Virus record (IMG/VR): IMGVR_UViG_3300010885_054390
Location: 1 to 64,000 of that record
DNA: 64,000 nt
Reading direction: 5' to 3' (one strand)
Source of the DNA: a virus
The notes under the pieces were generated by a model. The model saw only the letters and a list, made by a program, of their open reading frames with translations, made no database searches and had not been told where the DNA came from. The position numbers and the translations under genes were made by a program. Positions 1 to 64,000 of this stretch are shown here, piece by piece. Each line of letters starts with the position of its first letter. Positions within the stretch are counted from its first letter, which is position 1.

Positions 1-1482
1 AGGCTTCGTGCCAGTGCCGAACACTGCGCGATAATAGCCCACTAGGCCGTCCGGATTCGTCTCGCGATCCTTGATGTTGACCCACTTGAAGTCACCGCGA
101 TAGGACGGAGCATCGAAGTCCGCACCAGCAGGGGTGACCGAAGGAGCCTTCGGAACGAGGTACGAGCACACATCCTTATGATAGAGGATGGAGGCTTCGT
201 ACGGAGCCGCTTCGTAGGCAGGGTTAACATCCCAACGGTAGCCCTTCGTTGCCGAAGTGCTGCGGATGTAGGGATAGATACGCACGAATCCGGCGGTTGT
301 ATCAAGCTTGAACCGGGGGAGGTGCATATCGATGGCGTGGAAGAACCCGAAGTAGCTGCGCTCAATGCCCAAGGGAGCCAGAAGCTCATTGGGTTTGGCG
401 TAGCGTAGGTCGGTTGCCAGTTTTTCGCCGTTGCGAGTATACTGCCAGATGAGGTTTTCGCTGGTCTCTGCGCTTGTGACGAGCAAGAACACGGGAGCGC
501 CGTTTTCACGGCCCATCGCGTTCGTGGAGGCTCCATCCCGAATCATCGAGAGATAGAGCTTCTTGAGCGAAGCGTACTCGAGGTTTCCGATGGAAACGTC
601 ACCGGCGGTAACTACAGCACTTTTATACACTCCGTCGGCAATCTGGCCGGCGGTTGTAACGCCTGTGCCGCCTGAGGTGGTGCCCATTAGGGCATTTATT
701 TGCGTAGTTGCGGCGCCTGTGCCTGCGGTTCCGCCAAGGATAGTGCTACCACCAACGCCGGTAACCTGAAGGTTTTCAGCTTTGGTTGCGCCACTTCCGG
801 TAGCAACGAGTGAGGATATCGGCGAGCCGGTGGATGGCTTGATTGTCTTGGCAATGAATTTGTTGCCAGACAAACGGATGTACTCATCGCGATAGCGCTC
901 TTGCCAGATATAATTCGTGGCCTCGGAGAGGACACTCATCATATTGCTGAGCTGCTCCCGACGACGAACGGGGAACATCAAGTCGTTCAAACCGATGTCC
1001 GGAGACTCAATGGCGGCGTGCGCCAACGAGTACTTGCGGAGGGTCTGACCGAATCGGATGTTTCCGATCAACGGGGGGTTAATGTTGCTGCCCTGACTTC
1101 TTCCAGTTCCGATGCCGAAGCTGGTCTGATCATACACAACGTTAGCAGCATTGGGGCTGGCAGCCTCAGTCGGGTCTTGGTACTGCTGCGGGCTGAACTG
1201 TTCGTCAGTCAATGCAACACGACCGTTCGTGGGGTTGGATCGGAAGGTGGTGTCCGACCAGCCAAAGGGTTGAGCTTCTCCGGAAGAGTTGACGGCGTGC
1301 GGAAGAGACCGCTCGAAGGTCATCACAGAGACGGTATCACCCATCTCTTCGGGGAAGGTTTCGGTTGATTGTGAAGCGACCTTATTCCAGATCGAAGTGT
1401 CTACCGTACGGCGATAGATCTCTGGGCCGATGCGCCCAGCTTCACGAACTAGTAACTGTTCGATTTCATAGGTTGTAGCCAT
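1..1482 (-). CDS. Major capsid protein (3' end beyond left edge of window)
   Basis: Not in the ORF track because there is no stop in the window. ATG at 1482 reads MATTYEIEQLLVREAGRIGPEIYRRTVDTSIW; the same frame gives ERYRDEYIRLSGNK near 900 and YRGDFKWVNIKDRETNPDGLVGYYRAVFGTGTKP at the edge (segments translated by hand). Lies downstream of TerL-portal-scaffold and has its own promoter. Confidence 0.85.
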   Translation of the reverse strand, partial: MATTYEIEQLLVREAGRIGPEIYRRTVDTSIWNKVASQSTETFPEEMGDTVSVMTFERSLPHAVNSSGEAQPFGWSDTTFRSNPTNGRVALTDEQFSPQQYQDPTEAASPNAANVVYDQTSFGIGTGRSQGSNINPPLIGNIRFGQTLRKYSLAHAAIESPDIGLNDLMFPVRRREQLSNMMSVLSEATNYIWQERYRDEYIRLSGNKFIAKTIKPSTGSPISSLVATGSGATKAENLQVTGVGGSTILGGTAGTGAATTQINALMGTTSGGTGVTTAGQIADGVYKSAVVTAGDVSIGNLEYASLKKLYLSMIRDGASTNAMGRENGAPVFLLVTSAETSENLIWQYTRNGEKLATDLRYAKPNELLAPLGIERSYFGFFHAIDMHLPRFKLDTTAGFVRIYPYIRSTSATKGYRWDVNPAYEAAPYEASILYHKDVCSYLVPKAPSVTPAGADFDAPSYRGDFKWVNIKDRETNPDGLVGYYRAVFGTGTKP

Positions 1483-1723
1483 AATTTTAGTTTAAACGAG
1501 CCTCCCAGCTCATTCATTAAAACAAACTTCGGCCATTGGGGACAAAGTCCATTTTAAAAGTTTCGTAAGTTGATTTTGCCTCCCCCGGCATCAGGGAGCT
1601 TTTAATGCCCGTACACCATCAAAAGCCACTTCCATTTTTATAGGCCTAGAAGTAAACCGCGCTTCCGTTTTTGTAGCAATCTACTTCTAAGTACGAAGGT
1701 ATTAGACGCCGTAATAGTGTCAA
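1483..1723 (-). promoter_or_regulatory. Capsid promoter (TTGACA-N16-TACCTT) and ~210-nt structured 5' leader
   Basis: Minus strand TTGACActattacggcgtctaaTACCTT at 1723-1696. The leader has several complementary segments. Confidence 0.55.
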
Positions 1724-1852
1724 TAGGTATTTTAGACTATTTTTTCCGAAGCTTAGATTTCTTCTTTGGCTTGTGGCCAAAGGGGGCGGTCTTCCATAGG
1801 CCAAAGTTATTGAGCCGCAGCTTTTCTAAAAAGCTGATGAGCTTAGTTTTTT

Positions 1853-2578
1853 TCATGGATTCGGATAAAAGGGGTGAGCTAAGGAAGCCTTAGATGCTAG
1901 GGTTTGAAAGGTTTCTTCTGAAAATAGGGTCCCACTCTTCCCGTAATACCCCTTAGTTTTTGGGCAACGCCAATATGAAACTATTTCCGGGTGCTCTTTA
2001 ATTGGAATTTGTAGGGCTGAAGTAATTTCGCACATTAGAAACTCGGTTGAAATTAGTCCCCGCTCGATTCGATTGGTGGAGTTGAATCTTTTTGTCAGTT
2101 TAAACTTTTCGGTGAAATAAGCGTCGTCGCGAGACAAATCTGAGGATTCAATAGCATCAATAATGGAGGAATGGAATCCGCGAATTCCGTTTTGAATAAA
2201 AGTTGCATTCGGATGTCTTGCGCCAACAAAACAGCCAAACATCGTGGCTCGGAAGTCGGGATCAAGAGGAGTAATAAGTGGTCCGTTAACCTTAACGTCG
2301 GTATCTAGCTTAATCATGTAAGCAGTTGGATTCTTGCGGTAAACTTCAAAGACATTTCTCCAAAAACGAAATCCAAAATCTATTCCGTGGGAGTTATCGT
2401 AGTAATAATACTTAAAACCGTGCTTAAGGCAAAGACTCTGAATTCTTTCATCCGAGTCTCCGTCCGAAAGAACGGAAACATTGTGCAAAGGATAGTTGTG
2501 AGTTCGAAGTCCCTCGGAAAGAAGCTCGAGACGGTCGAAGTCTTTATAGGTTGTAATAATAAAAGAAATGTCGTTCAT
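1853..2578 (-). CDS. Glycosyltransferase, GT-A (family 2-like)
   Basis: N-terminal ISFIITTYKD, VLSDGDSD, and DxD motif KLDTD. Confidence 0.75.
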   Translation of the reverse strand: MNDISFIITTYKDFDRLELLSEGLRTHNYPLHNVSVLSDGDSDERIQSLCLKHGFKYYYYDNSHGIDFGFRFWRNVFEVYRKNPTAYMIKLDTDVKVNGPLITPLDPDFRATMFGCFVGARHPNATFIQNGIRGFHSSIIDAIESSDLSRDDAYFTEKFKLTKRFNSTNRIERGLISTEFLMCEITSALQIPIKEHPEIVSYWRCPKTKGYYGKSGTLFSEETFQTLASKASLAHPFYPNP

Positions 2579-2579
2579 G

Positions 2580-5468
2580 TTATAAGAGGTTATATTTAGC
2601 CTTTAAACTGTTAATGACACCGATTTCGTCCCGTTGGCTGAGCGAAGAATTGTACCAGATAAACTCTGTTAGATAGCCTGCGCCGCCGCTATTGGTTGAA
2701 TTTGCGGGGGAGCCTTCCCCGCTATAGGCGGAGGAGTTGAAAAGGGTAAGTTCATTCTCAAAGTTCGAGCCCACAGAATGAGGGCCAGAAAAGGTGTCTC
2801 GAATATCTCCGATTTCTTGGCCAATAAGATCACCATTTATACGGGTGTAGGCTCTTTTTTGAAGTGCGTTAACATTTACCGAAAAAATCTTAAAAGATAA
2901 GAACCCTTGCGGAGACTTGCCAGAGATACTGCCGAATGAATCAACAGGCTGCGCATATAAACCGTTATAGTGATCCGAAAAACCAACGGCAGATTTTAGA
3001 GGGACCCGTGCAGATAAACTTGCTTCGGCGGAGTTAAAGGTAGCGGCGTAATTATTATACTCCGCGGTCTGAATTTTTGGGAAGGCGATTAGGCCGGCAA
3101 ATTCTGAATAGGACCTATAGGAGGAGTTGAATATCTGAGAGCGCCCAGCGCTAAACAATATTCTACTGGAAATAGAATTTGTAATGTTTTCGAGTTGGGC
3201 AACCATAAAATAAGTGTAAGATCCGGTATTTAGGGATTGAGAAAAGCGGAATCGAGTCATATTCTTGTGCTGCCCAAATTCTGTCTTGTACGCGTATTGG
3301 ATTACGGGGTAGCCGTTCAATGGAAACTGAGCGATGGTCGGGTTTTGTATATCTCCGTTTCCGGTATTTGGTAAATTCAAAGAAGTAATATTGAGAGAGC
3401 CTTGACTCTGCCAACCTGTCACACGACGGTTAAGGCCCGTCCCGGTTGTGGTTACTCCGGCATCGGATTTCAACCAAATATAGGGTGTTGGCATGGCGGA
3501 TTGAGGAGAGACGATCACTCCGGAATGTCCGGAAGACAAGTCTTTATAGGGCCAAGCGCGATCAATATAAAATTTTAGTTGTCCTGTGACCCCAGTGGCA
3601 AGAATCCATTGATCTACTTTTAGGGGGAGAATTTGTAGCCAAGTATCGTTAGTCCCATAAGGCCGGGAAGCTATTTCGGTGAAGCTTCCATTTGTGGCTA
3701 TAACATAAAGGCGCATAAATTGTAATCCTTCTGGACCACCACCACCCGGATAGTCTTCTTGATCAGCAAAAACAATAAACGTTTTTCCGTCGGATTGCCC
3801 AGACCACGAGCTGCGCCCATAGTCGCCCCCTTTGTATAGAAGGATTGCTCTAGTCGTGTAGTCGCCAGAAGCCGTTGAATTAAAGCCGTTGATGGCAATA
3901 ATTTTTTGGGTATACGGAATTTCGGAGGTGGCTAGGGTTGGTCCGGTAATAAGAAATGAAGAATCATACTGTCCGCTAGAGTTATTCCAGCGGGCAGTCG
4001 GAAGAGTATTTAAGGTGCTCTGATTGTACGAGCCTGCGGGCTCGGTTTGGTCGCCATTCCAGAAGGTCCAATTGCTGGTATACAGTGGGGAAGCTAAGGA
4101 AGAATAATTAGAGCCTCGTTGGGAATAAAACCCGGGAGTTGAAGTTAGGTCGTAAAAGCCGTCGTAATATGCATACGGGGCGGCGTTGCCTTCAGCGTAA
4201 ACTATGGGCGGAATGGCTGGGAGTGATGTTGCAATTCCGTATTTATCCCCAAGATATTTTTCAACTTTTTGGCGCTCGGAGGCTGAGAGAACTCTGTTGT
4301 AGACTATTGTTTCCGCTAGGTTGAATCCCCCGCCACCGCCGCCAATCTGGGAATTGGCATCAATGCCAATCTGGCTTTGGCGGTCACCGCTTCCGGTAAG
4401 AACTCCATTCAAATATATAGAAGCTGTGGAGGCGTTGAACGTTGTTGCGAGTATATAATTTGTATCGTTTTCGGGGAAAACATTTGAATACGTCCGTTCG
4501 GACCCTGAAGTGTTTTCTACGTAGAGATCGTTCGGGGCGGCCCTACTAAAACTAAAATTACCGCCTTCACCTTCCTCGTAAAATAAAACCGAATTACTTG
4601 GAGTGGCGAAATAATTAAATCTGACAACGGAAAATATTGTTCCGATAAATTCAGTTTCGGGCCAAATTGTAGATTGCAAATTTAATCTTGCGTTAGGTCT
4701 AAAATCAACAAAAGACTGGTTTCCGATGATAGTGGGGGCAGCTATTCCGTATTCTTGGGGATCTCCTGTGACTGTCCTCGAAGATCCGCTCTGATCCTCC
4801 CAACTTGTTACGGAATTCACGCTTGGGGCAGTGCTGTAGGGGCTGCCCATATTATTTCTTGCAGAAGTTGAATTTGTTGCGGTTATGCTTCCGCCGTCAT
4901 CTGTCGCGTACCAACCTCCGGGGGAAAGCGAAAGGTCATCGTTTCTGTACGAGTCGTTACCTAGTACCCACCTAGGTCCTTCGTTGTCGTCAAAATATAT
5001 CTGATAACCAGCACCAGAAGTCTTGGTAAATGGAGCAAAAGGATCAAGTGAATCTGATCTAATATATGTTCCGTTGTAAAAAGAAAGTCCGGCATTTGAA
5101 ATTATTATTGCTCTCAAATAATTGCCGCGAGTCCAAAAGCCTTGGAAATTGCTGTTTGAAATAGTGGCTAGAATCGTTCCGGGGTCATCGGAATTTATGA
5201 GCTGACCGCTAAAATTAATATTATAATTGCCGTTCCAATAGCCGTCGGGTTCTCTAGTGTAGGTACCGTTAAGTTCGTTATAGTTCGCGCCGAATCCAGA
5301 AAGAATGATCTGCGGGATAAAGTTAGTGGAGGTTACTCCGGCGTCGGCCTTCAACCAAAGAGACAGGCCTGCCTTGGGAATAATTGGTTGCTCTAAGGAA
5401 ATAACCTTACGATTTGATTTTGTTGGCTGAGCAAAAAGCCCGGTAAGATTAGGTCCAAATATAGGCAT
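2580..5468 (-). CDS. Virion surface/adhesion protein with two LamG/ConA-like domains
   Basis: Twice (L/I)WLK(A/S)DAGVT...V(T)xWxxQ, ending LAETIVYNRVLSASERQKVEKYLGDKYG and LTEFIWYNSSLSQRDEIGVINSLKAKY. Confidence 0.7.
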   Translation of the reverse strand: MPIFGPNLTGLFAQPTKSNRKVISLEQPIIPKAGLSLWLKADAGVTSTNFIPQIILSGFGANYNELNGTYTREPDGYWNGNYNINFSGQLINSDDPGTILATISNSNFQGFWTRGNYLRAIIISNAGLSFYNGTYIRSDSLDPFAPFTKTSGAGYQIYFDDNEGPRWVLGNDSYRNDDLSLSPGGWYATDDGGSITATNSTSARNNMGSPYSTAPSVNSVTSWEDQSGSSRTVTGDPQEYGIAAPTIIGNQSFVDFRPNARLNLQSTIWPETEFIGTIFSVVRFNYFATPSNSVLFYEEGEGGNFSFSRAAPNDLYVENTSGSERTYSNVFPENDTNYILATTFNASTASIYLNGVLTGSGDRQSQIGIDANSQIGGGGGGFNLAETIVYNRVLSASERQKVEKYLGDKYGIATSLPAIPPIVYAEGNAAPYAYYDGFYDLTSTPGFYSQRGSNYSSLASPLYTSNWTFWNGDQTEPAGSYNQSTLNTLPTARWNNSSGQYDSSFLITGPTLATSEIPYTQKIIAINGFNSTASGDYTTRAILLYKGGDYGRSSWSGQSDGKTFIVFADQEDYPGGGGPEGLQFMRLYVIATNGSFTEIASRPYGTNDTWLQILPLKVDQWILATGVTGQLKFYIDRAWPYKDLSSGHSGVIVSPQSAMPTPYIWLKSDAGVTTTGTGLNRRVTGWQSQGSLNITSLNLPNTGNGDIQNPTIAQFPLNGYPVIQYAYKTEFGQHKNMTRFRFSQSLNTGSYTYFMVAQLENITNSISSRILFSAGRSQIFNSSYRSYSEFAGLIAFPKIQTAEYNNYAATFNSAEASLSARVPLKSAVGFSDHYNGLYAQPVDSFGSISGKSPQGFLSFKIFSVNVNALQKRAYTRINGDLIGQEIGDIRDTFSGPHSVGSNFENELTLFNSSAYSGEGSPANSTNSGGAGYLTEFIWYNSSLSQRDEIGVINSLKAKYNLL

Positions 5469-5499
5469 TAAGATAGTCCCGAGTTTCGGGTTCTCCGAC

Positions 5500-7308
5500 C
5501 TACGAAGTGTAGGCTTCTAGGATGTAGTACGGCTTAGATGCGGCAGAACAAACAAGGTTGAGGCTACTTGCTGGAACATAAGTGCCTTCAAAGCTTACGC
5601 CTCCGCCATTTGCGGGAAGAAGCATTGTGCTCGCGGATGCTGCGGCTCCAAAGTTAAGATTCATATTAGTGTCCGAAAGATTTTGAATAACTAGGTATTT
5701 GCGATTGGCGCGAGCGGCCAAGACCGAGACGCTTGTATTTGCGGTAGCTGATGAATTACCAGTTACAATATTTTCGGTTGCTGTGCCGGGGGCGATGTCA
5801 ACCTTGACTGCGGTAGTGTTGCCACCAAGAACGTTTACCGAGCCAATGGTGTTTGATCCGGTGGGTAAAGATGGAAGAGTGGAAACAACTCCAACATCAA
5901 CACGTCCAACTACTCTTCTTGTGCTTGGATTCCCGGGTAAGGAGAAGGCCATCAGGGGGTCAACAGACTTATAAGAAGTAAATCTGTATCTCCACCCACC
6001 GGATGCGCCGGCTGGTATATTAAGTCGGATATAGCGATAGGAGTTCTGTGTCGATGAGCCGGGTGTGGCTTGCTGCAACGGAACTATAAAACGTCCGGAA
6101 TAAACAGATCGTGATCCGCCAAATAAAGATGTTGCGGTTACGTTTTTATAACTATAGGCGTCTGTTGTGCTCGTAGCCGGAAGGTCGTAGTACGTCGAAA
6201 AGCCATTCGATAAGTTGCCGGCGTCCCACGTCGAGTTATTAGTAGACAAATCGTAGTACAAAGCTCCGGAGGCTCCGGCTCCCGTCAGCGAAATTACAAC
6301 GTAGTCGGCATTCGCCCCAGCATCGAAGGAAGCTGATTGTACGGCTGAGCCTGAAGACGAAAGAACCGTAACAGAGCCAGTGTTAATGATGTAATCGTCG
6401 ATTGGCTGAGTTTCTCTTGTTGGTTGAGTAACTCCCGATCCGTCTACAAGCAAGCGGGTTGAACTTACAGTAAGATTTGAGGGTATCTTTGTATTTACTG
6501 AGCTTAGGGTTGTTTCGGAGGAAGCTCCCGTTGGAAGGGGAAGGGTAGTCGCAAAGACGAGTTGGCCGAAGTTAGATGATGATCTAGGATTAAGTGTATA
6601 GGAATAAGCCCAAGTACCTGACATTCCCGATCCGGCTACTCTGAGTCTAAAATACCTTGCGCCGGCCAAAGCTAGTTTATAAAACCCAGCTGAGCCGATA
6701 TTTTGTACAGGAGATGAAAGACTACCGGAAAGTGGTAATGCGGCCTGAGTAACAAAGGTTGAATTATCGTTTGATACTTGGAATTGGGCGAGACCTACCA
6801 TTGGAAAATCGGTAAATTGAACCATTATTTCAGAAAATCCGCTTACATCAATTGACGATATAATATCCGTACCAACCGCAGAGGTTCCGGGGAGAGTGCC
6901 GGAGCCAGTTGTTAGGCTCTGGTTGTTTGCAGTCACAGTTCCACTAATTGGCTGGGTCGCCTGCCAGAAGGTTCCGGTGACTGGCGTGGTAGGAGCGGTG
7001 GCCAAAGAAACGGGTTGGGTGGCTTGCCAGAAGGTTCCGGTTACGGCGAGACTTGCGTTTTGAACGCTTACGTTCTGAGAGCTTGGAAATGTAACGCTGA
7101 TATTTTCTAGGGCTGCAAGGCTTGTTGCACCAAGTTCGACTGTGCCATCTACGGTGAGAGAACTATTGTTATCGCTTACGGGTATGGGGCTGTTCTCGGA
7201 GTTTTTAATCTCAACTTCGTTAGTGACCGTGACTGGACCAGTAATGGTGGCGGAGCCGGTTTTCGCCGCGATTTCTTCGAGGTAATCTATCTCATTTTTA
7301 CGTGGCAT
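5500..7308 (-). CDS. Ser/Thr-rich virion structural (decoration/fibre) protein
   Basis: VTGTFWQATQP repeat x2, VDGSGVTQP, C-terminal beta domain (ANRKYLVIQNLSD); own upstream promoter. Confidence 0.55.
   Translation of the reverse strand: MPRKNEIDYLEEIAAKTGSATITGPVTVTNEVEIKNSENSPIPVSDNNSSLTVDGTVELGATSLAALENISVTFPSSQNVSVQNASLAVTGTFWQATQPVSLATAPTTPVTGTFWQATQPISGTVTANNQSLTTGSGTLPGTSAVGTDIISSIDVSGFSEIMVQFTDFPMVGLAQFQVSNDNSTFVTQAALPLSGSLSSPVQNIGSAGFYKLALAGARYFRLRVAGSGMSGTWAYSYTLNPRSSSNFGQLVFATTLPLPTGASSETTLSSVNTKIPSNLTVSSTRLLVDGSGVTQPTRETQPIDDYIINTGSVTVLSSSGSAVQSASFDAGANADYVVISLTGAGASGALYYDLSTNNSTWDAGNLSNGFSTYYDLPATSTTDAYSYKNVTATSLFGGSRSVYSGRFIVPLQQATPGSSTQNSYRYIRLNIPAGASGGWRYRFTSYKSVDPLMAFSLPGNPSTRRVVGRVDVGVVSTLPSLPTGSNTIGSVNVLGGNTTAVKVDIAPGTATENIVTGNSSATANTSVSVLAARANRKYLVIQNLSDTNMNLNFGAAASASTMLLPANGGGVSFEGTYVPASSLNLVCSAASKPYYILEAYTS
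6949..7044 (-). repeat. Intragenic duplication encoding VTGTFWQATQP(V/I)S
   Basis: Two copies of tgccagaaggttccggt about 63 bp apart. Confidence 0.8.
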
Positions 7309-7342
7309 AAAATTAAATTATAGGGGGTAAGATTTTTGTCAA
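7309..7342 (-). promoter_or_regulatory. Sigma70-like promoter, probably leaderless transcript
   Basis: TTGACA-N16-TAATTT-N6-ATG (a TATAAT also sits at N14). Confidence 0.6.
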
Positions 7343-7347
7343 CACCT

Positions 7348-8541
7348 CTATCGAAGTCCGGCCTCCAAGGCTGCGACTAGGCCCAAGCTCTTGTCTAGAG
7401 GCTCGGAGGCATTCGCGCCATTCCCAGCAGAGGCGGGGCCACTCGAGGGGGAGGCGGAAACGTACTTCTGTAGCTGTGCCCGAAGATTGGAAATTTCCTC
7501 ATTCGACTTTGAGACGTAGGTGTCAAACATTTGCCGCATAACTGGGAAGCTGACGGCCTGCATTGTTAGCTGGGCCTTTTGCTTCGGGGTAAGCTCAGTG
7601 TTTTCGACGGTAAGAGCTGTGTTATAGATCTGCTCTAAGGACTTGTTCCATCCTTCGTTGTCATTGGACTTCCGGAAGTAGGCAGGGCCATTCTCGGTGA
7701 AGTCACGGAAGGTTTCTTGGTAGCTGCGGAGGGTTTCGCTTTGGTTGCGCTCTTGAATCTCTTTAGCGGTCCGTTCCCTCTGCTCTTCCATGACTTTCAT
7801 CGTTGTGGAGATGTCTCTTCGGAGCTCAGAGTCTTTGTTTTTGAGCTCTAAGAGATTATCAATGGCCTTGCGGGCATCAAAGGCGTCACTTTGGCTTAGC
7901 TCTTTTGTAATAGAGTTAATCTTCTTACGGCGCTCGACGGGATCTTCAATGGCTGCTGCCTTCAAAAAGGCGTCGGCCTCTAAGTCATTTGCCTTTGCCA
8001 AAACTTCAAGCTCGCCCATAAGACGTCCCTTTGGGACTAAGATCTGGTCATTGTACTCGGGGCTTGCCTCTAGGTTAATAGTCTTTAGGCGGGATTCGTA
8101 GTCTTCAATGCGTTTCTGGTACTTTGCAATCTCTTCCGAGTCAACGGACTTTGACTGCTTGGTCTCAAGCTCTGCAATCTTGGATTCAAAGCTCTTTACT
8201 CGTTCCCGTTCGCTCTTTAGGTCGCTAGTAATCTTTTGGAAGGCTGCGCTAACCGCTGGATTTGCATCCTTGGGAAGGGCTGGCTCCTCAACTAATGGCT
8301 TGGTTTCCTTCGCAGCGACTTCTTTTTTAAACAAATCAGGGAGAGCTTCAATCTTTGGGTCAAATTCATTCCCGGCGGTAGGCTGTTTAACCGCTTCGTT
8401 GGCGGCCTTTTGAGTTTCGGGAGCTGGGGCTGTGACGGAGGTTGCTACCGGAGCTGGGGCTTCTGCGGCTGGCTTAACAGCGTTATCAATTTCAGAGCCG
8501 ATAAGATCGGCAAAAGAGGCAATCGGGGTTTCAGAAGCCAT
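7348..8541 (-). CDS. Capsid scaffolding protein (putative)
   Basis: Pro/Ala-rich N terminus, long coiled coil, flexible C-terminal tail; lies between portal and capsid. Confidence 0.65.
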   Translation of the reverse strand: MASETPIASFADLIGSEIDNAVKPAAEAPAPVATSVTAPAPETQKAANEAVKQPTAGNEFDPKIEALPDLFKKEVAAKETKPLVEEPALPKDANPAVSAAFQKITSDLKSERERVKSFESKIAELETKQSKSVDSEEIAKYQKRIEDYESRLKTINLEASPEYNDQILVPKGRLMGELEVLAKANDLEADAFLKAAAIEDPVERRKKINSITKELSQSDAFDARKAIDNLLELKNKDSELRRDISTTMKVMEEQRERTAKEIQERNQSETLRSYQETFRDFTENGPAYFRKSNDNEGWNKSLEQIYNTALTVENTELTPKQKAQLTMQAVSFPVMRQMFDTYVSKSNEEISNLRAQLQKYVSASPSSGPASAGNGANASEPLDKSLGLVAALEAGLR

Positions 8542-8558
8542 TTGAGTTTATCTCCTTG

Positions 8559-8855
8559 TTAGGTGGTTGTTTCTTGTACTGTTGAGGGTGTCCAAGGTTC
8601 GGATTCTTCCACTGCCTCGGGACGATTCTTTGTCATAGACAAAACTTCAAGATTGCGAAGGGCGTCGTAGTAGCCTTCTCTACGAGCATTTAAAAGTGCA
8701 TTATGCTCAATGTAGGTAACTCCGCTCTGGGGAAGCTGTACATTTCTGGGTTGACCTACATTCTTAAGAAGGGTCAGTGCTTCTTGAATAATTGGAGATT
8801 GGAGGGCTACCCGAAGCTCTTCGGGCTTAACTGTGGCAAACCATTCGTTTAACAT
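8559..8855 (-). CDS. Small head-module protein
   Basis: 98 aa between portal and scaffold; ARREGY motif; TTGACC upstream. Confidence 0.6.
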   Translation of the reverse strand: MLNEWFATVKPEELRVALQSPIIQEALTLLKNVGQPRNVQLPQSGVTYIEHNALLNARREGYYDALRNLEVLSMTKNRPEAVEESEPWTPSTVQETTT

Positions 8856-8900
8856 GAGTTATGTTTTGGATTATTTTTGAAAATTGGTCAAGCTAAATTT

Positions 8901-11117
8901 TTAAAGATTATCTGACATAACTTTTTGAGCGTTCTTAGCGTCTGCAATGGCCATTTCCTGTTGAGCCTTTGCAATCCTAATCTCGTTGTCTGCCTGTGCC
9001 TTTGCGCGGGCAATTTCAATAGAATTCTGTGCTTTCATGGCTTCAAACTGAATCCTCTGCTGGTCCAAGGAGGCTTGACCTTCGTTGCCGGATGCCTGCA
9101 TTTTTTCTTGTTCTGCCTGCATTCTGCGGCCTGTGTTCTCAACAAACTCACGCATAAGGTTAAGGATTTTAAGATACTGTTTAACCTCACTTTCCTTTGA
9201 GCGGTCCTTTGAGAGAAACTGAAGGTGGCCCGAGCAGTGGGGCATAAGGGCCGAAAAATACTGAAGCATCTGACGCTCGTCAACTTGTTGATTTTGTTCA
9301 AGCATTTGAAGGTTCTGGGCAACATCGGTGAAGTGGACGCGACAGTGTTCTCCATGTAGATCGTCAGGAGAAACTGGAATGGCCTTCCCATTCGACATAG
9401 CAGCATTTTCCAAAGTAGCCATTTTTGCGTCCAAAGTTGGGCGTAGTTTCTGAGCGTTGGGGGGCGGGACATATCGGTCGACATTCGAGTATCCAACTCG
9501 AGCGGCCACTCGGTCGCGCAAGAGATTTTGACGGCCAACTTCATCAAAGCCACCGGAGATCTGTAGAAACTCGTTAAAGGCCTGAAGACGCTGAGCAGGT
9601 GAGCCGTAGCCGACGGCGCGAACGGGCTCAACGTCTAGGAGTTCTGGCTTTAAGGCCTTGGTGTCTATCTTTCGCATCTTTAGGCGATTGTGGAATTCCT
9701 TCACATTCTCGTAGCCGCTCTCATATTCGCTATAGTTCTTATCAATCATCCGGCGGAAAACTTCCTTTAGAAATTTTTGCCAAGGAGTATAGAAAAGATT
9801 CATCGAGCTTGTAGTGAGAACGCTTTGATTCGCAACCGAGGCACGAATTTCTTCTGCCGTACGAGGTTTGCTTAGGCCGTCGCTAGTGCCTTCAATCTGG
9901 TAAGCGCCGCTAACATTCCCGCGCTGACGGCTGAGATCGTTAAGAATAGGCAGAGAAGCGTCGCCGATGTTTGTCATCCGTCCGTTAACAATCGAAACAT
10001 TTGGAGGGAGGATGGTGACAGGCCCTTGTTGGCTAAGAACAAAATTGTCGGCATCTGCGGGAGTTGCGGGCTGAAGTAGGAGAGTGGAATTTAAAAGCGC
10101 ACCGTCAATCATGGTGTTGCGGAATCGGTTGCTTACGGCAACGCTTGGGAAAATCTTGTGACCTAAGCCGCGAACGGAATGAAGAAGCCCATTCCCTACG
10201 CTAAAGGGGAAAAAGATAAAGGCTTCCGTGGCTTTTTTAAATCGCTTATTGCGTCTAAACAGAAACTCACCGGTGCCATCGCGAAGACCAATAAAGTGTG
10301 AATAGCTTCCATCGTTCTCCCGACAGTAGTAATGAACCACTGGAATCGTGGGGGAGCGAACGTAACTGTAGTGCAGCTCGTTGGTCTTAATTTCTTTTTG
10401 AAGTTGCTCCCAGTCATCGTGTTCGCGACCAACTTGTCCGGCGTTTGCGGAAGCCCGTTTAATCGCTTCCTTTACTTCCTTTACGTCCCAGCCGGCTTCC
10501 TTTGCGGCCTTCGGATCTTCAATGAAATCAAATAACTCGTGAGCAAGATAGCTGCGTTTAACCGCAACAAACTCAACCATATCTTCGTTTGTAGGGGTTT
10601 GGTCTGGGACTAAGAAGTCGCCAAGACCGCAGACGTTATACTTCCAGCTACTTTCGTTCTCAAAAAAAATTGCCCCCAAACCGTAGGCTACAAAGTTATG
10701 GGCCAGTAAATTGTACAAATAATGGAATCTGTCCCAACCAATAAAGGCGCGATGAAACTCTTCCGAGAGAATTTCCCCAATTTCTAAGTTAGCGGGATCG
10801 GCTCCGACATTTAAACGAATGTTGGCTAAGCGATCAACTCCGTTTACTAAGTCGACATACGCGGAAAGGGCTTTCTCTAGATCGGAGTAGGCCTCGCCAA
10901 AGTTCAGATTAGATCGGTAGCTTTGTCCTAAGGCCTTAAGTGTGGAGTTATTGTACGGAGGTTGTCCGTCAAACATCGACATAATACGAGCGCGATCCTG
11001 AGAGCGAATGTTATCCGCATCCCGAAGTTTGCGATACATTGTGTACGCGGAAAGATGATCTTTAATGCGAACGCGGGGTTGGCGTCCGGATTCGGTAATT
11101 GTTTCTAGGCCTTGCAC
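8901..11117 (-). CDS. Portal protein
   Basis: 738 aa immediately downstream of TerL; helical, with Q-rich coiled-coil C terminus. Confidence 0.75.
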   Translation of the reverse strand: MQGLETITESGRQPRVRIKDHLSAYTMYRKLRDADNIRSQDRARIMSMFDGQPPYNNSTLKALGQSYRSNLNFGEAYSDLEKALSAYVDLVNGVDRLANIRLNVGADPANLEIGEILSEEFHRAFIGWDRFHYLYNLLAHNFVAYGLGAIFFENESSWKYNVCGLGDFLVPDQTPTNEDMVEFVAVKRSYLAHELFDFIEDPKAAKEAGWDVKEVKEAIKRASANAGQVGREHDDWEQLQKEIKTNELHYSYVRSPTIPVVHYYCRENDGSYSHFIGLRDGTGEFLFRRNKRFKKATEAFIFFPFSVGNGLLHSVRGLGHKIFPSVAVSNRFRNTMIDGALLNSTLLLQPATPADADNFVLSQQGPVTILPPNVSIVNGRMTNIGDASLPILNDLSRQRGNVSGAYQIEGTSDGLSKPRTAEEIRASVANQSVLTTSSMNLFYTPWQKFLKEVFRRMIDKNYSEYESGYENVKEFHNRLKMRKIDTKALKPELLDVEPVRAVGYGSPAQRLQAFNEFLQISGGFDEVGRQNLLRDRVAARVGYSNVDRYVPPPNAQKLRPTLDAKMATLENAAMSNGKAIPVSPDDLHGEHCRVHFTDVAQNLQMLEQNQQVDERQMLQYFSALMPHCSGHLQFLSKDRSKESEVKQYLKILNLMREFVENTGRRMQAEQEKMQASGNEGQASLDQQRIQFEAMKAQNSIEIARAKAQADNEIRIAKAQQEMAIADAKNAQKVMSDNL

Positions 11118-11120
11118 GAC

Positions 11121-12881
11121 TTAGAAAGTCTGGTTAAGAAGGTCGATGTTGTCAACATCTGAAGATGCTAACATCAAATTAGATGAATCAAGGGCTCCGG
11201 CATCCTTTTTACGTACAATTGACCTCCAACTGGCTCTTTGGGTTTGCAGGTAGGTTCCGGAAGGGAAAAAGCCGTGAATCTGACGGGCTACGTCTAGGCA
11301 TATAAAAGCTGCATCCGCCAAGTCGGGGCTTCTCCCGACCCTGCTCTTGTAGTCAACCTTCGGCTCCAAACGGATCTTTCCGCCGGCAATCGTTAAGTAC
11401 TTTCGGTTAGTCATTTCCGTGGCTAGCTGTGGGGTGACGCCCCCTAGTTGAAAGCTCCGGAGAGCCTCCAAGGCTACATACCAAAGCTCAGTGGCTCGAA
11501 GGTCAAACTTGTCCCGAGCCAGCATAGGAGAGACGGCGCTCATTGGTAGCTCGGTGGGCTTGCTACCGAATTGCACGCGTAAGATTTGGGAGGAGCCAAG
11601 GATCTCCGAAAGAATGTCGCAAAAGGGCTCTCCACCTCCTGTCGAGTCAACGCCTATGTTTTTTGGAAGAATGTTTTGCTTTCGGCAAATATCTAAGACT
11701 TGGCGGGCTAATTGAAAGTGACGGGGATCGGGACTTCTAACGTCTTCTACTAAGTGAATAAATTGATCAAAGACAAACATAGGTATCCCGGTGGCAATGT
11801 TCTTCCCTAAGAAGCCTACGCAGGCAATAGTTCTGTCGCCGCCACGACTGAACGATGGATCGATGCCCATAATCTTAACGACGTCCGTAAGTGACGGGCG
11901 ACCTTCTCCGTTAAACTTTCGGATGTCTGCCTCGGAAAATACGCAGTCGTCTACTCCGGCAGGAGCAGGGAAGCTGCGAATGAAGCGCCAAAACTGTAGG
12001 GAGTTTTCGCCTTCGTAGGCCTTTGCCTCTTGAATTTTCTTAGTCGTTAGTAAGTACGGCCAGCGATCATCGCTAGTTAGGTTTGGCGATTTCATTCCGT
12101 CGAAGTGAAGACATAACCCCAACTTAGAGGGCCACTCCCCATCTTCTACAGTTACGGAACTCCAACCCGCCTTCGGCTGAGAAAACTGCCCGAAGGGGTC
12201 ATACATAGATTTAAAGTTTCCCAAGCCTACAAATTGAAACTCTGGATTTGAGTCCAAGTTATATAAGGCTTCTACGACAGACGAAGAGATGTCCGTCATT
12301 TCGTCGACAATCAAATACACTCGTTTCTGCTTTAGACCGATAAGCTTTGAGGAGGCTTCTTTTTCTTTCTCTGGGCTAGAGGGAATCAAAACAATTGCGG
12401 AACGATCTGAGCTCTCCCCTTCGTCTAGGCGCAAAATGCCCAAGGAATCTACCAGCTTTCCGGGGAGGCCCGGGACGGCCAAGTAAAGCTCCCGAATCGC
12501 GCCCCAAATTCGCATACGTGCTTCTTTGAGACTGGTTGAGGTCACAAGCACTAGTGTTTCCGAGGGTGAGGCCAGCCAATTGACCAAAGCCCAAACTGCC
12601 ATCGTTTGCGACTTCCCAGAGCTCTTTGGGCCGCTTACGGCTAGGTACTGATTGTCGCACGCTGCTTGAAGCATTTGCTCTGCCCAAGGGTGGAATTCAA
12701 AGCCGCTTTTTGTTTTTCCCTTCGCGGTATGAAGGGGCCAGAGACATTCAATAATCCTGCGGAGATGGCCATACTTCCCAAGGCCCCCATCCTGTTCGGA
12801 TAGTCCTTGCCGGAAGCAAACTAATTCGATGTCGAGGTCGCTTATCTCAGCGGGCCATACTTTCCCGTAACGTTCACGCAT
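11121..12881 (-). CDS. terL: Terminase large subunit
   Basis: Walker A GPKSSGKS, Walker B LIVDE, coupling motif GLGN, nuclease GIDPSF...GGD and SPDLADA. Start re-called at MRERYGK (12881). Confidence 0.9.
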   Translation of the reverse strand: MRERYGKVWPAEISDLDIELVCFRQGLSEQDGGLGKYGHLRRIIECLWPLHTAKGKTKSGFEFHPWAEQMLQAACDNQYLAVSGPKSSGKSQTMAVWALVNWLASPSETLVLVTSTSLKEARMRIWGAIRELYLAVPGLPGKLVDSLGILRLDEGESSDRSAIVLIPSSPEKEKEASSKLIGLKQKRVYLIVDEMTDISSSVVEALYNLDSNPEFQFVGLGNFKSMYDPFGQFSQPKAGWSSVTVEDGEWPSKLGLCLHFDGMKSPNLTSDDRWPYLLTTKKIQEAKAYEGENSLQFWRFIRSFPAPAGVDDCVFSEADIRKFNGEGRPSLTDVVKIMGIDPSFSRGGDRTIACVGFLGKNIATGIPMFVFDQFIHLVEDVRSPDPRHFQLARQVLDICRKQNILPKNIGVDSTGGGEPFCDILSEILGSSQILRVQFGSKPTELPMSAVSPMLARDKFDLRATELWYVALEALRSFQLGGVTPQLATEMTNRKYLTIAGGKIRLEPKVDYKSRVGRSPDLADAAFICLDVARQIHGFFPSGTYLQTQRASWRSIVRKKDAGALDSSNLMLASSDVDNIDLLNQTF

Positions 12882-12956
12882 TAAAATTAGTATCTCAATA
12901 AAATTTGATTTGACAACAAAAAGAAAAACTAGAGAGTACGCAAAGTAAAAAAATGA

Positions 12957-13457
12957 ATGAGAATAGAAAACGCAAAAATAGTAGGAATCGATCCGGGGAA
13001 AAGCGGCGGAATAGCGTACGTAAATGCAAACGACGTGATAGTAGCAGAGCCGTTCGGGAAGACGGAAGGGGACATACTGAATCAGCTTCGGGCTGTGATT
13101 GCGCCAAAAACAAAAGTGTATCTGGAACAAGTGGGAGGGTACGCGGGAAGAAGCCTGCCGGGGAGTGCGATGTTCAACTTTGGAAGAAACTATGGGTTTA
13201 TAATTGGTGTGTTAATGGAGAGGGAAGCCCGAGTTTCTCTTGTGACGCCGCAACGATGGCAAAAAACTCTTGGCGCGGGGACGAGGGGGGAAAGAACAAG
13301 GGACAAATGGAAACTGCATTTGAAGGGACTCGCTCAACTTTCATTTCCCGGTTTGTCAACTATATCTCTGGCAACAAGTGACGCTTTATTAATATTAAAA
13401 TACGCAATGATTCAAGAATCCATATCTCACCATGCCGTTGTTCAACTACCAGCTTGA
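12957..13457 (+). CDS. RuvC-like Holliday junction resolvase
   Basis: IVGIDPGKSGGIA, YLEQV, SAMFNFGRNYG, VTPQRWQK, SDALLI. Confidence 0.85.
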   Translation: MRIENAKIVGIDPGKSGGIAYVNANDVIVAEPFGKTEGDILNQLRAVIAPKTKVYLEQVGGYAGRSLPGSAMFNFGRNYGFIIGVLMEREARVSLVTPQRWQKTLGAGTRGERTRDKWKLHLKGLAQLSFPGLSTISLATSDALLILKYAMIQESISHHAVVQLPA

Positions 13458-14664
13458 TAGCGCAAATAAAATCCTCTCGGCGATTAAAAACGGGGAAAAA
13501 TTTGTCCTCGATGCGTCGGACACGGGTAGCGGGAAAACGCCGAAGACCTGCCACATTCTTAAAGAGCTGGACCTACCGTTTGCCATCGTTTGCCCGAAGA
13601 TGGTCATACCTACATGGAAAAGATGGTGTGCGGAGTTTGGCATTGAGCCTCAGTTCATTCTTAATTACGAGAAGCTTAAAACGGGGAAGACGCCATACGG
13701 AAAGTTTGAAGACGGTGTTTGGAAGTGGGATGTCGAGTCGAACACTTTTTTTGTCTTTGACGAAGCCCATAAATGCAAAGGAAGAGAGTCTCAAAACGGA
13801 AAGGTATTATCCGCGTCTAAACCCTATCGGGGTATCTTGCTTTCAGCGACGGTTGCGGACAATCCTCTCGACTTGTTCCATACGGGATACGTTTTGGGGC
13901 TACACGAAAAATCAAATTATTGGTCATGGGCGCACGCCCACGGGGTACGACCAGTTAACTTTAACGTTGGGAGGAGGGTCCGGAGACAAATGGTTTGGTG
14001 GGGAAAGACGGAAGATCTGGCTAAAATAAGGGCAAGTATTTTCCCGAAGAAGGGCGACAAGGTAAGAGTAAGTGAAGTGCCAGATTTTCCACAAAATAAC
14101 GTTTTTGCCGACCCAATTGACTACAACAGTCCGGAGCTTCAAAAGAAAGTCGCCCACCTCAATGATCCAGACTTTCACGACATCACGGAGGTACGAAAAC
14201 AAATTGAATTGCTCCGCGTGCCGACTATTGCCGAAATCGCTAAGGACAGGGAGGCAGAGGGAAAGTCGGTTGTTATTTTTGCCAATTATCACGAGTCTAT
14301 TGACGCTTTGTGCAAAGCTCTCCGATGCGATAACCTTGATGGCCGCGTCTCGGACAAGAAAAGACAAGAGGTCATTGCGAACTTTCAAAGCAACAAAAAG
14401 ACGATCTTGGTGTGTCAAATTCAACTCGGGATTGGAATTGATCTTCACGACCTTCATGGGAGGCCTCGGGTTAGCTTACTTTGCCCGACTTTCTCCGCAG
14501 TTGATCTTAAGCAAGCTATTGGTCGTATTTGGCGTTCCGGCGCGAAGTCGCCGTCGTTTCAGTACATTCTTTTTTGTGCGAACAGCTACGAAGACGAGGT
14601 ATGTAAAAAACTTCAAAAGAAACTCAAACAAATCGAAACACTAACAGATGGAGACCTACAATGA
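13432..14664 (+). CDS. Superfamily 2 (SNF2-like) helicase
   Basis: DTGSGKT, DEAH, LSAT, QAIGRIWRSG. Confidence 0.9.
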   Translation: MPLFNYQLDSANKILSAIKNGEKFVLDASDTGSGKTPKTCHILKELDLPFAIVCPKMVIPTWKRWCAEFGIEPQFILNYEKLKTGKTPYGKFEDGVWKWDVESNTFFVFDEAHKCKGRESQNGKVLSASKPYRGILLSATVADNPLDLFHTGYVLGLHEKSNYWSWAHAHGVRPVNFNVGRRVRRQMVWWGKTEDLAKIRASIFPKKGDKVRVSEVPDFPQNNVFADPIDYNSPELQKKVAHLNDPDFHDITEVRKQIELLRVPTIAEIAKDREAEGKSVVIFANYHESIDALCKALRCDNLDGRVSDKKRQEVIANFQSNKKTILVCQIQLGIGIDLHDLHGRPRVSLLCPTFSAVDLKQAIGRIWRSGAKSPSFQYILFCANSYEDEVCKKLQKKLKQIETLTDGDLQ

Positions 14665-15767
14665 AAAAACACGCTGAATTTGCACCTTCTTCCCTATCTA
14701 TGTTTGAAAAGTGTGCTCGCTACATTCCCGAGGCAGGGGATGACAAAATCTGGGCAAAGGAAGGTACGGCCATGCACCACGCAATGGAAACAGGAGATCT
14801 TACGGGCTTAGACGGGGAGCAAAGGGTATGTGTAGAAAAGTGCTGGGAAGTCTTTGAGGAAGAAACCAAAGACGCCACCGAAATCCATAAGGAGCTTACT
14901 TTGGAAATAGCTGGTAATACGACCTTTGGAACTGCCGATTTGATTGCCCTATGGCCAAAGAAAGCTTTCATCGGGGACGCGAAGTTCGGAAGAGTTGCCG
15001 TTACCGACGCAAAGATAAACCTGCAAGGTTGGGCCTACGCCATTGGGTTGTTTGAAAAGTACCCACACATAGATGACATCACTGTAATGTTTGTGCAGCC
15101 AAGATTAACAATGGTAACAAGCCATTCGTTTAACCGTCAAAAAGACTTTGAAAGAATTAAAGGGCGGGTGGATTCAATAATTGAGAAGGCAACCCTCGCA
15201 AGGAAAAGTAAGAAAAAAGATTACTACTCTCCGAACGAAATTTCTTGCCTATACTGCGGGAATCGGGCATCGTGTCCCGCTGTGGCAAAACTAGCTGTAC
15301 CAGTTGCGAGGGCGAACGACACAACTTTGGCGAAAAATTTACCAAAGTTAATCGATCCAAAAAAACTAACAACACCAACCCTACGTTCTAACGCAGAGGT
15401 TACTCGTAGGATCTTGGAGAAGTGGTGTGACGCAGTTAAGCAGTGGTGCGATTCTGTGAAAGAACATAACGTTAGTGCTGTGGTAAACGGAGAAGATGTT
15501 CCGGGCTACTCGATTCGTTATCGAAAGAATCCGAGAAAGATTTTAAGCATCGACGCAGCTTTCGAGGCTGTGAAGGACAGAATGAGCCGACCGGAATTCG
15601 AGGCTCTCTGCTCGGTGAGTATTTCCGCGTTGGTAGAATCAATATCGTCCAAGTTGGACGGAACTGTTAGCGCTGGGAAACTGCGAGATCAACTCGTAGG
15701 TCAACTAGAAGAAGTAAATGCAATAAGCGAAGAAATAAGTACACCATACTTAGGTCCAAATAAATAA
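14661..15767 (+). CDS. PD-(D/E)XK nuclease, Cas4-like/DUF2800 type
   Basis: HAEFAPSS, EGTAMH, GTADL..DAKFG, Cys cluster CLYC..CP. Confidence 0.8.
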   Translation: MKKHAEFAPSSLSMFEKCARYIPEAGDDKIWAKEGTAMHHAMETGDLTGLDGEQRVCVEKCWEVFEEETKDATEIHKELTLEIAGNTTFGTADLIALWPKKAFIGDAKFGRVAVTDAKINLQGWAYAIGLFEKYPHIDDITVMFVQPRLTMVTSHSFNRQKDFERIKGRVDSIIEKATLARKSKKKDYYSPNEISCLYCGNRASCPAVAKLAVPVARANDTTLAKNLPKLIDPKKLTTPTLRSNAEVTRRILEKWCDAVKQWCDSVKEHNVSAVVNGEDVPGYSIRYRKNPRKILSIDAAFEAVKDRMSRPEFEALCSVSISALVESISSKLDGTVSAGKLRDQLVGQLEEVNAISEEISTPYLGPNK

Positions 15768-15792
15768 ACTAATAAATAAATAAGGAGTATAT

Positions 15793-16548
15793 ATGAAAAC
15801 ATCATTAAAATCAGAAAAGGATACGAAAAAAGAATTGGCTGTAACGGAAGGCGCTCAGTTGGCGACCGCTCCCGCAGGCTTTGAGGAGGCTGGCGAGATT
15901 CTCGCTTCCGACCTTAACACGCCTCGCTTGCAGCTTATCAACAAAATGAGCACCTTGAGCGATACCTTTGCTCCCGGCTCATGGGTCTTTGATAAGGAGA
16001 TCGTTCTTGCGGATGGCAAGACACCCTTCGAGGCGACCGTATTGGCCATTCGTAAGAGCTACATTGAGCTCTTGGAATACGGCACCGAGCAACAGCCAAA
16101 GAGAGTGACTAAGCTCAGCGAAGTCGCGGCTCTTGGTCAGATTGCCTACGGAAAGACGCAAGCGGATGCCATTCGTAAAGAGAATCAGATTCCCTTCACG
16201 GAAATGGCAGATTGCTTGGTTCTTATCCCAGCTCCGGAAAAAATCAGCGAAGTGAACGCTTTGCGTTTTTCCGAGGAGTATAACGGCAAGCGTTATGGAT
16301 TGGCGATGTGGACACTTCGTGGTTCCGCATACAAATCCGCAAAGCAAATCTTCACCAGTATGCGTTCCGTTCTGCGGAATGGCTTAGAGGCTGGCAAATG
16401 GGAGTGTGTTTCGAAGTATGTTTCGAAGGACACTAAACAGAGCTGGTACGAGCCAAGCATGAGGCTTTTGGGTCTCCACGACGCGAAGTTCACGGAGTGG
16501 GCCAAGAAGATCAAAGAAGGCATTGCGACGACACCCTCGGCAGAGTAA
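15793..16548 (+). CDS. Putative ssDNA-binding/annealing protein
   Basis: Position between nuclease and polymerase, strong RBS (taaggag), SDLNTPRLQL N-terminal motif; function inferred from context. Confidence 0.5.
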   Translation: MKTSLKSEKDTKKELAVTEGAQLATAPAGFEEAGEILASDLNTPRLQLINKMSTLSDTFAPGSWVFDKEIVLADGKTPFEATVLAIRKSYIELLEYGTEQQPKRVTKLSEVAALGQIAYGKTQADAIRKENQIPFTEMADCLVLIPAPEKISEVNALRFSEEYNGKRYGLAMWTLRGSAYKSAKQIFTSMRSVLRNGLEAGKWECVSKYVSKDTKQSWYEPSMRLLGLHDAKFTEWAKKIKEGIATTPSAE

Positions 16549-16554
16549 CTAGTC

Positions 16555-16857
16555 GTGGCAGAAACCTACCCCAGCCCGGAGGAAGTAGCTTGCGTTGCGA
16601 GCGAAACCATTCTTGCTTTGATGACTCGAGGAGGCACAGCTTCTTCGGGCTCAGACAAGTCCGGGCCGGGGGATTGGTTTTGGCGAGATAACTTTCGGTA
16701 TAATACTGACAGAATTATTTCTCACTTGTCGGCAGCTACCCAAATGATTGACGGCAATAAGAATATGGATGCAGAGGGACCCGAGGGACATCTAGCTAGA
16801 GCCTTATGTAGAGCAGCTTTCGTTTTTATTAAATTCAAGAAAGGAAAAATTAAATGA
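16555..16857 (+). CDS. dATP/dGTP diphosphohydrolase-like (DUF5664-type) protein
   Basis: DW..DN...DRIISHL...GNKNMDAEG..GHLARALCRAAF pattern. Confidence 0.55.
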   Translation: MAETYPSPEEVACVASETILALMTRGGTASSGSDKSGPGDWFWRDNFRYNTDRIISHLSAATQMIDGNKNMDAEGPEGHLARALCRAAFVFIKFKKGKIK

Positions 16858-17099
16858 GTGCTACTGTAGAAATTAAATTCTTAGAAAAAACTGATGAACC
16901 CGGAAATGTAAAAATTGAGGTCTATACCTCTAAGTTTGAGCCCAGTCAGGCAGAACTTACAATGGCCAGAGCCTTTCATACTTCGGTTGTCGACTGCATA
17001 GATGATGTGGTTAAACGGACAAACGAACAAAAATCTACAACCCAAGACACTGAGGTTAAAAAAGATGCTCCCAGAATCATTACGCCCGACAGCTATTGA
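16854..17099 (+). CDS. Hypothetical protein
   Basis: ATGA overlap with the upstream gene. Confidence 0.6.
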   Translation: MSATVEIKFLEKTDEPGNVKIEVYTSKFEPSQAELTMARAFHTSVVDCIDDVVKRTNEQKSTTQDTEVKKDAPRIITPDSY

Positions 17100-18834
17100 C
17101 TTTGAAAGTTACTACGACGACCAACTCAGCATTGGGATACAAGGACAAGAAAAGTACTTAGAGCAAACTGATGTCTATATGGTGGCTATCGCCTCCGATG
17201 ACGTCAATTATTGCGGCCCAGTTGAGAAGGCTCCGTGGGAGAAGATTGATGGGCGCCTATGGTTAGCCCATAACTACAGCTTCGACGGTTGTGTGGTGGA
17301 GGTTCTCCGTAGAAAGGGAATTATCCGAAACAGTAAGGCGGGGGCACAGTTTTGTACCTCTAACTTAGCTGCCTACCTACAGTGTCCGAGAAGCTTGGCA
17401 GACGCCTCCCATTTCTTGCTCAACAGAAGCATATCTAAGGACCCTCGAAAGTTTATGAAGGGGAAGCATTGGAAGGATGTAGAGGAGGAAAAGAAAAAAG
17501 AGATTATCCAATACGCAGAGGCAGACGCGAAGACTTGCTTGGAGCTGTTTAATAAATACTCTGCGAAGATGCCTGCTCACGAAGTAGAGCTAGCGAACCA
17601 CACTACTGAGATGGGGTGGAAGGGCTTGGCCATCGATAAAGAAAAAGTAAAGCAAGGCATCGAGAAGTTGGAGTGGGCGATGATTAAGGCCGAAAGAGAA
17701 ATTCCTTGGGCCCAAGAAGATCTCCCCCCACTGAGTCTTGTTGAATTAGCGAAGTGGTGCCGAGATAAGGGCATTGAGCCGCCTGTCACTACCAATGAGG
17801 ACAGCCCCGAGTGCATTGAGTGGGAGGAGAAATACGGGGAGAAATATCCTGTGGTTGCAGCTATGCGAACCTACCGCAAGGCCAATACTATTCTTTCCAA
17901 GATTAAAATCCTCGAGACAAGAATGCGACCCGACGGAACCTTCCCCTACGGCCTTCGATATTGCGGAGCCTTCACGGGAAGATTTTCCGGAGACAGTCGC
18001 TTTAATATGCAGAATCTTCCGAGGGGAGAAATTCTCGGCGTAGATCTTCGTAGTTGCATTATTCCAAGGCCCGGAAAAATATTTGTCATTGCGGACTTCG
18101 CGCAGATTGAGCCGCGAGTACTTGCCTACATTGCAGGCAACGAAAAACTTCTTGAGGCGATGCGGGAGGGCTACGGAATCTATGAAGCCTTTGCCGCCGG
18201 CGCCTTAGGATGGCAGGGAAAACCCGGAACCTTTAAGAAAACTGATCCCGCTGGATATATGCTAGCGAAGGCATCCGTCTTGGGGCTGGGTTATGGCGCA
18301 GGGTGGAAGAAGTTCAAGCAAATTGCAGCGATGCAATATGGCTTAAAATTAAATGATGAAGAGGCGTCGAAAACGGTTGACAACTTCCGTACACGGAACA
18401 GACAGATAGTTAACCTATGGCAGAAACTCGAAGCTGGGCTAAAGAAATCGCACAAGACGGACTTCGAGGTGGAGCTTCCGAGCGGAAGGAGTCTGGTGTA
18501 TCGGGGGGTGGACGACTCCCTCCGGAATCCCTATGGGAGACCTGCTTGGGGCGCTTCTCAGGGGTATGCGAAGGAGAAAGTGACATTATGGGGTGGGAAG
18601 CTCTGCGAGAATGTTATCCAAGCTACAGCAAGGGACATCTTAGCGGAGTCAGTTCTACGCCTAGAAAAGAGTGGATTTCCAGTGGTATGCCATATACATG
18701 ACGAAGTCATCGTAGAATGCGACCCGGATACCAACATCGAAGACATCAAACAACTTTTATGTAAGGCGCCCGAATGGATGGAGGGTCTTCCCATCGACGT
18801 CGAGGCCGAGAAAGCGGAGTTCTATAAAAAATGA
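17002..18834 (+). CDS. polA: DNA polymerase family A with 3'-5' exonuclease domain (true start probably ~17065)
   Basis: AIDFES, LAHN, TGRFSG..NMQN, motif A ADFAQIEPR, motif B AKASVLGLGYG, motif C HIHDE. Confidence 0.92.
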   Translation: MMWLNGQTNKNLQPKTLRLKKMLPESLRPTAIDFESYYDDQLSIGIQGQEKYLEQTDVYMVAIASDDVNYCGPVEKAPWEKIDGRLWLAHNYSFDGCVVEVLRRKGIIRNSKAGAQFCTSNLAAYLQCPRSLADASHFLLNRSISKDPRKFMKGKHWKDVEEEKKKEIIQYAEADAKTCLELFNKYSAKMPAHEVELANHTTEMGWKGLAIDKEKVKQGIEKLEWAMIKAEREIPWAQEDLPPLSLVELAKWCRDKGIEPPVTTNEDSPECIEWEEKYGEKYPVVAAMRTYRKANTILSKIKILETRMRPDGTFPYGLRYCGAFTGRFSGDSRFNMQNLPRGEILGVDLRSCIIPRPGKIFVIADFAQIEPRVLAYIAGNEKLLEAMREGYGIYEAFAAGALGWQGKPGTFKKTDPAGYMLAKASVLGLGYGAGWKKFKQIAAMQYGLKLNDEEASKTVDNFRTRNRQIVNLWQKLEAGLKKSHKTDFEVELPSGRSLVYRGVDDSLRNPYGRPAWGASQGYAKEKVTLWGGKLCENVIQATARDILAESVLRLEKSGFPVVCHIHDEVIVECDPDTNIEDIKQLLCKAPEWMEGLPIDVEAEKAEFYKK

Positions 18835-20999
18835 AATCGACAACGTTATTCAAGCTACCGTCCCTTTTGGGACATGAAGTAAGTCCATGCGTGCCTTGGG
18901 AGGAGAAACACCCATCTTGGAAGACGCCGAAGAACAAGCAGGAGGCGGATGCAGCCGCTAGCGACCCTCACTATGACGGATGTTATATTTCCGCCTACGA
19001 GGGTCTAACGCCGGGTCTTCGGGTAACCGCCACTAACAAGCCTTTTAAGATGCACGGCATTATCGCCGACTTCGATTGCTTAGTTAGACCGGAGGATATG
19101 GAGGAAACCTTTAAGAATATGCGGGATGAGAACCGCCCAACGGCCTACCATAACACTATGTCGGGGGGTGTGCGGGCTATTTGGATGTTTGAGACCCCCA
19201 TTCCAATCTATGGAGAGGCTCACGATACAGTTGTTAGTCATTTGTTAGATGTCCTTCATATCAAGAAGCTTTTCCCGAGGCTTGACCCTTGTGTGAAGCA
19301 GGCCAATCAGTATTACATTTGGAGCCCACACAATCTAACAGTTACTAAGAACTTATTGGCCTCGGAGCGGTTAAACGCCATTGTCTTCGACGCCTTGGAT
19401 CGTAAGAAGAACTTTAAGGGCAACGGAGATGTGGAAATACCCCTCGAGGAGGTTAAGAAGAGGGTGGAGGAGCTTTATCCGGGTGGATGGACTGGCTCCT
19501 TCGAGCCGAAGAGCCGTGGTAATCCTTTCTGGAACCCCAGCCGTAATTCCCCACGGGCAGCGATGGTTACGCCGACGGGAATGGTGGCCTTTGGTGAGGA
19601 GAAAGGTTTCTTCACTTGGGGAGAACTCCTTGGAAGAGATTGGGTAGAGGGCTTTGAGCAGGCGAGATTTGGTAGGCCTTCCTCCGAGTGGTTCTTCAAC
19701 ACCGATAGGTATTGGAAAAAAGATAACCACGGAGCTTGGAGATCCTATGCGAAGGAAGACGCCAGATTGGAAATCCAACACCGCTATAGGCTCTCGAAGC
19801 GACCACGCAATCCCGACGACCTAAGTGAAGTTGACCGCGCCTTGGTCCACATCCGAGAGGTGAACACCGTCGAGGGAGTTATTCCGCTCCCCTTCCATCC
19901 AGAAGATGTAGTTTACTTGGAGGACATCGGGAAGGTCATTAACACCTCGAAGGTTCGTCCGATGGAGCACGCAGAAAAGGCCGGAGAGTGGGGGGAACAC
20001 TTTCCATTCCTAGCCAAGTTCTTTACGGGCTTCTTCGAGGACGAAGACTCCGTCGACCCTCTCCCGTATTTTCTTGCTTGGATTAAGCGCTTTTACGTAG
20101 GTGGCCTACATAAGAAGCCGAATCAGGGTCAGGCAATCTTTTTGGCCGGAGGCGTAGGTACGGGCAAGACTCTATTGGGTCAGGTTATCCTTGGGTACAT
20201 TATTGGGGGCTTTAGTGATGCCTCTGCGTATCTTTGCGGTTCTACAAGCTGGAACGGGCATTTGCTTCGCGTTCCATTGTGGAGCGTCGACGATACAATG
20301 GCAGCCGTAAGCTACGACAAGCACGCGGCCTTCAGTAATATGATTAAGCGAGGAGTAGCCAACGTCACGCACGTCTACGAGGAGAAATATGCTCCCACGG
20401 TTAAGATGACTTGGAAGGGTAGGATTGTCGTGACGATGAACGATGATGCCGAGAGCATTAACGCCATCCCGCTTCCAGACGGGAGCATCCTCGACAAGAT
20501 TATGTTGTTCAAGGTCGCTCACCGTAGATTTCCCTTCCCGAAGGGAGATGTGCTGGAATACACCATTAAACAAGAGCTGCCACATTTGCTAGCGTGGCTT
20601 ATGAAGTGGGAAATACCAGAGGAAGTAATTTCAAAGGATGAGCGCTTCGGGGTGCGGAGCTACCATCATCCAACCCTTCTTGCGGGAGCCAAAGTGCAGA
20701 CCCGTGGAAATATGATGTCGGAGCTCATCGACCTTTGGGTAGAGACCAAGAGGGAGAAAGAGGAATCTGTTTGGGACGGGACGGCTACCGACCTGTTCCT
20801 AGATATGTCAGTGAATGACAGGCTTACCTCTGTTATCCGAAGCTATATCCCTTCTGCGGACGCCCTTGGGAGGCGTATGTCGATCCTATTGAACATTCGA
20901 GAGGACATCAAGAGAGCCATAACCAAGGGTAGGGCAAAGTACTTTATAACCATCCCAGCCTTGGATAAGCCAAAGGAAGGGGTTAAACTGAAGCTATGA
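18831..20999 (+). CDS. Primase-helicase (AEP-like N terminus, SF3/DUF5906 ATPase)
   Basis: IIADFD, TMSGG.R..W, Walker A GGVGTGKT, VDD, VTMN. Confidence 0.8.
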   Translation: MKSTTLFKLPSLLGHEVSPCVPWEEKHPSWKTPKNKQEADAAASDPHYDGCYISAYEGLTPGLRVTATNKPFKMHGIIADFDCLVRPEDMEETFKNMRDENRPTAYHNTMSGGVRAIWMFETPIPIYGEAHDTVVSHLLDVLHIKKLFPRLDPCVKQANQYYIWSPHNLTVTKNLLASERLNAIVFDALDRKKNFKGNGDVEIPLEEVKKRVEELYPGGWTGSFEPKSRGNPFWNPSRNSPRAAMVTPTGMVAFGEEKGFFTWGELLGRDWVEGFEQARFGRPSSEWFFNTDRYWKKDNHGAWRSYAKEDARLEIQHRYRLSKRPRNPDDLSEVDRALVHIREVNTVEGVIPLPFHPEDVVYLEDIGKVINTSKVRPMEHAEKAGEWGEHFPFLAKFFTGFFEDEDSVDPLPYFLAWIKRFYVGGLHKKPNQGQAIFLAGGVGTGKTLLGQVILGYIIGGFSDASAYLCGSTSWNGHLLRVPLWSVDDTMAAVSYDKHAAFSNMIKRGVANVTHVYEEKYAPTVKMTWKGRIVVTMNDDAESINAIPLPDGSILDKIMLFKVAHRRFPFPKGDVLEYTIKQELPHLLAWLMKWEIPEEVISKDERFGVRSYHHPTLLAGAKVQTRGNMMSELIDLWVETKREKEESVWDGTATDLFLDMSVNDRLTSVIRSYIPSADALGRRMSILLNIREDIKRAITKGRAKYFITIPALDKPKEGVKLKL

Positions 21000-21196
21000 T
21001 CTCTAATATGGAGGTAATTGCGTCGATTGCACTAACATTGCTGTATTGGGTATTTATGTACATATTATTGCCAGTTGTGTGCGTTACCCTTGCAATTTTA
21101 CTGCTAATAGTAAGTATTGCCTTTGCTTTAGTGGTTAAGAATAGGTACAAAGGGCCAAACTGGTTCCTGCGGAAACCAAGGCGCCCATTCCCATAA
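20996..21196 (+). CDS. Small membrane protein
   Basis: Long hydrophobic stretch, basic C terminus, ATGA overlap. Confidence 0.5.
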   Translation: MISNMEVIASIALTLLYWVFMYILLPVVCVTLAILLLIVSIAFALVVKNRYKGPNWFLRKPRRPFP

Positions 21197-21197
21197 C

Positions 21198-21280
21198 GGG
21201 CAGATACCGAAGCGGTTAAACGGGGAAGACTGTAAATCTTCTGGCTTACGCCTTCAGTGGTTCGAATCCACTTCTGCCCA
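21198..21280 (+). tRNA. tRNA-Tyr(GUA)
   Basis: Acceptor GGGCAGA/TCTGCCC-A, anticodon arm GAAGA-CTGTAAA-TCTTC, long variable arm, T-arm AGTGG-TTCGAAT-CCACT; CCA not encoded. Confidence 0.95.
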
Positions 21281-21300
21281 ATCCTTTAAACACCCCTTTG

Positions 21301-21505
21301 GGGTGGTCTTGTACCCCGGGGGTGGACTTAAATAGGCTTGGTTTTTGATTTGTAAGTCGTTGATGGCCAGAGCCGGGGTGGACTTAAATATACTTACTTA
21401 ACTTCAAAAAGAGTTTATTATAGTATGTATATGTGTTTTGCTCAGAGCCACGGCCCCTCCTGCCGGAAAGTCTTTGGGGGTACTTACTAAGTCCGAAGTC
21501 CACCC
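21301..21505. repeat. Iteron-like repeats around an AT-rich core (candidate replication origin)
   Basis: GGGTGGACTT at 21320 and 21376, variant at 21301, inverted copy AAGTCCACCC at 21496; AT-rich core about 21385-21440. Confidence 0.55.
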
Positions 21506-21550
21506 TAAGTTTTTCTTTGCATTTTGCAACGAAACCTGTACAACTTGCAA

Positions 21551-21955
21551 ATGGACAACGAACAACCACCAAAAGACATCGCTAAGAACGGCGTTCTACT
21601 ATTAACTTCTTTTGTTGCAGCTCAGAATCAATTCCGTATTTACCATTGGCAGACTAGATCTTTCTCGCAGCACGAAGCCTTCGGGAAAACCTATGAATCC
21701 CTTTCCGAGCACGTAGACGAGTTTATAGAAGTATTTATGGGCAAGTACGGCAGGATTATTGCCGATACGGCTTTTAATTTTACTCTTCAAAATTATTCAG
21801 AGGCTGCATTGGTTTACGCTGACAGATTTGAAGAATTTCTTGTTGATATGGTTCCAGCTATGTTGGACCCCACTGACGACACAGACCTATTAAATATTCG
21901 AGACGAGATTCTTGCAGCGGTAAACAAGCTTCAATATCTCCTGACCCTCAGTTAA
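21551..21955 (+). CDS. Ferritin/Dps-like four-helix protein (DUF5856-type)
   Basis: YHWQT..F..HEAFG..YE..D.FIE..MGKYGR...DLLNIRDE...KL.YLLTL; start at MDNEQ behind TTGCAT-N16-TACAAC. Confidence 0.75.
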   Translation: MDNEQPPKDIAKNGVLLLTSFVAAQNQFRIYHWQTRSFSQHEAFGKTYESLSEHVDEFIEVFMGKYGRIIADTAFNFTLQNYSEAALVYADRFEEFLVDMVPAMLDPTDDTDLLNIRDEILAAVNKLQYLLTLS

Positions 21956-21963
21956 ACGTTTTA

Positions 21964-22188
21964 ATGACGTTTCTACCCATTGAGAGGTGGGTGCAAACAC
22001 CCTTAGGTCAGGCTCTATGGATTGCCGTTATTGACTACGGCCTAAGCCACAATCCCGTATACCTTGTAGAAATTTGCTCGACCGGAGAGCATCGCTGTAT
22101 AGATATGAGAGAGATCCGAGGAATGGAAAATCAAACCTATGATATGCCAAGGCCCAAGCAACCCGAAGCACGAGACCCGATGATATGA
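21964..22188 (+). CDS. Hypothetical protein
   Basis: Contiguous ORF; VQTPLG motif. Confidence 0.6.
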   Translation: MTFLPIERWVQTPLGQALWIAVIDYGLSHNPVYLVEICSTGEHRCIDMREIRGMENQTYDMPRPKQPEARDPMI

Positions 22189-22457
22189 AAACTCTATCTC
22201 GAAGCGCGAAACGCGAAGCAATAGCCGAGCTTAACGAAGACGCTATGTTTGCAGACGATCACGACAACGCTCTTATTGGTTTCATGGAACACTTTTCAGT
22301 TGGGCCAGTTGCAACGTACGACAAAGCAATTGTCCTTAAGAACCTTTGCGAACGAGACGGGATGAGCGAAGAAGATGCGGAGGAGTGGTTTTACTACAAC
22401 ATCCTTGGCTCGTATGTTGGCAGCGGAACCCCGGCCTTTTTGACTTTTTTGAAATGA
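22185..22457 (+). CDS. Conserved phage hypothetical protein
   Basis: DNALIG...YD...DGMSEEDAEEWFYYNILGSYVG..TP pattern, recognised from aquatic phages. Confidence 0.7.
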   Translation: MKTLSRSAKREAIAELNEDAMFADDHDNALIGFMEHFSVGPVATYDKAIVLKNLCERDGMSEEDAEEWFYYNILGSYVGSGTPAFLTFLK

Positions 22458-22636
22458 TCTTTGAAGATGAAGATTCCATTCGGATTCTATCTACGGGCGA
22501 AATTATACCCGTCGGCAAATGGATTGGCCGCTATGAGCCGGACGATGATTATATTGTTTACTACACTTCCTCAAACGGTTTAATGTTTGGGACCCAATCG
22601 TCGGACATTGAAATAATAAAACGCAAAGGATCTTGA
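22454..22636 (+). CDS. Hypothetical protein
   Basis: Start re-called at the ATGA overlap (MIFEDED). Confidence 0.5.
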   Translation: MIFEDEDSIRILSTGEIIPVGKWIGRYEPDDDYIVYYTSSNGLMFGTQSSDIEIIKRKGS

Positions 22637-22639
22637 CCC

Positions 22640-22927
22640 ATGAGCGATACAATCAATAATTCAAATAAGCACTGGCCTCAAACTGAAATGAAGAAAGATT
22701 TCTCGTTGGAGCGAGAGTTGGATAAACTTCATAAGTTTTACGGCAAAATCGTGGAGCACTGCGAAATGTACCATAAAGAAGTTAAAAGCCTTACCGCACG
22801 CCTAGACGAAAGTTGGTCTATGGTTAAATCCAGTAACGACACCATTCTTAAACTTCAGGAAGAAGTAAAAGCCCTACAAGCGAAGATGGACGCACACTCA
22901 AATGATTTCAAAAGCCTCCCCCAGTAA
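22640..22927 (+). CDS. Coiled-coil hypothetical protein
   Basis: Heptad pattern; contiguous ORF. Confidence 0.55.
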   Translation: MSDTINNSNKHWPQTEMKKDFSLERELDKLHKFYGKIVEHCEMYHKEVKSLTARLDESWSMVKSSNDTILKLQEEVKALQAKMDAHSNDFKSLPQ

Positions 22928-23174
22928 AGAGTTTCTTTTTAAGATCCGGAATACCCGGAAGATAGACATGGTCGAGCTGGACATCGACTGCGCCCCCCAT
23001 GTTATTGACGGGCTTGTGGCCTACGGTATGAATTTAATTAAAGATGACAAAGAAGCCCTTTTCAACTACGCCTTTAACGCGGCCCTCAAAGAATACCTCA
23101 AAGACAAAAAAGCCAGTGGGCCGGCTCGAAAAAGCCTTACAAAAAAAGATTCGAAGCGGCGAAAAAGCTCTTGA
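22902..23174 (+). CDS. Hypothetical protein
   Basis: Contiguous ORF with basic tail. Confidence 0.55.
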   Translation: MISKASPSKEFLFKIRNTRKIDMVELDIDCAPHVIDGLVAYGMNLIKDDKEALFNYAFNAALKEYLKDKKASGPARKSLTKKDSKRRKSS

Positions 23175-23380
23175 TAAGTATTTGGCGATCCGTACCAAGC
23201 GGCTTGGTAAGTAAGCTTCTGCTTCTACCTTCTTTAGCTTTCTACCTTCTCGGCGATCTAGTTAGCCGAACCCTTCTCCGTATTGGCTTTGGTTACCGGC
23301 TGTACAGCACTCTTATGGAGTGGTCGCTGGTCTTAGACAGAGAAGACCGAATCTGGAAACCCGTAGATACTGTAAAATAG
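23171..23380 (+). CDS. Small hydrophobic hypothetical protein
   Basis: TTGA overlap; last gene of the unit. Confidence 0.45.
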   Translation: MISIWRSVPSGLVSKLLLLPSLAFYLLGDLVSRTLLRIGFGYRLYSTLMEWSLVLDREDRIWKPVDTVK

Positions 23381-23515
23381 TCGAGGGGTGTTAAGGATAG
23401 AAGCGTGGGCTGTCTCCCTTTCGGGGTTCCCAATTTTCGTCCGGAGTTTTCCTCCGACTCTAATCCCCTCATTATATATACGCCGTTTCCGGGGGCCAAA
23501 ATCAACCAAAAATAA

Positions 23516-23581
23516 TTTTTTTTTTTTGTAAGAGAGTCAATAATTAGCGAACGCGGGGCGGGGGTGGGGGCGGGAGGGGGC
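23516..23581. other. T12 run plus five G-runs: candidate genome terminus / pac region
   Basis: ggggcgggggtgggggcgggaggggg at 23555-23580 beside the TerS 3' end; k-mer composition switches here. Confidence 0.5.
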
Positions 23582-23697
23582 GTGTCTGAAGTCTGACGCC
23601 TGCGTCTGAAGACAGGGGTGCCCCCGTCATCCGATAAGTCGCACAATAGACAGTGTATCAACTACGTTGATATCTGTCTAACAATCAACGCAGTTGT

Positions 23698-24258
23698 TTA
23701 ACTGCCTTCGGCAGGCTTAACCGACGTTTCGATTGCTATCGAATCCCGAATCTGATTCGGATTCGACTTCAAATTGGGATTCGAAGCGAGGAAAGCGACA
23801 TTGATAATCGGACGATTATCACCTTTAACTTGCTGTGCTTCAATACCATAGACTGACTTCGCCACACTATGAACCTTGTTCATAGCGTTAAAAGTAGTGT
23901 CGACCTCTGAAACTGATACCATTGAACTCTGTTCAATAGCAACGAGGCCTCGGTCAACCTGTTTCTGCACCCTTTCAAGGTATCGTTTCTGTAAATTAGT
24001 AACATTGTCTTCGACAATCGACTGCTGTATTGCAATGGCTCTATTGGCTGTTTGCTCTAGTATTGCATCTCTCTCCTCGAACCATTTACCTCTTGATACC
24101 CAAGAGTTAATGGTTCCCAACTTGAGACCATACTTCTCTGCCAACTGATTGTTAGTGAGTCTAGTGGTCATGTAAGCAATCTTGACCTGCTCTTTAACGT
24201 TCTTCCCAACTCTATAACGTTTCCCGTTATTAGAGTTGCTCTGCTCTGTTAAGCTCAT
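23698..24258 (-). CDS. terS: Terminase small subunit (putative)
   Basis: HTH NNQLAEKYGLKLGTINSWVSRGKW, helical middle, C-terminal PIINVAFL; start at MSLTEQ behind TTGCTA-N16-TAGCAT. Confidence 0.7.
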   Translation of the reverse strand: MSLTEQSNSNNGKRYRVGKNVKEQVKIAYMTTRLTNNQLAEKYGLKLGTINSWVSRGKWFEERDAILEQTANRAIAIQQSIVEDNVTNLQKRYLERVQKQVDRGLVAIEQSSMVSVSEVDTTFNAMNKVHSVAKSVYGIEAQQVKGDNRPIINVAFLASNPNLKSNPNQIRDSIAIETSVKPAEGS

Positions 24259-24327
24259 CTTCAATCTATGCTACAAAGAGTTAGAACAATAGCAATACCG
24301 AAGCACGTTGAATCTTACGCGAGCCTT

Positions 24328-24508
24328 TTAATAGTGTATTGCATTGCAATACTCTATTAACCCTTGTCAACGAAGCACTTTCCTCTGTAGCAATTACCCC
24401 GTTTATATATGACTATTCAGATAGTCATATTTAAACGACTCTGAAAAGCGACGCCGTTTACCCTTGGATCCTTTAGATCCAAGGATAAACGAACAGAATC
24501 CTACAGAG
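24328..24508. repeat. Cluster of three long near-perfect inverted repeats
   Basis: 24328-24360, 24400-24437 and 24455-24491, each with 16-17 bp arms and one mismatch; outer stem CTCTGTAG/CTACAGAG. Confidence 0.85.
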
Positions 24509-24600
24509 AGGCGAACCTATGTCTGCACCAGCTTGCAAGCACCTAGTACGCAAAAAAGCGTACGTCATAGCGTACACATAACGCGACTTCTCACCTTCGG

Positions 24601-24630
24601 TGTCACCGCCGTTTAACCGACCTCAACCTA
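24601..24630 (+). promoter_or_regulatory. Early bipartite motif copy 1
   Basis: TGTCACCG-ccgtttaaccgac-CTCAACCTA. Confidence 0.75.
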
Positions 24631-24696
24631 TTTAGCGACATCGAAACTTGCCGTTGGCGAGATCGGCGTCGAACCCAAAAAAGGAAAATCAATAAC

Positions 24697-24795
24697 ATGA
24701 CAACATACGAACAAGCCTACACGGAACTCTGCGAACTCTTCGGAGTCGACAGCGACGAAACCCTTGCCATCAACCCCCCGTACCTAGTGGACTAG
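24697..24795 (+). CDS. 32-aa acidic peptide
   Basis: MTTYEQAYTELCELFGVDSDETLAINPPYLVD with aagga RBS; first ORF after motif 1. Confidence 0.5.
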   Translation: MTTYEQAYTELCELFGVDSDETLAINPPYLVD

Positions 24796-24820
24796 TCCAC
24801 TACACAAGGAGACCACCACG

Positions 24821-25129
24821 ATGAACCTACCCACCTACAGCGAAGCCGTAGCCACGGAGATCAGCACGCTCCGTAAGCGTTTGGAAGTGCTCGAGCAAAC
24901 CCTTTGCCTCCCTCCGAGGAAAGCCAAAAGCTCCCTCCCAAGCTGGCTGAATGACAAAGACCTCCGCTCCCACGAACAGAGGAGAGCCGAGTCCGTTCAC
25001 TCTGCGACGAAGCTCCGCATAGAGTCTGCCTACGTTGCCATCCTCGAAGGACGCTCGGCGTCACTCAAGGATTGTGCAAGGGAGCATCGAGTGAGTCGCT
25101 CAACCCTAAAAACTGCCTTCAAAAGCTGA
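24821..25129 (+). CDS. HTH-containing hypothetical protein
   Basis: aaggag RBS; C-terminal SLKDCAREHRVSRSTL. Confidence 0.6.
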   Translation: MNLPTYSEAVATEISTLRKRLEVLEQTLCLPPRKAKSSLPSWLNDKDLRSHEQRRAESVHSATKLRIESAYVAILEGRSASLKDCAREHRVSRSTLKTAFKS

Positions 25130-25148
25130 ACCAAAGGAGAACATACAC

Positions 25149-25244
25149 ATGACACCCGAAGCCCTCGACATCCTAGACACCATCGTAAGAGTAGCGATAC
25201 CCGTAGTCGTAACTGGCCTATTCGTAGCCTGCTTCCACAGGTGA
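25149..25244 (+). CDS. 31-aa single-TM peptide
   Basis: aaggag RBS; MTPEALDILDTIVRVAIPVVVTGLFVACFHR. Confidence 0.5.
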   Translation: MTPEALDILDTIVRVAIPVVVTGLFVACFHR

Positions 25245-25279
25245 AGAAAAGCCCGAAGCCTTCGACCACCCCATAGGGG

Positions 25280-25309
25280 TGTCACCGAAAGTTTAAACGG
25301 CTCAACCTA
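25280..25309 (+). promoter_or_regulatory. Early bipartite motif copy 2
   Basis: TGTCACCG-aaagtttaaacgg-CTCAACCTA, 6 nt before an ATG. Confidence 0.8.
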
Positions 25310-25315
25310 ATTACC

Positions 25316-25483
25316 ATGAACAACGAAACCGCAACCATCCTCGACGAACTCGAGCAACGAGTCTCTGATATGTATGTCAGCGACTTGTCTACTGGCGAGA
25401 ACAAAGGTGCATCACCCTTGGACTACGTCCGCTGGGCAATCGAGGAGATCGAAGCAAACCACCAACCCATCCTGAAAGGATAA
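25316..25483 (+). CDS. 55-aa acidic hypothetical protein
   Basis: MNNETATILDELEQRVSDMY...; below the ORF-track cutoff. Confidence 0.55.
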   Translation: MNNETATILDELEQRVSDMYVSDLSTGENKGASPLDYVRWAIEEIEANHQPILKG

Positions 25484-25490
25484 AAAAACC

Positions 25491-26078
25491 ATGAACAAAA
25501 CCCGCGAACAATGGCTACAGAAGGCAGTCGAAGCACTCGACTCGAAGCTCTTCAAGCCTAAAAACCTCTCGCTACCCAAACGCATCCGAGTATCCGTCGG
25601 ATGGCCAGGGGGGCGTGCAGACAGGAGCAAAGCTGTCGGTCAACACTGGAAGCCAACTGCCTCCTCTGACAACCACCACGAAATCTTCATCTCTCCGAAG
25701 ATCGCCTCGAACGGACTGGAAGTCCTGTCCACCTTGGCACATGAGCTTGTCCATGCACAAGTCTTCGCCGAGTACCCCGACGAAGGCCACGGGAAGAACT
25801 TTCGCCGAGTGGCCAACGCCATCGGCCTCGAAGGCGACCCGAAGGTGTGTGGTGCAGGTGAAAAGCTCCGCAACGGCTTACTCAAGGACTTCATCCTTCT
25901 CGAAGGCGATTTCCCCTCGGGAAGCATCGACTTCTCACAGCGGAAGAAGGACAGCACTCGTCTCATCAAGGCAGAGTGTAAGGCTTGCGGATTCGTAATC
26001 CGTACGTCCCGCAAGTGGATTGAGGACATCGGCCTGCCCATCTGCAAGTGTGGCGGAGATTTCCACGAACCCAAATAA
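25491..26078 (+). CDS. SprT-like zinc metalloprotease with C-terminal Zn ribbon
   Basis: TLAHELVHA...GHG.NF; CKACG...ICKCG. Confidence 0.75.
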   Translation: MNKTREQWLQKAVEALDSKLFKPKNLSLPKRIRVSVGWPGGRADRSKAVGQHWKPTASSDNHHEIFISPKIASNGLEVLSTLAHELVHAQVFAEYPDEGHGKNFRRVANAIGLEGDPKVCGAGEKLRNGLLKDFILLEGDFPSGSIDFSQRKKDSTRLIKAECKACGFVIRTSRKWIEDIGLPICKCGGDFHEPK

Positions 26079-26091
26079 CCACCCTAAAGGG

Positions 26092-26121
26092 TGTCACCGA
26101 AAGTTTAAACGACTCAACCTA
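26092..26121 (+). promoter_or_regulatory. Early bipartite motif copy 3
   Basis: TGTCACCG-aaagtttaaacga-CTCAACCTA. Confidence 0.8.
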
Positions 26122-26150
26122 ATTGGCCAACCGAAAGGAAAACAACGACC

Positions 26151-27239
26151 ATGAACCCATACAACCTCACACTCAACCAACTTCGCCAAGAATGTGCGAA
26201 GCGTGGCATCGGCTCCCCCAAATGGAGAGCCAACGCCATCGTCGACGAGCTCCGCTCTGCCCTGCAAACCGCAGATCGTGATACTGGCGACTACACACCC
26301 ACCCCAACCCCACAGGAGGACACACCATTGAAGACCGAAACCCCCACACCTACACCTAGCGGTGACGCATTGGCAAGCACACTGCTCCAAGCCCTGCTCC
26401 CTCACCTTCCACAGCAAGGCATCCAAGAGGCTCGAGTACGGCAAATCGTCGCCGAGATCATCGAAGCACGAAGCCCGAGGGAGGTTCGAGTTGAGCTCCC
26501 CTCTGGTGAGAAGGTTGACGTTGGAATTGTGCATCAATCGTTTAACCGCATCCTGCAAGCTGTCTCCGCAAACATCAGCGGTGGCATCCTGCTCGTCGGC
26601 GGTGCTGGTGCAGGGAAGACAACGACCTGCCACAAGGTGGCCGACGCCTTGAAGCTCCCCTTCCGCACCATCAGTGTGTGTAAGCAAACCACCCTCTCTC
26701 ACCTCGTCGGCTTTATCAACGTAAGCGGGGAGTATGTAAGCACACCCTTCCGTGAAGCCTACGAAAAAGGTGGAGTATTCCTCCTCGACGAGTTCGACGC
26801 TGGCAATGAGAACGTGGTGCTGGCTCTCAATTCAGCCCTTGCCAACGGCATCTGCGAGTTCCCCGACAAGCAGATCGAGCGACACAAGGACTTCCGTTGC
26901 CTTGCATCGGCCAACACCTACGGCACTGGTGCAACCCTGCAATTCGTCGGTAGGAATAAGCTCGACGGAGCAACCCTCGACCGCTTCGTGGTCATCGAGC
27001 ATGACTACGACTCGAAGCTCGAGATCGCCCTTTGCGGGAATGACAAGTGGGCAGAGCGTGTGGTGAGCATCCGCAAGTCCATCGACAAGCTGGGCATCCG
27101 CCACATCGTCAGCCCTCGGGCATCCATCAACGGAGCCAAGCTACTCGCCATCGGTTGGAAGCAGGCCGAGGTGGAGCAGGCGGTCATCTGGAAGGGCTTG
27201 GACAAGAGCGAGGTACAGCGAGTGCTGGCCACCCTCTAA
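26151..27239 (+). CDS. MoxR/CbbQ-like AAA+ ATPase
   Basis: GGAGAGKT, LLDEFD, SANTYG, LDGATLDRF, SPRASI. Confidence 0.88.
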   Translation: MNPYNLTLNQLRQECAKRGIGSPKWRANAIVDELRSALQTADRDTGDYTPTPTPQEDTPLKTETPTPTPSGDALASTLLQALLPHLPQQGIQEARVRQIVAEIIEARSPREVRVELPSGEKVDVGIVHQSFNRILQAVSANISGGILLVGGAGAGKTTTCHKVADALKLPFRTISVCKQTTLSHLVGFINVSGEYVSTPFREAYEKGGVFLLDEFDAGNENVVLALNSALANGICEFPDKQIERHKDFRCLASANTYGTGATLQFVGRNKLDGATLDRFVVIEHDYDSKLEIALCGNDKWAERVVSIRKSIDKLGIRHIVSPRASINGAKLLAIGWKQAEVEQAVIWKGLDKSEVQRVLATL

Positions 27240-27242
27240 AGA

Positions 27243-27272
27243 GGTCACCCATCCACAACCTACGTCAACCTA
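27243..27272 (+). promoter_or_regulatory. Early bipartite motif copy 4 (variant)
   Basis: GGTCACCC-atccacaacctac-GTCAACCTA; the downstream leader resembles that of copy 3. Confidence 0.6.
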
Positions 27273-27300
27273 ACTGCCAACCGAAAGGACAAACCTACCC

Positions 27301-28194
27301 ATGACAACCAAACGTTCCAACGCCTCGGACTCCTCCAAGGCAACACAAGTATTCCCGCTAACCTTCGAGAAGTTCCTCGAGATTGCGGGAGACCCCGACC
27401 CCGACCACAACAGCCGTTACAAGTCTGCGAACCAACAGCCCACGTCCAAGACATGGGCAGACGGAGTCGACTACTTCGAGAGCGTAAGGCGTCTCAAGAT
27501 CGGCTGGCCAGAGGGCGTGAAGAAAGCCCGTGAGTTAAGCTCGAAGCTCTATTCACGTTTAAACGCCGAGTACAGCTTCCAACGTGACATCAAGTTCGAC
27601 ACGACTGGTGACTGGTTCGACATCGGACGAGTGCTTGAAGGTGAGCCCGATTGCTGGGGTTCCGAGATCGAGCTTGACGACGAGTTCTCCAATGACAAGC
27701 GTGGGAAGATCGTTCGAGTGGCAGTGAATGTCGGGGCGTCCTGCTCCTATAGCTCGGAGCAAATCCTCCAACGGGGAGTGTATGCCCTCGCCATCGTCGA
27801 CCTACTCGAACGACTGGGCAAGAGCGTCGAGCTCACGGCCTCATGCAAGGTGGAGAAGAACGGCAAAATCTGGGGCTGGGAATTGCCCTTGAAGCAAGCG
27901 GGAGAAGAGCTCTCCCTTGACCGAGTGGCACACATCCTCGGTAGCCCTGCTGGCTTTCGCCGAAGCTGGTTCCGAGTCATCGAGCACACTGACTACCCCG
28001 ATTGCGGAAGCGGTCTCGGATGCCCTACAGACTGGACGGAGAGCGAGCTCAAGCAACGTCAGGTGGACATCTACATCGGAGCGTTGTTCTCGGGGAACAC
28101 CCCTTGGCAGGGCAAGACGGACACGAAGTTCATCATCGAGCAACTGGCCAAGGCGGGCATCAAGTTAGAGCGTGAGGAGGATGCGAAGGCATAA
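27301..28194 (+). CDS. VWA-like partner of the AAA+ ATPase
   Basis: DIGRVLEGEPDCW, degenerate MIDAS VNVGASCS, IVDLLERLGKSVE; adjacent to a MoxR-like ATPase. Confidence 0.65.
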   Translation: MTTKRSNASDSSKATQVFPLTFEKFLEIAGDPDPDHNSRYKSANQQPTSKTWADGVDYFESVRRLKIGWPEGVKKARELSSKLYSRLNAEYSFQRDIKFDTTGDWFDIGRVLEGEPDCWGSEIELDDEFSNDKRGKIVRVAVNVGASCSYSSEQILQRGVYALAIVDLLERLGKSVELTASCKVEKNGKIWGWELPLKQAGEELSLDRVAHILGSPAGFRRSWFRVIEHTDYPDCGSGLGCPTDWTESELKQRQVDIYIGALFSGNTPWQGKTDTKFIIEQLAKAGIKLEREEDAKA

Positions 28195-28212
28195 CGGATT
28201 TGGGCAGTGGGT

Positions 28213-28250
28213 ACTGGTGCTCGTGAGGTTCGAATCCTCACGGCATCGGT
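28213..28250 (+). ncRNA. tRNA T-loop minihelix
   Basis: ACTGGTGC-t-CGTGAGG-TTCGAAT-CCTCACG-GCATCGGT; intergenic; no D or anticodon arm. Confidence 0.45.
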
Positions 28251-28282
28251 TAAACGAAACACGAAACATAGGAGCACGAACA

Positions 28283-28552
28283 ATGAAAAGTTTTGCATCA
28301 TTCGAAAAACAATACAAGCCGACCAAGCGTACGCCGACAGCGGACGACCCTAGCGACGACATCCTCTTCGAAACCTACGGAGAGGACGAACAGCTAGTGC
28401 GGAGGACGAACCCGAAGCACGTTTGGACACTGCTCGACGGCGAGCACGAAACAATCATCTGTGCTGGTATGCACTTCTGCAACCGCATCAACTACCTCAT
28501 AACGGAGACCGCATGGGACGATAAAAACCTATGCTTCCGCTATGTCGACTAA
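28283..28552 (+). CDS. Conserved phage hypothetical protein
   Basis: FETYGED...HVWTLLDGE...G.H..NRI.Y.ITE motif; ggag RBS. Confidence 0.65.
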   Translation: MKSFASFEKQYKPTKRTPTADDPSDDILFETYGEDEQLVRRTNPKHVWTLLDGEHETIICAGMHFCNRINYLITETAWDDKNLCFRYVD

Positions 28553-28565
28553 AGGAGAACGAACA

Positions 28566-28775
28566 ATGGACAAATCAATCTACTCACTTGCGGACATTCA
28601 AAACATCTGCGACACCCACGAGTGGTCAGCACTCGTAAACATAGGCGGGGGACAAATAGAGGTGAGCGTTTACGACGATAGCGATGGCTTCGGCGTATTC
28701 ACCCCCACTGAAATCGATGCGGAGACGTACACCTTTAGGTTGTATGACTGCCCATCAAAAGGAGAAAACAAATGA
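28566..28775 (+). CDS. Hypothetical protein, paralog of 30026-30211
   Basis: aaggag RBS; shared IC....WSA and FG.F...TY.F.L.D. Confidence 0.6.
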   Translation: MDKSIYSLADIQNICDTHEWSALVNIGGGQIEVSVYDDSDGFGVFTPTEIDAETYTFRLYDCPSKGENK

Positions 28776-28930
28776 CACGAGGCGACACACTGCGAAAGAT
28801 TAGAAAGTTGACGTCATTCAAATCCGACATCGGGTTTGCAAACCTTGGACACGGAGAGGCAATCAGCCTCATCGAATGCGTCAACAAACTGGCTACACAA
28901 GCCCTACAGAAAGGAAAAAAGAAAAAATGA
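28772..28930 (+). CDS. 52-aa hypothetical protein
   Basis: aaggag RBS, ATGA overlaps at both ends; ends KGKKKK. Confidence 0.55.
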   Translation: MTRGDTLRKIRKLTSFKSDIGFANLGHGEAISLIECVNKLATQALQKGKKKK

Positions 28931-29321
28931 AACGAACCATTGAGATCGAAGACACCCTCGAGGAGCGGGTGGCGAATGCCATCGAAAGCGTACAAGACGA
29001 ACTCAAGTCCTACGTCGAACAGAATCCCGAGACTGAAGAGCTCCCATGTTTAAACAACGACTTGGACTACAGCGGTGCCATCCATGAGATCGTCGACGGA
29101 GCGGTGCCCATCTACACCTACGAGATCGAAACCACATGGTTCCTCCATGCAAGAGAGCTCGAGAGTGCCTACGAGAATGCGGGGCTCGGAGACAACCCCC
29201 GAGAGAACAACGGCATGAGTGCCATCTACTGCTACATCATGGAGCAAGTGCAGGAATGGTACCACAAACACGGCGAGGAATACTTCGAAAAGCTCCCGAA
29301 AGGAAAAAAGAAAAAATGAAA
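28909..29321 (+). repeat. Exact 24-bp direct repeat flanking the ocr-like gene
   Basis: GAAAGGAAAAAAGAAAAAATGAAA at 28909-28932 and 29298-29321. Confidence 0.85.
28927..29319 (+). CDS. Ocr-like (T7 gp0.3) anti-restriction DNA-mimic protein
   Basis: Acidic, 130 aa. AIHEIVDGAVPIYTYEI aligns with Ocr AIHMAADNAVPHYYADI; YENAGL with FEDSGL; YIMEQ with RIYEQ (Ocr sequence from memory). Confidence 0.7.
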   Translation: MKRTIEIEDTLEERVANAIESVQDELKSYVEQNPETEELPCLNNDLDYSGAIHEIVDGAVPIYTYEIETTWFLHARELESAYENAGLGDNPRENNGMSAIYCYIMEQVQEWYHKHGEEYFEKLPKGKKKK

Positions 29322-29474
29322 GACGCAACCCAAATCATCGAGGAGATCGAGGCACGACTCCTTGAGTACACAAACCTCGGCATCGATCATGCGAACGACC
29401 AGAACGCAGTGAACGAGCTCGAGAGTGCCGTAAACGAACTCCAACACCTACTCGAATGGATAAAACAAAAATGA
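29316..29474 (+). CDS. Hypothetical protein
   Basis: Start at the ATGA overlap (MKDATQ). Confidence 0.55.
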   Translation: MKDATQIIEEIEARLLEYTNLGIDHANDQNAVNELESAVNELQHLLEWIKQK

Positions 29475-29689
29475 ATACTATCACGAAATCTGTTCAAGCG
29501 TACATCGACCACCGCATCGGAGAAATTAACCGAGAGGTGGCCACGAAGCACGAAGAAGCGAAGCGTTCACAAGGTGAGCAACTCGGCTACATCCTCGGAT
29601 GGATAGGCGATTGCCAAGCGAGACGCAGTGAATTGCACGCCGTACAGAGCTTCCTCCGAAAACTAAACCCTAACCAAGAAAGCGTTTAA
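29471..29689 (+). CDS. Hypothetical protein
   Basis: ATGA overlap; helical. Confidence 0.55.
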   Translation: MNTITKSVQAYIDHRIGEINREVATKHEEAKRSQGEQLGYILGWIGDCQARRSELHAVQSFLRKLNPNQESV

Positions 29690-29694
29690 CCACT

Positions 29695-30033
29695 ATGGCT
29701 AATGCTAAAACATACAAACTGATGGACGGAGAGAAACGGAATCAGGCGAACCCTGACACCTTCTCCATCCCCGAACTCAACGAACGAAACAACCTAGCCC
29801 TCGACGAGTGCTATGCGAAGCTCGGCTTCGTCATGCCACGGCGAAAAAATAGGGTATCCGCAGAAAGAATGTGGGTACGAGTGAAGACGAAAGATGCGAA
29901 GGGCACCTACACTGGTGAGCTTGCCAACGAGCCAGCCTTCGTACCAAATCTATTTTTCGGAACGCCCGTCCGCTTCAAGGCGAAGCACGTACTCGACATT
30001 CAGATGGTGAAAGAGGAGGACAGCGATGAATAA
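29695..30033 (+). CDS. DUF2314-like protein
   Basis: ERMWVRV...YTGELANEP motif. Confidence 0.6.
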   Translation: MANAKTYKLMDGEKRNQANPDTFSIPELNERNNLALDECYAKLGFVMPRRKNRVSAERMWVRVKTKDAKGTYTGELANEPAFVPNLFFGTPVRFKAKHVLDIQMVKEEDSDE

Positions 30034-30211
30034 GACCTACACTGACGAACAAGTAAACGCGATCTGCGAGGAGTGGGGATGGAGTGCCTGCGAATGCTCG
30101 AACGAATACGAGAACAGCATTCAAGTATGCACCCATCGTCACGACGACTACTTCGGCAGATTCAATAAAATCACTGACGGAACCTACAACTTCGAACTAA
30201 AGGACGTTTAA
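30026..30211 (+). CDS. Hypothetical protein, paralog of 28566-28775
   Basis: ggagg RBS; shared residues with the paralog. Confidence 0.6.
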   Translation: MNKTYTDEQVNAICEEWGWSACECSNEYENSIQVCTHRHDDYFGRFNKITDGTYNFELKDV

Positions 30212-30213
30212 CC

Positions 30214-30399
30214 ATGAACAAACCAGTCAACAGATACCTCATCGACTTGGTAAAGTTTACCGAGCGACTTCGGGAACTGCGGGACAGCGATGCGAACCCT
30301 TGTAACGAGGAGAACGCAGAGGGCTTGTGCCCCTGCCACACCTTCGACCAAGCCATCGATCAACTCGAGAACGTGCAAAGCATTCTCAAAACTCTGTAA
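30214..30399 (+). CDS. Small Cys-containing hypothetical protein
   Basis: PC...CPCH motif. Confidence 0.5.
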   Translation: MNKPVNRYLIDLVKFTERLRELRDSDANPCNEENAEGLCPCHTFDQAIDQLENVQSILKTL

Positions 30400-30411
30400 A
30401 AAAAATCACCT

Positions 30412-30645
30412 ATGATGATATACACACAGGGAAACGCAAAGACTTCGGACGGAACACCAGCCTCCGTGCTTACTCGCCCCAAGCCACACGGCTTCGGCAT
30501 ACCACCCGAGCATTTGGCCAAGGCCGACCGCTATGTGGTGCTGGTAACAGACATCCGCGACCGCGAACCTCCGCATTCACTATGTGAGCTGTACGAGGCC
30601 GAAGCGTTTAAACCTTATTACTCGGAACGCATCGATCAACACTAA
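30412..30645 (+). CDS. Hypothetical protein
   Basis: Contiguous ORF. Confidence 0.5.
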   Translation: MMIYTQGNAKTSDGTPASVLTRPKPHGFGIPPEHLAKADRYVVLVTDIRDREPPHSLCELYEAEAFKPYYSERIDQH

Positions 30646-30694
30646 CAACTTTTCGTGGGACAAGACGTTGCAAATCAACGCAAAACCCCCCGAA

Positions 30695-30724
30695 TGTCAC
30701 CGAAACTAAACACACCTCAACCTA
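30695..30724 (+). promoter_or_regulatory. Early bipartite motif copy 5
   Basis: TGTCACCG-aaactaaacacac-CTCAACCTA, 10 nt before an ATG. Confidence 0.8.
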
Positions 30725-30734
30725 AAGGACAACC

Positions 30735-31241
30735 ATGAGCAACAACGAAAAACCAAACAACGACGAAACAAACGAAGCACAGAGACAAGCACGCCTCGAG
30801 GAGATCGGGAAGTGCATCACCGACTTCGTGAACGATGACCGCACTCCCGCCATACTCAAGTGGGGCTTACAGATTCTCTTCATCGCTACGTCCGATGACG
30901 ACACGAAGAGCGGAGTAGTAGGCGGTTTGCTGGCCTGCGGGCACAGAGCCTTCGACAACGCAATCTCCAAATCGCGAGAGGAGGGCAACGAAGCCTTGGC
31001 CAAGAAGCTCGAGAAAGATAAGAACGACATGATTAAGCTCGCCCTTCAAGTCGACTTCCGTGGTGCGGTAACCTCCGTACTGCGAACGAAGCTGGGCGAG
31101 ATTGCAGACGATGGCGAGGAGGCCGAGGAGGCACCCTCCCCGAAGGTGATAGTAGTCGAGCAAAAGAAACCAGTATCGGAGGACAACGTACTGCTACCCA
31201 AGCAGAAGAAGGAACCAAATCCCTTTGCAGGGAGGAACTAA
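30735..31241 (+). CDS. Hypothetical protein
   Basis: aagga RBS directly after motif 5. Confidence 0.65.
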   Translation: MSNNEKPNNDETNEAQRQARLEEIGKCITDFVNDDRTPAILKWGLQILFIATSDDDTKSGVVGGLLACGHRAFDNAISKSREEGNEALAKKLEKDKNDMIKLALQVDFRGAVTSVLRTKLGEIADDGEEAEEAPSPKVIVVEQKKPVSEDNVLLPKQKKEPNPFAGRN

Positions 31242-31242
31242 C

Positions 31243-31458
31243 ATGAGATTACAGACAAAAGAACAAATCCAAGACTGGCTCAAGAGCTACAAGAAGAACG
31301 ATTCATTTGCGATTCTCTTTTGGACAAAGGACGAGATAGAAGAAAACCTTGGACGTAAGATCAAGGAGACGGAGTGGAAAAGAGCGGTCAATGCCGTTGA
31401 CTCCGACAGCGAAGAGCAGGTGCTCGGGGAAAACATCGAAGAGCACTTGAGCGTCTAA
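31243..31458 (+). CDS. Hypothetical protein
   Basis: ggagg RBS. Confidence 0.55.
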   Translation: MRLQTKEQIQDWLKSYKKNDSFAILFWTKDEIEENLGRKIKETEWKRAVNAVDSDSEEQVLGENIEEHLSV

Positions 31459-31570
31459 CGAGATGACGAGTGGGCAGACATCATTTGCGATGGCTGAAAA
31501 GGTTGGTTGCGATGTAACCTCCGCAATCAATCGTTCCCTACTTGTCGTTTAACCGAGAGGAAACACTAAC

Positions 31571-31747
31571 ATGAAGTACATTGTATTTGCCGAGAACACG
31601 ACCTACTACTCGATGGAGGTAGAGGCCAATAGTGCGGATGAAGCAAACAAGATTGCCGAGCAGAGCGACGGAGCCGACTGGACGGAAGACTCCACAGGCA
31701 AATGGATTGTAAGCGACGAGCTCACTTGTAGGAAACCAAACAACTAG
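31571..31747 (+). CDS. 58-aa acidic protein (VEANSADEA motif)
   Basis: gagg RBS; motif similar to 34799-34996; below the track cutoff. Confidence 0.55.
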   Translation: MKYIVFAENTTYYSMEVEANSADEANKIAEQSDGADWTEDSTGKWIVSDELTCRKPNN

Positions 31748-31760
31748 GAAAATAAAAACT

Positions 31761-31970
31761 ATGCAAATTATACGCAAATCACCAGTCAGTCTCAAAATCC
31801 AATCGATGCACCTCGACATCAGCGAGCTTCAATGGACTCGGTACCTGCGAGGAGATGGTTTGATTCAAGATATATTTCCAAACTTAACCGCCGATGAGCG
31901 GGAGTTTATTAAATCAGGCATAACCAACGAGGAGTGGAAAATCCTCTTTGAACCAACGGAGGAAAGTTAA
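31761..31970 (+). CDS. Conserved phage hypothetical protein
   Basis: LIQDIFPNLTADEREFIKSGIT.EEW motif. Confidence 0.65.
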   Translation: MQIIRKSPVSLKIQSMHLDISELQWTRYLRGDGLIQDIFPNLTADEREFIKSGITNEEWKILFEPTEES

Positions 31971-31971
31971 A

Positions 31972-32172
31972 ATGATATTCGAACGTGGAGAATATAAAGG
32001 CAACCCAACACTAATCATCAAGCGAGACGAGCGGGACAGATTTCCCTTTAGTCTCGGACTACGGAAGGCGGAGATGCTCCTCCAAACAGAGGTGCAAAAC
32101 CAACTCGAGAAGTTTGTGCTTGAACACAAGGTTGACGATGGGCTTGAGAACAATGATGGCGAACACGCATGA
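31972..32172 (+). CDS. Conserved hypothetical protein
   Basis: EYKGNPTLII...FSLGLRKA; ggagg RBS. Confidence 0.6.
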   Translation: MIFERGEYKGNPTLIIKRDERDRFPFSLGLRKAEMLLQTEVQNQLEKFVLEHKVDDGLENNDGEHA

Positions 32173-32390
32173 GTAGCCTCATAAACAAGCGGATGTTCAA
32201 GACGTACTTGCTTTCGCTATCGAAGGTAAATGCGGACAAACGCAACGAGGCTCGAAGGGAGATGGGGATACTTGCCAACCTAAAGCCCCACTCCCGAGTC
32301 TCAAAGGAAACCTACGACAACGCAACCGCCCATCTAATCAACTGGATGAAGGCACACATCATCGAAAAGAAAAAAGGAAAAACATTATGA
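32169..32390 (+). CDS. Small basic hypothetical protein
   Basis: ATGA overlaps at both ends. Confidence 0.55.
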   Translation: MSSLINKRMFKTYLLSLSKVNADKRNEARREMGILANLKPHSRVSKETYDNATAHLINWMKAHIIEKKKGKTL

Positions 32391-32953
32391 ATAAAACACC
32401 TACAACCGAATCACGAAAGCACAAGGGCATATCACCCGACCAAAAGAAAGCCATCGAAACCTACGAAAAACTTTGTTCGGAGAAAGACAAGGGCGAACTC
32501 TCCTTCGAAACCTCCAACAAAGCAAGAGAGTTTCTATACAAGTACAACCAAGAATGCTTGTTTAAACACTTCCGCAAGATCAAGGCCAAGCAGGCCGAGA
32601 TAACCTTCGATGGCTCGGGAGACAGCGGGCAGATCGAAAGCTCCTCCATCGATGGGAAGCACTTCATCAAGAACTCCAAGAAAAGCGGGATTGTAGAGGG
32701 CTTTATTAGCCACACTTGCACCACCTTTCTTGAAGAAGGTGGACTGCAACACGGATGGAATACAAAGGTATGCCTTTACGAAGCCATCGAAGACTACTGC
32801 TACAACATCCTTGAGAGCGAACACGGAGGCTGGGAGATCAACGCAGGTTCCTTTGGAGAGTTTGTTCTCGACGCCCGAGGAGATGAACTTGTAACAAAGC
32901 TCACCATGAACGAACGCTACGAAGACGTAACAACTTCGGAGGAGACCTACTAA
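32387..32953 (+). CDS. DUF6878-like protein
   Basis: FDGSGDSGQIE...GWEINAGSFG.F. Confidence 0.65.
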   Translation: MNKTPTTESRKHKGISPDQKKAIETYEKLCSEKDKGELSFETSNKAREFLYKYNQECLFKHFRKIKAKQAEITFDGSGDSGQIESSSIDGKHFIKNSKKSGIVEGFISHTCTTFLEEGGLQHGWNTKVCLYEAIEDYCYNILESEHGGWEINAGSFGEFVLDARGDELVTKLTMNERYEDVTTSEETY

Positions 32954-33378
32954 TGGCCAATCCCTACCACCACGCAGTAAGCTCCGCAAAGAAGTGGGGC
33001 GGGAAGCCCGAGGACTACCAGAAAATCCACGACTGGTTTGACGAATCAAAGATGATGATGGCGGACTTCCGACATCGTGCCTTGCGTCACCACGCCGAGG
33101 GATGCTTCATGGCGGAACGAATCTTCGGGAACACCATCACCAACAGCGATGGACGGAAGGTTCCGACTCGGTGGGTAGCCGAGCAACACGTCAAGGAAGA
33201 CCTTGGGCGTATCCCTTCTATGCAAGACTGGTTTGTGCACATATCAGCCAAGCCTTGGATGGGGGCTACGCAGAAGCTGGACGCCGAAAAGATTGGCTCG
33301 GGCGTTCCGCATAGCTTAATCGGGCATACCTTTGTATGCCTACCACCAACAAAAAAAGGAAGAGGGAAAAGAAAATGA
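32953..33378 (+). CDS. DUF6915-like His-rich protein
   Basis: NPYHHAVSSAKKWGG..EDY..IHDWFDESK...HRALRHH.EG...AEQHV.EDLG.IPS. Confidence 0.7.
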   Translation: MANPYHHAVSSAKKWGGKPEDYQKIHDWFDESKMMMADFRHRALRHHAEGCFMAERIFGNTITNSDGRKVPTRWVAEQHVKEDLGRIPSMQDWFVHISAKPWMGATQKLDAEKIGSGVPHSLIGHTFVCLPPTKKGRGKRK

Positions 33379-33833
33379 ACATCAAAACATTCTTAAATAA
33401 ACATCTATCGAAGAGACTCAAGGCCGAGTGCAACCGCTTGGGCGAACGTTACCGCAAGCTGGAAGCCAAGGACGAAGAAACGGGCTCTGACTCTTTCCAC
33501 GGCTCCGATGAGCCAAGCGAAATCAGAGATCGGATTATCAATATGATGGCTCCTTCGGTTAAACGCTACGCCAAAAACCTGTTCAACAATCCAGTCGACA
33601 AGGACGAAGATAGCTTTGAGTTCTTTGACTCCTTGGGCAATGACCAGCTAGAAGTCTTCTGCATCAGGCGTGGCAAAAAAGGATGGGTGGCAAGCGTTTC
33701 AACTAACTACTGGGACGCCCCCGCAGATACCTGCGACGACTCCACCTGCGTGCCTACACCAGCGGAAGCCTTCGAGTGGGGCTTTGGCGACGCAATGGCT
33801 TACCACTTCATCAACGAGAAAGTAGGAAGATAA
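33375..33833 (+). CDS. Hypothetical protein
   Basis: Start at the ATGA overlap. Confidence 0.55.
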   Translation: MNIKTFLNKHLSKRLKAECNRLGERYRKLEAKDEETGSDSFHGSDEPSEIRDRIINMMAPSVKRYAKNLFNNPVDKDEDSFEFFDSLGNDQLEVFCIRRGKKGWVASVSTNYWDAPADTCDDSTCVPTPAEAFEWGFGDAMAYHFINEKVGR

Positions 33834-33836
33834 TAT

Positions 33837-34094
33837 ATGAGCAAAACATTACTTGGCCGAGAGTTTAAAAACATCCCGACTGGCGACCTAGTCAAGCTAG
33901 TGCATGACAAGCATCAGGAGCTTAACAAGTACCCGAACAGCACCCGCATTCGAATGGAGTTTAACTTCTCAACGCAAGAGCTGTGGAAGCGAGGCTGGAA
34001 ACTCGAATACGTTACGACCCTTAAACTGCACCCGCCCCGCAAGGAACGCAGCGAAAGGTTTGTGACGTTTAAACAAAAGGAGGCCGTGGCATGA
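33837..34094 (+). CDS. Hypothetical protein
   Basis: Contiguous ORF. Confidence 0.55.
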   Translation: MSKTLLGREFKNIPTGDLVKLVHDKHQELNKYPNSTRIRMEFNFSTQELWKRGWKLEYVTTLKLHPPRKERSERFVTFKQKEAVA

Positions 34095-34492
34095 ACAGCA
34101 AAGACTTCAACCTAAAGTTTCGAAAGGAAATCCAGACCCTCAACTTCGTATACCGAAGCACGTTCTTTGTTCACTGGTTCCTTCGCAGGTTCATCTTCGA
34201 AGGCGTCTTCGCGGGGAACGCTGACTTTAACGGCAACTCCGTAAGCGTAATCAGCGTGCCCGTTTTAAGGTTTTTCCTAGCCGACCTCGAGCGTCTTGTC
34301 ATAAACTTGCACGACGAGATAGCTCGCATGAACAACTCACTCCCAAAGAAAATGCGTATACCTTTGAAGCTCCCCATCTACGAGAGCTACGCCAAGCTCA
34401 AGGCAAAGTCCGAGGCGAAGGCACGGCGGAACTCCAAAGTTTTAGTATCGTTTAACCATGAGACCAGCGACGGAACAGGCATGAATGACTGA
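34091..34492 (+). CDS. Hypothetical protein
   Basis: ggagg RBS, ATGA overlap. Confidence 0.55.
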   Translation: MNSKDFNLKFRKEIQTLNFVYRSTFFVHWFLRRFIFEGVFAGNADFNGNSVSVISVPVLRFFLADLERLVINLHDEIARMNNSLPKKMRIPLKLPIYESYAKLKAKSEAKARRNSKVLVSFNHETSDGTGMND

Positions 34493-34754
34493 CCTCGAAC
34501 CTATCCCCTCGAGAAAGAGATGCCCCTCCTGCCAGCAGGAAACACTGGAAGGCGGAATAATAGACGACTACGTTGCCAACATCCGAGGCTTTGAGATCGT
34601 AATCCGAAACATAGAAAGAGACCGATGCTCTAACTGCGGGGAGCAGTGCTACGCTTGGAGCCAATGCCTCAAGATCGACCAAGCAATCAGAGACGCTAGG
34701 AAAGCGGGGGTACGGCACGACATCGGGCTGTACGACTTTCGTTTGGACGACTAA
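34485..34754 (+). CDS. YgiT/MqsA-type zinc finger protein
   Basis: CPSC...IVIRNI...CSNCGE. Confidence 0.65.
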   Translation: MTDLEPIPSRKRCPSCQQETLEGGIIDDYVANIRGFEIVIRNIERDRCSNCGEQCYAWSQCLKIDQAIRDARKAGVRHDIGLYDFRLDD

Positions 34755-34798
34755 AAATAATCGTTGTCCTTTGCAGAATACGTGATAGTAATCGATTC

Positions 34799-34996
34799 AT
34801 GGCACAGCACAAACACTACGAAGTAAGGGTTCCTCGGAGCCACGTTGAAGTCCACAAGGTTGTGGCGGAAGACGAAGCACACGCCAAGCGTTGTGTGCTG
34901 AACGGCGAGTCGCAAGACGTAAACGTTGAGCTTGCCCCCTACAAGTCCGCCGACGAAACCAGCACCTCCGATTGGTCAGTATCCGAAGTATTGTGA
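34799..34996 (+). CDS. Small acidic hypothetical protein
   Basis: VVAEDEAHA motif; promoter-like TTGTCC-N16-TAGTAA-N7-ATG. Confidence 0.55.
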   Translation: MAQHKHYEVRVPRSHVEVHKVVAEDEAHAKRCVLNGESQDVNVELAPYKSADETSTSDWSVSEVL

Positions 34997-35234
34997 AGCA
35001 ACTTCGTTTGGAGTTCTGCGAAAGCCTAAAGTGCTGGGTTGTTAAAAACGGCAAGTGGCGTTTTGGGCACAGAGTATTTAGAGATAAAGCCAAAGCCGAA
35101 AAGTTTCTCAAAGAAATTACCCTTAAAAAATAACTCCGCTGCTGCGTTTAGACGCTGTTTCTTTGGCATCCCGAAACAAGTTTTGCTCAAAAATCAACCG
35201 CAAGTCTTTGTGTATCAATTTAAAACCCTCGAAA

Positions 35235-35264
35235 TGTCACCGAAACACGGGCGACCTCAACCTA
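35235..35264 (+). promoter_or_regulatory. Early bipartite motif copy 6
   Basis: TGTCACCG-aaacacgggcgac-CTCAACCTA, 6 nt before ATG 35271. Confidence 0.8.
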
Positions 35265-35270
35265 TGTGGC

Positions 35271-35555
35271 ATGGCAACCGAAGGTAAACTAAAGTCCGCA
35301 AGGCTCGCCGAGACCACCCGCTCTATGGCCAAGCTAATTCAACTCGCCCTAGTTCGCCTTGGGGCTGACCCCAGTGCCCTTGTCGCAAGAAAGACTGACC
35401 TTCGAGGCTCGAAGGGCGGGCTCACCTTCGGCGAGCTCATGTACTGGTTAGCCTTTTCAATAAATGCCCTCGAGTTTAAATGCAAAAAGATTTTACCAGC
35501 AAACGAAGCCATACAAAGAATCCAGAGATGGAAGAAAGTGAAAACAATACTATGA
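35271..35555 (+). CDS. Basic hypothetical protein
   Basis: Start re-called at MATEGK after motif 6. Confidence 0.55.
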   Translation: MATEGKLKSARLAETTRSMAKLIQLALVRLGADPSALVARKTDLRGSKGGLTFGELMYWLAFSINALEFKCKKILPANEAIQRIQRWKKVKTIL

Positions 35556-35869
35556 AAACAGCACACGCAACCGCAGAAGAACAACAAGCACAGAATATAC
35601 TTGATATGCAAAAGGCAAGCCAGTTCCTCAACTGCCATCGGGGACGCTACATCATCGGACGGGCTCTCTACGAGACGTACCAAAAGGTGAAGGACGAGGA
35701 GCCCTCGGACGCAGCGGACATGAAGTTTCTCGGGGAGACTTTGTTCCAAATCGGCTGGCTCTCCGCCTTTGTGATGAAGGATAGAAACGTCATCAAGCAA
35801 CAAATGGATAGCATTCGCAAGCACCTCAAAACAGCGGGGAAACGGAAAACTAAAATTGGAAAGGCATAA
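35552..35869 (+). CDS. Hypothetical protein
   Basis: ATGA overlap; RGRYIIGRAL...EPSDAADM motif. Confidence 0.55.
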   Translation: MKTAHATAEEQQAQNILDMQKASQFLNCHRGRYIIGRALYETYQKVKDEEPSDAADMKFLGETLFQIGWLSAFVMKDRNVIKQQMDSIRKHLKTAGKRKTKIGKA

Positions 35870-36119
35870 TTTTATGGTACCTAAATTAGACTTGCTGAAA
35901 GAAGCCTGCGGACACTACCTTTCCTCTTGGACTGGAACCAAGACTGGCGAGGAGATTCTTGAGGCCGTTACCAAGGGCAACTCGGAGGTAGAGGTTTGGC
36001 AACCCTTCGAAAACTGGTCGCCCGAAAACTTGGCCGAACAGATCGAAGTTACCGCAGAATCACTCACCAACCTCTACAAAGAAGCCTATGAACATGGAAA
36101 GGAGTCCGCAACCAAATGA
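35856..36119 (+). CDS. Acidic hypothetical protein
   Basis: VWQPFENW motif. Confidence 0.55.
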   Translation: MERHNFMVPKLDLLKEACGHYLSSWTGTKTGEEILEAVTKGNSEVEVWQPFENWSPENLAEQIEVTAESLTNLYKEAYEHGKESATK

Positions 36120-36385
36120 ATAAAGCGATCTTACTATTACTAGCCATCGGAGCCTCGGCGAAAGCAAACCCGCCGACCATTATCGGGCAGGGCGGAGAAT
36201 ACTTGGGCACACTATCCGCTAACCCCTTTGAGCCCTCGAGCACATCTAATCCCTACGGATTATATGGGAGCGAATACAGCCCAGTCAGCTTGAGTGACCC
36301 CTTCGGAGCCTTCGGGAGCCCCTACAGCACCGAGTCCGCTACCAACGAATACTTGGTCAGCGAAACATTGGAGCTCGATAAATGA
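36116..36385 (+). CDS. Secreted small protein with PYG.YGS.YS repeats
   Basis: Signal peptide; NPYGLYGSEYS and DPFGAFGSPYS. Confidence 0.6.
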   Translation: MNKAILLLLAIGASAKANPPTIIGQGGEYLGTLSANPFEPSSTSNPYGLYGSEYSPVSLSDPFGAFGSPYSTESATNEYLVSETLELDK

Positions 36386-36813
36386 AGGGTAAAAAAACGA
36401 AGCTCGAAGCAATTCTAGTTGACCCCGTTGAAAGAAGCATAAGCCTTGTTCCGCATGGCGAGGACTTGGACGAGGTGTATGCAACCATAGGCTGCGATAC
36501 CATCTGTGCCACACAAATGCCGTTTAACCACACAATGTTCTTGGACGACAACGGACTTTGCCGACCCTTGAAAGAGATTAACCAACGTGGCCTCTTTTAT
36601 ATGGATGGAGCAAAACAGCCCTTCGCGGGCAAGGGACTGATTTTTCATTCCACCGCTGACGGAGGATTGGAATCGTGCTTCCTGCTTGTCGAGCAAGTGG
36701 AAGAGTTGATTCGTTGGAGGCCGAAGAGCCAACCAATGACAGAATCCGAGAAACGGATTGCAACTCAAATACAAATCATCCCCTTTGGAGGTATTAGAAA
36801 TCCTAATGAATAA
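36382..36813 (+). CDS. DUF3846-like protein
   Basis: AILVDP...IGCD...MFLDDNGL...FAGKGLI. Confidence 0.6.
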   Translation: MKGKKTKLEAILVDPVERSISLVPHGEDLDEVYATIGCDTICATQMPFNHTMFLDDNGLCRPLKEINQRGLFYMDGAKQPFAGKGLIFHSTADGGLESCFLLVEQVEELIRWRPKSQPMTESEKRIATQIQIIPFGGIRNPNE

Positions 36814-37255
36814 TAGACTACTCAAATTGAAGCGTAACTGGCTCAAAGCGGACAAAGTTGCCAAAACTCTTACCCGCAAGAAATGGGCTATCTACCGCAA
36901 GACAAGTTCTGCCTATAACAAAGTGACCTCAATAGAGAGCGCCTACCAAGACTTGTTTGTTAAAAGCCTAGTCAAAACCGAAGAGCCGACAACTTCCGAT
37001 AGGCTACGTGAAATCGGGCGACTACTCACAGCTAATAAGCTGGCTTGGTCGGTTTTCCGCAAGACCGACAGCGAAAGAGGCTCTCATTATCGTATAACCA
37101 TTCGAGGAAACAAAAACGTCTCGAGAATTACGAAAAGTTTTCTCGGGGTACAGCTATCCGCCTTTGCGGATGATGAAATCCAACGTTGCCTCGATGAGGA
37201 GAAGGCTACGCTCACTTACATTGTTGGAATCTATGAGGAGGTTGAAAATGAATAA
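36806..37255 (+). CDS. Hypothetical protein
   Basis: ggagg RBS before MNNRLL. Confidence 0.55.
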   Translation: MNNRLLKLKRNWLKADKVAKTLTRKKWAIYRKTSSAYNKVTSIESAYQDLFVKSLVKTEEPTTSDRLREIGRLLTANKLAWSVFRKTDSERGSHYRITIRGNKNVSRITKSFLGVQLSAFADDEIQRCLDEEKATLTYIVGIYEEVENE

Positions 37256-37607
37256 TAGAGACGAATACGAAGATGATCTAAGGGAGCAGTGTAAGTGGGA
37301 CGAGTTCAGGGCTAGACAACTAGACAGGGAGGACAGGGCGAATCAGACAGGCGACTACGCCCCAAAGGACGCCGAAGGAAAAGGCTGGACTCCGTCTTAC
37401 TCGGACATAGAGTGGACTAAACAGCTAATAAACAGCCTAAAAGAAGGGGGCACATGGCTTGTCCCCGCCAACAAGTCTATTTGGACTTTTCGGCAAGAGG
37501 CCAAGGAAGCCCACCTAACATCAGGGGACGCCAATGAAGAAACAAACTCCCGCATCAAAACAATCCTTCAAGAATACTTGGGGTACAACATCTTGGTATC
37601 TCAGTGA
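37248..37607 (+). CDS. Hypothetical protein
   Basis: ggagg RBS before MNNRDE. Confidence 0.55.
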   Translation: MNNRDEYEDDLREQCKWDEFRARQLDREDRANQTGDYAPKDAEGKGWTPSYSDIEWTKQLINSLKEGGTWLVPANKSIWTFRQEAKEAHLTSGDANEETNSRIKTILQEYLGYNILVSQ

Positions 37608-37825
37608 GCAACTTAGGTTCCCCCGTACTTCTTCGGCACAAGGCCAAGGCTTGTCTCGAGGAGTCCGAGATGTCTTTGGCTCTGGAAAGCCTATCGGGTC
37701 TTCAACAGAGACACAAAATGCTGGAAGAAAACCTACAACTTACTCAGAAACTGCTTTTCAGCTACCTTTCGACCACTCGAAAGCTGGCCGAGGAGATAGC
37801 CGTCCTCCGAAAAAACAGACGATAG
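37604..37825 (+). CDS. Coiled-coil protein, possibly the N-terminal part of a -1 frameshift fusion
   Basis: GTGA overlap; ends CGA AAA AAC AGA CGA TAG. Confidence 0.5.
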   Translation: MSNLGSPVLLRHKAKACLEESEMSLALESLSGLQQRHKMLEENLQLTQKLLFSYLSTTRKLAEEIAVLRKNRR

Positions 37826-38244
37826 CCTTCCTTGTTTCGCTTGTAGCCTTGCTCTTCTACCCTTCTTTTGCCACCACAAAGGAAAGCATTCCCGTAGAAG
37901 CAGTTAAACAGGTCAAAAGACCCCGGGCAGTAAAACATCGTTTAACCGTTTATTACCCCGGGGAAGATCAATGGACTTCAAAGTGCCAAAGTTCTAGCGG
38001 GTATACCTTAAAAAATGGGGTCAGCATTGCCACCGATCAGAAGCTCTATGACTATGGGGATAAGGTGTTTATCGAAGGCTTGGGCGAAAGGATTGTGCAC
38101 GACACGGGCACAGCCGTACGCGAACGCAGAGCTAGTGGTGGCAGGTACCCGATCATTGACGTTTTCTTTAAATCAAAGGCCGAGGCCATTCGCTTTTCGA
38201 ATCAGGTAAAATACGCAAACGTCTACCTTGTTGACAATAAGTGA
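37810..38244 (+). CDS. 3D-domain (MltA-like) peptidoglycan hydrolase with N-terminal TM/signal; start uncertain
   Basis: LTVYYPG...IATD...YG..V.IEGLG.RIVHDTG.A...IIDVFF..AIRF. Confidence 0.75.
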   Translation, partial: KKQTIAFLVSLVALLFYPSFATTKESIPVEAVKQVKRPRAVKHRLTVYYPGEDQWTSKCQSSSGYTLKNGVSIATDQKLYDYGDKVFIEGLGERIVHDTGTAVRERRASGGRYPIIDVFFKSKAEAIRFSNQVKYANVYLVDNK

Positions 38245-38265
38245 TAGTATAAATGCCTTGACCAT

Positions 38266-39078
38266 TTGGAGGTTACACAGCAAAGTAATCGCCCAATGAC
38301 CACCATAGAGTATTACAACTCCTACGCGGACAAATTCAAATCTAGATTCCCAACCTTATTTGAATTTTCCGCCCCACTCAATGAGCGGAATCTGCCTATG
38401 GCCAACACGGTAAATTATTTGCTTCCCAAGATAGCCCCCGAGTCTTCTTTTTTAGATGTGGGCTGCGGGTGGGGAGCCTTCTCCGATTACCTACCTTCTT
38501 CAGTAAAATATACTGGCATTGATAACTCGAAGGCCATGCTTTCTTTTGCTACACCGAAGGAAAACGCAACCTTCATTCAAGACGACCTTCACGTCCTACC
38601 CTTCGAAGACAACAGCTTTGATTACATTCTTGCAAACGAAAGTTTAAACTACGCAAACGTTGAAAATGCCCACCGGGAAATTCACCGGGTACTGAAGCCC
38701 GAAGGAAAGTTTTACAGCAAAATGTGGTTGTTTCGAAAGCCCGCAGAAGAAGCATTGGCATTTAATAAAAATATAGTTTCCTCAATAATCGGGATTGAAA
38801 ATGATTTAAACGTCTTTGGCATTCAGGACTTGGGATTGTACCAAGAGGAGCTGAACAAGTTTTTTAACCATAAGTCAGAAGCTCCCTTGGGATTCACCCC
38901 GCACAGCCTAGATGTTTTATCTCTTTTTAAAGTTTCTGAAGACGGCACAAAGTTGGAGTGGGAATCAAGTTTTTCAGAAGAAGAGGCCAAGGAGTTTCGC
39001 AGGACAGCCTTTAAGGTCTTTGCCCCAGTTTTTTGCGGGTGGAGTCCCGATTCGTTCTTTGTATGCACAAAAAAGTGA
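38266..39078 (+). CDS. Class I SAM-dependent methyltransferase (small-molecule type)
   Basis: FLDVGCGWG, GIDNSKAML, LPFEDNSFD, EIHRVLKPEG. Confidence 0.85.
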   Translation: MEVTQQSNRPMTTIEYYNSYADKFKSRFPTLFEFSAPLNERNLPMANTVNYLLPKIAPESSFLDVGCGWGAFSDYLPSSVKYTGIDNSKAMLSFATPKENATFIQDDLHVLPFEDNSFDYILANESLNYANVENAHREIHRVLKPEGKFYSKMWLFRKPAEEALAFNKNIVSSIIGIENDLNVFGIQDLGLYQEELNKFFNHKSEAPLGFTPHSLDVLSLFKVSEDGTKLEWESSFSEEEAKEFRRTAFKVFAPVFCGWSPDSFFVCTKK

Positions 39079-39398
39079 AGAAAGTATATATTTCGGGGCC
39101 GATGACTGGCCTACCAAACCTTAATTACCCAGCCTTCCACAAAAGAGCCACCGAACTTCGCGAGAAAGGCTTCTGGGTCGCCAATCCAGCAGAGCACTTC
39201 GACGGCCAACAAGACATCGACAGGAAGGTATGCCTTCGCACCGACCTGAAGGCCTTGCTTGATTGCGACTACGTAACCTTCTTAGATGGCTTTGAGACTA
39301 GCGCGGGAGCTCTCTTGGAAGCTTACGTAGCCAGAGAGTGTGGGGTTGGAGTCCTCGATAAATTTGGAGAAGTAGAGTCCATTTGTGAGCCCGTTTAA
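39075..39398 (+). CDS. DUF4406 (nucleoside deoxyribosyltransferase-like) protein
   Basis: KVYISGPMTGLPNLNYPAF...NPAE...LLDCD...S.GA.LE..VA; GTGA overlap start. Confidence 0.8.
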   Translation: MKKVYISGPMTGLPNLNYPAFHKRATELREKGFWVANPAEHFDGQQDIDRKVCLRTDLKALLDCDYVTFLDGFETSAGALLEAYVARECGVGVLDKFGEVESICEPV

Positions 39399-40170
39399 AT
39401 ACACACCTCCACTCGGCATCCCAACTTGCCACAAGATATTCCCTCTCGGCATATACGAGAATCAAGTCTCTTGCCACGCCGAAACAAAGAGCGCCATCTT
39501 ACACAACTACGAGTCCGAAAAGTTTCCCGTTAAATGCTCTTCTCCCATGAAACTACCCGACGGAAGAATTGTGCAGGCCGACATAAGCAAGTTTACGGGA
39601 GAGGCTCACGGCTTGGCCACCTTCCACAAGAACCCCCAGTACAAAGTATTCTTTTCCGAGCTTGCCTGCCACGCAAACGCCTACCTTCGTATGCTTGGGG
39701 TTGATGAGCAGAAGACCGAAATTTATGTTATGAAGAGCTGGCTGGTTATTCACGATGACTACACCGACTCGATGCCCTTTCACGTTCACCCAGAATCAAA
39801 CATCTCCTTTGTTTATTACGCCCAAACGCTTCCCTGCTCGCAGGCGATTGTTTTCCGCAATGACTCTCATCAGAACGACATATCTCCTGATATTTTTTAC
39901 AGCGATGTAAACTCTTCTAACAGCCTTGTTACAGAAGAAACCTGTTTAAACAAAACGGAGTTCCCGCTCGGTGTTCGGGAGGGTATGCTCGTCATGTTCC
40001 CCGGTTGGAGAACGAACCACGGAACACGAATGACGAAGCCCGAGGCCTTCGACAAGGATACCTTTGTCCCGAGACTTGCGATTGCAGGCGATCTAAAGGT
40101 TGTGCTGAAGCCCGACAGGCTCGCCACCATGACCTTGTCCTCGTCTCTTGAGCATTGGGAGAAGTTGTGA
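39385..40170 (+). CDS. 2OG-Fe(II) oxygenase (TIGR02466-like)
   Basis: KSW...HVHPESNISFVYY...EGMLVMFP..H...RLAIAG. Confidence 0.8.
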   Translation: MSPFKYTPPLGIPTCHKIFPLGIYENQVSCHAETKSAILHNYESEKFPVKCSSPMKLPDGRIVQADISKFTGEAHGLATFHKNPQYKVFFSELACHANAYLRMLGVDEQKTEIYVMKSWLVIHDDYTDSMPFHVHPESNISFVYYAQTLPCSQAIVFRNDSHQNDISPDIFYSDVNSSNSLVTEETCLNKTEFPLGVREGMLVMFPGWRTNHGTRMTKPEAFDKDTFVPRLAIAGDLKVVLKPDRLATMTLSSSLEHWEKL

Positions 40171-40727
40171 GCATGAGCGTAGCTGTTGATGACTACATAA
40201 AGTCTCCCGAGATACTGAACAGCCAAGAATTTAAAGATAAAAACTTTTGGGTAGACCCGAAGAGCTATTGGCTGCCCGTCGACTTTAAGCCGAAGACACG
40301 CAAGCAAAAGTTAGTCTTCGAGCTTTGGCGTCCTTTCATTTCTAACGAAGAAATAAAGTTTGCTGGCTTTGAGTATTGGAGCAATGTCCTCGAAGGCGGA
40401 CGCTCTCTTGACGCCCACAAAGACCGAGACGAAAAGCTATTTGAGGATACCGGAGAGAACGTCCACCCTTTGGTTGGCTCCGTTTACTACCCAATCATCG
40501 ATGCAGTAGTCGGCGGTCAGCTTATGATCTACAAAGACGGCCTAGAAGCAGAGCCCACTGAGACTATCCCGCCGGTTCAAAATCGAATGGTTTTCTTCGA
40601 GGCTGGAAGACTTTGGCATAAGGTGGCTCCCGTCATCTCGGGAACACGGGCGCATTTTGCAGTAAACGTTTGGGAAAAAGAACCTTATGGGGTCGGCAAA
40701 GAAGGTGGGATGCTTCTTGAAAATTGA
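40155..40727 (+). CDS. 2OG-Fe(II) oxygenase (prolyl hydroxylase-like)
   Basis: EYW...HKDRDE...GSVYY...GG.L...NRMVFF...H.V.PV.SG.R...AVNVW. Confidence 0.8.
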   Translation: MGEVVSMSVAVDDYIKSPEILNSQEFKDKNFWVDPKSYWLPVDFKPKTRKQKLVFELWRPFISNEEIKFAGFEYWSNVLEGGRSLDAHKDRDEKLFEDTGENVHPLVGSVYYPIIDAVVGGQLMIYKDGLEAEPTETIPPVQNRMVFFEAGRLWHKVAPVISGTRAHFAVNVWEKEPYGVGKEGGMLLEN

Positions 40728-40798
40728 TTTTGTCGGCCTTCTTTTGCTTATTTGCCGAGCCCTTTTCTTTGCTTTATGGGTTGTCAGTTCCGTTTTTC

Positions 40799-41020
40799 TT
40801 ATAGGTTTGTCGGTTTATTTTGTTCGCTGGCTACGGGATCATTGGAAAGACTTGTAGGTGCCACTAGGATCTTGGCCCCAAAGACAAACAAATTGTTTAA
40901 ACGCTCTCTACGTTCCGCGCACGCCGCACAGGTTTGCAACGAAGTCCGAAACACCATATCAATAGCCTTGGCTACTGGTTGAGCCACGACATGAACAGCG
41001 TCACCTAGTTTCAAGATCAT
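40799..41020 (-). CDS. Small CxxC protein
   Basis: LGDAVH..AQPVAK.ID...CAAC.ERRE.LN. Confidence 0.6.
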   Translation of the reverse strand: MILKLGDAVHVVAQPVAKAIDMVFRTSLQTCAACAERRERLNNLFVFGAKILVAPTSLSNDPVASEQNKPTNL

Positions 41021-41279
41021 CTACTCCATCGTTATCGGCATCTTTATACTGAAGTGGGTCTCTCGAGAAAATATTCTCCGAACGCATAAACTTTTCAATT
41101 GTTTCTGTTTCTTCTTCTGCAAATAGCCCACTTTTTCCGTTATGCTTTGGGGAGAACCATCTAACAATATCTCTAGTGAACCTTAAAGTTAGGAAGAAGA
41201 CCGCCGACACAAAACCTGCAATTAAAAATGCAGCAACAATCACCAAAACAGTTCCTATGGCGAGCAGAAGATCTTTCAC
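41001..41279 (-). CDS. Membrane protein
   Basis: N-terminal TM; C-terminal DADNDGVDD Ca-binding-like motif. Confidence 0.55.
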   Translation of the reverse strand: MKDLLLAIGTVLVIVAAFLIAGFVSAVFFLTLRFTRDIVRWFSPKHNGKSGLFAEEETETIEKFMRSENIFSRDPLQYKDADNDGVDDLETR

Positions 41280-41527
41280 TATTTTCCCAGCCCCCTTTTA
41301 TTCCTCGAGCGGTTTGCGCTCTTCGAGGCAATCCGAAGGTTGCTTAGGGAGTTGTTTGATGTGTTGTGATCTTTGTGGTCGATGTCTTTTCCTTTAATTG
41401 CCTGCTTGCCATGCTTCTTTTCCATGACTCTACGAGCAGAGTTACGTTGGGATCTACGCTTAATCTGCTCTGGCGTACCTTGGTAGTTTTCGTACTCTTT
41501 TTTATAATTGCGTTTTCCAAGTGGCAT
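41279..41527 (-). CDS. Small basic HNH-motif protein
   Basis: Start MPLGKRNYKKEY; GKDIDHKD...N..SNLR...NRSRN. Confidence 0.75.
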   Translation of the reverse strand: MPLGKRNYKKEYENYQGTPEQIKRRSQRNSARRVMEKKHGKQAIKGKDIDHKDHNTSNNSLSNLRIASKSANRSRNKRGLGK

Positions 41528-41528
41528 A

Positions 41529-41789
41529 TTAACAACTCCAAAGGACTTTTCTAGCCCAGTAATTTGCGCCCATCTTACCCTTAGTTCCGCCAATTCCACC
41601 GCTCCTAGCACAATAACTCTTACGCCGTTTTTCGCTGTGATGCTGACGATAGTCTTTCATTGAGCTATCCCCAAAATGAATTAGCTTTTCTTTCCCACCC
41701 TCGCAGGCCTTCACCATCATTTTCTTTCCCGGCCTATCGCTACGGCGAGGCTTATTGCAGGGCATTGAAGCTTTTTTTCCGAGCGGCAT
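41529..41789 (-). CDS. Small basic conserved phage protein
   Basis: KLIHFGD...DY..H...RRKSYCAR...ANYWARKVLW. Confidence 0.7.
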   Translation of the reverse strand: MPLGKKASMPCNKPRRSDRPGKKMMVKACEGGKEKLIHFGDSSMKDYRQHHSEKRRKSYCARSGGIGGTKGKMGANYWARKVLWSC

Positions 41790-41828
41790 ATTGACTTTAG
41801 TGTAAAATCGAGAATACTAGTGTCAATC
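41790..41828. promoter_or_regulatory. Overlapping divergent promoters in 39 bp
   Basis: Plus strand TTGACT-N16-AATACT; minus strand TTGACA-N16-TACACT-N9-ATG. Confidence 0.6.
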
Positions 41829-41984
41829 GTGAAAGAAAAAGGACTAGGAAAAGCAAAACAAAACCCTTGCTGGAAAAACTATGAAATGGTCGGTACTAAA
41901 ACAAAAGCTGGCAAAACTGTCCCAAATTGCGTCCCAAAAGGCAAATCTAGAAAATCACGAGGGCTCGGTAAAAGATCTAAATAA
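41829..41984 (+). CDS. 51-aa basic protein with PCWKNY...VPNCVP motif
   Basis: MKEKGLGKAKQNPCWKNYEMVGTKTKAGKTVPNCVPKGKSRKSRGLGKRSK; motif recognised from aquatic phages; below the track cutoff. Confidence 0.7.
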   Translation: MKEKGLGKAKQNPCWKNYEMVGTKTKAGKTVPNCVPKGKSRKSRGLGKRSK

Positions 41985-42204
41985 AGCAATCGAAGACGAG
42001 AATATCGTCGAAATACCCGAACAACTTTACGTATTCTTCCTTATGGAAAGGAAGTATCTTTTGGCTAACCTTGACGCCATGCAAAAAGTTATAGCCGCAG
42101 CCAAAAATTACAGCTCGGATGAGGTCGGGGAGTGTTGCTTTAAGGACTATATTCAGTCTTTAGATGAGCTTTACAAGTTTTATACCGAAGTCGGACTTCT
42201 CTAA
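41881..42204 (+). CDS. Hypothetical protein (start uncertain; overlaps the previous gene)
   Basis: The C-terminal part fills the gap up to the convergent giant gene. Confidence 0.4.
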   Translation: MKWSVLKQKLAKLSQIASQKANLENHEGSVKDLNKAIEDENIVEIPEQLYVFFLMERKYLLANLDAMQKVIAAAKNYSSDEVGECCFKDYIQSLDELYKFYTEVGLL

Positions 42205-45200
42205 TTCTTCTGCCTGCTTAGCTCTTCATTGTAAGCCTTGCTTACGCCCATAATAATCTCTTTTTGCCTGTCTTTTAGAGCTTTGATTTCGGCGGAGCGA
42301 TCATCGCCACCCTCCTCGGATTGCTTCTGAATAGCTTTGAGTTGTTGCTTAACCTTCTGAAGCTGGCCGCTAGCGCTTCTAACAATCGGATAAACGTTAA
42401 TTTCCGCAGCGTATTTTTCTGACGCTTTTTGCGCTCCTTCGGTATCGCCCCGTCCACCGAGTAGTTTCTGCTCTTCAATGGCAGTGTAGGCAGCCTGTCG
42501 AATTGCCGAAAATCTTTCGTAGTCAGCGTAGCTTGGTTGTTCGCCTACGAACCTGCGGAGGATCGGGATGTCGTTTAACCCAAGGCTCTCATTCGGATTG
42601 AGAATTTTCTCCGGTAGCGAAGCCACACGAAGGATGGTCGATCCAACTGCACCGGTCAGATAGCCCGCAAAGTAGTCCATATATTCTGGCGAGAACGACA
42701 AAGCTCCCTCGCGAACTTCATTGCCGCCGGAGATTTCGTTCATAAACTTTGTTAAGTGTTTAAACGCAGGAGTTACACTGTTGAAGTATTTCTCTGAAGC
42801 CGGCGTGGGTGAGGCGTCGCCGGGGAAGTCGGAGGGCGTGATTGGCCTGCCCGCCCAGTCTTGGTTTAAATAAATATCTGTCAAAGGCTGGAAAACTGTG
42901 GGCGTAAGTGATGATAGTAGGTTTCTAGCCCCGCCGATGGGGTTAAAGCTCTCCATAAGAGTTTCGGCCATTCGAACTGCCGTATTCCCGTTTGTCTTCT
43001 TACCTAGCACCAAGTCGGACAGAATGTTTCCAGTGTGCCAAAAAGTGTTGTACCCGTAAGGCAACGGGAGGGATACGTACCTTCCCTTGGTTCCGGGGAG
43101 CATAATAATGATGTTTGTACGCTTTTTAAACTCGGGAACCTTTGACCAAAAGCTTTCGCCATCCTCATCATCTCCACCCGAAGCCTCGTTAAACATACTG
43201 GCCAACAACCCAGAGGTCACCGCCCCAACTGCTAACTTCCGAACCTTCGGAGAGGTTGCCACCGACTGCACCAGTCTGGCCGAGCCCTGTAGGGAGGCAT
43301 TAAAGAACAAATAGATGCTGTTAAACACCGGCCCAGCCTCGCCCTTCTTCGTAAAGTTTACGGTAGCGTTTCTGGCAATCGCAGCGGCCTGCTGATCGGT
43401 GGCTCCCAATTCTCTTGCGTGATGAAAGACGGCTAAACGAGTGGCATTTTCTACGCCCCCGTTCATTTTTTCAATCCAATTAGATGATGCCTTTAGAAAC
43501 TTTTGAGCTGAGTTGGGGTCTTTCCCGTCCACAATCTTTTGAATGTCTTTTATCTGTGTTTCAATGTCCCCGGTAACCCATCCAATTAGCTTTCCGCCGG
43601 CCTTCAAGAAAGCTCTGTAGCTGTCGCCCCACTCATCTTGAGTAGAGTTGGGGTTAAATTCTTCCGCCAGCGAAGTCCGAAGCGGTTTTAGCGAAAGCAC
43701 TGACTTCACTACCCTACCGGATAAATCTTTATACTGTTCCGCAGATAAGTTGAAGGCTGCGGTCTGTAAGTCTCGGATCGGATTAGTAAAGAAGAACTCC
43801 GGGCTAAGGCCAGTCCGGGTAATTGAAAGCAAACGGTTAAACGTTGCCAAGGCCCCCACTACTTTGCTCGACCAATTCTCGCTATTGATGCCCCCGTTTT
43901 TAAGATTTCGAACAAGATCGGGGTTTTTAATCCGGATAAACTTGGTCTCCCCGTTAATTTTTGTAGCAAAAATATCGTCTTGGTTCATCCAAGTTGGGTC
44001 AATAAAGTCTCTGGCGTATTGGAAGGCCTCTCCTGATTCTGGATCTTTTCTGGTTACTAGCCTCCGAACTGTCTGGGGCTTCGCAATCTCCCATAGATCG
44101 CTGTCGGGGTATGCCTGCACCAACTCATAAAGGGCATTTCCGAGAACGTTCTTTTCCGCTCTGACGATACCCGCTGCGGCACTATTCATTGCATAGGCTA
44201 GAATATTTTCTGCCCTGCTCAGACGACCTAAGGTCGGCTTAACTTCTTCACCACGGATATTAAATCCTTTTCCAGTGGCTTGCCCGCTAGTAGCGATTTC
44301 TTCCGCCGTGGCTCCGGGGATTCCCTTTAGCGGAACATAATCTTTATACCTGTCGGTAAGAGCCTCGAATAAGGGTCGGGAGATCAATCCTTCGTCTAAA
44401 CGTTGTCGGAGGGCCCCGTCAATCATTTGCCGGATCATCTGGCGGGACTCCTCAAGCTGAGTGGCTCTATCGTCAGCCTTGTACTTGGCGATCAAATCGT
44501 CTGCCTCTGCGTCGGTCATTCCCGAGCCTCTTTCGTGAAGTTGTTCTATGTATTCTTTGTTCTTCTTGGCCTTGTTGTATTTGGCGAGCTCTTCTGGTGT
44601 TGCGTCCTCTCCGGGGAAATAGGGCTCTGGGGGCATGGGATTGATAAGTCGGATACGTGCGTTCCGCTCTTTCGCGTGCAGGGCGTACATAAACTCCTCA
44701 ATCTCGGCTGTCGAGATTCCCGAGCTCCTAAGCTTTTGAAGAATGGGCTCGACTATGTTTTCGTTGAAGTCAGTTAGGCGTGCTCCGACCTTTCCGTGGT
44801 AGAGCTCCTCAAGTTGATAGGCGTTTAAACTGTCTGGCAGCGGCTCGCCAATTTGTTTCTCAATGGATTCTTGGATCTTCTTTAAGTCAATAAACCTATC
44901 TTGCCAAAATCTTCTCAGGCCGAGGATTTTGTCTGCATTCGTCACATACTTCCCGAGAAGCTCTCTAGCAAATCTCGGCAAGAAAGGAACTTTGCTTTCG
45001 TCAAAGAACACTTTGTTTTCCGGTTGGTACTTGAATCCACCAATAGGGGCCGCGCCTAAAATGTCGGGCGAAGAAGTGAAGTCCGAGTTCAGTCCATTTG
45101 CGAGCTTTAGCTGGTCTGCATTGAAAACGACAAACCTTGAGTTCTGTGCTTTATCATCCGTATTGGCTTCTCCTAGTTCAATGGAGTCAAAGCCAAAACC

Positions 45201-48200
45201 TTTGAGCACCCCTTGGAAAAATGTATTCGCGAAGGCTGTGGAGTCTGCCAAGTGCGGGTAGCTTTGCTCCTCAATCGCATCGGCTGTAGTTTTAATTCTT
45301 TCGGAAACTTCAGATAGCTTCATTCCAGTTTGATCTGCAATAGCCTTCGAAAGCATTGGGACAATCGCCTCTTTAATGAATACCGAGCCATCAAAGACGT
45401 GCTCTGGAACCGAAGCCATTCGCAACGGATTCTCCGCCCTTACAAAAACAGGCGTTTTCATTCTTGGCTTGCCGTCTTTTTGATAGGCCTGCGCTACGGA
45501 GAATTGAACGTCATCTGCCCTGACCTGATCTCGGCTATATGTCAACGCCCCGCCCGGGGTGCTTAGAGTATTAGGGGCTCTAATATCGGAGGTTGCTACG
45601 TAGTATTGAACTGCGGGGCTTCCGTCTGGTCGAGTCACCTTGCTGTTCCCGAACCAGTCTTTAAATTCTTTGAGCTTTGTAACTAAGTTTAAAACTTCGG
45701 AATCGGGAGTTGCCTTCAAAAAGTAAGGTAGGCGACTCGCAATAAAATCTCTTGACGCTGGGGAAATCGACGGGAAGACCTCATGGGTCAAGACAGCCGT
45801 AAGAGCTGGCACCGAATCTCCTTTAAAAATTGTACGTAGGCGGTCGAAGGTGCCCCTATCTAACCCCTCTTCTTGGAAGTCAGCGACAACTTTCTCCATT
45901 GTATTGTTGAAGGCCTCGGCTGAATTCCTGAACTTCTCAATTTGTTTAAACAGATCGTAGTTCCTGCGGCGGAAGTCGGGGTTGTCCAATAAGCCAACAC
46001 GATAGTTTCCGTTTTCGTCTATTTGGTCGTCAGCCTCTAAATATGATTCTTCGATTCGGCGTACGAAAGAATCAATAAAAGCATTCTTACGGATAGCTTT
46101 TTTATAATCAAAGGCCTTCCCGTTAAGGAAAACCGGTTTCTTTGCGTAGCCAACAACCTTTGCCAACTGCATCTGCTGTTCGTCTGTCGGCTCTTTCGGC
46201 CCAGTAACCTTCAGGCCAGCGTCAGAGACCTCAACCTGAAGCCAGTTTTTCTTAAAGTTAGAAAGGTCTTTCTTGGAGAACAGCTCTGTTTCGGAAATTG
46301 AATCGAAGTTTCCGCCCTCAATTAAAGCTCCCTTTGCGGTCATCAGACCGCTCACCGGGTTCTCTGGGTTAAACGTTGTGGCTCCAATTTCAGTAAGTTC
46401 TATTTCGCTCGGCTCAATTGGAGTAATCCTCGCAGCATGAAGCCTGTCTCCGTAAACAATCTCTTTTGCGTCTTCAAAGGTAGCTCCGTTTGCCGTCTGC
46501 AAGAACCTCACTAAATCCTCCGACGGAACATACTTCGCAACAAAAGATGCTGCGTCTTTCAGGATTTCAGGGGAACCATTAAAGCGATAGGCTTCCGCCA
46601 GCTTTTTGTAGGCATCATCAAACAAGACTCTTTCGGCTGTTCCGTTTTTGGGGACTTGCGGTAGCCTGCCGCTCGCAAATTTATTCGCGTCTAAACGATT
46701 TGCGGCCATGTAGCCTTCGTCCGGACTTAGCTTTGCTGTCTCTACATAGGTAAACTTTCCATTGCTCTCCATCAAAGCCAAATTACCGCCAACTCCGGGC
46801 ATCATAACAAATGCCTCGCCGGCCTTGGTACGCATTAACGGAACCTTGAACATCGAAGCAGTCGCGGCGAGAACTCGATCTTTGTTCTCTGAAGAGGCGT
46901 TAATTGCCCTTAGCAAATTGGTCTGAAAGCTTTCTTTCGTAGAAGCGCTAAAGCTCCCCAATAGGTCGTTCCAAAAATCAAGGACTGCCGTATTATTTTC
47001 AAAGACGCTAAAATCAGATATTACATTTTGAAGAGTCCTATTTTTTTCGTTTACGTCAGTCCAATAGTTTTCACTCTCCATCTTTCTAGCAAAGGACATC
47101 TTCTGGAAACCCTTCATGCGTCGCAATGGGAAATTAAATCCCGCTACCGACCTCAAAAGCTGTTGGGATGGAGATGCGGCCCCAATGGTTGTATCTTGCT
47201 TGGGAGCTTCGACTTCCCAAGGAGCAGGTTCGTTTCTTCGGATCTCCGCTAGTCTCTTCTGTTCGGCTAAATACTTTTCATCGTCTTTCTTTACACCGGA
47301 GTAATTCAATTTCTTTTCCGGGTACATCATCTCCGGAAGAAGCTCAATTTCTTGTGCAGTCATACCCGGAAGTCGCTTGCCAGTAATCGGGTCGTACTCA
47401 GGTGCGCTACGCTTTGCGTAGGTTTTCGCCATAATAACAAGCTCAACTTCGGGTATTCTTTGCCACTTCGTAAATTCTTCCGGAAGAAGAGCTACTTTTT
47501 GCTTTGCGTACGGGGCCGTTCCTTTTTCCGATTTAATATCTGAGTTGAGCAAGGAGTATCTGTGCGGGCCAAAGTTAAACCAACTATTCTGCCCCCTTGT
47601 TTCCGTTGTCAAAGCCCTCTGTGCATTGTCGGAAAACATCTGAGAATGCTTGATCCAAGCATTTTCTTCCCCTCGGGGCCCGAAGCCGTAACCCTCTGCG
47701 GCGTGACCAAATAGGTCGTGAATTGCACGCAGTTTCTCGTTTAAACTTACTCCGTTTTCGTCTCGCTTTCCGAGGTAGGGGTGAGATTCTCCGCCAGTAA
47801 AATAGAACAACCGATTGTTGGAGCGAACATCCTTCCGCATTTCGGAAGAAGTTTCGTAGGGCTGACCTTCTTTTGTCCAAGGCTCAAAACGCATCCCCAT
47901 CTTTTCTGTGGCAAACTTCCATTGCTCTTCAATCTCAGAAGCTAAAGATTCGTAGGCTTTTTTAACTTCTTCGGAAGGATCAAAGTCTGGAAGGTTTTCG
48001 TAGGCTTCCGCAATCTTAGTTGCCTCCTCTTTTCTGACTGGAACCCAAATGTGATCCACCATAATCGGGCCACGGCGGGATGCCTCTTTGGCCTGTCTAA
48101 GTAGTCTGGCGCTGGATTGCGCCTTGCTCCAACCCCTTACGCGCCGATTGGCTTGCGGCGAGGCCGATTCTCCAACTGATCCTCCTCCGATAGCGGCCCG

Positions 48201-51200
48201 ACTGACTCCGAGATGATAAGCCGCGAGCCCTTTGGTGAAATCGTCGGGGATGTCTTGTAGCCGATTCCCAAGTTGCTCAAGAAGTCCGGAGTAATCTTGT
48301 TGCTCGATGACTTGGATTTGTCCGAGCTCACTACGGGCTTCTTTGATGAGACCTTTGTAGGCTTCGAAGAACTTAGTGATTCTGTCTTGAGTTTGTTCAT
48401 TTTGTTGTACTCCTAAGTAGAGGGTATTAGAGGCGGTGTCAATTCCGAACCCGTCTTCGAAGCCAAGCTTTCTAGCGTTGGCCACAAACTTGTTTAAACC
48501 GGATCGGTCTTTAAAGACAATCTCGTGCTCTACATCTGTGGGGTTAGTTACGTTAGTGTCGAAAATATAGACCGCCCTTTGAACTTCGGGGGTAGAAAAC
48601 GGATTGGAGGCAAGCAAGGCCGCAAGGGGCTTGGGATCGCCCTCCGGAAGAGTGAATACAACTGACGGCTCCAATTGTAGCCCAACGTCTGGATTGTCCC
48701 ATCCACCAACAGTATTTGTTGGGTCAGTTATGTTGTAGCCGAAGATCGAAGCAAGTTTCATTAGGTTCTTGCCACGCTTGGCAAACCTAGTTTCCGCCAA
48801 ATTGTCTGCATTCTTCAGGCTCTTAAAGTTCCTATCGCGCATTGCAGCGACGGCGACCTTGGCGGCCCCAAAGATGTCCATCTCTCCGACGACATTCGAG
48901 ATCTGGCCGGGAGTAAGCGGTTTAAACAGCGTTTTGCTTTTTGCGGGCCACCTATCGTGAACTACGCCAAGCTCTAAGGAAATTGCTTTTTGAATCAATA
49001 GATCGATTTGGTCTCTACCGGGCTTGCCCTCCAAGAGAATATTGTTTCCGTCATTCGTCATGCGGAGCCATCCACGGCTAAACATTTCATTGTTCACATT
49101 CTTGCCGAGGCTGTATCCGTATTTCTGCTGAAGGTCTTTATAAATTTCAGGCTCGTTCTCTTGGAGCCACATAATCATTTCGCCGGCGTGACTATCCATA
49201 GAATCCATTCCCTCGTAGCGAATTGCGGAGCTTTCTACTGGAATAATCTCGCCCTTTGGCCCCATCCAATAAGGATCGAAGTCGGGAAGTTTATCAATGG
49301 CTTTTGTGTTTGGCTCAGGGGTGATCTTAGCTGCGCCGAGAACGTCTCCCAAGCGATAGCGCTTCAGGCCAAGTTTCTTTAAAATTCCGGGGCTGGCATT
49401 TGCAAAACGAAGTGTTCCGATTTCTTTTATCATCGAAGGCCGAAGCGTTTCCGACATCCACTTTTCAACTCGTTCCCTAGCCCTTTGCCTTCTTTTCTTT
49501 TCCCCCGAAGAAAGATTCCTAGTTCTGGTAGCATCCTTTTCGGACTCAAAGTACCCTGTGATCTCAATCTTCTGTGAGTAGGGATTAAACTTTGCCTGTA
49601 GGTTTCCACGAAAGACGTTGTCGAAGATTTCTTTTTCGGCTCCCGTAAAAGGAGCTTCCGCAATAATCTTGTTTAGCTTTTGCCCTACGCTTTCTTTGCT
49701 TTCGCGACTAATTTTATCAAGGATCTCCGGCTCAACAGAAAGCACCGCTTGTCCATTTTCATCGAAGGCTGCGTCCGTATACTCCGGAACTTCTTGCGAT
49801 TCGATTGTATCTGGTACCTGCTCCCCCAGCCTATCGCCCCAGTTTGCCGTTACAGCCGTTTTAGCCTGCCCTGTTTCAGGATTTATGCTCGCTACCTTTT
49901 GGCTTTCATCCATTGAGTCAGTAAACGTCGGGGCATTGGGGTCTTCATCTGGGAGTACGGTGGCTTGGTCTTCGACGGAAGCGTCTATTTGAGGGGTTAC
50001 GTCTTCCTCCATTTGGGGGTCGCTCTGCTCGTCAACTTGCTGTTGAATCGGCGTTTCGGTTTTATCTGACGGGCCTTTTTTCAGCTTTTGCTCTAATTCA
50101 GTGCTGATTAAACGCGAAAGTTTGTTCTTGATGGAGCGGAACACGGCTGTTTTTTGTTCCTCCTTACTGCCATTCTCTGGGAAATTTGTCTCTCGGGATG
50201 CGGTCATCAAATAGATAAGAGCTTCGTTTGCAACTTCGGAAGGGGTCTTAATGCCCATTCTCTCTAGCTCAAACTTGAACACCGGATTATTTCGAATGTA
50301 TCCCGCAAAATACTTAACGGTTTCATTCACCATCTCCGGGTCATTAATGAGCGAGTCCAAGATCTTGTCGGCGTTCGGGTTTACATCCTCACCCATCTTG
50401 CTGTTTACGGTTACATCAATAGAATTGAAGTATTGCCCCTGTGCCGCTTCCTGACCTCTCGGCGTCTCTCTTGTAACGGGAGCCGCGCCTAATGTCTCTT
50501 CATCCTCTGGAATAGACAAGGTTGGCTCGTCGGGCATTTGAGCTTTTTGTTCTTGAGGCTTTGATTTACCAACAAAAGCCTCGAAGGATGGAATAGGTAC
50601 TTCGTCACCTTCTTTTGCCTTCACAATACTGTCACGAATCATCTGCCGGTACTCTGTTAGCTTCTGCGAGGCCTGCACCGGATCGCCAAGTATCTTTTTT
50701 GCAACTAAATTGCGGATTGTAGTCTCTCGTTTTTGAAGAGTTGCTGAGTCTTTCTTGCGGTCTTTCCCATCCCGACGCCTACCAGAATCATAGGCATCCG
50801 CGCTATTTTGATCTGGGAATACCAACCTAACGCTCCCGTACTTTCCGCGAGCCTGAAAGCGTTTAAGCGAAGAAGGGTTTACCTTTGCCGGAGTTTCTTT
50901 TTTTGCTGGCTTTGGAACTGGTGTCGCTTTTGCCTTCGGAGCTGGCGCCTTAATCTTTTCGGCTTCTATTTCTTTCCGAATGTTGTCCCTAACAACGTTT
51001 AAAGCATCGAGCTGACGGTATCTGTCTTGCTCCAATTCCACTTCGTCAGGAACTGGGGACGCTTCAATCTCGGCAATCTTGTTTGAGGTTTCGTCAAACT
51101 TTGCTTGAAGCGTTGCAAGCCTTGAGGGCTGTTGCGGCTCTAATGTAGCAGGGACAGCTTCTGAACCTTGCGTAGAAGCGTCTGGTTGAAGGGTCTCGAG

Positions 51201-53588
51201 AGGAGTGGCAGTTTCTTGAGGTTGGCCCTCTCCTTTTGTTTCGACGGGCGCGACTGCGGCTGTAGCTGTTGTTGCTGCTTTTTTTGAGCTTTTCTGGAAA
51301 ATTTTCTCAGCTTTTTGTTTTTCATCTAGCAAACTATTAATAGCCTTTAAATGCTCCTTTACAACAGGCGAGTCTTTTGAGAGCCCGCGAACCGCACGTT
51401 GCCAGTAATCCTTCGCTGAAAGAAGGGACTCCTCCAAGATTCCGGCCTTCTGTTTGTCCATGTCTTTTCTGTTTTGCCAAGTATCTTCTGTGGTGACTCC
51501 AATCTTTTTCCTTTGAATCAACTGGCGAACAAACTCGCTGTAAAGATTGTTGCCGCTAAGATTCTCGTCACCGTATTGAGCGCGGGTGTCGCGGATTTCT
51601 TTTTCTGTCATCTGCGAGGCACCCTTTTCACCAAACTCTTTTCTCCACTGGCTAAAGGAAGTTTTATTTGGGTCTACCTCTCCGCGATTGATGGCCTGCT
51701 GATAAAGGTTTGCCCTTGCCTTTGTCATGTCTGTGTCGTGAATCAACTCTTCTGCCATTGCAGATATTAGATACGTTTGTCGCCTTTTTTCGGCTAGCTG
51801 TGCGTTACCACCCTTTTCTCCCTTAACTTTTTGGTCAATGCCTGAAAGCTCTTGCTTGAGAAGATCTAGGTTTATTTGAACTGTATTTTCTTCATTGGTA
51901 TCAATAGAGAAAGCCCTGTTATTGTCAGAAAACTTAATTGTGATCGGCTTGTCTGGGTTTGCTCCGAGCACATTGTAAGCTTCCTTCATTGCCATCCCGG
52001 TAAGCCTTTTTGCGCGGTTAAACGCGGACTCTTTTTGGGTGTTGTCTAGGCCGCTATGTAGGCTGTCAAAAGACTCCCTATCAAAAGTAAATGGGTTGTT
52101 GGCTTGTTCCTGCTCATCCCCCATTAGCTTAGTCATCAAGTTACTTTGATTCCGGAAATCTTGCATGGCCAAAGCCATTGATGTCTTGGGCGCGAAGTTG
52201 CGAAGCCTTTCAGCGACTAAGTCCGCCCTAGAAGATCCTCTCGCTGCTGCGATAACCGGTGCTCCACCTCCGACCTCCAAAGCGCCCTCCATAGCGATTG
52301 CATTTGGGTCTGTAATGTCTCCGTAGGCCAACTGCTGGCTAAGCGCCTCTCCACCCATTCCGCCCGTAACCTCAGTTAAAAATAAACCGCCAGTTTCAGC
52401 TACCTTCCGAAGCCTGCTTACCCCTTTTAGGCCAGCCTTTACAGCGGTGCTCTCGAAGGCGGAGGATAGCCCAAAGGTGGCAAGAGCCGTTAGCCCGTCA
52501 ACAACGCCCACCGGAACGCCCTTTTCATTTGCGGCCTGCTTAACCTTGCCCATCAGCTCTTCGTTCTGCATTGCTGCGACAAGTTGCTCGGGGTCGTTTA
52601 CGTTAATCCCGTCAAAGCCGGGTGTGGGATCTTTTAAAGGCTCCTTGCCATTCTTTACCCGCTCAATGTTCTTAGCCCGAATATCCTTTTGAATCTCGCC
52701 ACTCAAAAGCCCCATTAACGTCCCCGAATATTCCAGCTCGTAGGAGCTCTTTCCTGTAGCGGTGGCTACGCCCGTCCTGAAGCCCTGCTTTGCGCCTTGA
52801 ATGGCCCCCGGAATCGCGCCCACACCGTCAAAGGCGACTCCCACCCCAGCACCAATTCCCGCCCCAGCAAGGGTCTGCCCCACAATGGCGTCTGCATTAG
52901 TGGCAATCTTTGGGGTAAGCATCGAGAGCTGCTCGACCATAGCCCCAGCAAAATTGGGTAGAACCGACTTCGACAAAAAGATGTCCCCAACTGTTTCCTT
53001 TGGCGGGGCCAGTTTTGAGATCTCTTCGTTTAAACGCTTAACATCTGAGGCGGCTTTTTCCATGCCGCTTTGATCTTTTTCAGCCGCAGCTTTTTCCAAG
53101 GCTTCGGTGGCCTCGGACAATTGGTACTGCTTAAATCCGTAGGTTCCGCGCTCAAAAAGTTCTGGGCCATTAAAAACGTATTTCTCCAAGACGTTTCTGT
53201 CGGGCCTGTCCAACTGGAAGGCCTTCTCAATCTGTTTAAACTGATCGTTAAGTTGTTTTCTGCCTGTTGCCGTTTGGAGGGCTCCCGTTGGCTCAACGGC
53301 TTGAAGAGTTTTTCCGCGCCAAGTGTCAAAGAGTTCTTTTTTCTTTTCGAAGTCAGCCTTATCAAAGTTTGAGGCTACCTGATAATCGTTCCAGCTTTGA
53401 GGCCCGTTTTGTTGAGCCGGCTCTGTCGCAACCTGTTCTGCTGGGACCTCTTGCGAGGCTTCTTCCGCTGTAGCTAGCGATGAAAGTTTTTGATTTATCT
53501 CCGGTGTAAGCTTGTCGAGCTCTTCTTGAGTTATGTCTTCGGGGAGGTCAAGGTTCACTTGCCCCCTACCGGGGATGTCTACTAACAT
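42201..53588 (-). CDS. Large polyvalent ejection/internal virion protein (zincin-like, sigma-like, HDxxGH, ART-like and LPD38-like modules)
   Basis: 3795 aa; last of three ejection-type genes. EELIH; RAIHDLFGH...GEENAW...ETRGQNSW; FKDWFGNSK...VVFNADQLK; C-terminal NFTKKG...YLFFNASLQG...LPLPYGYN. Confidence 0.8.
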   Translation of the reverse strand: MLVDIPGRGQVNLDLPEDITQEELDKLTPEINQKLSSLATAEEASQEVPAEQVATEPAQQNGPQSWNDYQVASNFDKADFEKKKELFDTWRGKTLQAVEPTGALQTATGRKQLNDQFKQIEKAFQLDRPDRNVLEKYVFNGPELFERGTYGFKQYQLSEATEALEKAAAEKDQSGMEKAASDVKRLNEEISKLAPPKETVGDIFLSKSVLPNFAGAMVEQLSMLTPKIATNADAIVGQTLAGAGIGAGVGVAFDGVGAIPGAIQGAKQGFRTGVATATGKSSYELEYSGTLMGLLSGEIQKDIRAKNIERVKNGKEPLKDPTPGFDGINVNDPEQLVAAMQNEELMGKVKQAANEKGVPVGVVDGLTALATFGLSSAFESTAVKAGLKGVSRLRKVAETGGLFLTEVTGGMGGEALSQQLAYGDITDPNAIAMEGALEVGGGAPVIAAARGSSRADLVAERLRNFAPKTSMALAMQDFRNQSNLMTKLMGDEQEQANNPFTFDRESFDSLHSGLDNTQKESAFNRAKRLTGMAMKEAYNVLGANPDKPITIKFSDNNRAFSIDTNEENTVQINLDLLKQELSGIDQKVKGEKGGNAQLAEKRRQTYLISAMAEELIHDTDMTKARANLYQQAINRGEVDPNKTSFSQWRKEFGEKGASQMTEKEIRDTRAQYGDENLSGNNLYSEFVRQLIQRKKIGVTTEDTWQNRKDMDKQKAGILEESLLSAKDYWQRAVRGLSKDSPVVKEHLKAINSLLDEKQKAEKIFQKSSKKAATTATAAVAPVETKGEGQPQETATPLETLQPDASTQGSEAVPATLEPQQPSRLATLQAKFDETSNKIAEIEASPVPDEVELEQDRYRQLDALNVVRDNIRKEIEAEKIKAPAPKAKATPVPKPAKKETPAKVNPSSLKRFQARGKYGSVRLVFPDQNSADAYDSGRRRDGKDRKKDSATLQKRETTIRNLVAKKILGDPVQASQKLTEYRQMIRDSIVKAKEGDEVPIPSFEAFVGKSKPQEQKAQMPDEPTLSIPEDEETLGAAPVTRETPRGQEAAQGQYFNSIDVTVNSKMGEDVNPNADKILDSLINDPEMVNETVKYFAGYIRNNPVFKFELERMGIKTPSEVANEALIYLMTASRETNFPENGSKEEQKTAVFRSIKNKLSRLISTELEQKLKKGPSDKTETPIQQQVDEQSDPQMEEDVTPQIDASVEDQATVLPDEDPNAPTFTDSMDESQKVASINPETGQAKTAVTANWGDRLGEQVPDTIESQEVPEYTDAAFDENGQAVLSVEPEILDKISRESKESVGQKLNKIIAEAPFTGAEKEIFDNVFRGNLQAKFNPYSQKIEITGYFESEKDATRTRNLSSGEKKRRQRARERVEKWMSETLRPSMIKEIGTLRFANASPGILKKLGLKRYRLGDVLGAAKITPEPNTKAIDKLPDFDPYWMGPKGEIIPVESSAIRYEGMDSMDSHAGEMIMWLQENEPEIYKDLQQKYGYSLGKNVNNEMFSRGWLRMTNDGNNILLEGKPGRDQIDLLIQKAISLELGVVHDRWPAKSKTLFKPLTPGQISNVVGEMDIFGAAKVAVAAMRDRNFKSLKNADNLAETRFAKRGKNLMKLASIFGYNITDPTNTVGGWDNPDVGLQLEPSVVFTLPEGDPKPLAALLASNPFSTPEVQRAVYIFDTNVTNPTDVEHEIVFKDRSGLNKFVANARKLGFEDGFGIDTASNTLYLGVQQNEQTQDRITKFFEAYKGLIKEARSELGQIQVIEQQDYSGLLEQLGNRLQDIPDDFTKGLAAYHLGVSRAAIGGGSVGESASPQANRRVRGWSKAQSSARLLRQAKEASRRGPIMVDHIWVPVRKEEATKIAEAYENLPDFDPSEEVKKAYESLASEIEEQWKFATEKMGMRFEPWTKEGQPYETSSEMRKDVRSNNRLFYFTGGESHPYLGKRDENGVSLNEKLRAIHDLFGHAAEGYGFGPRGEENAWIKHSQMFSDNAQRALTTETRGQNSWFNFGPHRYSLLNSDIKSEKGTAPYAKQKVALLPEEFTKWQRIPEVELVIMAKTYAKRSAPEYDPITGKRLPGMTAQEIELLPEMMYPEKKLNYSGVKKDDEKYLAEQKRLAEIRRNEPAPWEVEAPKQDTTIGAASPSQQLLRSVAGFNFPLRRMKGFQKMSFARKMESENYWTDVNEKNRTLQNVISDFSVFENNTAVLDFWNDLLGSFSASTKESFQTNLLRAINASSENKDRVLAATASMFKVPLMRTKAGEAFVMMPGVGGNLALMESNGKFTYVETAKLSPDEGYMAANRLDANKFASGRLPQVPKNGTAERVLFDDAYKKLAEAYRFNGSPEILKDAASFVAKYVPSEDLVRFLQTANGATFEDAKEIVYGDRLHAARITPIEPSEIELTEIGATTFNPENPVSGLMTAKGALIEGGNFDSISETELFSKKDLSNFKKNWLQVEVSDAGLKVTGPKEPTDEQQMQLAKVVGYAKKPVFLNGKAFDYKKAIRKNAFIDSFVRRIEESYLEADDQIDENGNYRVGLLDNPDFRRRNYDLFKQIEKFRNSAEAFNNTMEKVVADFQEEGLDRGTFDRLRTIFKGDSVPALTAVLTHEVFPSISPASRDFIASRLPYFLKATPDSEVLNLVTKLKEFKDWFGNSKVTRPDGSPAVQYYVATSDIRAPNTLSTPGGALTYSRDQVRADDVQFSVAQAYQKDGKPRMKTPVFVRAENPLRMASVPEHVFDGSVFIKEAIVPMLSKAIADQTGMKLSEVSERIKTTADAIEEQSYPHLADSTAFANTFFQGVLKGFGFDSIELGEANTDDKAQNSRFVVFNADQLKLANGLNSDFTSSPDILGAAPIGGFKYQPENKVFFDESKVPFLPRFARELLGKYVTNADKILGLRRFWQDRFIDLKKIQESIEKQIGEPLPDSLNAYQLEELYHGKVGARLTDFNENIVEPILQKLRSSGISTAEIEEFMYALHAKERNARIRLINPMPPEPYFPGEDATPEELAKYNKAKKNKEYIEQLHERGSGMTDAEADDLIAKYKADDRATQLEESRQMIRQMIDGALRQRLDEGLISRPLFEALTDRYKDYVPLKGIPGATAEEIATSGQATGKGFNIRGEEVKPTLGRLSRAENILAYAMNSAAAGIVRAEKNVLGNALYELVQAYPDSDLWEIAKPQTVRRLVTRKDPESGEAFQYARDFIDPTWMNQDDIFATKINGETKFIRIKNPDLVRNLKNGGINSENWSSKVVGALATFNRLLSITRTGLSPEFFFTNPIRDLQTAAFNLSAEQYKDLSGRVVKSVLSLKPLRTSLAEEFNPNSTQDEWGDSYRAFLKAGGKLIGWVTGDIETQIKDIQKIVDGKDPNSAQKFLKASSNWIEKMNGGVENATRLAVFHHARELGATDQQAAAIARNATVNFTKKGEAGPVFNSIYLFFNASLQGSARLVQSVATSPKVRKLAVGAVTSGLLASMFNEASGGDDEDGESFWSKVPEFKKRTNIIIMLPGTKGRYVSLPLPYGYNTFWHTGNILSDLVLGKKTNGNTAVRMAETLMESFNPIGGARNLLSSLTPTVFQPLTDIYLNQDWAGRPITPSDFPGDASPTPASEKYFNSVTPAFKHLTKFMNEISGGNEVREGALSFSPEYMDYFAGYLTGAVGSTILRVASLPEKILNPNESLGLNDIPILRRFVGEQPSYADYERFSAIRQAAYTAIEEQKLLGGRGDTEGAQKASEKYAAEINVYPIVRSASGQLQKVKQQLKAIQKQSEEGGDDRSAEIKALKDRQKEIIMGVSKAYNEELSRQKN

Positions 53589-53594
53589 GACGTT

Positions 53595-55295
53595 TTATCC
53601 CACTCCGTAACCTTCAAGGGTAACGTCTACCATTCTAACTCCCTTTCGAGTAGTAACTTTTCTAAAAACTTTTCCGTCGATAACTTGCAGGTTGGGGTCG
53701 TTAGCAATCTTCACATCACTAGGATTAGAGAAACCGCTTGGGCTATACAATATTTTTCCTTTAGTTGAGCCAAGATCATTTGTTTCCTTTTTTGGGGTTG
53801 GCCTTACGGGAGCTACTGCATCTTGGCCCGCCTCAACTGCAACTACTGTTCCGTCTTCCTTGCGAACAAACTTTAATGAAGGAGTAGTGGAGCTGCTTGA
53901 TTTTTTGGGGGCCGGCTGTTGTTGTGGTGCGGGAGTTGCTGGCTGGGCCTGTTGTTGCTTCGGTGCTGGCGCACCCGAAATTACATTCGGAACCGCTCCC
54001 CCGGTCTTCTTGGCTCCCTTTGCTGCCATAATCCGCTCGTAGCCGACTGTCTTTGGCAGGTTCGGATTAGAGTTTAGTTTATCAACGTAGTCGCTTTCGT
54101 ACGAAGCAAGTTTTCCCTCAAGTTGTTTTTCGGTTACCGCTACTTGAGTTTTTGGGTCTGTATAGGTAGTCACGCCTGCTGACTTCATTGCTGCGAGCTG
54201 TGCGTTTACTTCCGATATATTTTTTTCAATATCGTCTAAGCTTTTTTTATCTTCAATGGCCATCTTTCCGGCAAAGCTTTCTCCCGTGGATACGCCAGTC
54301 GGAACTGTTCCCTCAACTTCAACACCTTTCGGGCCAGTAGTAATTTTGGAAGTCTTGATTCCGACGGCCATGTTATTAGACACTCCTTCACGAAGCAGTT
54401 TTCTTTGTTTAAACGTATCGGGATTAAACTGGCTGGCCTCGTAAACAAGTTGCCCAATTTCCTCTGGATCTGGCTTGTTGTGATCCATGTTCAGGAAATA
54501 CTTTTGCATTTTGTTCTTAAGCATAAATGCTTTTTCAAATTCTTGCTGACTCATGTCTTCTCGGAAGCTTAGGGCGGCATTAAGGTTCATTCTTGAATCG
54601 GAAAACTCTTTAATCGTTGATTCTTTGGCCTGATACAAATCTGTTGCTCGCGCTTCTTTTCTTGCGTCATCCAAAACTTTTTCAAAGGCAGAAGACATTT
54701 CCGGACTGTATCGGGTTTGACCGGTTGCGTCAGTAAATTGAGACATTGACGGATCGGCCCTCATTGTTTCCAATTCTTTATAGGCAAGAGCTCCGTCTTC
54801 ACCTCCGCTTTTAACTCGCGCTACCAAAGAGCCGAGTCTGTCCTTAAAGTCCATTAGCTTTGGCGTTCCAACTCTTGCGGCTGCGTATTGGTCGACCGCC
54901 TCTGCTGTTTTTAAAGAGTTTAGCTGAGACTGGTTGCGAAGATTCTCGGTTGCAACCACTTGCTGGGTGTAGCTTTGAGCAGTTTTGAGGGCTTCGATCT
55001 GACGAAGGTTCGCGAAGAAGTTATTCCCACTTCCGTCGTTTACTGGATACAGAATGTTGTTTATACGATCTTCTTCCGCTGATCTGCGAATATCCTGCAT
55101 TTGCTTCATTGCTTGGAGCTGTTGCATTTGATTCTGTTGATAAGCGCCCTGAAGCTGGACGGCTCCAAGGGTAGACTGGTTTTGACGAATTTGCTGATCG
55201 GTATAAAGATTCGGATCTCCGTACTTGTCCCACCCTTGTTCGCGAAGTCGGAAAGCTTCTTGTAAAAATCCTGAGTTGAAGTTAGCGTCTGGCAT
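53595..55295 (-). CDS. Internal virion/ejection protein
   Basis: Q-rich helical 566 aa between the pilot-like and giant genes. Confidence 0.55.
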   Translation of the reverse strand: MPDANFNSGFLQEAFRLREQGWDKYGDPNLYTDQQIRQNQSTLGAVQLQGAYQQNQMQQLQAMKQMQDIRRSAEEDRINNILYPVNDGSGNNFFANLRQIEALKTAQSYTQQVVATENLRNQSQLNSLKTAEAVDQYAAARVGTPKLMDFKDRLGSLVARVKSGGEDGALAYKELETMRADPSMSQFTDATGQTRYSPEMSSAFEKVLDDARKEARATDLYQAKESTIKEFSDSRMNLNAALSFREDMSQQEFEKAFMLKNKMQKYFLNMDHNKPDPEEIGQLVYEASQFNPDTFKQRKLLREGVSNNMAVGIKTSKITTGPKGVEVEGTVPTGVSTGESFAGKMAIEDKKSLDDIEKNISEVNAQLAAMKSAGVTTYTDPKTQVAVTEKQLEGKLASYESDYVDKLNSNPNLPKTVGYERIMAAKGAKKTGGAVPNVISGAPAPKQQQAQPATPAPQQQPAPKKSSSSTTPSLKFVRKEDGTVVAVEAGQDAVAPVRPTPKKETNDLGSTKGKILYSPSGFSNPSDVKIANDPNLQVIDGKVFRKVTTRKGVRMVDVTLEGYGVG

Positions 55296-55307
55296 AATTA
55301 AAACCCT

Positions 55308-56513
55308 TTAGTTGGCCCCGCCGAACAAAGAGCCGGCGAGAGATCTACTACTTGTACCGAACATTCCACCCAAAAAATCTCCGTAGGCGCTGAACATATT
55401 GCCCATATTTGCAGACTTTCTTGACCCACCCAAGCCACCCGCTGATCCGTAATAACCTGAAAGTCCCGGGTCGTAATAGTTCCCGCCAGTCCCGCCCCCT
55501 TGAGTCCCAACAAATACTGGCATTGTAGAAGCTCCCGTCGGGGCTGTGGTCAGATACTTTTGCTGATTGCCTGCAATCATTGTTGGGTTTGAGGCCGCAA
55601 CCGAAGTAGGCACTATATTTGCATTCGACATTGCCTGCATATTAGGCCCAGCTCCTAGCATTTGGTAAGTTGGATTCTGAAACTGAGGCATAGACATCAT
55701 TTGCTGCGGGGCAGCGTTTGTTCCACCTCCGTAGCCACCGTACCCGCCGCCAGCGCTTCCAAGTCCAGTGGAGCCGCCCATTCCCAAAGCGTTTAAACCT
55801 TGCTGTGCCATTCCGCCTGCGAGTCCACCGGCAAACATATTTGCGGCTCCGCTAATTGCATTAAATGGAGCTGTTACAACCGAACTTACCATATTAAATG
55901 GAGCCGATACAATTGATCCGATGGTATTGCTAACCAAGTTCTCAAAGGGGCTCTTGAGCTGAGAGTTGTAGTACGCAATCTGCTTGTTCTGATTATTAAT
56001 GTTATTGTTGTAGTAAGTCTCTTGGTCAATTCGGTTAGCCAAAGTCCCAAAGTCTACGCGATACTGGGAGCCGGAACCCTCGGGCGTTAGAGCCCTGCCA
56101 AAATCTAACATTTGACTTGTATAGTTTTGGCCCTGCTGTTGAAGGTTTAAACGTTGTAGGCCTAAGTTTTGGAGCAAGTCAAACTGCGTCATTTCTCCGG
56201 CAGCCGTACCTCTTCCGCTTAGCCCAGCGTAAGCGGCATCTTTTTGAAGTCCGTACAAAGTGTCGGCTGGTAGTTCCCCTTTTTGGAAGGATTGAGCTAT
56301 TTCGCCAAACCGGCCCATGTTAGATTCCAGACCGGGAACCGCACTATAGACGTTACTTTGGTAGGCTTTGTTAAAGTCATCGGCAAGCTTTTGATACCTA
56401 CCCCAAGGTTGGGCCAAGTATTCGCTGTTTATAAGGTCTGAATTTGGTCGTATTTGAACGGGGCTGTACGACGGCATTGAAGGCGGTTTACTGAAAAAGT
56501 CAAAAAAGCCCAT
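55308..56513 (-). CDS. Gly-rich DNA pilot/ejection protein
   Basis: MGFFDFF start, G/Q/M-rich with amphipathic segments; TTGACT promoter upstream. Confidence 0.55.
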   Translation of the reverse strand: MGFFDFFSKPPSMPSYSPVQIRPNSDLINSEYLAQPWGRYQKLADDFNKAYQSNVYSAVPGLESNMGRFGEIAQSFQKGELPADTLYGLQKDAAYAGLSGRGTAAGEMTQFDLLQNLGLQRLNLQQQGQNYTSQMLDFGRALTPEGSGSQYRVDFGTLANRIDQETYYNNNINNQNKQIAYYNSQLKSPFENLVSNTIGSIVSAPFNMVSSVVTAPFNAISGAANMFAGGLAGGMAQQGLNALGMGGSTGLGSAGGGYGGYGGGTNAAPQQMMSMPQFQNPTYQMLGAGPNMQAMSNANIVPTSVAASNPTMIAGNQQKYLTTAPTGASTMPVFVGTQGGGTGGNYYDPGLSGYYGSAGGLGGSRKSANMGNMFSAYGDFLGGMFGTSSRSLAGSLFGGAN

Positions 56514-56559
56514 ATAGGTATTTCTATGTTAAGGTTTTATCGAGTCAATTCGCATTTGT

Positions 56560-59500
56560 TTAAATGGGGGTACCCCAGTTTAGGCCGCTAAATGTACCCG
56601 TGCGAAGGGAGCTGAAGAGAGTTCCGAGCTGAGCGGAGTTCATTACGTCATCTACCTGCCCCACCATCGCTATGTCCATTGGGCAGGCCACCCTAAATTT
56701 TTCGTAACTATATGGCACATAAACGTTATTGACGTATCCGTTGTACCATCCGTTTTGCAAATTATATATTGTGTCGTTATTGTGAGTTAACCCTACGCCA
56801 AGCCTTCTCCCAAATCGGTTTGAGTAAGACCCTCTCTTTTTTGTGGCGCGGATTATCTTTAGACTGTTTGATCCCGGCGTAAGCGAGACCACACCGCTTG
56901 TCCCGACACCCGCATAAAAATTTATTGTTGTGGGTCGCATATTGTCAATGCTTGAGCTTGTAGGCAAGTACGCACCATATCCTGCCGGATAAGCATTTGG
57001 CGTAAGGGTAGACGTGTAGCTAGCGTCCATATCTGAATTTGAAATTAGATTATTCGAAGCATCCCGAGTCTCAAAGGTAAATGCTAAGAAATAAAATAAA
57101 CCCGGAGCCAATGTTTTTGTTAAAGCTAATTCTTGTGAGAAGCCAAGTTTTCTTGTTGGTGCACTATATTTTACACCCCAAGAAGTTGTGTCGCACAGCT
57201 CATTCCAAGGGCCGGGATTTGTGAAATAAAGTGTTCTGTTGGAATTATCAAAGCCTTTGGTGTAAAGTAGCCACCCCAAACCGTTGTCGGTGTAGTAATT
57301 TGTGCTTGCGCCCCCAAACGGCAGAGTGCTTATTGTTTCCCAATCCGCACCTTGTGAGGCAATTACTTGTGGCGTAGTGGCTCCTGAAATTGCATCGGGT
57401 TGCGTCTCGGCCCAGTCTGGCCGAATTCTAAAAACCATAAAAAAGGTTGCCGCGTTAGTTGGCATGAGGGTGTCGGTGTCTAGATCCGTATTAGACGTAT
57501 TTTGATAAGCACCGATCCCATTGTATGCGCTTCGAAAAGGTTGACTTGGGGTAATCGAGCGATCCTCTTTTGTGTAGTATGTAAAAGTTGAGGAGGGCAT
57601 AGTTTCGTAGTACGCGTTTAAACTTACATTTGACGCCTCATTCGCATTCTTTGATAGCCTATTTGACGCCATCCAGTATTCTTTAGTCGGCATAACATTC
57701 GCATATTGGTTAGCATAGTTAGTTGAAAAATTTCTAATTAAAGGCTGAAACAATTCCCCAAAAAACACATTTGTTGTGTTGGTGGAGCTTTTCCAATCCC
57801 CGCCTTTTTGAAAAGTAAATGTATTTCCTGTTGTGTAAAATTTATCTAAGGATACAATTGCTGTTTGCGTTAGCTCCGTTTGCTTGCTGATAAAGCTTTG
57901 TTCGTACCGAAAGACTTGATCTTCTAAGGAAACTGCTGGCAAATAGCAAGTCTCTCCGCCTACCTTTAATTGAAAAAGATGCGTTAGATCTTTTTCTTTA
58001 TTGAAGTATTGATAGTAAGGGCTGGCTGTTGAGGCTCCCGACAAAGATGTTGGGTATTGTGATAGTACTGCGGTTGTGTTGAAATTAATTTGCTGCCTTA
58101 CTTCCAAAGATCCATTGACTTGCACTTGGCCGGGAAACGAAAGCCCCAATACAACATCTGCTGCATTTGATGTGGTTCTATTCCAAAAAGACTTTGTGGA
58201 GGTACTTAAAATATTTCCCCTTGAAAAAGAAGGTGATTTCGGAGTTGCAAAGCCGCGAATAAATTGCCTTGCTGTAAATACCTTTGAAGACCCCTTTAGG
58301 GATGAGGAAGCAAAATTAGTTATAAATGCCGCCTGCCGATAACCCCATCCGCCCAATGGTGAGTCAAAATAATAATTTGCCATAATATAATCTTGCTCGT
58401 TTTTTCCGTATAAATAAAAGCCTTTTCTAGAACCTACGTTATAAGTATCCCCAACAATCATGTCCGTATAGTGATCTACTACAGAGTTGTTGCCGGTGCG
58501 TAAAAAAGTCATAGAAACGGCATCCCCCGAAGAGAATTGAGTTGTATAAAAAGGCTCGATAGAAATTTCTATTGAAGGAGTTGTAAAGGTAGAGGTTGTG
58601 GGTGAAGCAGATGAAAAGTTATTGTAAGTTATAGTTCTTGTTTTTCTGTTCACCGAAAGAACGGAATAAGCTCCCGCAAAGTCCGACAGAGAACCCGTAG
58701 CGCGAACAACAAGGGGCTGATTTTTAACAACTCTTTCGTCAGAAATATCGGTTGAAGCTAAGTCGACGTTCCCCAACCAATTAGTGCCGTCCTTTAAAAC
58801 AATAGTTGTTACATTACTGGTTCTTTTAATTGAGGCTATATCCGACGAACCAATAACATAATTTGTTACACATATAAACTTTCGCTCCTGCTTTTTTATG
58901 ATTGTGCAGCTCACATTCTGAGCGCTTGCGGCTAGCAACGAAGCAAAAGTATCCCCTGATCCGCGACACATTTTGAGAACATAAGCAAATCTGCCGCTCC
59001 CGGTATCTGTTTTTCTAAATTCGCCGGAGTAATCTTCTGTAGCATAAAACGGCCCAGCAATTTGCATATCAGAACGTTTTTTTGTGACTCCGCCGACCCC
59101 GTTTACAGCCCCCTCAACCCATTGAATAGTGACGACGTCAAAATCGTAAATAGCTTCTGCGGGACCAGTTTTAGTTTCGGGCCTATAAATTCCGTTGCCT
59201 AATGAAATGTAGTTTGAATATCCATTTGAAGTTCCTAAGTCAAGCAGGCACTCAGTAGCTGATATTGGCGTAAATTTAATTGGGTCTTTGACAAATGTGG
59301 AGAGCTGATTGCCGTTGGCGTCGTATTGATACAATAGTTTTTCTTTTAATTGCAGGTCGGAAAGAGAGCCATTGGCGGGCATAATCATAGCGACTGTTGA
59401 TTTTGCAATTGAGCTAGGGAAAAGGGAAGACAGCAAATTTTTGATTGCTGTTATTTTTACCTGAAATGCGTCAATTTGAGCTTGAAGAGCAGAGCGAATG

Positions 59501-59709
59501 TTCCGCAAGGAATACATATCTCTGGCGACCAGCTTGTATCCGTCAGAATCCTGACCCATTAAATCTGGTGAGGCAATAGCTTTTAAAGAAGAAAAAATAT
59601 ACGAAGGTTTTCCTAAGTTAACTAAGGCCTTGGTCTTGCCCACAATTCCGCCCGGAAGATCGGCCAAGAAAGACTTGATTGCTAATCCTAGAAGTGATGT
59701 TGAGGCCAT
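56560..59709 (-). CDS. Tail fibre/receptor-binding protein with C-terminal LamG-like domain
   Basis: 1049 aa, S/T/N/Y-rich beta composition; shares an N-terminal motif with its two neighbours. Confidence 0.55.
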   Translation of the reverse strand: MASTSLLGLAIKSFLADLPGGIVGKTKALVNLGKPSYIFSSLKAIASPDLMGQDSDGYKLVARDMYSLRNIRSALQAQIDAFQVKITAIKNLLSSLFPSSIAKSTVAMIMPANGSLSDLQLKEKLLYQYDANGNQLSTFVKDPIKFTPISATECLLDLGTSNGYSNYISLGNGIYRPETKTGPAEAIYDFDVVTIQWVEGAVNGVGGVTKKRSDMQIAGPFYATEDYSGEFRKTDTGSGRFAYVLKMCRGSGDTFASLLAASAQNVSCTIIKKQERKFICVTNYVIGSSDIASIKRTSNVTTIVLKDGTNWLGNVDLASTDISDERVVKNQPLVVRATGSLSDFAGAYSVLSVNRKTRTITYNNFSSASPTTSTFTTPSIEISIEPFYTTQFSSGDAVSMTFLRTGNNSVVDHYTDMIVGDTYNVGSRKGFYLYGKNEQDYIMANYYFDSPLGGWGYRQAAFITNFASSSLKGSSKVFTARQFIRGFATPKSPSFSRGNILSTSTKSFWNRTTSNAADVVLGLSFPGQVQVNGSLEVRQQINFNTTAVLSQYPTSLSGASTASPYYQYFNKEKDLTHLFQLKVGGETCYLPAVSLEDQVFRYEQSFISKQTELTQTAIVSLDKFYTTGNTFTFQKGGDWKSSTNTTNVFFGELFQPLIRNFSTNYANQYANVMPTKEYWMASNRLSKNANEASNVSLNAYYETMPSSTFTYYTKEDRSITPSQPFRSAYNGIGAYQNTSNTDLDTDTLMPTNAATFFMVFRIRPDWAETQPDAISGATTPQVIASQGADWETISTLPFGGASTNYYTDNGLGWLLYTKGFDNSNRTLYFTNPGPWNELCDTTSWGVKYSAPTRKLGFSQELALTKTLAPGLFYFLAFTFETRDASNNLISNSDMDASYTSTLTPNAYPAGYGAYLPTSSSIDNMRPTTINFYAGVGTSGVVSLTPGSNSLKIIRATKKRGSYSNRFGRRLGVGLTHNNDTIYNLQNGWYNGYVNNVYVPYSYEKFRVACPMDIAMVGQVDDVMNSAQLGTLFSSLRTGTFSGLNWGTPI

Positions 59710-59715
59710 AAATTT

Positions 59716-60672
59716 TTAAGGTTTGTAGACTGGAAGTTTAACGGCAATATCCCCTACGGCAATATTGTAATGTTTAATTTTAGCGGAAGGAGAGTTTTCA
59801 CAAACAGTTTTTACAGTTGTAAAATTAGCTGTGCCTTTTGCAAAGTAAGTATTCGCAACGGTAATGCCATTAGCCACGGTGAGAGACCCTTCAATTAAAA
59901 CTGTATTTCTTCCGGTCGGAGGAGTTATCTGTATTTTATCTCCGTCTCCTTCAATCTGTGACCATTGAACTTGCCCCGTTGCTAAATCTAAGCTCTCCGA
60001 TGGGGTTATTTCTGCCGCTGTCGCAAATGACCCCCTCCAAAATGTTGTCGCTATAAAAACTCCGGGGGAAGTAATATTGTTTTCCGGCTCTTGCGTGTTT
60101 GTAAGTTTTACTGTTATAGAGCTGTTAATCGAAGTTACTAGGGCTGTTGCGGAATCTATTTGAGCCTGTACATCGTTTTCGGAGGCAGTTTTGTTTTTAG
60201 AAAAACCAACAATTCCCATAAAATCATTTCTAATGAAAGGCGGGTTTTCTTCGGATACAGCCTGCAATATAGGAAGCATATCGGGGTCTATGTTTAGATT
60301 TCTTTGAGCTTCTTTTTGCAAATCCGCAGACTCCGCTAGCTCCGAAAGATAGTTTTCCGATGTAAAACCGCGTTTTCTTACGGCTAACTCTAAGTCAACG
60401 TAATCTTTTCCGTAGTCGTTGTAGGCAGTAATTCGATAGTAAAAAACCCCCGATACCGTTACAAGCCCGCTAAGCTTTCCGCTTAAACGATCAAAGGTAA
60501 GATTTGGAAGCGGGTTTTCACTTATTGTAAAATACTTTGGCGTTCCGGATCTTGGCGAAATTCGAGTCTCGTAATTAAAGTTCTTGCCCGTCAGGGTTAC
60601 GATAGAATCCCTTTTATTGAGCGTGTCCCCTCCTTTGGGGATTACAATTGGGGCATTAGATATTAAGGCCAT
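59716..60672 (-). CDS. Tail protein with putative Ig-like domain
   Basis: FNYE...LP.NLTFD..SGKLSG....G......ITAYN.YG pattern. Confidence 0.6.
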   Translation of the reverse strand: MALISNAPIVIPKGGDTLNKRDSIVTLTGKNFNYETRISPRSGTPKYFTISENPLPNLTFDRLSGKLSGLVTVSGVFYYRITAYNDYGKDYVDLELAVRKRGFTSENYLSELAESADLQKEAQRNLNIDPDMLPILQAVSEENPPFIRNDFMGIVGFSKNKTASENDVQAQIDSATALVTSINSSITVKLTNTQEPENNITSPGVFIATTFWRGSFATAAEITPSESLDLATGQVQWSQIEGDGDKIQITPPTGRNTVLIEGSLTVANGITVANTYFAKGTANFTTVKTVCENSPSAKIKHYNIAVGDIAVKLPVYKP

Positions 60673-60673
60673 A

Positions 60674-61774
60674 TTAGTTTAATTTCTCTGTCTTAACGTA
60701 GAATTTCCTACCCGGCTCGCTGTCTGCGTTGAGCACAATCATGTATCCGGTATCAGAGGAAACGTTTGCAGGTATTCTATTTTGTAGGCCACCCTGCCCA
60801 GAGTTTGAGTCTACGGCAATATTAAAAGTTGTTCCTACACGAAGATAATCTACCGAAACATTAACGGGCTCAAATACTTGACCCGGAATTGGCTGCTTGT
60901 ATGGCTTTACGACTTGATTGCTGGCTCCCGTAGATGTGGTTGAGTAATCTCCAACAGTCCAGTATCCGAAGGTATCTTGTTTAATCGCCACCGGTTCGGC
61001 GCCCGTTTTGTCTTTTATATAAAATTCATTCGCATAAGCAGGGCCAAACATAGCATACGGAGTTGGGAAAACTGGGGAGGCTTTGTTAAGAGAATTGGTA
61101 GCTCTTTGCGTAAAAGAAGAAAACTCTGATTTTAATTGACTTAGAACAGATGATATTTTGCCCTTAAACCCTTTTACATATTGAAATACTGTTAGGGATA
61201 AATATGAAGAAGCCTTCGGAAATGTTGCGTCCGACAAACCACCAACCATAAAATCGGGAGCCTCTACAAGCTGAGCTACTGCATATACGTCATCCGGATG
61301 AGTTGCTGTATCCGGATACGCACCGTCTTTTTCTGTTACCCCAAGAAGTAAATTTTTTAAAGCCGTCCATTGGTAGGCGAAACCCGATAAAAGAAATTCT
61401 TTAAAAGCAAGATCAACGCGAAGACCGCGAGCCGTTTGCCGAAGAGCTTGAGATGGAGTCCCAACGGTTAAAGGGGCGGGGTCTGCGGATTGCTCGGAAG
61501 CATTTCTAGCGAACAATTTGACGTAGTACGTTGTATTGGGTAGAAGATTTGTAACTTCCCATCGAGTGCCGGAAATTACCTTCCCGTTGTAGCCGGGGTG
61601 AAAATTAGAAAGCACGTTCAGAAAAGTACTTGTATTTGTATCAGATACTTCTGTGTTTGTTCGAGCAACATACAAAAGATACTCAGAGGCATTCAGCACG
61701 GAAGACCACTCAAGCACAAAAGAAGTAGCCGTAAGAGATGTAACCGGCTTTAAAATAGGAATAGAAAGAGCCAT
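60674..61774 (-). CDS. Tail protein with N-terminal fibronectin type III domain
   Basis: TATSFVLEWSSV..ASEY.L.V...VTNLLPNTTYYVKLFARN. Confidence 0.7.
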   Translation of the reverse strand: MALSIPILKPVTSLTATSFVLEWSSVLNASEYLLYVARTNTEVSDTNTSTFLNVLSNFHPGYNGKVISGTRWEVTNLLPNTTYYVKLFARNASEQSADPAPLTVGTPSQALRQTARGLRVDLAFKEFLLSGFAYQWTALKNLLLGVTEKDGAYPDTATHPDDVYAVAQLVEAPDFMVGGLSDATFPKASSYLSLTVFQYVKGFKGKISSVLSQLKSEFSSFTQRATNSLNKASPVFPTPYAMFGPAYANEFYIKDKTGAEPVAIKQDTFGYWTVGDYSTTSTGASNQVVKPYKQPIPGQVFEPVNVSVDYLRVGTTFNIAVDSNSGQGGLQNRIPANVSSDTGYMIVLNADSEPGRKFYVKTEKLN

Positions 61775-61782
61775 AAATTACT

Positions 61783-63999
61783 TTATCCTTCCTCGCATTG
61801 AACGCTAGCTGTAACCGTAATTGGCAACCCAGAGTTTTCGACGCTAGTCATATTTTTTGCCGTAACAAAGAATGTGTAATCTCCCGGCCCACGAATTGCG
61901 GTTCCGTTGTATGAGAAGAAATTTGAGAGGTCAAAATTAAACGGCTTTATGAAATTTGTTCCGGTTTGCCTATTAGCACTTATAAAGAACGACCCGAGCA
62001 ATTCAAACTTGCTCGTGTCAAGTTTTTGCGTGCAGTCCGTATCTACCAATATACCGCTGTTTTCGTTCTGATCTCGGAAGGTAACCGGCAATCTGACGGA
62101 ACTTCCGGAAACTTGCGCCTCAATTCCGGGTCGACCCCAAGAAAAATTATTTTCCGCCGATAAAAGTGGTATGCGTTTTATCCACTCATAAGCTGTCTCA
62201 TTAGCGCGACGTGCCGGGAATTGAGTTCCTGAGCCAATAAGACTTTTGCCGTAAATTTTTTGAAGAACCTGATGTGCAGCAGTTCCCGCATACAACGAGT
62301 CTGGTTGACCTAAGAATCTCACAGCTCTTTGCTCAATATCGTTGGTGCTTGGATTGGTTGAAATAGTTACATTTTTAATTGAAGACCCGGGGGACAAAAG
62401 AAACACGAGATGCACGCCGCTTGCGGCTGGATTTCGAATGTAGTTTTGACTTTCCATGCCTCTAGAGGCGCCCCCAATAATTCGTGTAAATGAAGTGTTG
62501 TACAGTAACGAGCTTGGGAGATTATCGAAGGTGTACTTAGTTGCTGAGAAATCTTGGTTAGTATAGGTCCTGCCTTCGGTGCCTTCAGAAAAAAATCCGT
62601 AGGCTCCGTGAAGTGAATACGGGGTAAAATAGAGCGGCCACATTCCTTCTACTAGTTCAGAGGCTACAAAATTAGCCCAGCTTGAAGAATTCATAATTGC
62701 AGATGCTTGTCCGGAGGGAAGGCTTGTTTTGTGGTAATAAAAACCAGCGTATACATTTCCGGATACCTCGTAGCTAAAATTGAAAAACGGATCAAAGATT
62801 GGATCGCTCATCATTACCATGTCGGTGTGTTTAAAATTGAGAGTATACCCAACCTTTGCGAGTTCGGCTGTATCTGGGGATAGGTTAAAGTTATAAAAAT
62901 ACGGATCGCGCAAAGAAGAAAACGGATCTGGACTAAGAGCGCCTGCGTCAGCTACTCGCATAGCGAAAAAATTGGGATCTTTGTCAGTAGAAACTCCCGA
63001 AACAAGTCCGCCCCTTAGGTACACGTTTGGCGAAGTGTCCGCGCCCAAAAGATACCGCCTTCTCGCAGGATCTACGGAAGTTGGTCTGGTGGGGCAATTG
63101 TCTTCTTCCTCGGGAAGATTGAAAGTTCCGTTAGAGGGCTGCGACCAATCGGGTGCCAAGTAGCAAGGCGGGACATAGGACCACCAAGGAGTATTAGAAT
63201 TCTTTTTAAAGAAAAAGTTTTTGGAATTGTTAGCGTCTGGGAACAGTCCGCTAAGCGAATAATTGTAGCCGTCTGGGTAGGATATAACCTTCCCAATTGT
63301 ACTTTGAGTATCGGAAACTCCTGAGGCAGTCCACATATCTACTCGAAGCGGATAATTATTTGTAGTGCTGCTTGATGTCGCTGAAATAGAAAGTCTTTTT
63401 GGAACAATTACTTTGTAGTTTCTGGTATCTGTGGCAGCCCCCGGAATTGAGTCTGCGGTTAAACGTTTTTTCATCTTCGTTTTGTAACGAGTAGCTATAA
63501 CTGGAAACACGTCGGAGCTGCTTATTTTTTCCATTCCAGAATCCTTAGACTGAATGGTGCAAGGGCAGCCAAATTCATTTGCGGGCCATGTCCCAACAAA
63601 AGCCCAAGCTGCTCCGGGTGAGGCTGTTCCGGAGGCTCCCGTAATAGTCGCGGTAAGGCCGCCATTAAAGACAATTTCGTAGTTAGAGGGGTTAGCTTGT
63701 ATAGCTGGCCCCCAAGCCGGATTCCCGAGGCCAACGGTAACTGAGTTAGTGGAAACAGCGGATTGGCCCGAGAAATTCATTAGATTTGGTATAATCAAAG
63801 TGCGGGCTTGCGAGTTAAAAGCGGGTATTGTTTTAACTCCGCCGGAGACATCTGTGATTTGAGGGGAGTTAGGATTTCCGCCATCAATGTAAACGCTAAC
63901 GCCGTATTTGCTAAGAGAAAGCATACCTTGATCGTTGACAGTTCCGTTTGCCGAGACTAGCCGGTAGAAGACCTTGAACCAAGGCGTCGATAGAGTTGG
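61783..63999 (-). CDS. Large virion structural protein (5' end beyond right edge)
   Basis: The frame stays open upstream of the track's Met (PTLSTPWFKVFYRLVSANGTVNDQG-MLSLSKYGVSVYIDGG). Confidence 0.6.
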   Translation of the reverse strand, partial: PTLSTPWFKVFYRLVSANGTVNDQGMLSLSKYGVSVYIDGGNPNSPQITDVSGGVKTIPAFNSQARTLIIPNLMNFSGQSAVSTNSVTVGLGNPAWGPAIQANPSNYEIVFNGGLTATITGASGTASPGAAWAFVGTWPANEFGCPCTIQSKDSGMEKISSSDVFPVIATRYKTKMKKRLTADSIPGAATDTRNYKVIVPKRLSISATSSSTTNNYPLRVDMWTASGVSDTQSTIGKVISYPDGYNYSLSGLFPDANNSKNFFFKKNSNTPWWSYVPPCYLAPDWSQPSNGTFNLPEEEDNCPTRPTSVDPARRRYLLGADTSPNVYLRGGLVSGVSTDKDPNFFAMRVADAGALSPDPFSSLRDPYFYNFNLSPDTAELAKVGYTLNFKHTDMVMMSDPIFDPFFNFSYEVSGNVYAGFYYHKTSLPSGQASAIMNSSSWANFVASELVEGMWPLYFTPYSLHGAYGFFSEGTEGRTYTNQDFSATKYTFDNLPSSLLYNTSFTRIIGGASRGMESQNYIRNPAASGVHLVFLLSPGSSIKNVTISTNPSTNDIEQRAVRFLGQPDSLYAGTAAHQVLQKIYGKSLIGSGTQFPARRANETAYEWIKRIPLLSAENNFSWGRPGIEAQVSGSSVRLPVTFRDQNENSGILVDTDCTQKLDTSKFELLGSFFISANRQTGTNFIKPFNFDLSNFFSYNGTAIRGPGDYTFFVTAKNMTSVENSGLPITVTASVQCEEG

Positions 64000-64000
64000 A

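What the first reader, a model, noticed from the sequence alone, without database searches (positions are those of the whole stretch)
23493..37922. 14.4-kb zone with no CCGG (and almost no GCGC) starting at the presumed terminus
Seen: scanning line by line I found no CCGG between 23489 and 37923. About 55-60 would be expected at this GC content, and CCGG is common everywhere else in the window. The first GCGC I saw in the zone is at 36938. The zone begins at the G-run next to TerS and covers the early genes, including the Ocr-like gene. Established: T7 and T5 purge restriction sites from first-entering DNA. Inference: slow or staged rightward injection from about 23.5 kb, with an early product that neutralises 4-cutter Type II systems. 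Ocr classically blocks Type I/BREX, so an unknown Type II inhibitor may be among the small ORFs.
Basis: partly seen in the sequence, partly recalled or inferred. Interest (0 to 1): 0.75.

Follow-up and report, generated by a model that had tools for sequence, protein, structure and literature searches.

The report
Restriction-site-free early region of lake phage
A 14.4-kb block of early genes in an uncultured 80-kb lake phage has lost almost every copy of seven short palindromes that restriction enzymes cut, which fits this DNA meeting the host's enzymes first, as in phages T5 and T7, though entry order is only inferred.

Summary
There is no CCGG from 23490 to 37922 and one GCGC. ACNGT, GGNCC, GCNGC, CTNAG and CCNGG are purged over the same span. 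In 32 zone genes these seven families total 7 sites. Synonymous-codon shuffles predict about 204. Five control palindromes sit at expectation, and the rest of the genome carries 19 such sites per kb.

The left edge is sharp and lies in non-coding DNA, at a conserved T-run, G-run and GTCGCACAATAG element. The right edge recovers gradually between 34 and 42 kb. The zone matches an early regulon: six GTCACC-N15-TCAACCTA promoter-like motifs, all rightward and found nowhere else. It holds a true Ocr homologue (fold match to T7 Ocr, Z 9.3).

Relatives with 36-39% primase identity purge the same module but different palindrome sets. A sister lineage keeps CTNAG. No DNA methyltransferase gene was found.

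Best reading: host Type II restriction selects on a leading region exposed before the phage's protection works, as in T5 and T7. Polar entry and a physical end at 23.5 kb are inferred. The record is a circularised assembly.

This scan has noted similar islands in other uncultured phages. Verdict: a new member of a known kind, with a stronger purge than the part of T5 tested here.

The parts
23493..37922 (.). Zone purged of CCGG, GCGC, ACNGT, GGNCC, GCNGC, CTNAG and CCNGG, and partly of CGCG. Between 23651 and 34047 only one such site remains (25605).
23516..23527 (+). T12 run at the exact left edge. Non-coding DNA to its left still carries sites (23296, 23332, 23369, 23441, 23489, 23493).
   Evidence: also present in the sister lineage L086/L084
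23555..23580 (+). G-run GGGGCGGGGGTGGGGGCGGGAGGGGG, single copy in the genome. Runs of the same type are single-copy in four relatives and sit at the purge start in G009 and G011.
23638..23672 (+). Conserved non-coding element GTCGCACAATAG..TGTATCAAC followed by a hairpin. It is single-copy, always on the + strand, and lies at the zone start in lineages with only 39% primase identity.
23698..24264 (-). 188-aa basic protein with an N-terminal HTH and a long helical hairpin, either a TerS candidate or an early regulator. It lies inside the purged zone on the opposite strand.
24328..24491 (.). Three near-perfect 16-17-nt inverted repeats between the HTH gene and the first early promoter motif. 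They look like operators.
24602..24630 (+). Early promoter-like motif GTCACC-N15-TCAACCTA, copy 1 of 6
   Evidence: a co-varying form occurs in L086
25281..25309 (+). Early promoter-like motif, copy 2
26093..26121 (+). Early promoter-like motif, copy 3
27244..27272 (+). Early promoter-like motif, copy 4
30696..30724 (+). Early promoter-like motif, copy 5
35236..35264 (+). Early promoter-like motif, copy 6, the last one. The purge starts to weaken near here.
25491..26078 (+). SprT-like zinc-protease domain protein
   Evidence: PF10263, E 6.8e-10
26151..27239 (+). MoxR/CobS-type AAA_5 ATPase, followed by a DUF7192 protein at 27301-28194
28927..29319 (+). Ocr-family homologue (candidate DNA mimic, anti-Type I/BREX)
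37923..42204 (+). Recovery stretch at the end of the rightward block. The seven families return at 5-11 per kb against 19 per kb elsewhere. Genes are a 3D-domain protein, a small-molecule-type methyltransferase, DUF4406 and two 2OG-Fe(II) oxygenases.
42201..53588 (-). Context: 3,795-aa polyvalent protein (LPD38 domain), conserved next to the zone in all relatives. It is not an N4-type RNA polymerase.

Best explanation
The zone is the early-gene block of an uncultured freshwater phage, and selection has cleared it of the target sites of host Type II restriction enzymes. The sites were removed by choosing synonymous codons and codon pairs that avoid at least seven short palindromes. This part is shown. 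The likely reason is that the block must be in the cell, unmodified and transcribed, before the phage's protection works, while the other 66 kb (about 1,270 such sites) becomes exposed only later. This part is inferred. The most likely route is polar entry of the DNA starting at the T-run/G-run element near 23.5 kb and moving rightward, slowly or in stages, perhaps driven by transcription from the six zone-specific promoters. Exposure would then fall with distance, which would give the graded right edge. The zone carries an Ocr homologue for Type I/BREX systems. By elimination, it should also encode an unidentified function that shields later DNA from many Type II enzymes.
For: Purge and statistics. 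The seven families total 7 sites against 204 expected in genes, and 14 against about 280 over the whole zone. Only palindromes are affected. The three most depleted of all 256 4-mers are CCGG, GCGC and CGCG. Both orientations of the non-palindromic members are lost. GANTC, GTNAC, TCNGA, CANTG and ACGT are at expectation. The minus-strand gene and the non-coding DNA inside the zone are purged too. Evolution: L086 is 70-77% identical in DNA yet still has 2 sites in 7.9 kb for six families, and it keeps 19 CTNAG. Relatives with 36-39% primase identity and no DNA similarity in the zone purge the same module with different sets: G009 CCGG; G001/G002 CCGG, GCGC and ACGT; G003/G004 GCGC and CGCG; others GTAC. 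Of 48 non-redundant loci, 9 show a purge, none do in the reversed control, and none do for non-palindromic control words. Edges: sharp on the left at a conserved element and graded on the right. Early regulon: promoter-like motifs occur only in the zone, all rightward, and co-vary in the sister lineage. Ocr fold. No DNA methyltransferase gene. Precedent: restriction acts on T5-like phages only through sites in the first-step-transfer DNA (PMC10644984), and on T7-like phages only through the leading region (PMC12455610).
Against: No reads or virions were available, so the order of DNA entry and the physical ends are not observed. The genome assembles as a circle, and the relatives' 'terminal repeats' are 69-127-bp assembly overlaps at non-homologous places. 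That also fits headful packaging, where no fixed end enters first. No protector against Type II enzymes was identified, and most zone proteins are of unknown function. Four of ten whole relatives show little or no purge. There is no non-coding 'stop' region at the right edge.
Confidence: 0.6

Rival explanations
1. The whole genome enters at once. Only the early block is naked and accessible, and the rest is shielded physically, for example by co-injected virion proteins such as the giant polyvalent protein, or by staying condensed or compartmentalised until protection is in place.
For: A 3,795-aa polyvalent protein of the kind thought to be injected sits next to the zone in every relative. The assembly is circular, so a fixed end is not shown. 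P1 DarA/DarB are cited as a precedent for injected shielding proteins (PMC12455610).
Against: A shield would have to stop exactly at the T/G-run and fade gradually over 34-42 kb. No DNA-coating domain was found in the polyvalent protein.
Confidence: 0.15
2. The purged words are targets of the phage's own early nucleases that destroy host DNA. The zone must survive while they act, and the rest of the genome arrives or is made later.
For: In T5 the host DNA is degraded at the first-step stage, and how the phage spares its own DNA is unknown (PMC10644984). The scan noted a phage that protects itself from its own nuclease by site avoidance (e1-5750267, not checked here).
Against: Seven specificities would need several nucleases, and no nuclease family was found among zone proteins. 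The motif sets differ between close relatives (CTNAG), as expected for changing host enzyme repertoires.
Confidence: 0.07
3. The zone is a recently acquired mosaic block from a donor phage that avoids these words across its whole genome. On this view the pattern reflects ancestry and not selection acting in this genome.
For: The zone differs in composition: GC up to 0.57, AT skew +0.3, different dinucleotide frequencies. Its gene content is almost unshared with relatives.
Against: The purge persists at 70-77% DNA identity. It recurs at the same module in relatives with unrelated zone sequences. The left edge falls in conserved non-coding DNA, and the right edge is graded instead of a clean junction.
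Confidence: 0.05
4. Selection acts on the early messenger RNAs, for example to escape an RNA-cutting enzyme, and not on the DNA.
Against: All purged words are palindromes. Both orientations of their non-palindromic members are lost. The antisense-oriented HTH gene and the untranscribed spacers are purged too.
Confidence: 0.02

Closest known systems
First-step-transfer (pre-early) DNA of phage T5/BF23
   Same: A leading sub-genomic segment of small host-takeover genes where restriction sites matter, while sites elsewhere are tolerated by an unknown mechanism (PMC10644984). It makes up a similar share of the genome (8% in T5, 18% here).
   Different: There is no detectable sequence relationship. 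No large non-coding stop region lies at the distal edge, and the edge is graded. A long terminal repeat cannot be tested here. The purge is much stronger. With the same test, T5's segment shows only partial depletions against the next 40 kb: AGCT 21 of 49, CTNAG 12 of 34, CCNGG 2 of 12.
Leading early region of T7-type phages (Autographiviridae), entered by transcription and carrying ocr
   Same: Early genes point inward from the leading end behind their own promoters. An Ocr homologue is present. Restriction is decided by motifs in the first-injected region only (PMC12455610). Time-ordered exposure fits a graded edge.
   Different: This phage is unrelated: 80 kb, a giant polyvalent protein, and no single-subunit RNA polymerase seen. 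Ocr lies 5.4 kb from the edge, not first. The purged words are Type II-type palindromes, which Ocr is not known to counter.
Leading region of conjugative plasmids
   Same: It is the first DNA to enter, is rich in anti-defence genes, and shows some depletion of short palindromes and higher GC (bioRxiv 10.1101/2025.04.03.647016). Several zone domain families here are uncharacterised DUFs plus a SprT-like protease.
   Different: The entry route differs (single-stranded conjugative transfer), and the depletion reported there is modest and seen only in some plasmid groups.
Restriction-word-free early islands noted by this scan in other uncultured phages (e1-5857633, e1-5786494, e1-5956204, e1-5739397)
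   Same: Sharply bounded blocks of small early genes that lack many short palindromes, and that recur in relatives (AI notes, not checked here).
   Different: Those are different phage groups (actinophages, a ~200-kb marine phage) with larger islands, several described as sharp at both edges. Here the right edge is graded and the left edge is a defined G-run element.

Membership tests
Restriction-site avoidance driven by Type II R-M systems | The depleted words are short palindromes, and non-palindromic words of like composition are not depleted | tested here: met
   The three most depleted of all 256 4-mers are palindromes. Seven palindrome families are purged while five others sit at expectation. 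Non-palindromic control words gave 0 of 48 loci.
Restriction-site avoidance driven by Type II R-M systems | Depletion goes beyond what protein sequence and codon usage predict, and is symmetric between strands | tested here: met
   Codon shuffles gave 7 observed against 204 expected. Both orientations are depleted. The opposite-strand gene and the spacers are purged.
Restriction-site avoidance driven by Type II R-M systems | The host carries enzymes for the avoided words | not testable with these tools
   The host is unknown. All relatives come from freshwater metagenomes.
T5-type first-step-transfer region | Site depletion or sensitivity is confined to a leading sub-genomic segment of pre-early genes | tested here: met
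   That the segment leads is inferred.
T5-type first-step-transfer region | The segment lies at a physical end, inside a long direct terminal repeat | not testable with these tools
   The assembly is circularised and no reads are held.
T5-type first-step-transfer region | A long non-coding, repeat-rich injection-stop region lies at the distal edge | tested here: not met
   Genes are close-packed around 37.9 kb and the edge is graded over 34-42 kb. The repeat-rich non-coding DNA is at the proximal edge.
T7-type leading early region | An Ocr-family gene lies in the early block | tested here: met
   AlphaFold2 model pLDDT 92.8. Best structural match is T7 Ocr 1s7z_A, Z 9.3, rmsd 3.2 A, 103 of 106 residues aligned, with the next hit at Z 5.7.
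T7-type leading early region | Early promoters point inward from the leading end | tested here: inconclusive
   Six (G000) and eight (L086) promoter-like motifs are all rightward and confined to the zone. Promoter activity and the position of the end are not shown.
Ocr family (PF08684) | Sequence match to the family model | tested here: inconclusive
   The window protein has no Pfam hit at E <= 0.01. The PHROG ocr-like family matches at E 2.7e-4. Some 62-70%-identical homologues carry PF08684. A profile search against PDB sequences found nothing.
Ocr family (PF08684) | Strongly acidic, DNA-like surface | tested here: inconclusive
   pI 4.8, with D+E 20% and K+R 12%, and a basic KGKKKK tail. 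From memory, this is less acidic than T7 Ocr.
Small terminase subunit (TerS) | N-terminal HTH followed by a helical-hairpin oligomerisation core, matching solved TerS structures | tested here: inconclusive
   The model has an HTH at 23-59 and helices at 61-113 and 118-139, with pLDDT 68.7. The Foldseek top hit is 2ao9, a putative nonameric TerS (PMC7672466), at E 0.16. VIA-align ranks generic HTH proteins first and places 2ao9 at Z 4.8. PHROG TerS families match at E 9e-6 and 2e-4.
Small terminase subunit (TerS) | The gene is next to the large terminase gene | tested here: not met
   TerL is at 11121-13130 on the minus strand, 10.6 kb away. Three operator-like palindromes upstream fit a regulator equally well.

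The most novel reading that the evidence does not exclude
This phage family has a so far unknown, broad-acting way of shielding late-entering DNA from many different Type II restriction enzymes. It would be encoded among the roughly 35 uncharacterised early ORFs, for example the SprT-like protease or the AAA ATPase/DUF7192 pair. Its DNA would be drawn in polarly from the G-run end by transcription from a private promoter class, possibly read by a factor injected as part of the giant polyvalent protein. The graded site density would then be a sequence record of how fast protection builds up.
Probability: 0.3. Interest if true: 0.8.

Novelty: new member of a known kind. Interest (0 to 1): 0.6.

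Why it matters
How T5 protects its late-entering DNA from Type II enzymes is still unsolved after 45 years (PMC10644984). This is an unrelated phage family with the same logic and a far cleaner signal, plus natural variation: close relatives differ in which words are purged. Comparative genomics could therefore narrow down the protecting genes. The result also shows that the first-exposed part of a phage genome, and the restriction repertoire it faces, can be read from sequence alone in uncultured viruses. Whole-genome tests of site avoidance would miss this.

Tried and rejected
N4-like phage with a virion RNA polymerase: rejected. The 3,795-aa ORF carries LPD38 and weak ART-PolyVal domains.

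Self-methylation: no match to PF00145, PF01555 or PF02086 in the genome. The methyltransferase at 38266-39078 is a generic small-molecule type (Methyltransf_11), and the neighbouring 2OG-Fe(II) oxygenases are generic, so a 5mC/TET-type hypermodification idea was dropped.

Record ends as physical ends: rejected, because an ORF spans the junction.

The CCGG gap in G009 has exactly the same length (14,434 bp), which raised the idea of a shared cassette. There is no DNA similarity, so it is a coincidence.

Megablast and TerL tblastn against cultured phages found nothing.

Rfam found nothing in the boundary region.

Sigma-70 promoter and terminator scans were at chance level.

Foldseek alone missed the Ocr match.

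A profile search of PDB sequences with the Ocr-like and HTH families found nothing useful.

The host was not identified.


Full report
WHAT THE DNA IS

The window is bases 1-64000 of an 80,254-bp single-contig virus record. The record is a circularised assembly. A 535-aa minus-strand ORF runs across its ends.

The gene map:
- 42-13130 (minus strand): structural genes and TerL (11121-13130).
- 13432-23174 (plus strand): replication genes, including a helicase, an exonuclease, a family A polymerase and a DUF5906 primase at 18831-20999.
- 21198-21280: a tRNA-Tyr gene.
- 23175-23697: a 520-bp non-coding stretch.
- 23698-24264 (minus strand): an HTH gene.
- About 24.7 to 42.2 kb (plus strand): close-packed small genes.
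- From 42201 (minus strand): a 3,795-aa polyvalent protein with an LPD38 domain, followed by more structural genes.

The phage is not N4-like. No cultured phage matches it. Relatives are numerous in freshwater metagenomes.

THE OBSERVATION

The finding holds exactly. No CCGG occurs between 23489 and 37923, out of 270 in the genome, and there is one GCGC. The density elsewhere predicts about 59 to 62 CCGG. A Markov model of the zone itself predicts 40 CCGG and 31 GCGC. CG and GC dinucleotides are not depleted in the zone.

The effect is wider than reported. Over the same span:
- ACNGT: 1 observed, about 30 expected.
- GGNCC: 1 observed, about 31 expected.
- GCNGC: 5 observed, about 55 expected.
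- CTNAG: 4 observed, 25-49 expected.
- CCNGG: 1 observed, 13-24 expected.
- CGCG is reduced about three-fold.

I shuffled synonymous codons among 32 zone genes, which keeps the proteins and the zone's own codon usage. The seven families then total 204 expected against 7 observed. GANTC, GTNAC, TCNGA, CANTG and ACGT are at expectation, and TCGA is in excess. Both orientations of the non-palindromic members, such as GCAGC and GCTGC, are lost. The minus-strand HTH gene and the spacers are also purged. The constraint therefore acts on double-stranded DNA and on palindromes. Genes outside the zone show no CCGG avoidance.

SHAPE OF THE ZONE

The seven families together run at 19.4 sites per kb outside the zone. 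The count falls from 15 in the kb before the edge to 0, and only one site lies between 23651 and 34047. The density then climbs per kb as 1, 3, 2, 11, 6, 5, 9, 10, 17 from 34 kb to 42 kb. So the left edge is sharp and the right edge is graded.

The left edge lies inside non-coding DNA. Sites are present up to 23493. Then come a T12 run (23516-23527), a G-run (23555-23580) and the element GTCGCACAATAG..TGTATCAAC with a hairpin (23638-23672).

WHAT THE ZONE CONTAINS

All are on the plus strand, each lies just upstream of a gene, and they occur only between 24602 and 35264. The sister lineage L086 has eight copies of a co-varying form, GTCACG-N16-GCAACCTA, again only in its zone. This looks like a private early-promoter class.

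Three operator-like palindromes lie between the HTH gene and the first motif.

Recognisable proteins are few:
- a SprT-like protease;
- an AAA_5 ATPase with a DUF7192 neighbour;
- DUF2314, DUF6878, DUF6915 and DUF3846 proteins;
- the protein at 28927-29319.

That last protein has 438 homologues at 60-70% identity, and some of them carry the Pfam ocr family. Its AlphaFold2 model has pLDDT 92.8. The best structural match among 48,161 chains is T7 Ocr (Z 9.3, rmsd 3.2 A, 103 of 106 residues), with the next hit at Z 5.7. It is less acidic than expected for a strong DNA mimic (pI 4.8).

The genome has no match to the three main DNA methyltransferase families.

RELATIVES

Ten whole relatives share the gene order. 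Their primase identity is 36-39% and their TerL identity 50-55%. Their zones share almost no genes with this one, apart from the HTH gene and one 73-aa protein. There is no DNA similarity in the zone.

The same module is nevertheless purged, with lineage-specific sets:
- G009: CCGG only, over 14.4 kb.
- G011: CCGG and GGNCC.
- G001 and G002: CCGG, GCGC, ACGT and others.
- G003 and G004: GCGC, CGCG, GCNGC and ACGT.
- G006, G007 and G010: none. G008: a weak CCGG reduction.

In a fixed-window test on 48 non-redundant loci, 9 showed at least one purged palindrome downstream of the replication module. None did in the reversed comparison, and none did for non-palindromic control words. GTAC appeared as a further purged word.

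The sister contig L086 is 70-77% identical in DNA across the zone. It has only 2 sites for six of the families in 7.9 kb but keeps 19 CTNAG. The set of avoided words therefore changes between close relatives, as a changing host enzyme repertoire would predict.

G-runs of the type G6-T-G5-(A/T)-G5 are single-copy in G000, G007, G008, G009 and G011. In G009 and G011 the run sits directly after the last CCGG before the purge. The GTCGCACAATAG element is single-copy, on the plus strand and at the zone start in 21 loci from distant lineages. Homologues of the HTH gene lie 0.5-1 kb beyond the G-run in G007, G009 and G011, and about 4.5 kb beyond it in G008.

INTERPRETATION

Selection by Type II restriction enzymes, limited to this block, is well supported. 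Why only this block is inferred. The sites elsewhere must be irrelevant when restriction can act.

The established precedents are T5 and its relatives, where restriction works only through sites in the first-step-transfer DNA (PMC10644984), and T7-type phages, where only motifs in the first-injected region matter (PMC12455610).

Three features fit polar, slow or staged entry from about 23.5 kb better than they fit an inserted foreign block:
- a sharp edge at a conserved cis element;
- rightward promoters;
- a gradual recovery of sites.

The graded edge and the lack of a distal non-coding stop region resemble T7-type transcription-coupled entry more than the T5 two-step mechanism.

As a calibration, T5's own first-step DNA shows only partial depletions in the same test, measured against the next 40 kb of its genome. 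The purge here is much stronger.

WHAT IS NOT SHOWN

The physical end is not shown. The 'terminal repeats' of relatives are 69-127-bp assembly overlaps at non-homologous positions, and headful packaging is not excluded.

The TerS assignment of the HTH protein is inconclusive. It has an HTH plus a long helical hairpin. Its Foldseek top hit is 2ao9, a putative TerS, at E 0.16. But VIA-align ranks generic HTH proteins first, the gene is far from TerL, and it has operator-like sites upstream.

By my hand count from the tables, long contigs of relatives end about 27 times within 9.4 kb downstream of the primase and 4 times upstream. One ends exactly at a G-run, and one ends 43 nt after the start of the conserved element. 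This could reflect real ends, poor sequencing of G-runs, or strain diversity in the zone.

No protector against Type II enzymes was identified.

RIVALS AND NOVELTY

[quoted passage not shown] Each is weighed under Rival explanations. The last two conflict with the data.

The principle is known, and this scan has noted similar islands in other uncultured phages (unchecked notes). I therefore file this as a new member of a known kind. It is notable for its strength, its seven-word breadth, its defined left-edge element, its private promoter class and its natural variation between relatives.

Noticed in passing
window 23493-37922 and the matching zones of G001, G002, G004, G009, G011: TCGA is enriched in the purged zone: 133 of the window's 319 sites, and 108 against 84 expected in codon shuffles. 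It also looks enriched in several relatives' zones. It is the opposite of the purged words and is unexplained.
   Followed up: partly
window 25291, 26103, 27557, 29048, 30606, 32560, 34067 and 27 other places in the genome: The 8-bp palindrome GTTTAAAC occurs 34 times in the genome and is not avoided in the zone. Two copies sit in the spacers of early promoter-like motifs. Earlier notes of the scan flagged its excess.
   Followed up: partly
G009 (L188-L191), CCGG gap 68004 to 11900 across the contig ends: The CCGG-free gap in this distant relative is 14,434 bp if the contig is closed, the same number as in the window, although the sequences are unrelated. I take it as coincidence.
   Followed up: yes
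L086:14285-22166 compared with window 23493-31400: The sister lineage keeps 19 CTNAG sites where the window has none, and uses a co-varied promoter motif (GTCACG-N16-GCAACCTA). This is a natural pair for finding what changed with the host.
   Followed up: partly
loci L002-L161, downstream of the primase gene: By hand count, long relatives' contigs end about 27 times within 9.4 kb downstream of the primase and 4 times upstream. L016 ends exactly at a G-run, and L089 ends 43 nt after the start of the GTCGCACAATAG element.
   Followed up: partly
G008 and G011 (about 4.3-4.7 kb after primase start), G009 (5.0-5.3 kb): A second non-coding element with facing G-runs and C-runs around an AT-rich core lies between the replication genes and the zone. 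It could be an origin or a packaging site.
   Followed up: no
window 32169-32390 (+): A 73-aa very basic protein (pI 10.3) is the only zone protein conserved in nearly all relatives (35-41% identity in 8 of 10 genomes). It has no family match.
   Followed up: no
window 80141..1491 across the record junction (window part 1-1491, minus strand): An open frame of 535 codons runs seamlessly across the ends of the record, which shows that the record was cut at an arbitrary point of a circular assembly.
   Followed up: yes

Follow-up and report, generated by a model that had tools for sequence, protein, structure and literature searches.

A repeated hairpin-flanked bipartite cassette, most likely a private promoter class, in the small-gene block of an uncultivated freshwater phage

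Phage-specific promoters are normally accompanied by a recognisable reader, be it a polymerase of the T7 or N4 type or a sigma factor of the phage, and immediate-early transcription is known to take one of two routes: host sigma-70 promoters, as in T7, T4 and lambda, or injected polymerases, as in N4, crAss-like phages and phiKZ. The early promoters of N4 and the Schitoviridae are read by an injected virion RNA polymerase, vRNAP (PMC4496689, PMC9163698, PMC13037366), and their loops belong to a GAA/GGA class on the template strand (PMC13037366). T4-type phages carry promoter-early stem-loop (PeSL) cassettes (PMC2839356, PMC4122927), and AR9 gp226 and phiKZ gp68 are sigma-like specificity subunits without detectable sigma sequence similarity (PMC9209446). 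The signature of promoters read by ECF41 sigma factors is TGTCACA-n16(±1)-CGTC, with CGTC (or TGTT) as the -10 element (PMC3426412).

The window analysed here comprises the first 64,000 nt of IMG/VR record IMGVR_UViG_3300010885_054390, the 80,254-bp genome of an uncultivated freshwater phage. An earlier note on this DNA had described six fixed-spacing copies of a bipartite motif on the + strand, and a pattern scan of the window allowing up to three mismatches recovered precisely these: TGTCACCG-N13-CTCAACCTA occurs without mismatch at 24601, 25280, 26092, 30695 and 35235 and with three mismatches at 27243, always on the + strand, compared with 0.12 sites expected (shuffle maximum of 2; at least six sites in 0 of 100 shuffles). 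The full-genome scan that the note had proposed yielded the same six sites and, at up to four mismatches, none further in the whole 80,254 bp; TGTCACCG and exact CTCAACCTA are both confined to the five exact copies. The spacer of exactly 13 variable nucleotides holds in all six, corresponding to 17 nt from GTCAC to CAACCTA. As also claimed, every copy is intergenic once ORF 35163-35555 is restarted at its in-frame ATG at 35271, and three copies end 6–10 nt ahead of an ATG (6 nt at 25280, 10 nt at 30695 and 6 nt at 35235); the remaining distances are 29 nt (26092), 28 nt (27243) and 66 nt (24601). The copies, with their adjoining elements, are as follows:

24592-24630, + strand: copy 1, hairpin CACC-TTC-GGTG (24592-24602), TGTCACCG, 13 nt, CTCAACCTA; the first signal of the + strand block, with the next ATG at 24697.
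25267-25309, + strand: copy 2, hairpin CACCCC-ATA-GGGGTG, then the motif; ATG 25316 lies 6 nt 3' of the motif, without a Shine-Dalgarno sequence.
26080-26121, + strand: copy 3, hairpin CACCC-TAAA-GGGTG, beginning immediately 3' of the stop codon of a SprT-like gene, then the motif; the downstream gene (ATG 26151) encodes a CobS-like AAA ATPase.
27233-27272, + strand: copy 4, the variant GGTCACCC...CGTCAACCTA; the loop of its hairpin, CCTC-TAAA-GAGG, contains the stop codon of the ATPase gene; the downstream gene is a DUF7192 gene (ATG 27301).
30661-30724, + strand: copy 5, A-rich upstream block (30661-30694) and motif, without a hairpin; an AAGGA Shine-Dalgarno sequence precedes ATG 30735.
35201-35264, + strand: copy 6, the upstream block of copy 5 and the motif, without a hairpin; ATG 35271 lies 6 nt 3' of the motif, without a Shine-Dalgarno sequence.

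Copies 1–4 thus overlap a mini-hairpin, and copies 5 and 6 have in its place a common 35-nt A-rich block (family D8).

The clade of uncultivated freshwater phages to which this genome belongs is abundant, having been seen in 11 metagenome studies. The earlier note had also proposed a scan of relatives; in those with an ATPase ~80% identical and collinearity over 16–37 kb, the element is present in 4, 6 and 9 copies at syntenic intergenic positions. Across 25 non-redundant copies, GTCAC and C-NN-CAACCTA are invariant and the spacer sequence is free to vary. Box spacing is uniform within each genome, at 17 nt in the window and 18 nt in the relatives, and so is the 3' box, which reads CTCAACCTA in the window, CTTCAACCTA in L006 and CCGCAACCTA in L005 and L007. 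Spacing and 3' box change together by lineage, as would be expected of a reader that co-evolves with the phage, and these lineage-specific versions point to one.

In the small-gene block (22–41.9 kb), sigma-70-like promoters are unenriched (15 matches compared with 15.3 expected); none was called at any of the copies, where GTCAC and CAACCT are poor fits to TTGACA and TATAAT. The contrast that the earlier note had drawn with TTGACA-type promoters of the structural genes could not be confirmed; sigma-70-like matches are likewise unenriched in 1–20 kb (23 compared with 18.4 ± 4.2). That the element serves the small-gene block as its own expression signal, distinct from sigma-70 promoters, is supported: it has a single orientation, is exclusively intergenic, is the sole repeated candidate signal in the block and is syntenic in relatives. 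The dedicated early promoter class put forward before is supported in part, as a dedicated signal; its early action would follow from gene content and position.

The same note had likened the motif to ECF41 promoters. The geometry does agree: the element is bipartite with a fixed spacer (16 nt in the window and 17 nt in the relatives, counted as for ECF41), and TGTCAC is found in five of the six window copies and GTCAC in 25 of 25. By contrast, the seventh base of the -35 box is C (window) or G (relatives) rather than A, the -10 position is occupied by an invariant CAAC (25 of 25) within a conserved block of 7–12 nt, and the searches revealed neither an ECF41 sigma, or any other ECF sigma gene, nor a COE target gene; the element is moreover phage-borne, present in six to nine copies per genome, and has a hairpin abutting its -35 box. 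We regard the ECF41 link as resemblance only. A host alternative sigma factor, for example of the ECF type, might be present before infection and be borrowed for early expression. Such borrowing would suit the ECF41-like geometry and -35 box, the fact that no complete sigma gene was found in the phage, and the need for early genes to be read before any phage protein exists, but we consider it improbable. Spacing and 3' box shift jointly between relatives that are ~20% diverged, for which a phage-borne reader is the better fit; CAAC takes the place of CGTC or TGTT; and a scan of 185,579 bacterial species genomes returned no recurrent promoter, the exact motif giving 14 scattered single matches, mostly intragenic and without regulon-like clustering. 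ECF sigma factors are also normally kept inactive, making them a poor basis for immediate-early expression.

The hairpin is the second conserved component. It is perfect in 22 of the 25 non-redundant copies from the window and its ~80% identical relatives, with a stem of 4–7 bp and a loop of 3–4 nt (3 nt in 17 of those), and its 3' end is the G of GTCAC. When the structure was imposed on the alignment, 80.7% of cells paired, compared with 25–41% when the partner was slid; the stems co-vary, with 24 double-sided changes compared with 10.5 in shuffles, a value matched by 0 of 500 shuffles. Elsewhere in the genome, comparable hairpins are found ahead of just 4 of ~309 TCAC sites. Apart from the CA...TG stem base, the stems show no base conservation. 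In 12 of the 22 hairpins the loop is TTC or TCC closed by C:G, giving GAA or GGA on the template strand, and the other 10 differ, with ATA, GTA, TTA, TAC, TAAA and TTTA occurring. The first copy of every genome bears a hairpin despite the absence of an upstream gene, and the three copies without one retain both boxes intact.

These features recall N4, which likewise has several co-oriented copies of a small hairpin (3-nt loop, stem of 5–7 bp in N4) upstream of small early genes at one end of the genome, 4–5 nt and a G after the stem, and a giant virion protein gene (about 3,500–3,800 aa) in the late block; the TTC/TCC coding-strand loops closed by C:G that N4 uses are those of 12 of the 22 loops here. 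The cassette could accordingly be an N4-style hairpin promoter, extruded on the template strand and read by an unrecognised phage polymerase, probably virion-delivered, that starts at the conserved G 4–5 nt past the stem (TCAC-G in the relatives, TCACC-G in the window); CAACCTA would then lie at about +17 to +24 of early leaders and have another role. The co-variation, the rarity of such hairpins elsewhere, the 12 loops of the N4 vRNAP class and the hairpins of the first copies all favour this reading. The N4 record itself reads GTTGC-TTC-GCAAC-ttat-G and GAAGC-TCC-GCTTC-tttt-G, predicted DNA stabilities are similar, and the distance from loop centre to conserved G is 12 nt in the relatives and 13 nt in the window, compared with 11 in N4 and 13–14 in LUZ7. 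A start at the conserved G would also retain every Shine-Dalgarno sequence in the transcript.

However, no corresponding enzyme was detected. PF00940, for T7/N4-type RNA polymerases, gives no match in the genome; tblastn with T7 RNAP, N4 vRNAP and N4 RNAPII gave only E > 0.09, BLASTP against N4 vRNAP gave E 0.6, and hhalign of the giant-protein family against N4 mini-vRNAP gave a probability of 0.2%. No homologue of the N4 replication proteins was found, nor is any other tested protein shared with N4. A 1,049-aa virion protein, considered as a polymerase, is predicted to be beta-rich and not polymerase-like. Furthermore, N4-type enzymes read specific loop and stem bases, whereas loops and stems here are not sequence-conserved; three copies without hairpins have both boxes perfect; and the most conserved part, CAACCTA at its fixed distance, is a second box 17–18 nt downstream that has no N4 counterpart and is left unexplained. 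We therefore judge an N4-style promoter to be possible, though on balance unlikely.

Several hairpins start at the stop codon of the preceding gene or include it (copies 3 and 4, and copies in L005, L006 and L007), and a Shine-Dalgarno sequence or ATG always lies directly downstream, GGAGG abutting CAACCTA in L005 and L007 (CAACCTAGGAGGCAACGATG). This arrangement would suit an RNA-level element of polycistronic early transcripts, in which a 3' stabilising or processing hairpin behind each gene is joined to a conserved leader through which the following gene is better processed or translated. Such an element is quite improbable, as no promoter was seen that could yield the polycistronic transcript, no gene lies upstream of the first copy, and the boxes keep an invariant distance from each other but lie anywhere from 6 to 66 nt ahead of the ATG. 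Neither a consensus RNA structure beyond the hairpin nor an Rfam family was found, and the loop preference, GAA/GGA when read on the complementary strand, speaks for a hairpin of DNA and not of RNA.

In overall composition, the element resembles PeSLs, which also combine stem-loop, promoter and Shine-Dalgarno sequence in a cassette repeated between small variable early genes, and which also show cassette gain and loss between copies; here, a 72-aa ORF lies between two identical copies in L007 and is missing from the window and L006. Unlike these boxes, PeSL promoters are strong and sigma-70-type (TTGACA/TATAAT) with AT-rich upstream sequence, and the GC-rich PeSL stem-loops are proven terminators, whereas the hairpins seen here are short, with no run of T. 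The element is classed as a variant of phage-specific promoter cassettes, PeSL-like in kind. The L007 arrangement could indicate that the element is mainly a recombination linker, in the manner of PeSL linkers in T4-type phages; alternatively, it might act as an operator or activator site, bound by a phage protein that itself positions no polymerase. A gene divergent from copy 1 offers a candidate for such a protein:

23698-24264, - strand: divergently oriented gene for a 188-aa protein that has a helix-turn-helix at its N terminus and is similar to terminase small subunits or DNA-binding proteins.

Both proposals are very improbable. Against them stand the asymmetry of the element, its strict co-orientation with the genes and its invariable position at gene starts. 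Serving as a linker would not conflict with promoter function, to which it is secondary in PeSLs, and the closer resemblance of the helix-turn-helix protein is to a small terminase. The palindrome-rich region that adjoins this gene (24328-24563) may mark the genome end entering the cell first.

Taken together, a private promoter class, read by something supplied by the phage, is the most likely explanation, and two architectures fit: an ECF-like -35/-10 pair or an N4-style hairpin promoter. We tentatively favour a lineage-private initiation signal at which the host's multisubunit core RNA polymerase would be steered by a phage-supplied specificity factor and not by host sigma-70. The cassette would consist of an accessory mini-hairpin (or, in two copies, the A-rich upstream block), a -35-like GTCAC(C)G and a -10-like C..CAACCTA fixed 17 nt away in this genome, with a Shine-Dalgarno sequence or start codon next. 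Beyond the co-orientation, intergenic placement and number of the copies (six, compared with 0.12), the box geometry is that of sigma-70-family promoters, and both hairpin-less window copies have an A-rich tract at the position expected of an UP element. Three genes without a Shine-Dalgarno sequence have their ATG 7 nt past CAACCT, which is where transcription normally starts relative to a -10 hexamer; their mRNAs would accordingly be leaderless. We infer promoter function, early action, reading enzyme and start position from these features; each of the six cassettes would start one early transcription unit, beginning from the genome end that is probably first into the cell. On the other hand, a start 7 nt past CAACCT would place the Shine-Dalgarno sequences of L005 and L007 outside the transcript, that of the block's first gene included, and the host-core model assigns no necessary role to a hairpin that co-variation has kept in 22 of 25 copies and that, at the first copy, has no upstream gene to terminate.

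As to the factor itself, Sigma70_r2 was not found in the genome at E ≤ 1 by a search that was positive in 11 of 14 control genomes; the sole Sigma70_r4_2 match, at 12 bits, is to a helix-turn-helix in a TerS-like gene. The best candidate lies in a 3,795-aa polyvalent virion protein (ORF 42201-53588):

50073-50384, - strand: candidate reader (speculative), a sigma-region-2-like predicted fold at residues about 1069-1172.

Sequence methods found nothing in this segment, although its model aligns to the sigma-2-like residues 183-266 of AR9 gp226, which weakly supports a sigma-region-2-like module in the giant protein. No sigma-4-like domain for the -35 box was found; the C-terminal part of the module is modelled as an alpha/beta domain (pLDDT 55–70) without an atlas match. 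AR9 gp226, phiKZ gp68 and T4 gp55 (a minimal sigma) provide precedent for a sigma-2-like fold seen only by structure, but they are separate post-infection proteins serving phage-encoded or late host polymerases, whereas the candidate module would be one cassette of a giant virion protein. By analogy with its family (polyvalent proteins, LPD38), this protein would be injected with the DNA. That the sigma-region-2-like cassette of this cleavable protein captures host core RNA polymerase at DNA entry and directs it to the hairpin-flanked GTCAC-N17-CAACCTA promoters is an unlikely proposition.

The genome thus holds a clean, co-evolving promoter-like cassette without a reader that can be named, and the cassette combines a mini-hairpin of the N4 type with bipartite boxes of the ECF type, which otherwise belong to separate systems. 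If it is read by a sigma-like module that is injected, or by a polymerase not recognised as such, this would be a new early-transcription strategy; a virion-delivered sigma-like factor would constitute a third immediate-early route, and the 45-nt cassette with its factor would form an orthogonal expression part. Even on an ordinary reading, the cassette delimits the early transcription units of this clade and shows PeSL-like cassette shuffling outside the T4 group.

Exact copies of TGTCACCG-N13-CTCAACCTA lie at 24601, 25280, 26092, 30695 and 35235 (copies 1–3, 5 and 6), and a sixth (copy 4), with three mismatches, lies at 27243. All six are intergenic and on the + strand, and together they form the largest direct-repeat family of the window; the distances to the next ATG are 66, 6, 29, 28, 10 and 6 nt for copies 1–6. 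The earlier note's description of a fixed-spacing motif repeated six times between genes on this strand is correct and far above chance (6 observed versus 0.12 expected), and the three copies that it placed 6–10 nt before an ATG are indeed found there (6, 10 and 6 nt). A scan of the full genome (source record of 80,254 bp, complete by CheckV, with the window as its bases 1–64000) revealed no copies beyond these six at up to four mismatches. Contigs from four independent freshwater metagenome runs (DNA) break precisely within copies 2 (25284) and 3 (26096–26118); the near-identical 40-nt repeat is thus present in natural populations, and assembly is limited at these points.

None of the known phages is close: a megablast search with the region matched none of them, and the identity of the DNA polymerase to any known-phage counterpart does not exceed 30%. 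By protein, no close relatives were found in IMG/VR. Metagenome contigs with 99% and ~80% identical proteins were found via the CobS-like ATPase encoded between copies 3 and 4, and are collinear with the window over 16–37 kb. In the 99% relatives the motif is unchanged. In the ~80% relatives, a variant motif occupies the same intergenic places, with four, six and nine copies in contigs L005, L006 and L007, respectively, all co-oriented with the genes and directly ahead of a Shine-Dalgarno sequence or ATG. None of the 25 non-redundant copies departs from GTCAC or from C-NN-CAACCTA, while the intervening 13–14 nt vary freely. Each genome has a single spacing and a single 3′ box: 17 nt and CTCAACCTA in the window, 18 nt and CTTCAACCTA in L006, and 18 nt and CCGCAACCTA in both L005 and L007. 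The bases following GTCAC are CG in the window and G in the relatives. Concerted change of this kind is typical of promoters for phage-borne polymerases or sigma factors, and a conserved host factor does not readily account for it. Beyond this group, the motif is absent from L010 and L011, distant carriers of the ATPase; the exact form has no match in IMG/VR and 14 single matches, unrelated to the phage, in 185,579 bacterial species genomes, and the loose form TGTCAC-N13/14-C-NN-CAACCTA gave single chance-level matches only, among the IMG/VR matches listed. The public runs containing the phage come from 11 studies and are DNA metagenomes of freshwater, with no RNA run listed among them.

The element is larger than first described, a mini-hairpin being part of it. 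In copies 1–4 a perfect mini-hairpin precedes the boxes, its last base being the G of GTCAC:

Copy 1 (+ strand): CACC-TTC-GGTG
Copy 2 (+ strand): CACCCC-ATA-GGGGTG
Copy 3 (+ strand): CACCC-TAAA-GGGTG
Copy 4 (+ strand): CCTC-TAAA-GAGG

Copies 5 and 6 are without a hairpin and have in common a 35-nt A-rich block upstream (direct-repeat family D8). A perfect hairpin of 4–7 bp, most commonly 6 bp, is present in 22 of the 25 non-redundant copies, with loops of 3 nt (17 copies) or 4 nt (five copies). An Rfam search of the element returned no family, and RNAalifold gave no consensus structure, as the hairpins do not line up in the ungapped alignment; pairing was therefore counted explicitly. With a 6-bp/3-nt structure imposed on this alignment, 80.7% of cells pair, compared with 25–41% when the partner is slid, and double-sided stem changes number 24 versus 10.5 in shuffles, a count reached by 0 of 500 (stems include CACTAC/GTAGTG, CATTAC/GTAATG, CATTCC/GGAATG, CACCCC/GGGGTG and CACTCT/AGAGTG). 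Such a hairpin precedes only 4 of the ~309 other TCAC sites in the genome. The first copy in each genome has its hairpin without a co-oriented gene upstream; the hairpin is therefore an integral part of the element rather than just a gene 3′ end. A reading of the hairpins as intrinsic terminators was rejected, as a T run follows on neither strand, except weakly at copy 3.

The + strand block at 24.6–41 kb comprises ~45 small genes, among them genes for a SprT-like protein, the CobS-like ATPase, a DUF7192 protein, a 3D-domain protein, a methyltransferase and 2OG oxygenases, together with a weak Ocr-like match. The motif is absent from the + strand replication genes at 13.4–21 kb (helicase, exonuclease and family A DNA polymerase), a block closed by a single tRNA-Tyr (GTA) gene at 21198–21280; structural genes fill the − strand. 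Matches to sigma-70-like promoters are at chance level both in 22–41.9 kb (15 versus 15.3) and in 1–20 kb (23 versus 18.4 ± 4.2). Two features lie upstream of copy 1:

23698–24264, − strand: TerS-like gene, 188 aa, with an N-terminal helix-turn-helix matching small-terminase and DNA-binding PHROGs
24328–24563: palindrome-rich 340-nt region between the TerS-like gene and copy 1

The TerS-like gene is divergent, on the strand opposite to its neighbours, 10 kb from the large terminase (11121–13130), and 74–77% identical in relatives. The palindrome-rich region contains an 18-bp-stem hairpin (24454–24492), a 10-bp inverted repeat, ATATGACTAT-TCAG-ATAGTCATAT, and GTACGC-N6-GCGTAC with a third GCGTAC close by. 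This part of the genome may hold the packaging site and form the leading end; the palindromes could alternatively be a cluster of operators.

Judged from its sequence, the element quite probably serves to initiate transcription in some way that does not rely on sigma-70. The dedicated early promoter class proposed in the earlier note is the best available reading, whereas the proposed link to ECF41 sigma factors amounts to a resemblance: the box geometry is that of the published ECF41 signature, TGTCACA-n16-CGTC (PMC3426412), but two of four defining features failed. A sigma-54 reading (TGGCAC-N5-TTGC) was discarded, as the GC box is not conserved. In a sigma-type layout, GTCAC would lie at about −34 to −30 and CAACCT at −12 to −7, with 17–18 nt between them, and host core polymerase would be guided by a phage-supplied specificity factor, the hairpin being an accessory part; we favour this arrangement over its rivals, at somewhat short of even odds. 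Such a layout would account for a spacer that is free in sequence yet fixed in length, for boxes that stay intact where the hairpin is missing, for an A-rich tract in the place of an UP element in copies 5 and 6 of the window, and for the 7-nt gap between CAACCT and ATG in three genes that lack a Shine-Dalgarno sequence and would have leaderless mRNAs. By contrast, CAACCTAGGAGGCAACGATG in L005 and L007 conflicts with it, since a start 7 nt downstream would omit a well-placed Shine-Dalgarno sequence.

All Shine-Dalgarno sequences would stay in the transcripts under the main rival, an N4-style hairpin mechanism, which we consider unlikely. The commonest form of the element, CACTAC-TTC/TCC-GTAGTG-TCAC-G, can be set beside the early promoters on the coding strand of the N4 record, GTTGC-TTC-GCAAC-ttat-G and GAAGC-TCC-GCTTC-tttt-G. 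TTC or TCC loops closed by C:G occur in 12 of the 22 hairpins, and on the template strand these belong to the GAA/GGA mini-hairpin loop class bound by N4 vRNAP (PMC13037366); predicted DNA stabilities match, and the distance from loop centre to the conserved G is 12–13 nt, compared with 11 in N4 and 13–14 in LUZ7. However, this mechanism leaves the invariant CAACCTA unexplained, fails for three copies, and has no enzyme found in the genome. Weaker still is an RNA-level reading, for which no promoter is seen to make such an RNA and neither a consensus structure beyond the hairpin nor an Rfam family was found. The 3′ half of copy 3 (26107–26121), ACGACTCA-ACCTA-A, aligns gap-free with the T7 promoter phi1.1A (L145 2836–2849), ACGACTCA-CTATA-G, sharing an identical 8-mer, with the final G of phi1.1A being the start; the likeness is weaker in the other copies and a T7-like polymerase is missing from the genome, so it may be due to chance.

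Searches for a reader of the element returned no PF00940 match in six frames, only noise in tblastn with T7 RNAP, N4 vRNAP and N4 RNAPII, nothing polymerase-like among all large ORFs with Pfam and PHROGs, no large ORF with a T7-like motif set, and no Sigma70_r2 match in the genome. The giant protein (3,795 aa; 42201–53588, −) was rejected as an N4-type vRNAP (BLASTP E 0.6; hhalign of its family profile versus mini-vRNAP, 0.2% probability) and has no DxDxD. It is a polyvalent protein with LPD38 and a weak ART-PolyVal match, whose C-terminal 900 residues resemble giant proteins of Stx, Vibrio, Ralstonia and Burkholderia phages; its homologues (3,797–4,628 aa) lie in 57–81 kb contigs. A 1,049-aa virion-block protein (56560–59709, −) has no family match and homologues only in this phage clade (44–97% identity); its beta-rich, low-confidence model gave no significant Foldseek match and nothing polymerase-like.

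Modules of the giant protein vary among relatives, with identity across its sigma-like module ranging from 47% to 99%. An AF2 model of this segment (49338–50480; nine homologues) has pLDDT 70–87 over residues 31–125. Foldseek returned nothing, and in a structural comparison sigma factors or sigma-like subunits made up 10 of the 50 rows listed, eight of them aligning sigma region 2 to one common module segment (SigH, SigE, AlgU, SigI6, RpoS region 2, pro-sigma-K and AR9 gp226 residues 183–266); the sigma-2-like domain of AR9 gp226 spans residues 184–264 (PMC9209446). The other two (6dv9_F and 6pmj_F) are whole-model alignments with r.m.s.d. ~20 Å and carry no weight. Independently, language-model features ranked three Sigma70_r2 clusters top (0.90). 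An hhalign match of the giant-protein profile to E. coli RpoE (0.4% probability), placing a different region onto sigma 4.2, was not used. A sigma-region-2 fold for the module is somewhat more likely than not; that the module reads this motif is doubtful.

In organisation, the closest known systems are the PeSL cassettes of T4-type phages, including their gain and loss of cassettes (PMC2839356, PMC4122927). Identical cassettes at 9680 and 9961 of L007 (9680–9990) enclose a 72-aa ORF (9720–9938) absent from the window and L006, and cassette number before the SprT-like and ATPase genes varies by lineage, which looks like PeSL-type cassette shuffling. In L010 (9080–13180; ATPase 47% identical), a separate repeated intergenic signal, GTTAAC...ACATAACATCTAAGGTGGGAG, stands ahead of genes, suggesting that phages with this gene set often have promoter-like cassettes of their own.

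Follow-up and report, generated by a model that had tools for sequence, protein, structure and literature searches.

The window analysed here is a stretch of 64,000 nucleotides of viral DNA, taken from the 80-kb contig of an uncultured phage. On its minus strand, a giant ORF of 3795 aa (P0001) forms the final gene of an operon of large genes (Table 1). Pfam detects an LPD38 domain in it (PF18857, E 3.2e-36; cutoff 27 bits), and phrog_14770/616 of the PHROGs collection match aa 2893-3793. At least 297 giant proteins of phages or prophages share this LPD38 C-terminal module. Judged by its sequence, P0001 is a large polyvalent protein of the LPD38 class, and the LPD38 match together with an ART-PolyVal-like domain supports its reading as a cassette-built giant of the polyvalent kind, in line with an earlier note on this DNA, which had seen a polyprotein in it. 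Few phage proteins are as large as the polyvalent ones, which bring counter-defence enzymes with them. By analogy with homologues, P0001 would be packaged in the capsid and ejected by a podovirus-type phage.

Table 1. Features of the giant ORF, with nucleotide positions in the window
Feature	Position	Strand	Remark
Giant ORF (P0001), 3795 aa	42201..53588	-	LPD38-type large polyvalent protein
Gly/Ala-rich hydrophobic segment, DUF6861-like, aa 229-274	52767..52904	-	Pfam E 7e-6, just under cutoff
EExxH domain, aa ~522-697	51498..52025	-	candidate cis protease; no Pfam family
Junction site 1, L-G-A-A, aa 1033-1036	50481..50492	-	in Pro/Glu-rich, indel-rich linker
Cassette 2, aa 1037-1416	49341..50480	-	constant in all relatives; helical
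Junction site 2, L-G-A-A, aa 1417-1420	49329..49340	-	followed by K-I-T-P-E-P
Cassette 3, aa 1421-1572	48873..49328	-	constant; invariant D-S-H-A-G-E-M ... V-H-D-x-W-P
Junction site 3, F-G-A-A, aa 1573-1576	48861..48872	-	upstream border of variable slot
Cassette 4 (variable slot), aa 1577-2134	47187..48860	-	unannotated domain and HAAEG domain
HAAEG domain, aa 1843-2047	47448-48062	-	phrog_3170
Junction site 4, I-G-A-A, aa 2135-2138	47175..47186	-	downstream border of variable slot
Cassette 5, aa 2139-2382	46443..47174	-	constant
Junction site 5, variant L-H-A-A, aa 2383-2386	46431..46442	-	R-I-T-P downstream
Cassette 6, aa 2387-2843	45060..46430	-	ART-PolyVal-like domain at its end
ART-PolyVal-like domain, aa 2698-2837	45078-45497	-	Pfam E 9e-4, below cutoff
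Junction site 6, L-G-A-A, aa 2844-2847	45048..45059	-	before conserved C-terminal module
Cassette 7, aa 2848-3795	42201..45047	-	conserved C-terminal module; LPD38 at aa 3481-3676

Cassettes of the giant protein

Six copies of a short motif divide P0001 into pieces of 1034, 384, 156, 562, 248, 461 and 950 aa. These sizes are the ones that had been claimed, but the 562-aa piece comprises two or more domains that no motif separates. The DUF6861-like segment of the N-terminal piece exceeds the Pfam cutoff in the relatives P0007 and P0008. Cassette 2 gave only a weak sigma-factor-like structural hint (5e17_F, Z 3.8). The HAAEG domain of cassette 4 is also found as stand-alone proteins of 210-250 aa, and it alone was recovered when aa ~997-2863 of P0001 were subjected to a tblastn search against phage records. 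A megablast search of the giant gene against 50,697 phage records yielded no match, and a PDB sequence search with aa 1419-2383 yielded nothing meaningful.

The match to the ART-PolyVal model (PF18760) scores 20.4 bits in P0001 and 30.2 bits in P0007 (E 9e-7, profile positions 3-140 of 140), both below the cutoff of 31.2. The earlier note had described a DIRYS tail as usual after this domain. Such a tail is real, but it is present in only about six of the about 24 ART-PolyVal-bearing proteins examined. The slot that follows the ART-like domain does read DILGAA in P0001, as had been observed; other lineages have D[IV]R[FY]S there. A different short sequence, Q-F-M-P-[AKS]-K, recurs seven times in P0015. 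An apparent stop after aa 889 in L006 was treated as an artefact, as it lies at the contig end behind a poly-A run.

The Ala-Ala motif at the cassette joints

P0001 contains exactly five GAA tripeptides (aa 1034, 1418, 1574, 2136 and 2845), each with L, I or F directly before it, and a sixth site in the variant form LHAA (aa 2383). The pattern [LIFYM].AA[KRPS][IVLP] matches these six sites only, among 32 AA dipeptides in the protein. In its strict form, [DE]x[LIF]GAAx[VI], the motif is found four times, compared with a mean of 0.0064 by shuffling, and none of the 5000 shuffles reached four. The consensus over the joints is hydrophobic-[G>H,Q]-A-[A>S,G]-[K/R/P/S]-[V/I/L/P], often with D/E-x before it and x-P after it; site 5 of the relative L008 reads L-Q-A-A-K-I-N-P. 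Site 6 lies about 8 aa past the end of the Pfam ART-PolyVal model match. A second HAA (aa 1962, LFGHAAEG) does not mark a junction; it sits within a folded domain that is conserved.

Because the codons differ between the copies (e.g. GGC GCG GCT, GGG GCC GCC and CAT GCT GCG), the motif is selected at the protein level, and a DNA-level repeat or recombination signal was ruled out. An internal translation start was likewise ruled out, as there are no start codons after the sites. The nucleotide coordinates of the copies, the motif context of every GAA and the differences in the underlying DNA all agree with what the earlier note had given. Whether the motifs lie in linkers was among the checks that it suggested. 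In AF2 models, all six sites fall into segments with pLDDT < 50, mostly coil. However, these models are of low quality: their mean pLDDT is 51 and 44, and 53-66% of the residues score < 50. Such a placement of all six sites has a chance of about 0.04, so that it is weak evidence.

Eleven relatives (P0002-P0010, L005 and L008; 46-98% identity) retain every one of the six sites, and only conservative variants occur in them (GAS, GAG, GVA, HAA and QAA). Conservation is 0.83-1.00 in the motif core and 0.71 overall, and indel-rich flanks adjoin four of the sites. The cassette map of the family runs B, C, D, variable, F, A, G. BLAST HSPs between P0001 and P0007, P0009 and P0010 stop at aa 1578 and restart at aa 2133-2138; homology breaks no more than 5 residues from sites 3 and 4. 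Four alternative fillings of the slot that these two sites enclose occur in the family (E, I+E, H or J), each of which ends in its own copy of the motif. Sites 1, 2, 5 and 6, which join constant cassettes, are conserved equally well. The motif thus lies at module boundaries, as had been proposed; it is conserved in homologues and coincides with the breakpoints of cassette swapping. The further suggestion of a lineage-specific code agrees with the lack of GAA enrichment in 110 LPD38 giants without an EExxH domain (86 observed, 93 expected).

The EExxH domain and co-occurring Ala-Ala motifs

E613-E614-x-x-H617 (nt 51738-51752) is predicted to lie on a helix after a beta-sheet, and an invariant E685 in SEFVR (nt 51525-51539) on a helix at aa 680-696, where homologues read AxE[FY]xRQ. 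The HExxH that defines zincins is absent; P0001 reads EELIH. Ten of ten family members and all 13 remote homologues covering the motif have EExxH, never HExxH, and the downstream E[FY]xRQ is kept in all 13 of these homologues. Models for MPTase-PolyVal (PF18818) and MuF-type domains gave no Pfam hit in P0001 (E <= 1) or in P0007 and P0008 (E <= 0.001), and the region had no PDB sequence match.

The best fold matches of the domain are selecase and abylysin (Foldseek probability 0.7-0.8, TM(target) 0.5). Comparison of aa 522-697 with these two by VIA gave Z 4.0-5.2, which is within the chance range, at an rmsd of 2.7-4.2 A over 76-92 residues. The region was modelled as part of a longer chain and has a pLDDT of 60-84. 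Scores in a search of the ESM Atlas with aa 470-770 were < 0.9 and uninformative, and in a wide structure search with model 1 a helical hairpin (aa 818-886) took up the match list. Foldseek matches of model 2, a poor model, were discarded as meaningless. The predicted topology is gluzincin-like, with weak similarity to minigluzincins. The EELIH...SEFVR region, which had been called zincin-like, is thus a conserved domain with such a predicted topology, but it carries EExxH instead of HExxH and has no MPTase-PolyVal match. A separate lead comes from the relative L002, which has HESNH at a distance from the Gly-rich block that agrees with synteny; BLAST gave no alignment to EELIH there.

Two other EExxH-bearing lineages have recurrent Ala-Ala motifs of their own, LGAAEP and [FYH]AADP. 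In unbiased recurrent-motif scans, LGAAEP was found three times in P0180, and [FYHG]AA[DRA]P two to four times in P0175, P0178, P0179 and P0181. The cross-lineage pattern [GHFY]AA.P, which was chosen after inspecting the sequences, occurs 14 times in the other EExxH giants (2.7 expected) and 24 times in giants without the domain (42 expected). No clear AA motif was seen in six of the 11 other EExxH giants. Part of the co-occurrence of motif and domain may result from shared ancestry, e.g. in the case of the tail after the ART domain.

Possible processing of P0001 and related systems

We consider it somewhat probable, on the sequence evidence, that the six motifs are endoproteolytic processing sites between the cassettes. 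P0001 would then be a chain of seven cassettes, consisting of an N-terminal module with Gly-rich hydrophobic segments and the EExxH domain, five effector or unannotated cassettes, and the LPD38 C-terminal module, and cutting at the motifs would free the cassettes as separate proteins. At the scissile bond, the new N-terminus would probably be Gly or Ala and not Lys/Arg. The likeliest candidate for the cutting enzyme is the EExxH domain of P0001 itself, which would be a gluzincin-like enzyme with Glu in place of the first metal-binding His. We infer the cleavage as well as its enzyme and its timing, which could be in the head or after ejection. It is conceivable, if rather doubtful, that EExxH...E marks a new family of gluzincin-like endopeptidases that autoprocess giant ejected polyproteins at hydrophobic-x-Ala-Ala, with protease and code co-evolving (LGAA[KR][IV]xP, LGAAEP, [FYH]AADP). 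Polyvalent proteins would then have, for the first time, a cleavage code that is exact and can be tested.

The hypothesis that polyvalent proteins are processed by zincins of their own has been published before (Iyer, Burroughs, Anand, de Souza, Aravind 2017, PMC5512222), and our proposal follows it; what is new is the motif, together with the EExxH domain and the exact positions of the swap breakpoints. We found no published junction or cleavage motif for polyvalent proteins in PMC5512222 or in the literature searched. The phi24B homologue of P0001, gp47, is a virion protein, and the phi24B paper does not report its processing. The locus provides six exact candidate cut sites and cassette borders, with which each module can be expressed and tested separately, and it singles out a mutable, unannotated candidate protease with an unusual EExxH signature. 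If the proposal is confirmed, thousands of giant metagenomic phage proteins could be parsed automatically into functional units by the site code, and a new metalloprotease variant would be added.

We regard it as unlikely that the motifs remain uncut and serve as conserved hinge or docking peptides, for instance in capsid packing, tail threading or inter-module regulation. Transfer takes place without processing for the N4 virion RNA polymerase and the plasmid ArdC/TraC1 polyvalent proteins (PMC5512222), there is no cleavage on record for LPD38-type proteins, and a small Gly-Ala-Ala core would fit a flexible joint; the two motif-free neighbours within cassette 4 also speak against processing. 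However, a hinge needs no sequence-specific signature of 6-8 residues at every joint, new cassettes included. Moreover, the motif is lineage-specific although the flanking modules are shared with lineages that lack it, and related but distinct AA motifs accompany the EExxH domain in other architectures. Cleavage by a phage head-maturation or host protease, and not by the EExxH domain, seems quite improbable to us. The proteases T4 gp21 (L/I-x-E) and phiKZ gp175 (S/A/G-x-E) cut internal head proteins and thus provide a precedent. A site of the form hydrophobic-x-Ala↓Ala/Ser/Gly is similar to the (V/L/I)-x-A↓S sequences that assemblin-type proteases cut, and phage prohead proteases are relatives of these enzymes. 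The EExxH domain, for its part, has no canonical zincin site. In a whole-genome scan, however, the motif was found in one other ORF (5500-7308), where it occurs once with about 0.5 expected; as this is a chance-level match, a head-protease code shared with other proteins is unsupported. Neither the putative portal nor the capsid candidate contains the motif, nor does the 98-aa ORF that lies between the two, and no ORF in this interval has the size of a protease. Pfam and PHROGs revealed no protease gene among 30 neighbouring or structural-region ORFs, only TerL, HNH, a tail-protein fragment, an amidase-like protein and Ig/FN3/lectin domains.

We consider it highly improbable that the motif is a by-product of recombination, left by or promoting cassette exchange without a function in the protein, or a product of chance. 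The swap breakpoints do coincide with the motif, but the codons differ at every copy, the shared DNA of at most 12 nt is too short for homologous exchange, and the four sites between constant cassettes are no less conserved. A chance pattern is excluded by the shuffles.

Processing at the motifs would liken P0001 to the T4 gp21 and phiKZ gp175 systems, where a short motif recurs at the cut sites of packaged phage proteins. There, however, capsid and scaffold proteins have the motif too, and the phage carries a gene for a prohead protease; neither was found here. Like the minigluzincins selecase and abylysin, the EExxH domain is predicted to have a backing helix, a three-stranded sheet, an active-site helix and a later helix with an invariant Glu, and H69-E70-x-x-H73 of selecase superposes with E613-E614-x-x-H617 in the model. 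It differs from them by Glu at the first zinc-ligand position in every EExxH member and by an rmsd of 3-4 A. MARTX toxins are multi-effector proteins in which the toxin's own cysteine protease domain cuts the inter-effector linkers. The organisation proposed for P0001 is alike in principle, with a giant delivered chain, swappable cassettes, hydrophobic-plus-small linker sites and a protease acting in cis, but it belongs to an unrelated family with another protease class (Pfam detects no CPD in P0001) and to phage ejection instead of secretion. Compared with the polyvalent proteins of Iyer et al. (2017), the candidate protease of P0001 has EExxH, not HExxH, and most of its cassettes are unannotated. 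P0001 nevertheless falls into their LPD38 or 'DarB-like' class (Bcep22-, 933W/phi24B-type podoviruses), whose members are also giant multi-domain proteins encoded with virion genes, and it shares the LPD38 C-terminal module and an ART-PolyVal-like domain with this class.

The giant gene and its junction motif

The contig is a single piece of 80,254 bp, the first 64 kb of which form the window. It was assigned to a tailed phage because it encodes a large terminase, and it appears to represent a deeply divergent phage lineage. Most genes in the window have no match in Pfam or PHROGs, and the same holds for nearly all large genes in the structural region of the contig (1400, 1049, 1046, 962, 745, 738 aa and others). 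For the giant protein P0001, Pfam detects LPD38, a sub-threshold ART-PolyVal match and a DUF6861-like Gly-rich segment, and PHROGs match the final ~900 aa and, apart from that, one domain only (aa 1852-2014). Because of these matches, P0001 was classified as an LPD38-type large polyvalent protein. This class is annotated as "DarB-like" protein in Bcep22-like podoviruses; its phi24B member, gp47, is found in virions and is a proposed ejection protein. An HNH endonuclease-like ORF lies ~600 bp 3' of the stop codon (42201) of the giant gene.

Features of the contig and of P0001
Feature	aa in P0001	nt	Strand	Remarks
Other ORF with the junction pattern		5500-7308	-	602 aa; NLNFGAAASAS at aa 553
Large terminase gene		11121-13130	-	
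HNH endonuclease-like ORF		41279-41611	-	phrog_4590, E 1e-22
P0001 giant ORF		42201-53588	-	3795 aa; final gene in a minus-strand series of very large genes
Cassette 2	1037-1416	49341-50480	-	
Small constant cassette	1421-1572	48873-49328	-	invariant D-S-H-A-G-E-M...W and V-H-D-x-W-P (HxxE...H pattern)
HAAEG domain (phrog_3170)	1843-2047	47448-48062	-	invariant HDxFGHAAEGxxFGP
ART-PolyVal match	2698-2837			
LPD38	3481-3676			E 3e-36

The earlier note had described GAA-containing copies of a junction motif in P0001, and these could be confirmed at the positions it gives: there are exactly five GAA tripeptides, each after L, I or F, plus one LHAA. The strict pattern was observed 4 times, versus 0.0064 in shuffles, and the expression [LIFYM].AA[KRPS][IVLP] matches all six sites and none of the other Ala-Ala dipeptides (32 Ala-Ala in P0001). 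As had also been claimed, each copy uses different codons; selection therefore acts at the peptide level. Another HAA, at aa 1962, was ruled out as a junction, as it lies within the conserved HDLFGHAAEG of a folded domain. Elsewhere in the 80-kb genome, where chance alone would give about 0.5 matches, the junction pattern occurs in one ORF only, 49 aa before the C-terminus of an unannotated structural-region protein that could be a second substrate.

Cassette borders and their conservation

BLAST homology between P0001 and three relatives (P0007, P0009 and P0010) ends at aa 1578 and restarts at aa 2133-2138, at most 5 residues from sites 3 and 4. On sequence comparison, this modular breakpoint pattern is the strongest evidence that the motif marks boundaries. 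When split at the motif, the relatives yield the map B-C-D-variable-F-A-G, in which the variable slot is filled by cassette E, H, J or I plus E; in the last case, the added cassette carries its own motif copy. In P0007, the Pfam ART-PolyVal model stops 8 residues upstream of site 6. All six sites fall in low-confidence, mostly coil segments of AlphaFold models (aa 440-1639 and 1700-2899), which is consistent with a boundary position and not decisive, because overall model quality is low (mean pLDDT 51 and 44, respectively).

Cassette 4 (562 aa) contains at least two domains, and the motif therefore divides cassettes, not every domain; to this extent the earlier placement at domain boundaries had to be narrowed to cassette borders. 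One of its domains, the HAAEG domain, is widespread, both as stand-alone proteins of 210-250 aa and inside other giant proteins. It matches ~200 mycobacteriophage records, and its annotations disagree ('lysin', 'RelA/SpoT', 'structural protein'). The small constant cassette is, by its invariant residues, a possible second metal-dependent enzyme. Part of cassette 2 (aa 1072-1163) weakly matches the structure of sigma A from T. thermophilus (5e17_F, Z 3.8), and P0174, a remote giant with the EExxH domain, matches Pfam Sigma70_r4_2 (E 2.7e-5), a thin indication of sigma-like character.

The expected conservation in homologues was borne out: all six sites are kept in nine full-length relatives (P0002-P0010, 46-98% identity across the searched region) and in two more from metagenome contigs (L005, L008), with conservative variants only (GAS, GAG, GVA, HAA; QAA in L008). 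Conservation of the motif core is 0.83-1.00, versus 0.71 across the whole protein, and indel-rich flanks adjoin 4 of the 6 sites. P0007 has a tandem duplication of site 1 at aa ~1119-1130 (DENLGATLGAAAPRR). In the relative L006, an apparent stop codon (12640-12672) shortens the gene after aa 889. It follows an A-run where the contig ends, and an error of sequencing or assembly is more probable than a split gene.

The EExxH domain and recurrent linker peptides

The candidate protease is the EELIH...SEFVR region of the earlier note, here called the EExxH domain. In its AF2 model (pLDDT 60-84), three strands follow a backing helix and precede a long helix with E613-E614-L-I-H617; E685 sits on a later helix. 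The region has specific fold matches to two minimal zincins only, selecase and abylysin (Foldseek probability 0.7-0.8). Structure alignment (VIA) places EE..H on H69-E70..H73 of selecase; the matches have 76-92 aligned residues and Z 4.0-5.2, a range of Z that chance also reaches. A search of 1.84 billion representatives with a profile of aa 490-770 yielded 13 remote homologues, mostly of 2000-4600 aa, plus one 1024-aa and one 115-aa stand-alone protein. EExxH is present in all those spanning the motif and HExxH in none, and they also have MTxxE..R..YG and AxE[FY]xRQ..Q...TE in common; Pfam has no model for this family. Judged by this pattern, the signature is conserved and active-site-like, not a decayed zincin. 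The earlier zincin-like assignment is supported in part, by the conservation of the domain and its predicted fold order; the non-canonical EExxH and a Z within reach of chance speak against it. In a distant relative of 4229 aa (L002 / L004 in IMG/VR), whose C-terminal module is 26% identical, a canonical HESNH lies at aa 932, 150 aa past the conserved Gly-rich block, the same spacing as EELIH in P0001. BLAST leaves the two unaligned; HESNH may be the ancestral HExxH state of the domain.

The EExxH domain is absent from all 150-odd other giant proteins collected. An unbiased scan of the other EExxH giants for recurrent pentapeptides found three copies of LGAAEP in P0180, one of them immediately upstream of an ART-PolyVal domain. 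It also found two to four copies of [FYHG]-A-A-[DRA]-P in P0175, P0178, P0179 and P0181; these lie in indel-rich linkers, one of them directly downstream of an ART-PolyVal domain. The pattern [GHFY]AA.P, which was picked after the data were seen, occurs 14 times in 11 other EExxH giants (2.7 expected), versus 24 times in 110 giants without the domain (42 expected). A clear motif is missing in 6 of the 11, and the co-occurrence may partly reflect shared ancestry.

The C-terminal module is common to at least 297 giant proteins, and in the 110 examined GAA is not enriched ([LIFYM]GAA 86 observed, 93 expected). In other lineages, different linker peptides recur: Q-F-M-P-[AKS]-K (seven copies, P0015), E-T-T-A-G-P-R (four, P0111), D-[IV]-R-Y-S (three, P0076) and [HS]P-D-D-I-R-K-G-P-Y-Y-S (two, P0083). 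This agrees with the proposed lineage-specific code. Where ART-PolyVal-type domains end (Q[IV]KS..GN.G.F), a D[IV]R[FY]S tail does come next, and P0001 has QLKLANGLNSDFTSSPDILGAA in this position. The earlier note had called such a tail usual, but it is found in only ~1/4 of the ART-bearing proteins examined.

Proposed processing and its alternatives

Cutting of the motif by a head-maturation protease finds no support: Pfam and PHROGs recognise no protease gene among 30 neighbouring or structural-region ORFs, the putative portal and capsid genes have no ORF of protease size between them, and the motif is missing from other structural proteins apart from one chance-level match. The codon differences between the copies contradict an origin as a recombination scar. 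Delivery without cutting is established for some polyvalent proteins (Iyer et al., PMC5512222), and the motif may instead be a hinge or docking peptide that stays intact; however, this reading leaves unexplained a sequence-specific, lineage-specific signature that is renewed with every new cassette insertion.

The motif observation is confirmed, and the polyprotein interpretation is supported in part. We lean towards proteolytic processing between cassettes as the role of the sites, whatever the enzyme. Much of that expectation comes from the EExxH domain as the processing enzyme, which is by itself a tentative proposal. If bacterial N-end rules matter, a cut before Gly or Ala would be likelier than one before Lys/Arg.

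Zincin MPTases were proposed by Iyer et al. to process polyvalent proteins (PMC5512222); no junction or cleavage motif is named in their text, and none was found in the other literature searched. New here are the hydrophobic-G-A-A code, the exact swap breakpoints and the non-canonical EExxH domain as candidate enzyme. MARTX-type toxins have a built-in protease that cuts at inter-effector linkers. They are the closest functional analogy to P0001, for which such cutting by its own protease is a proposal.
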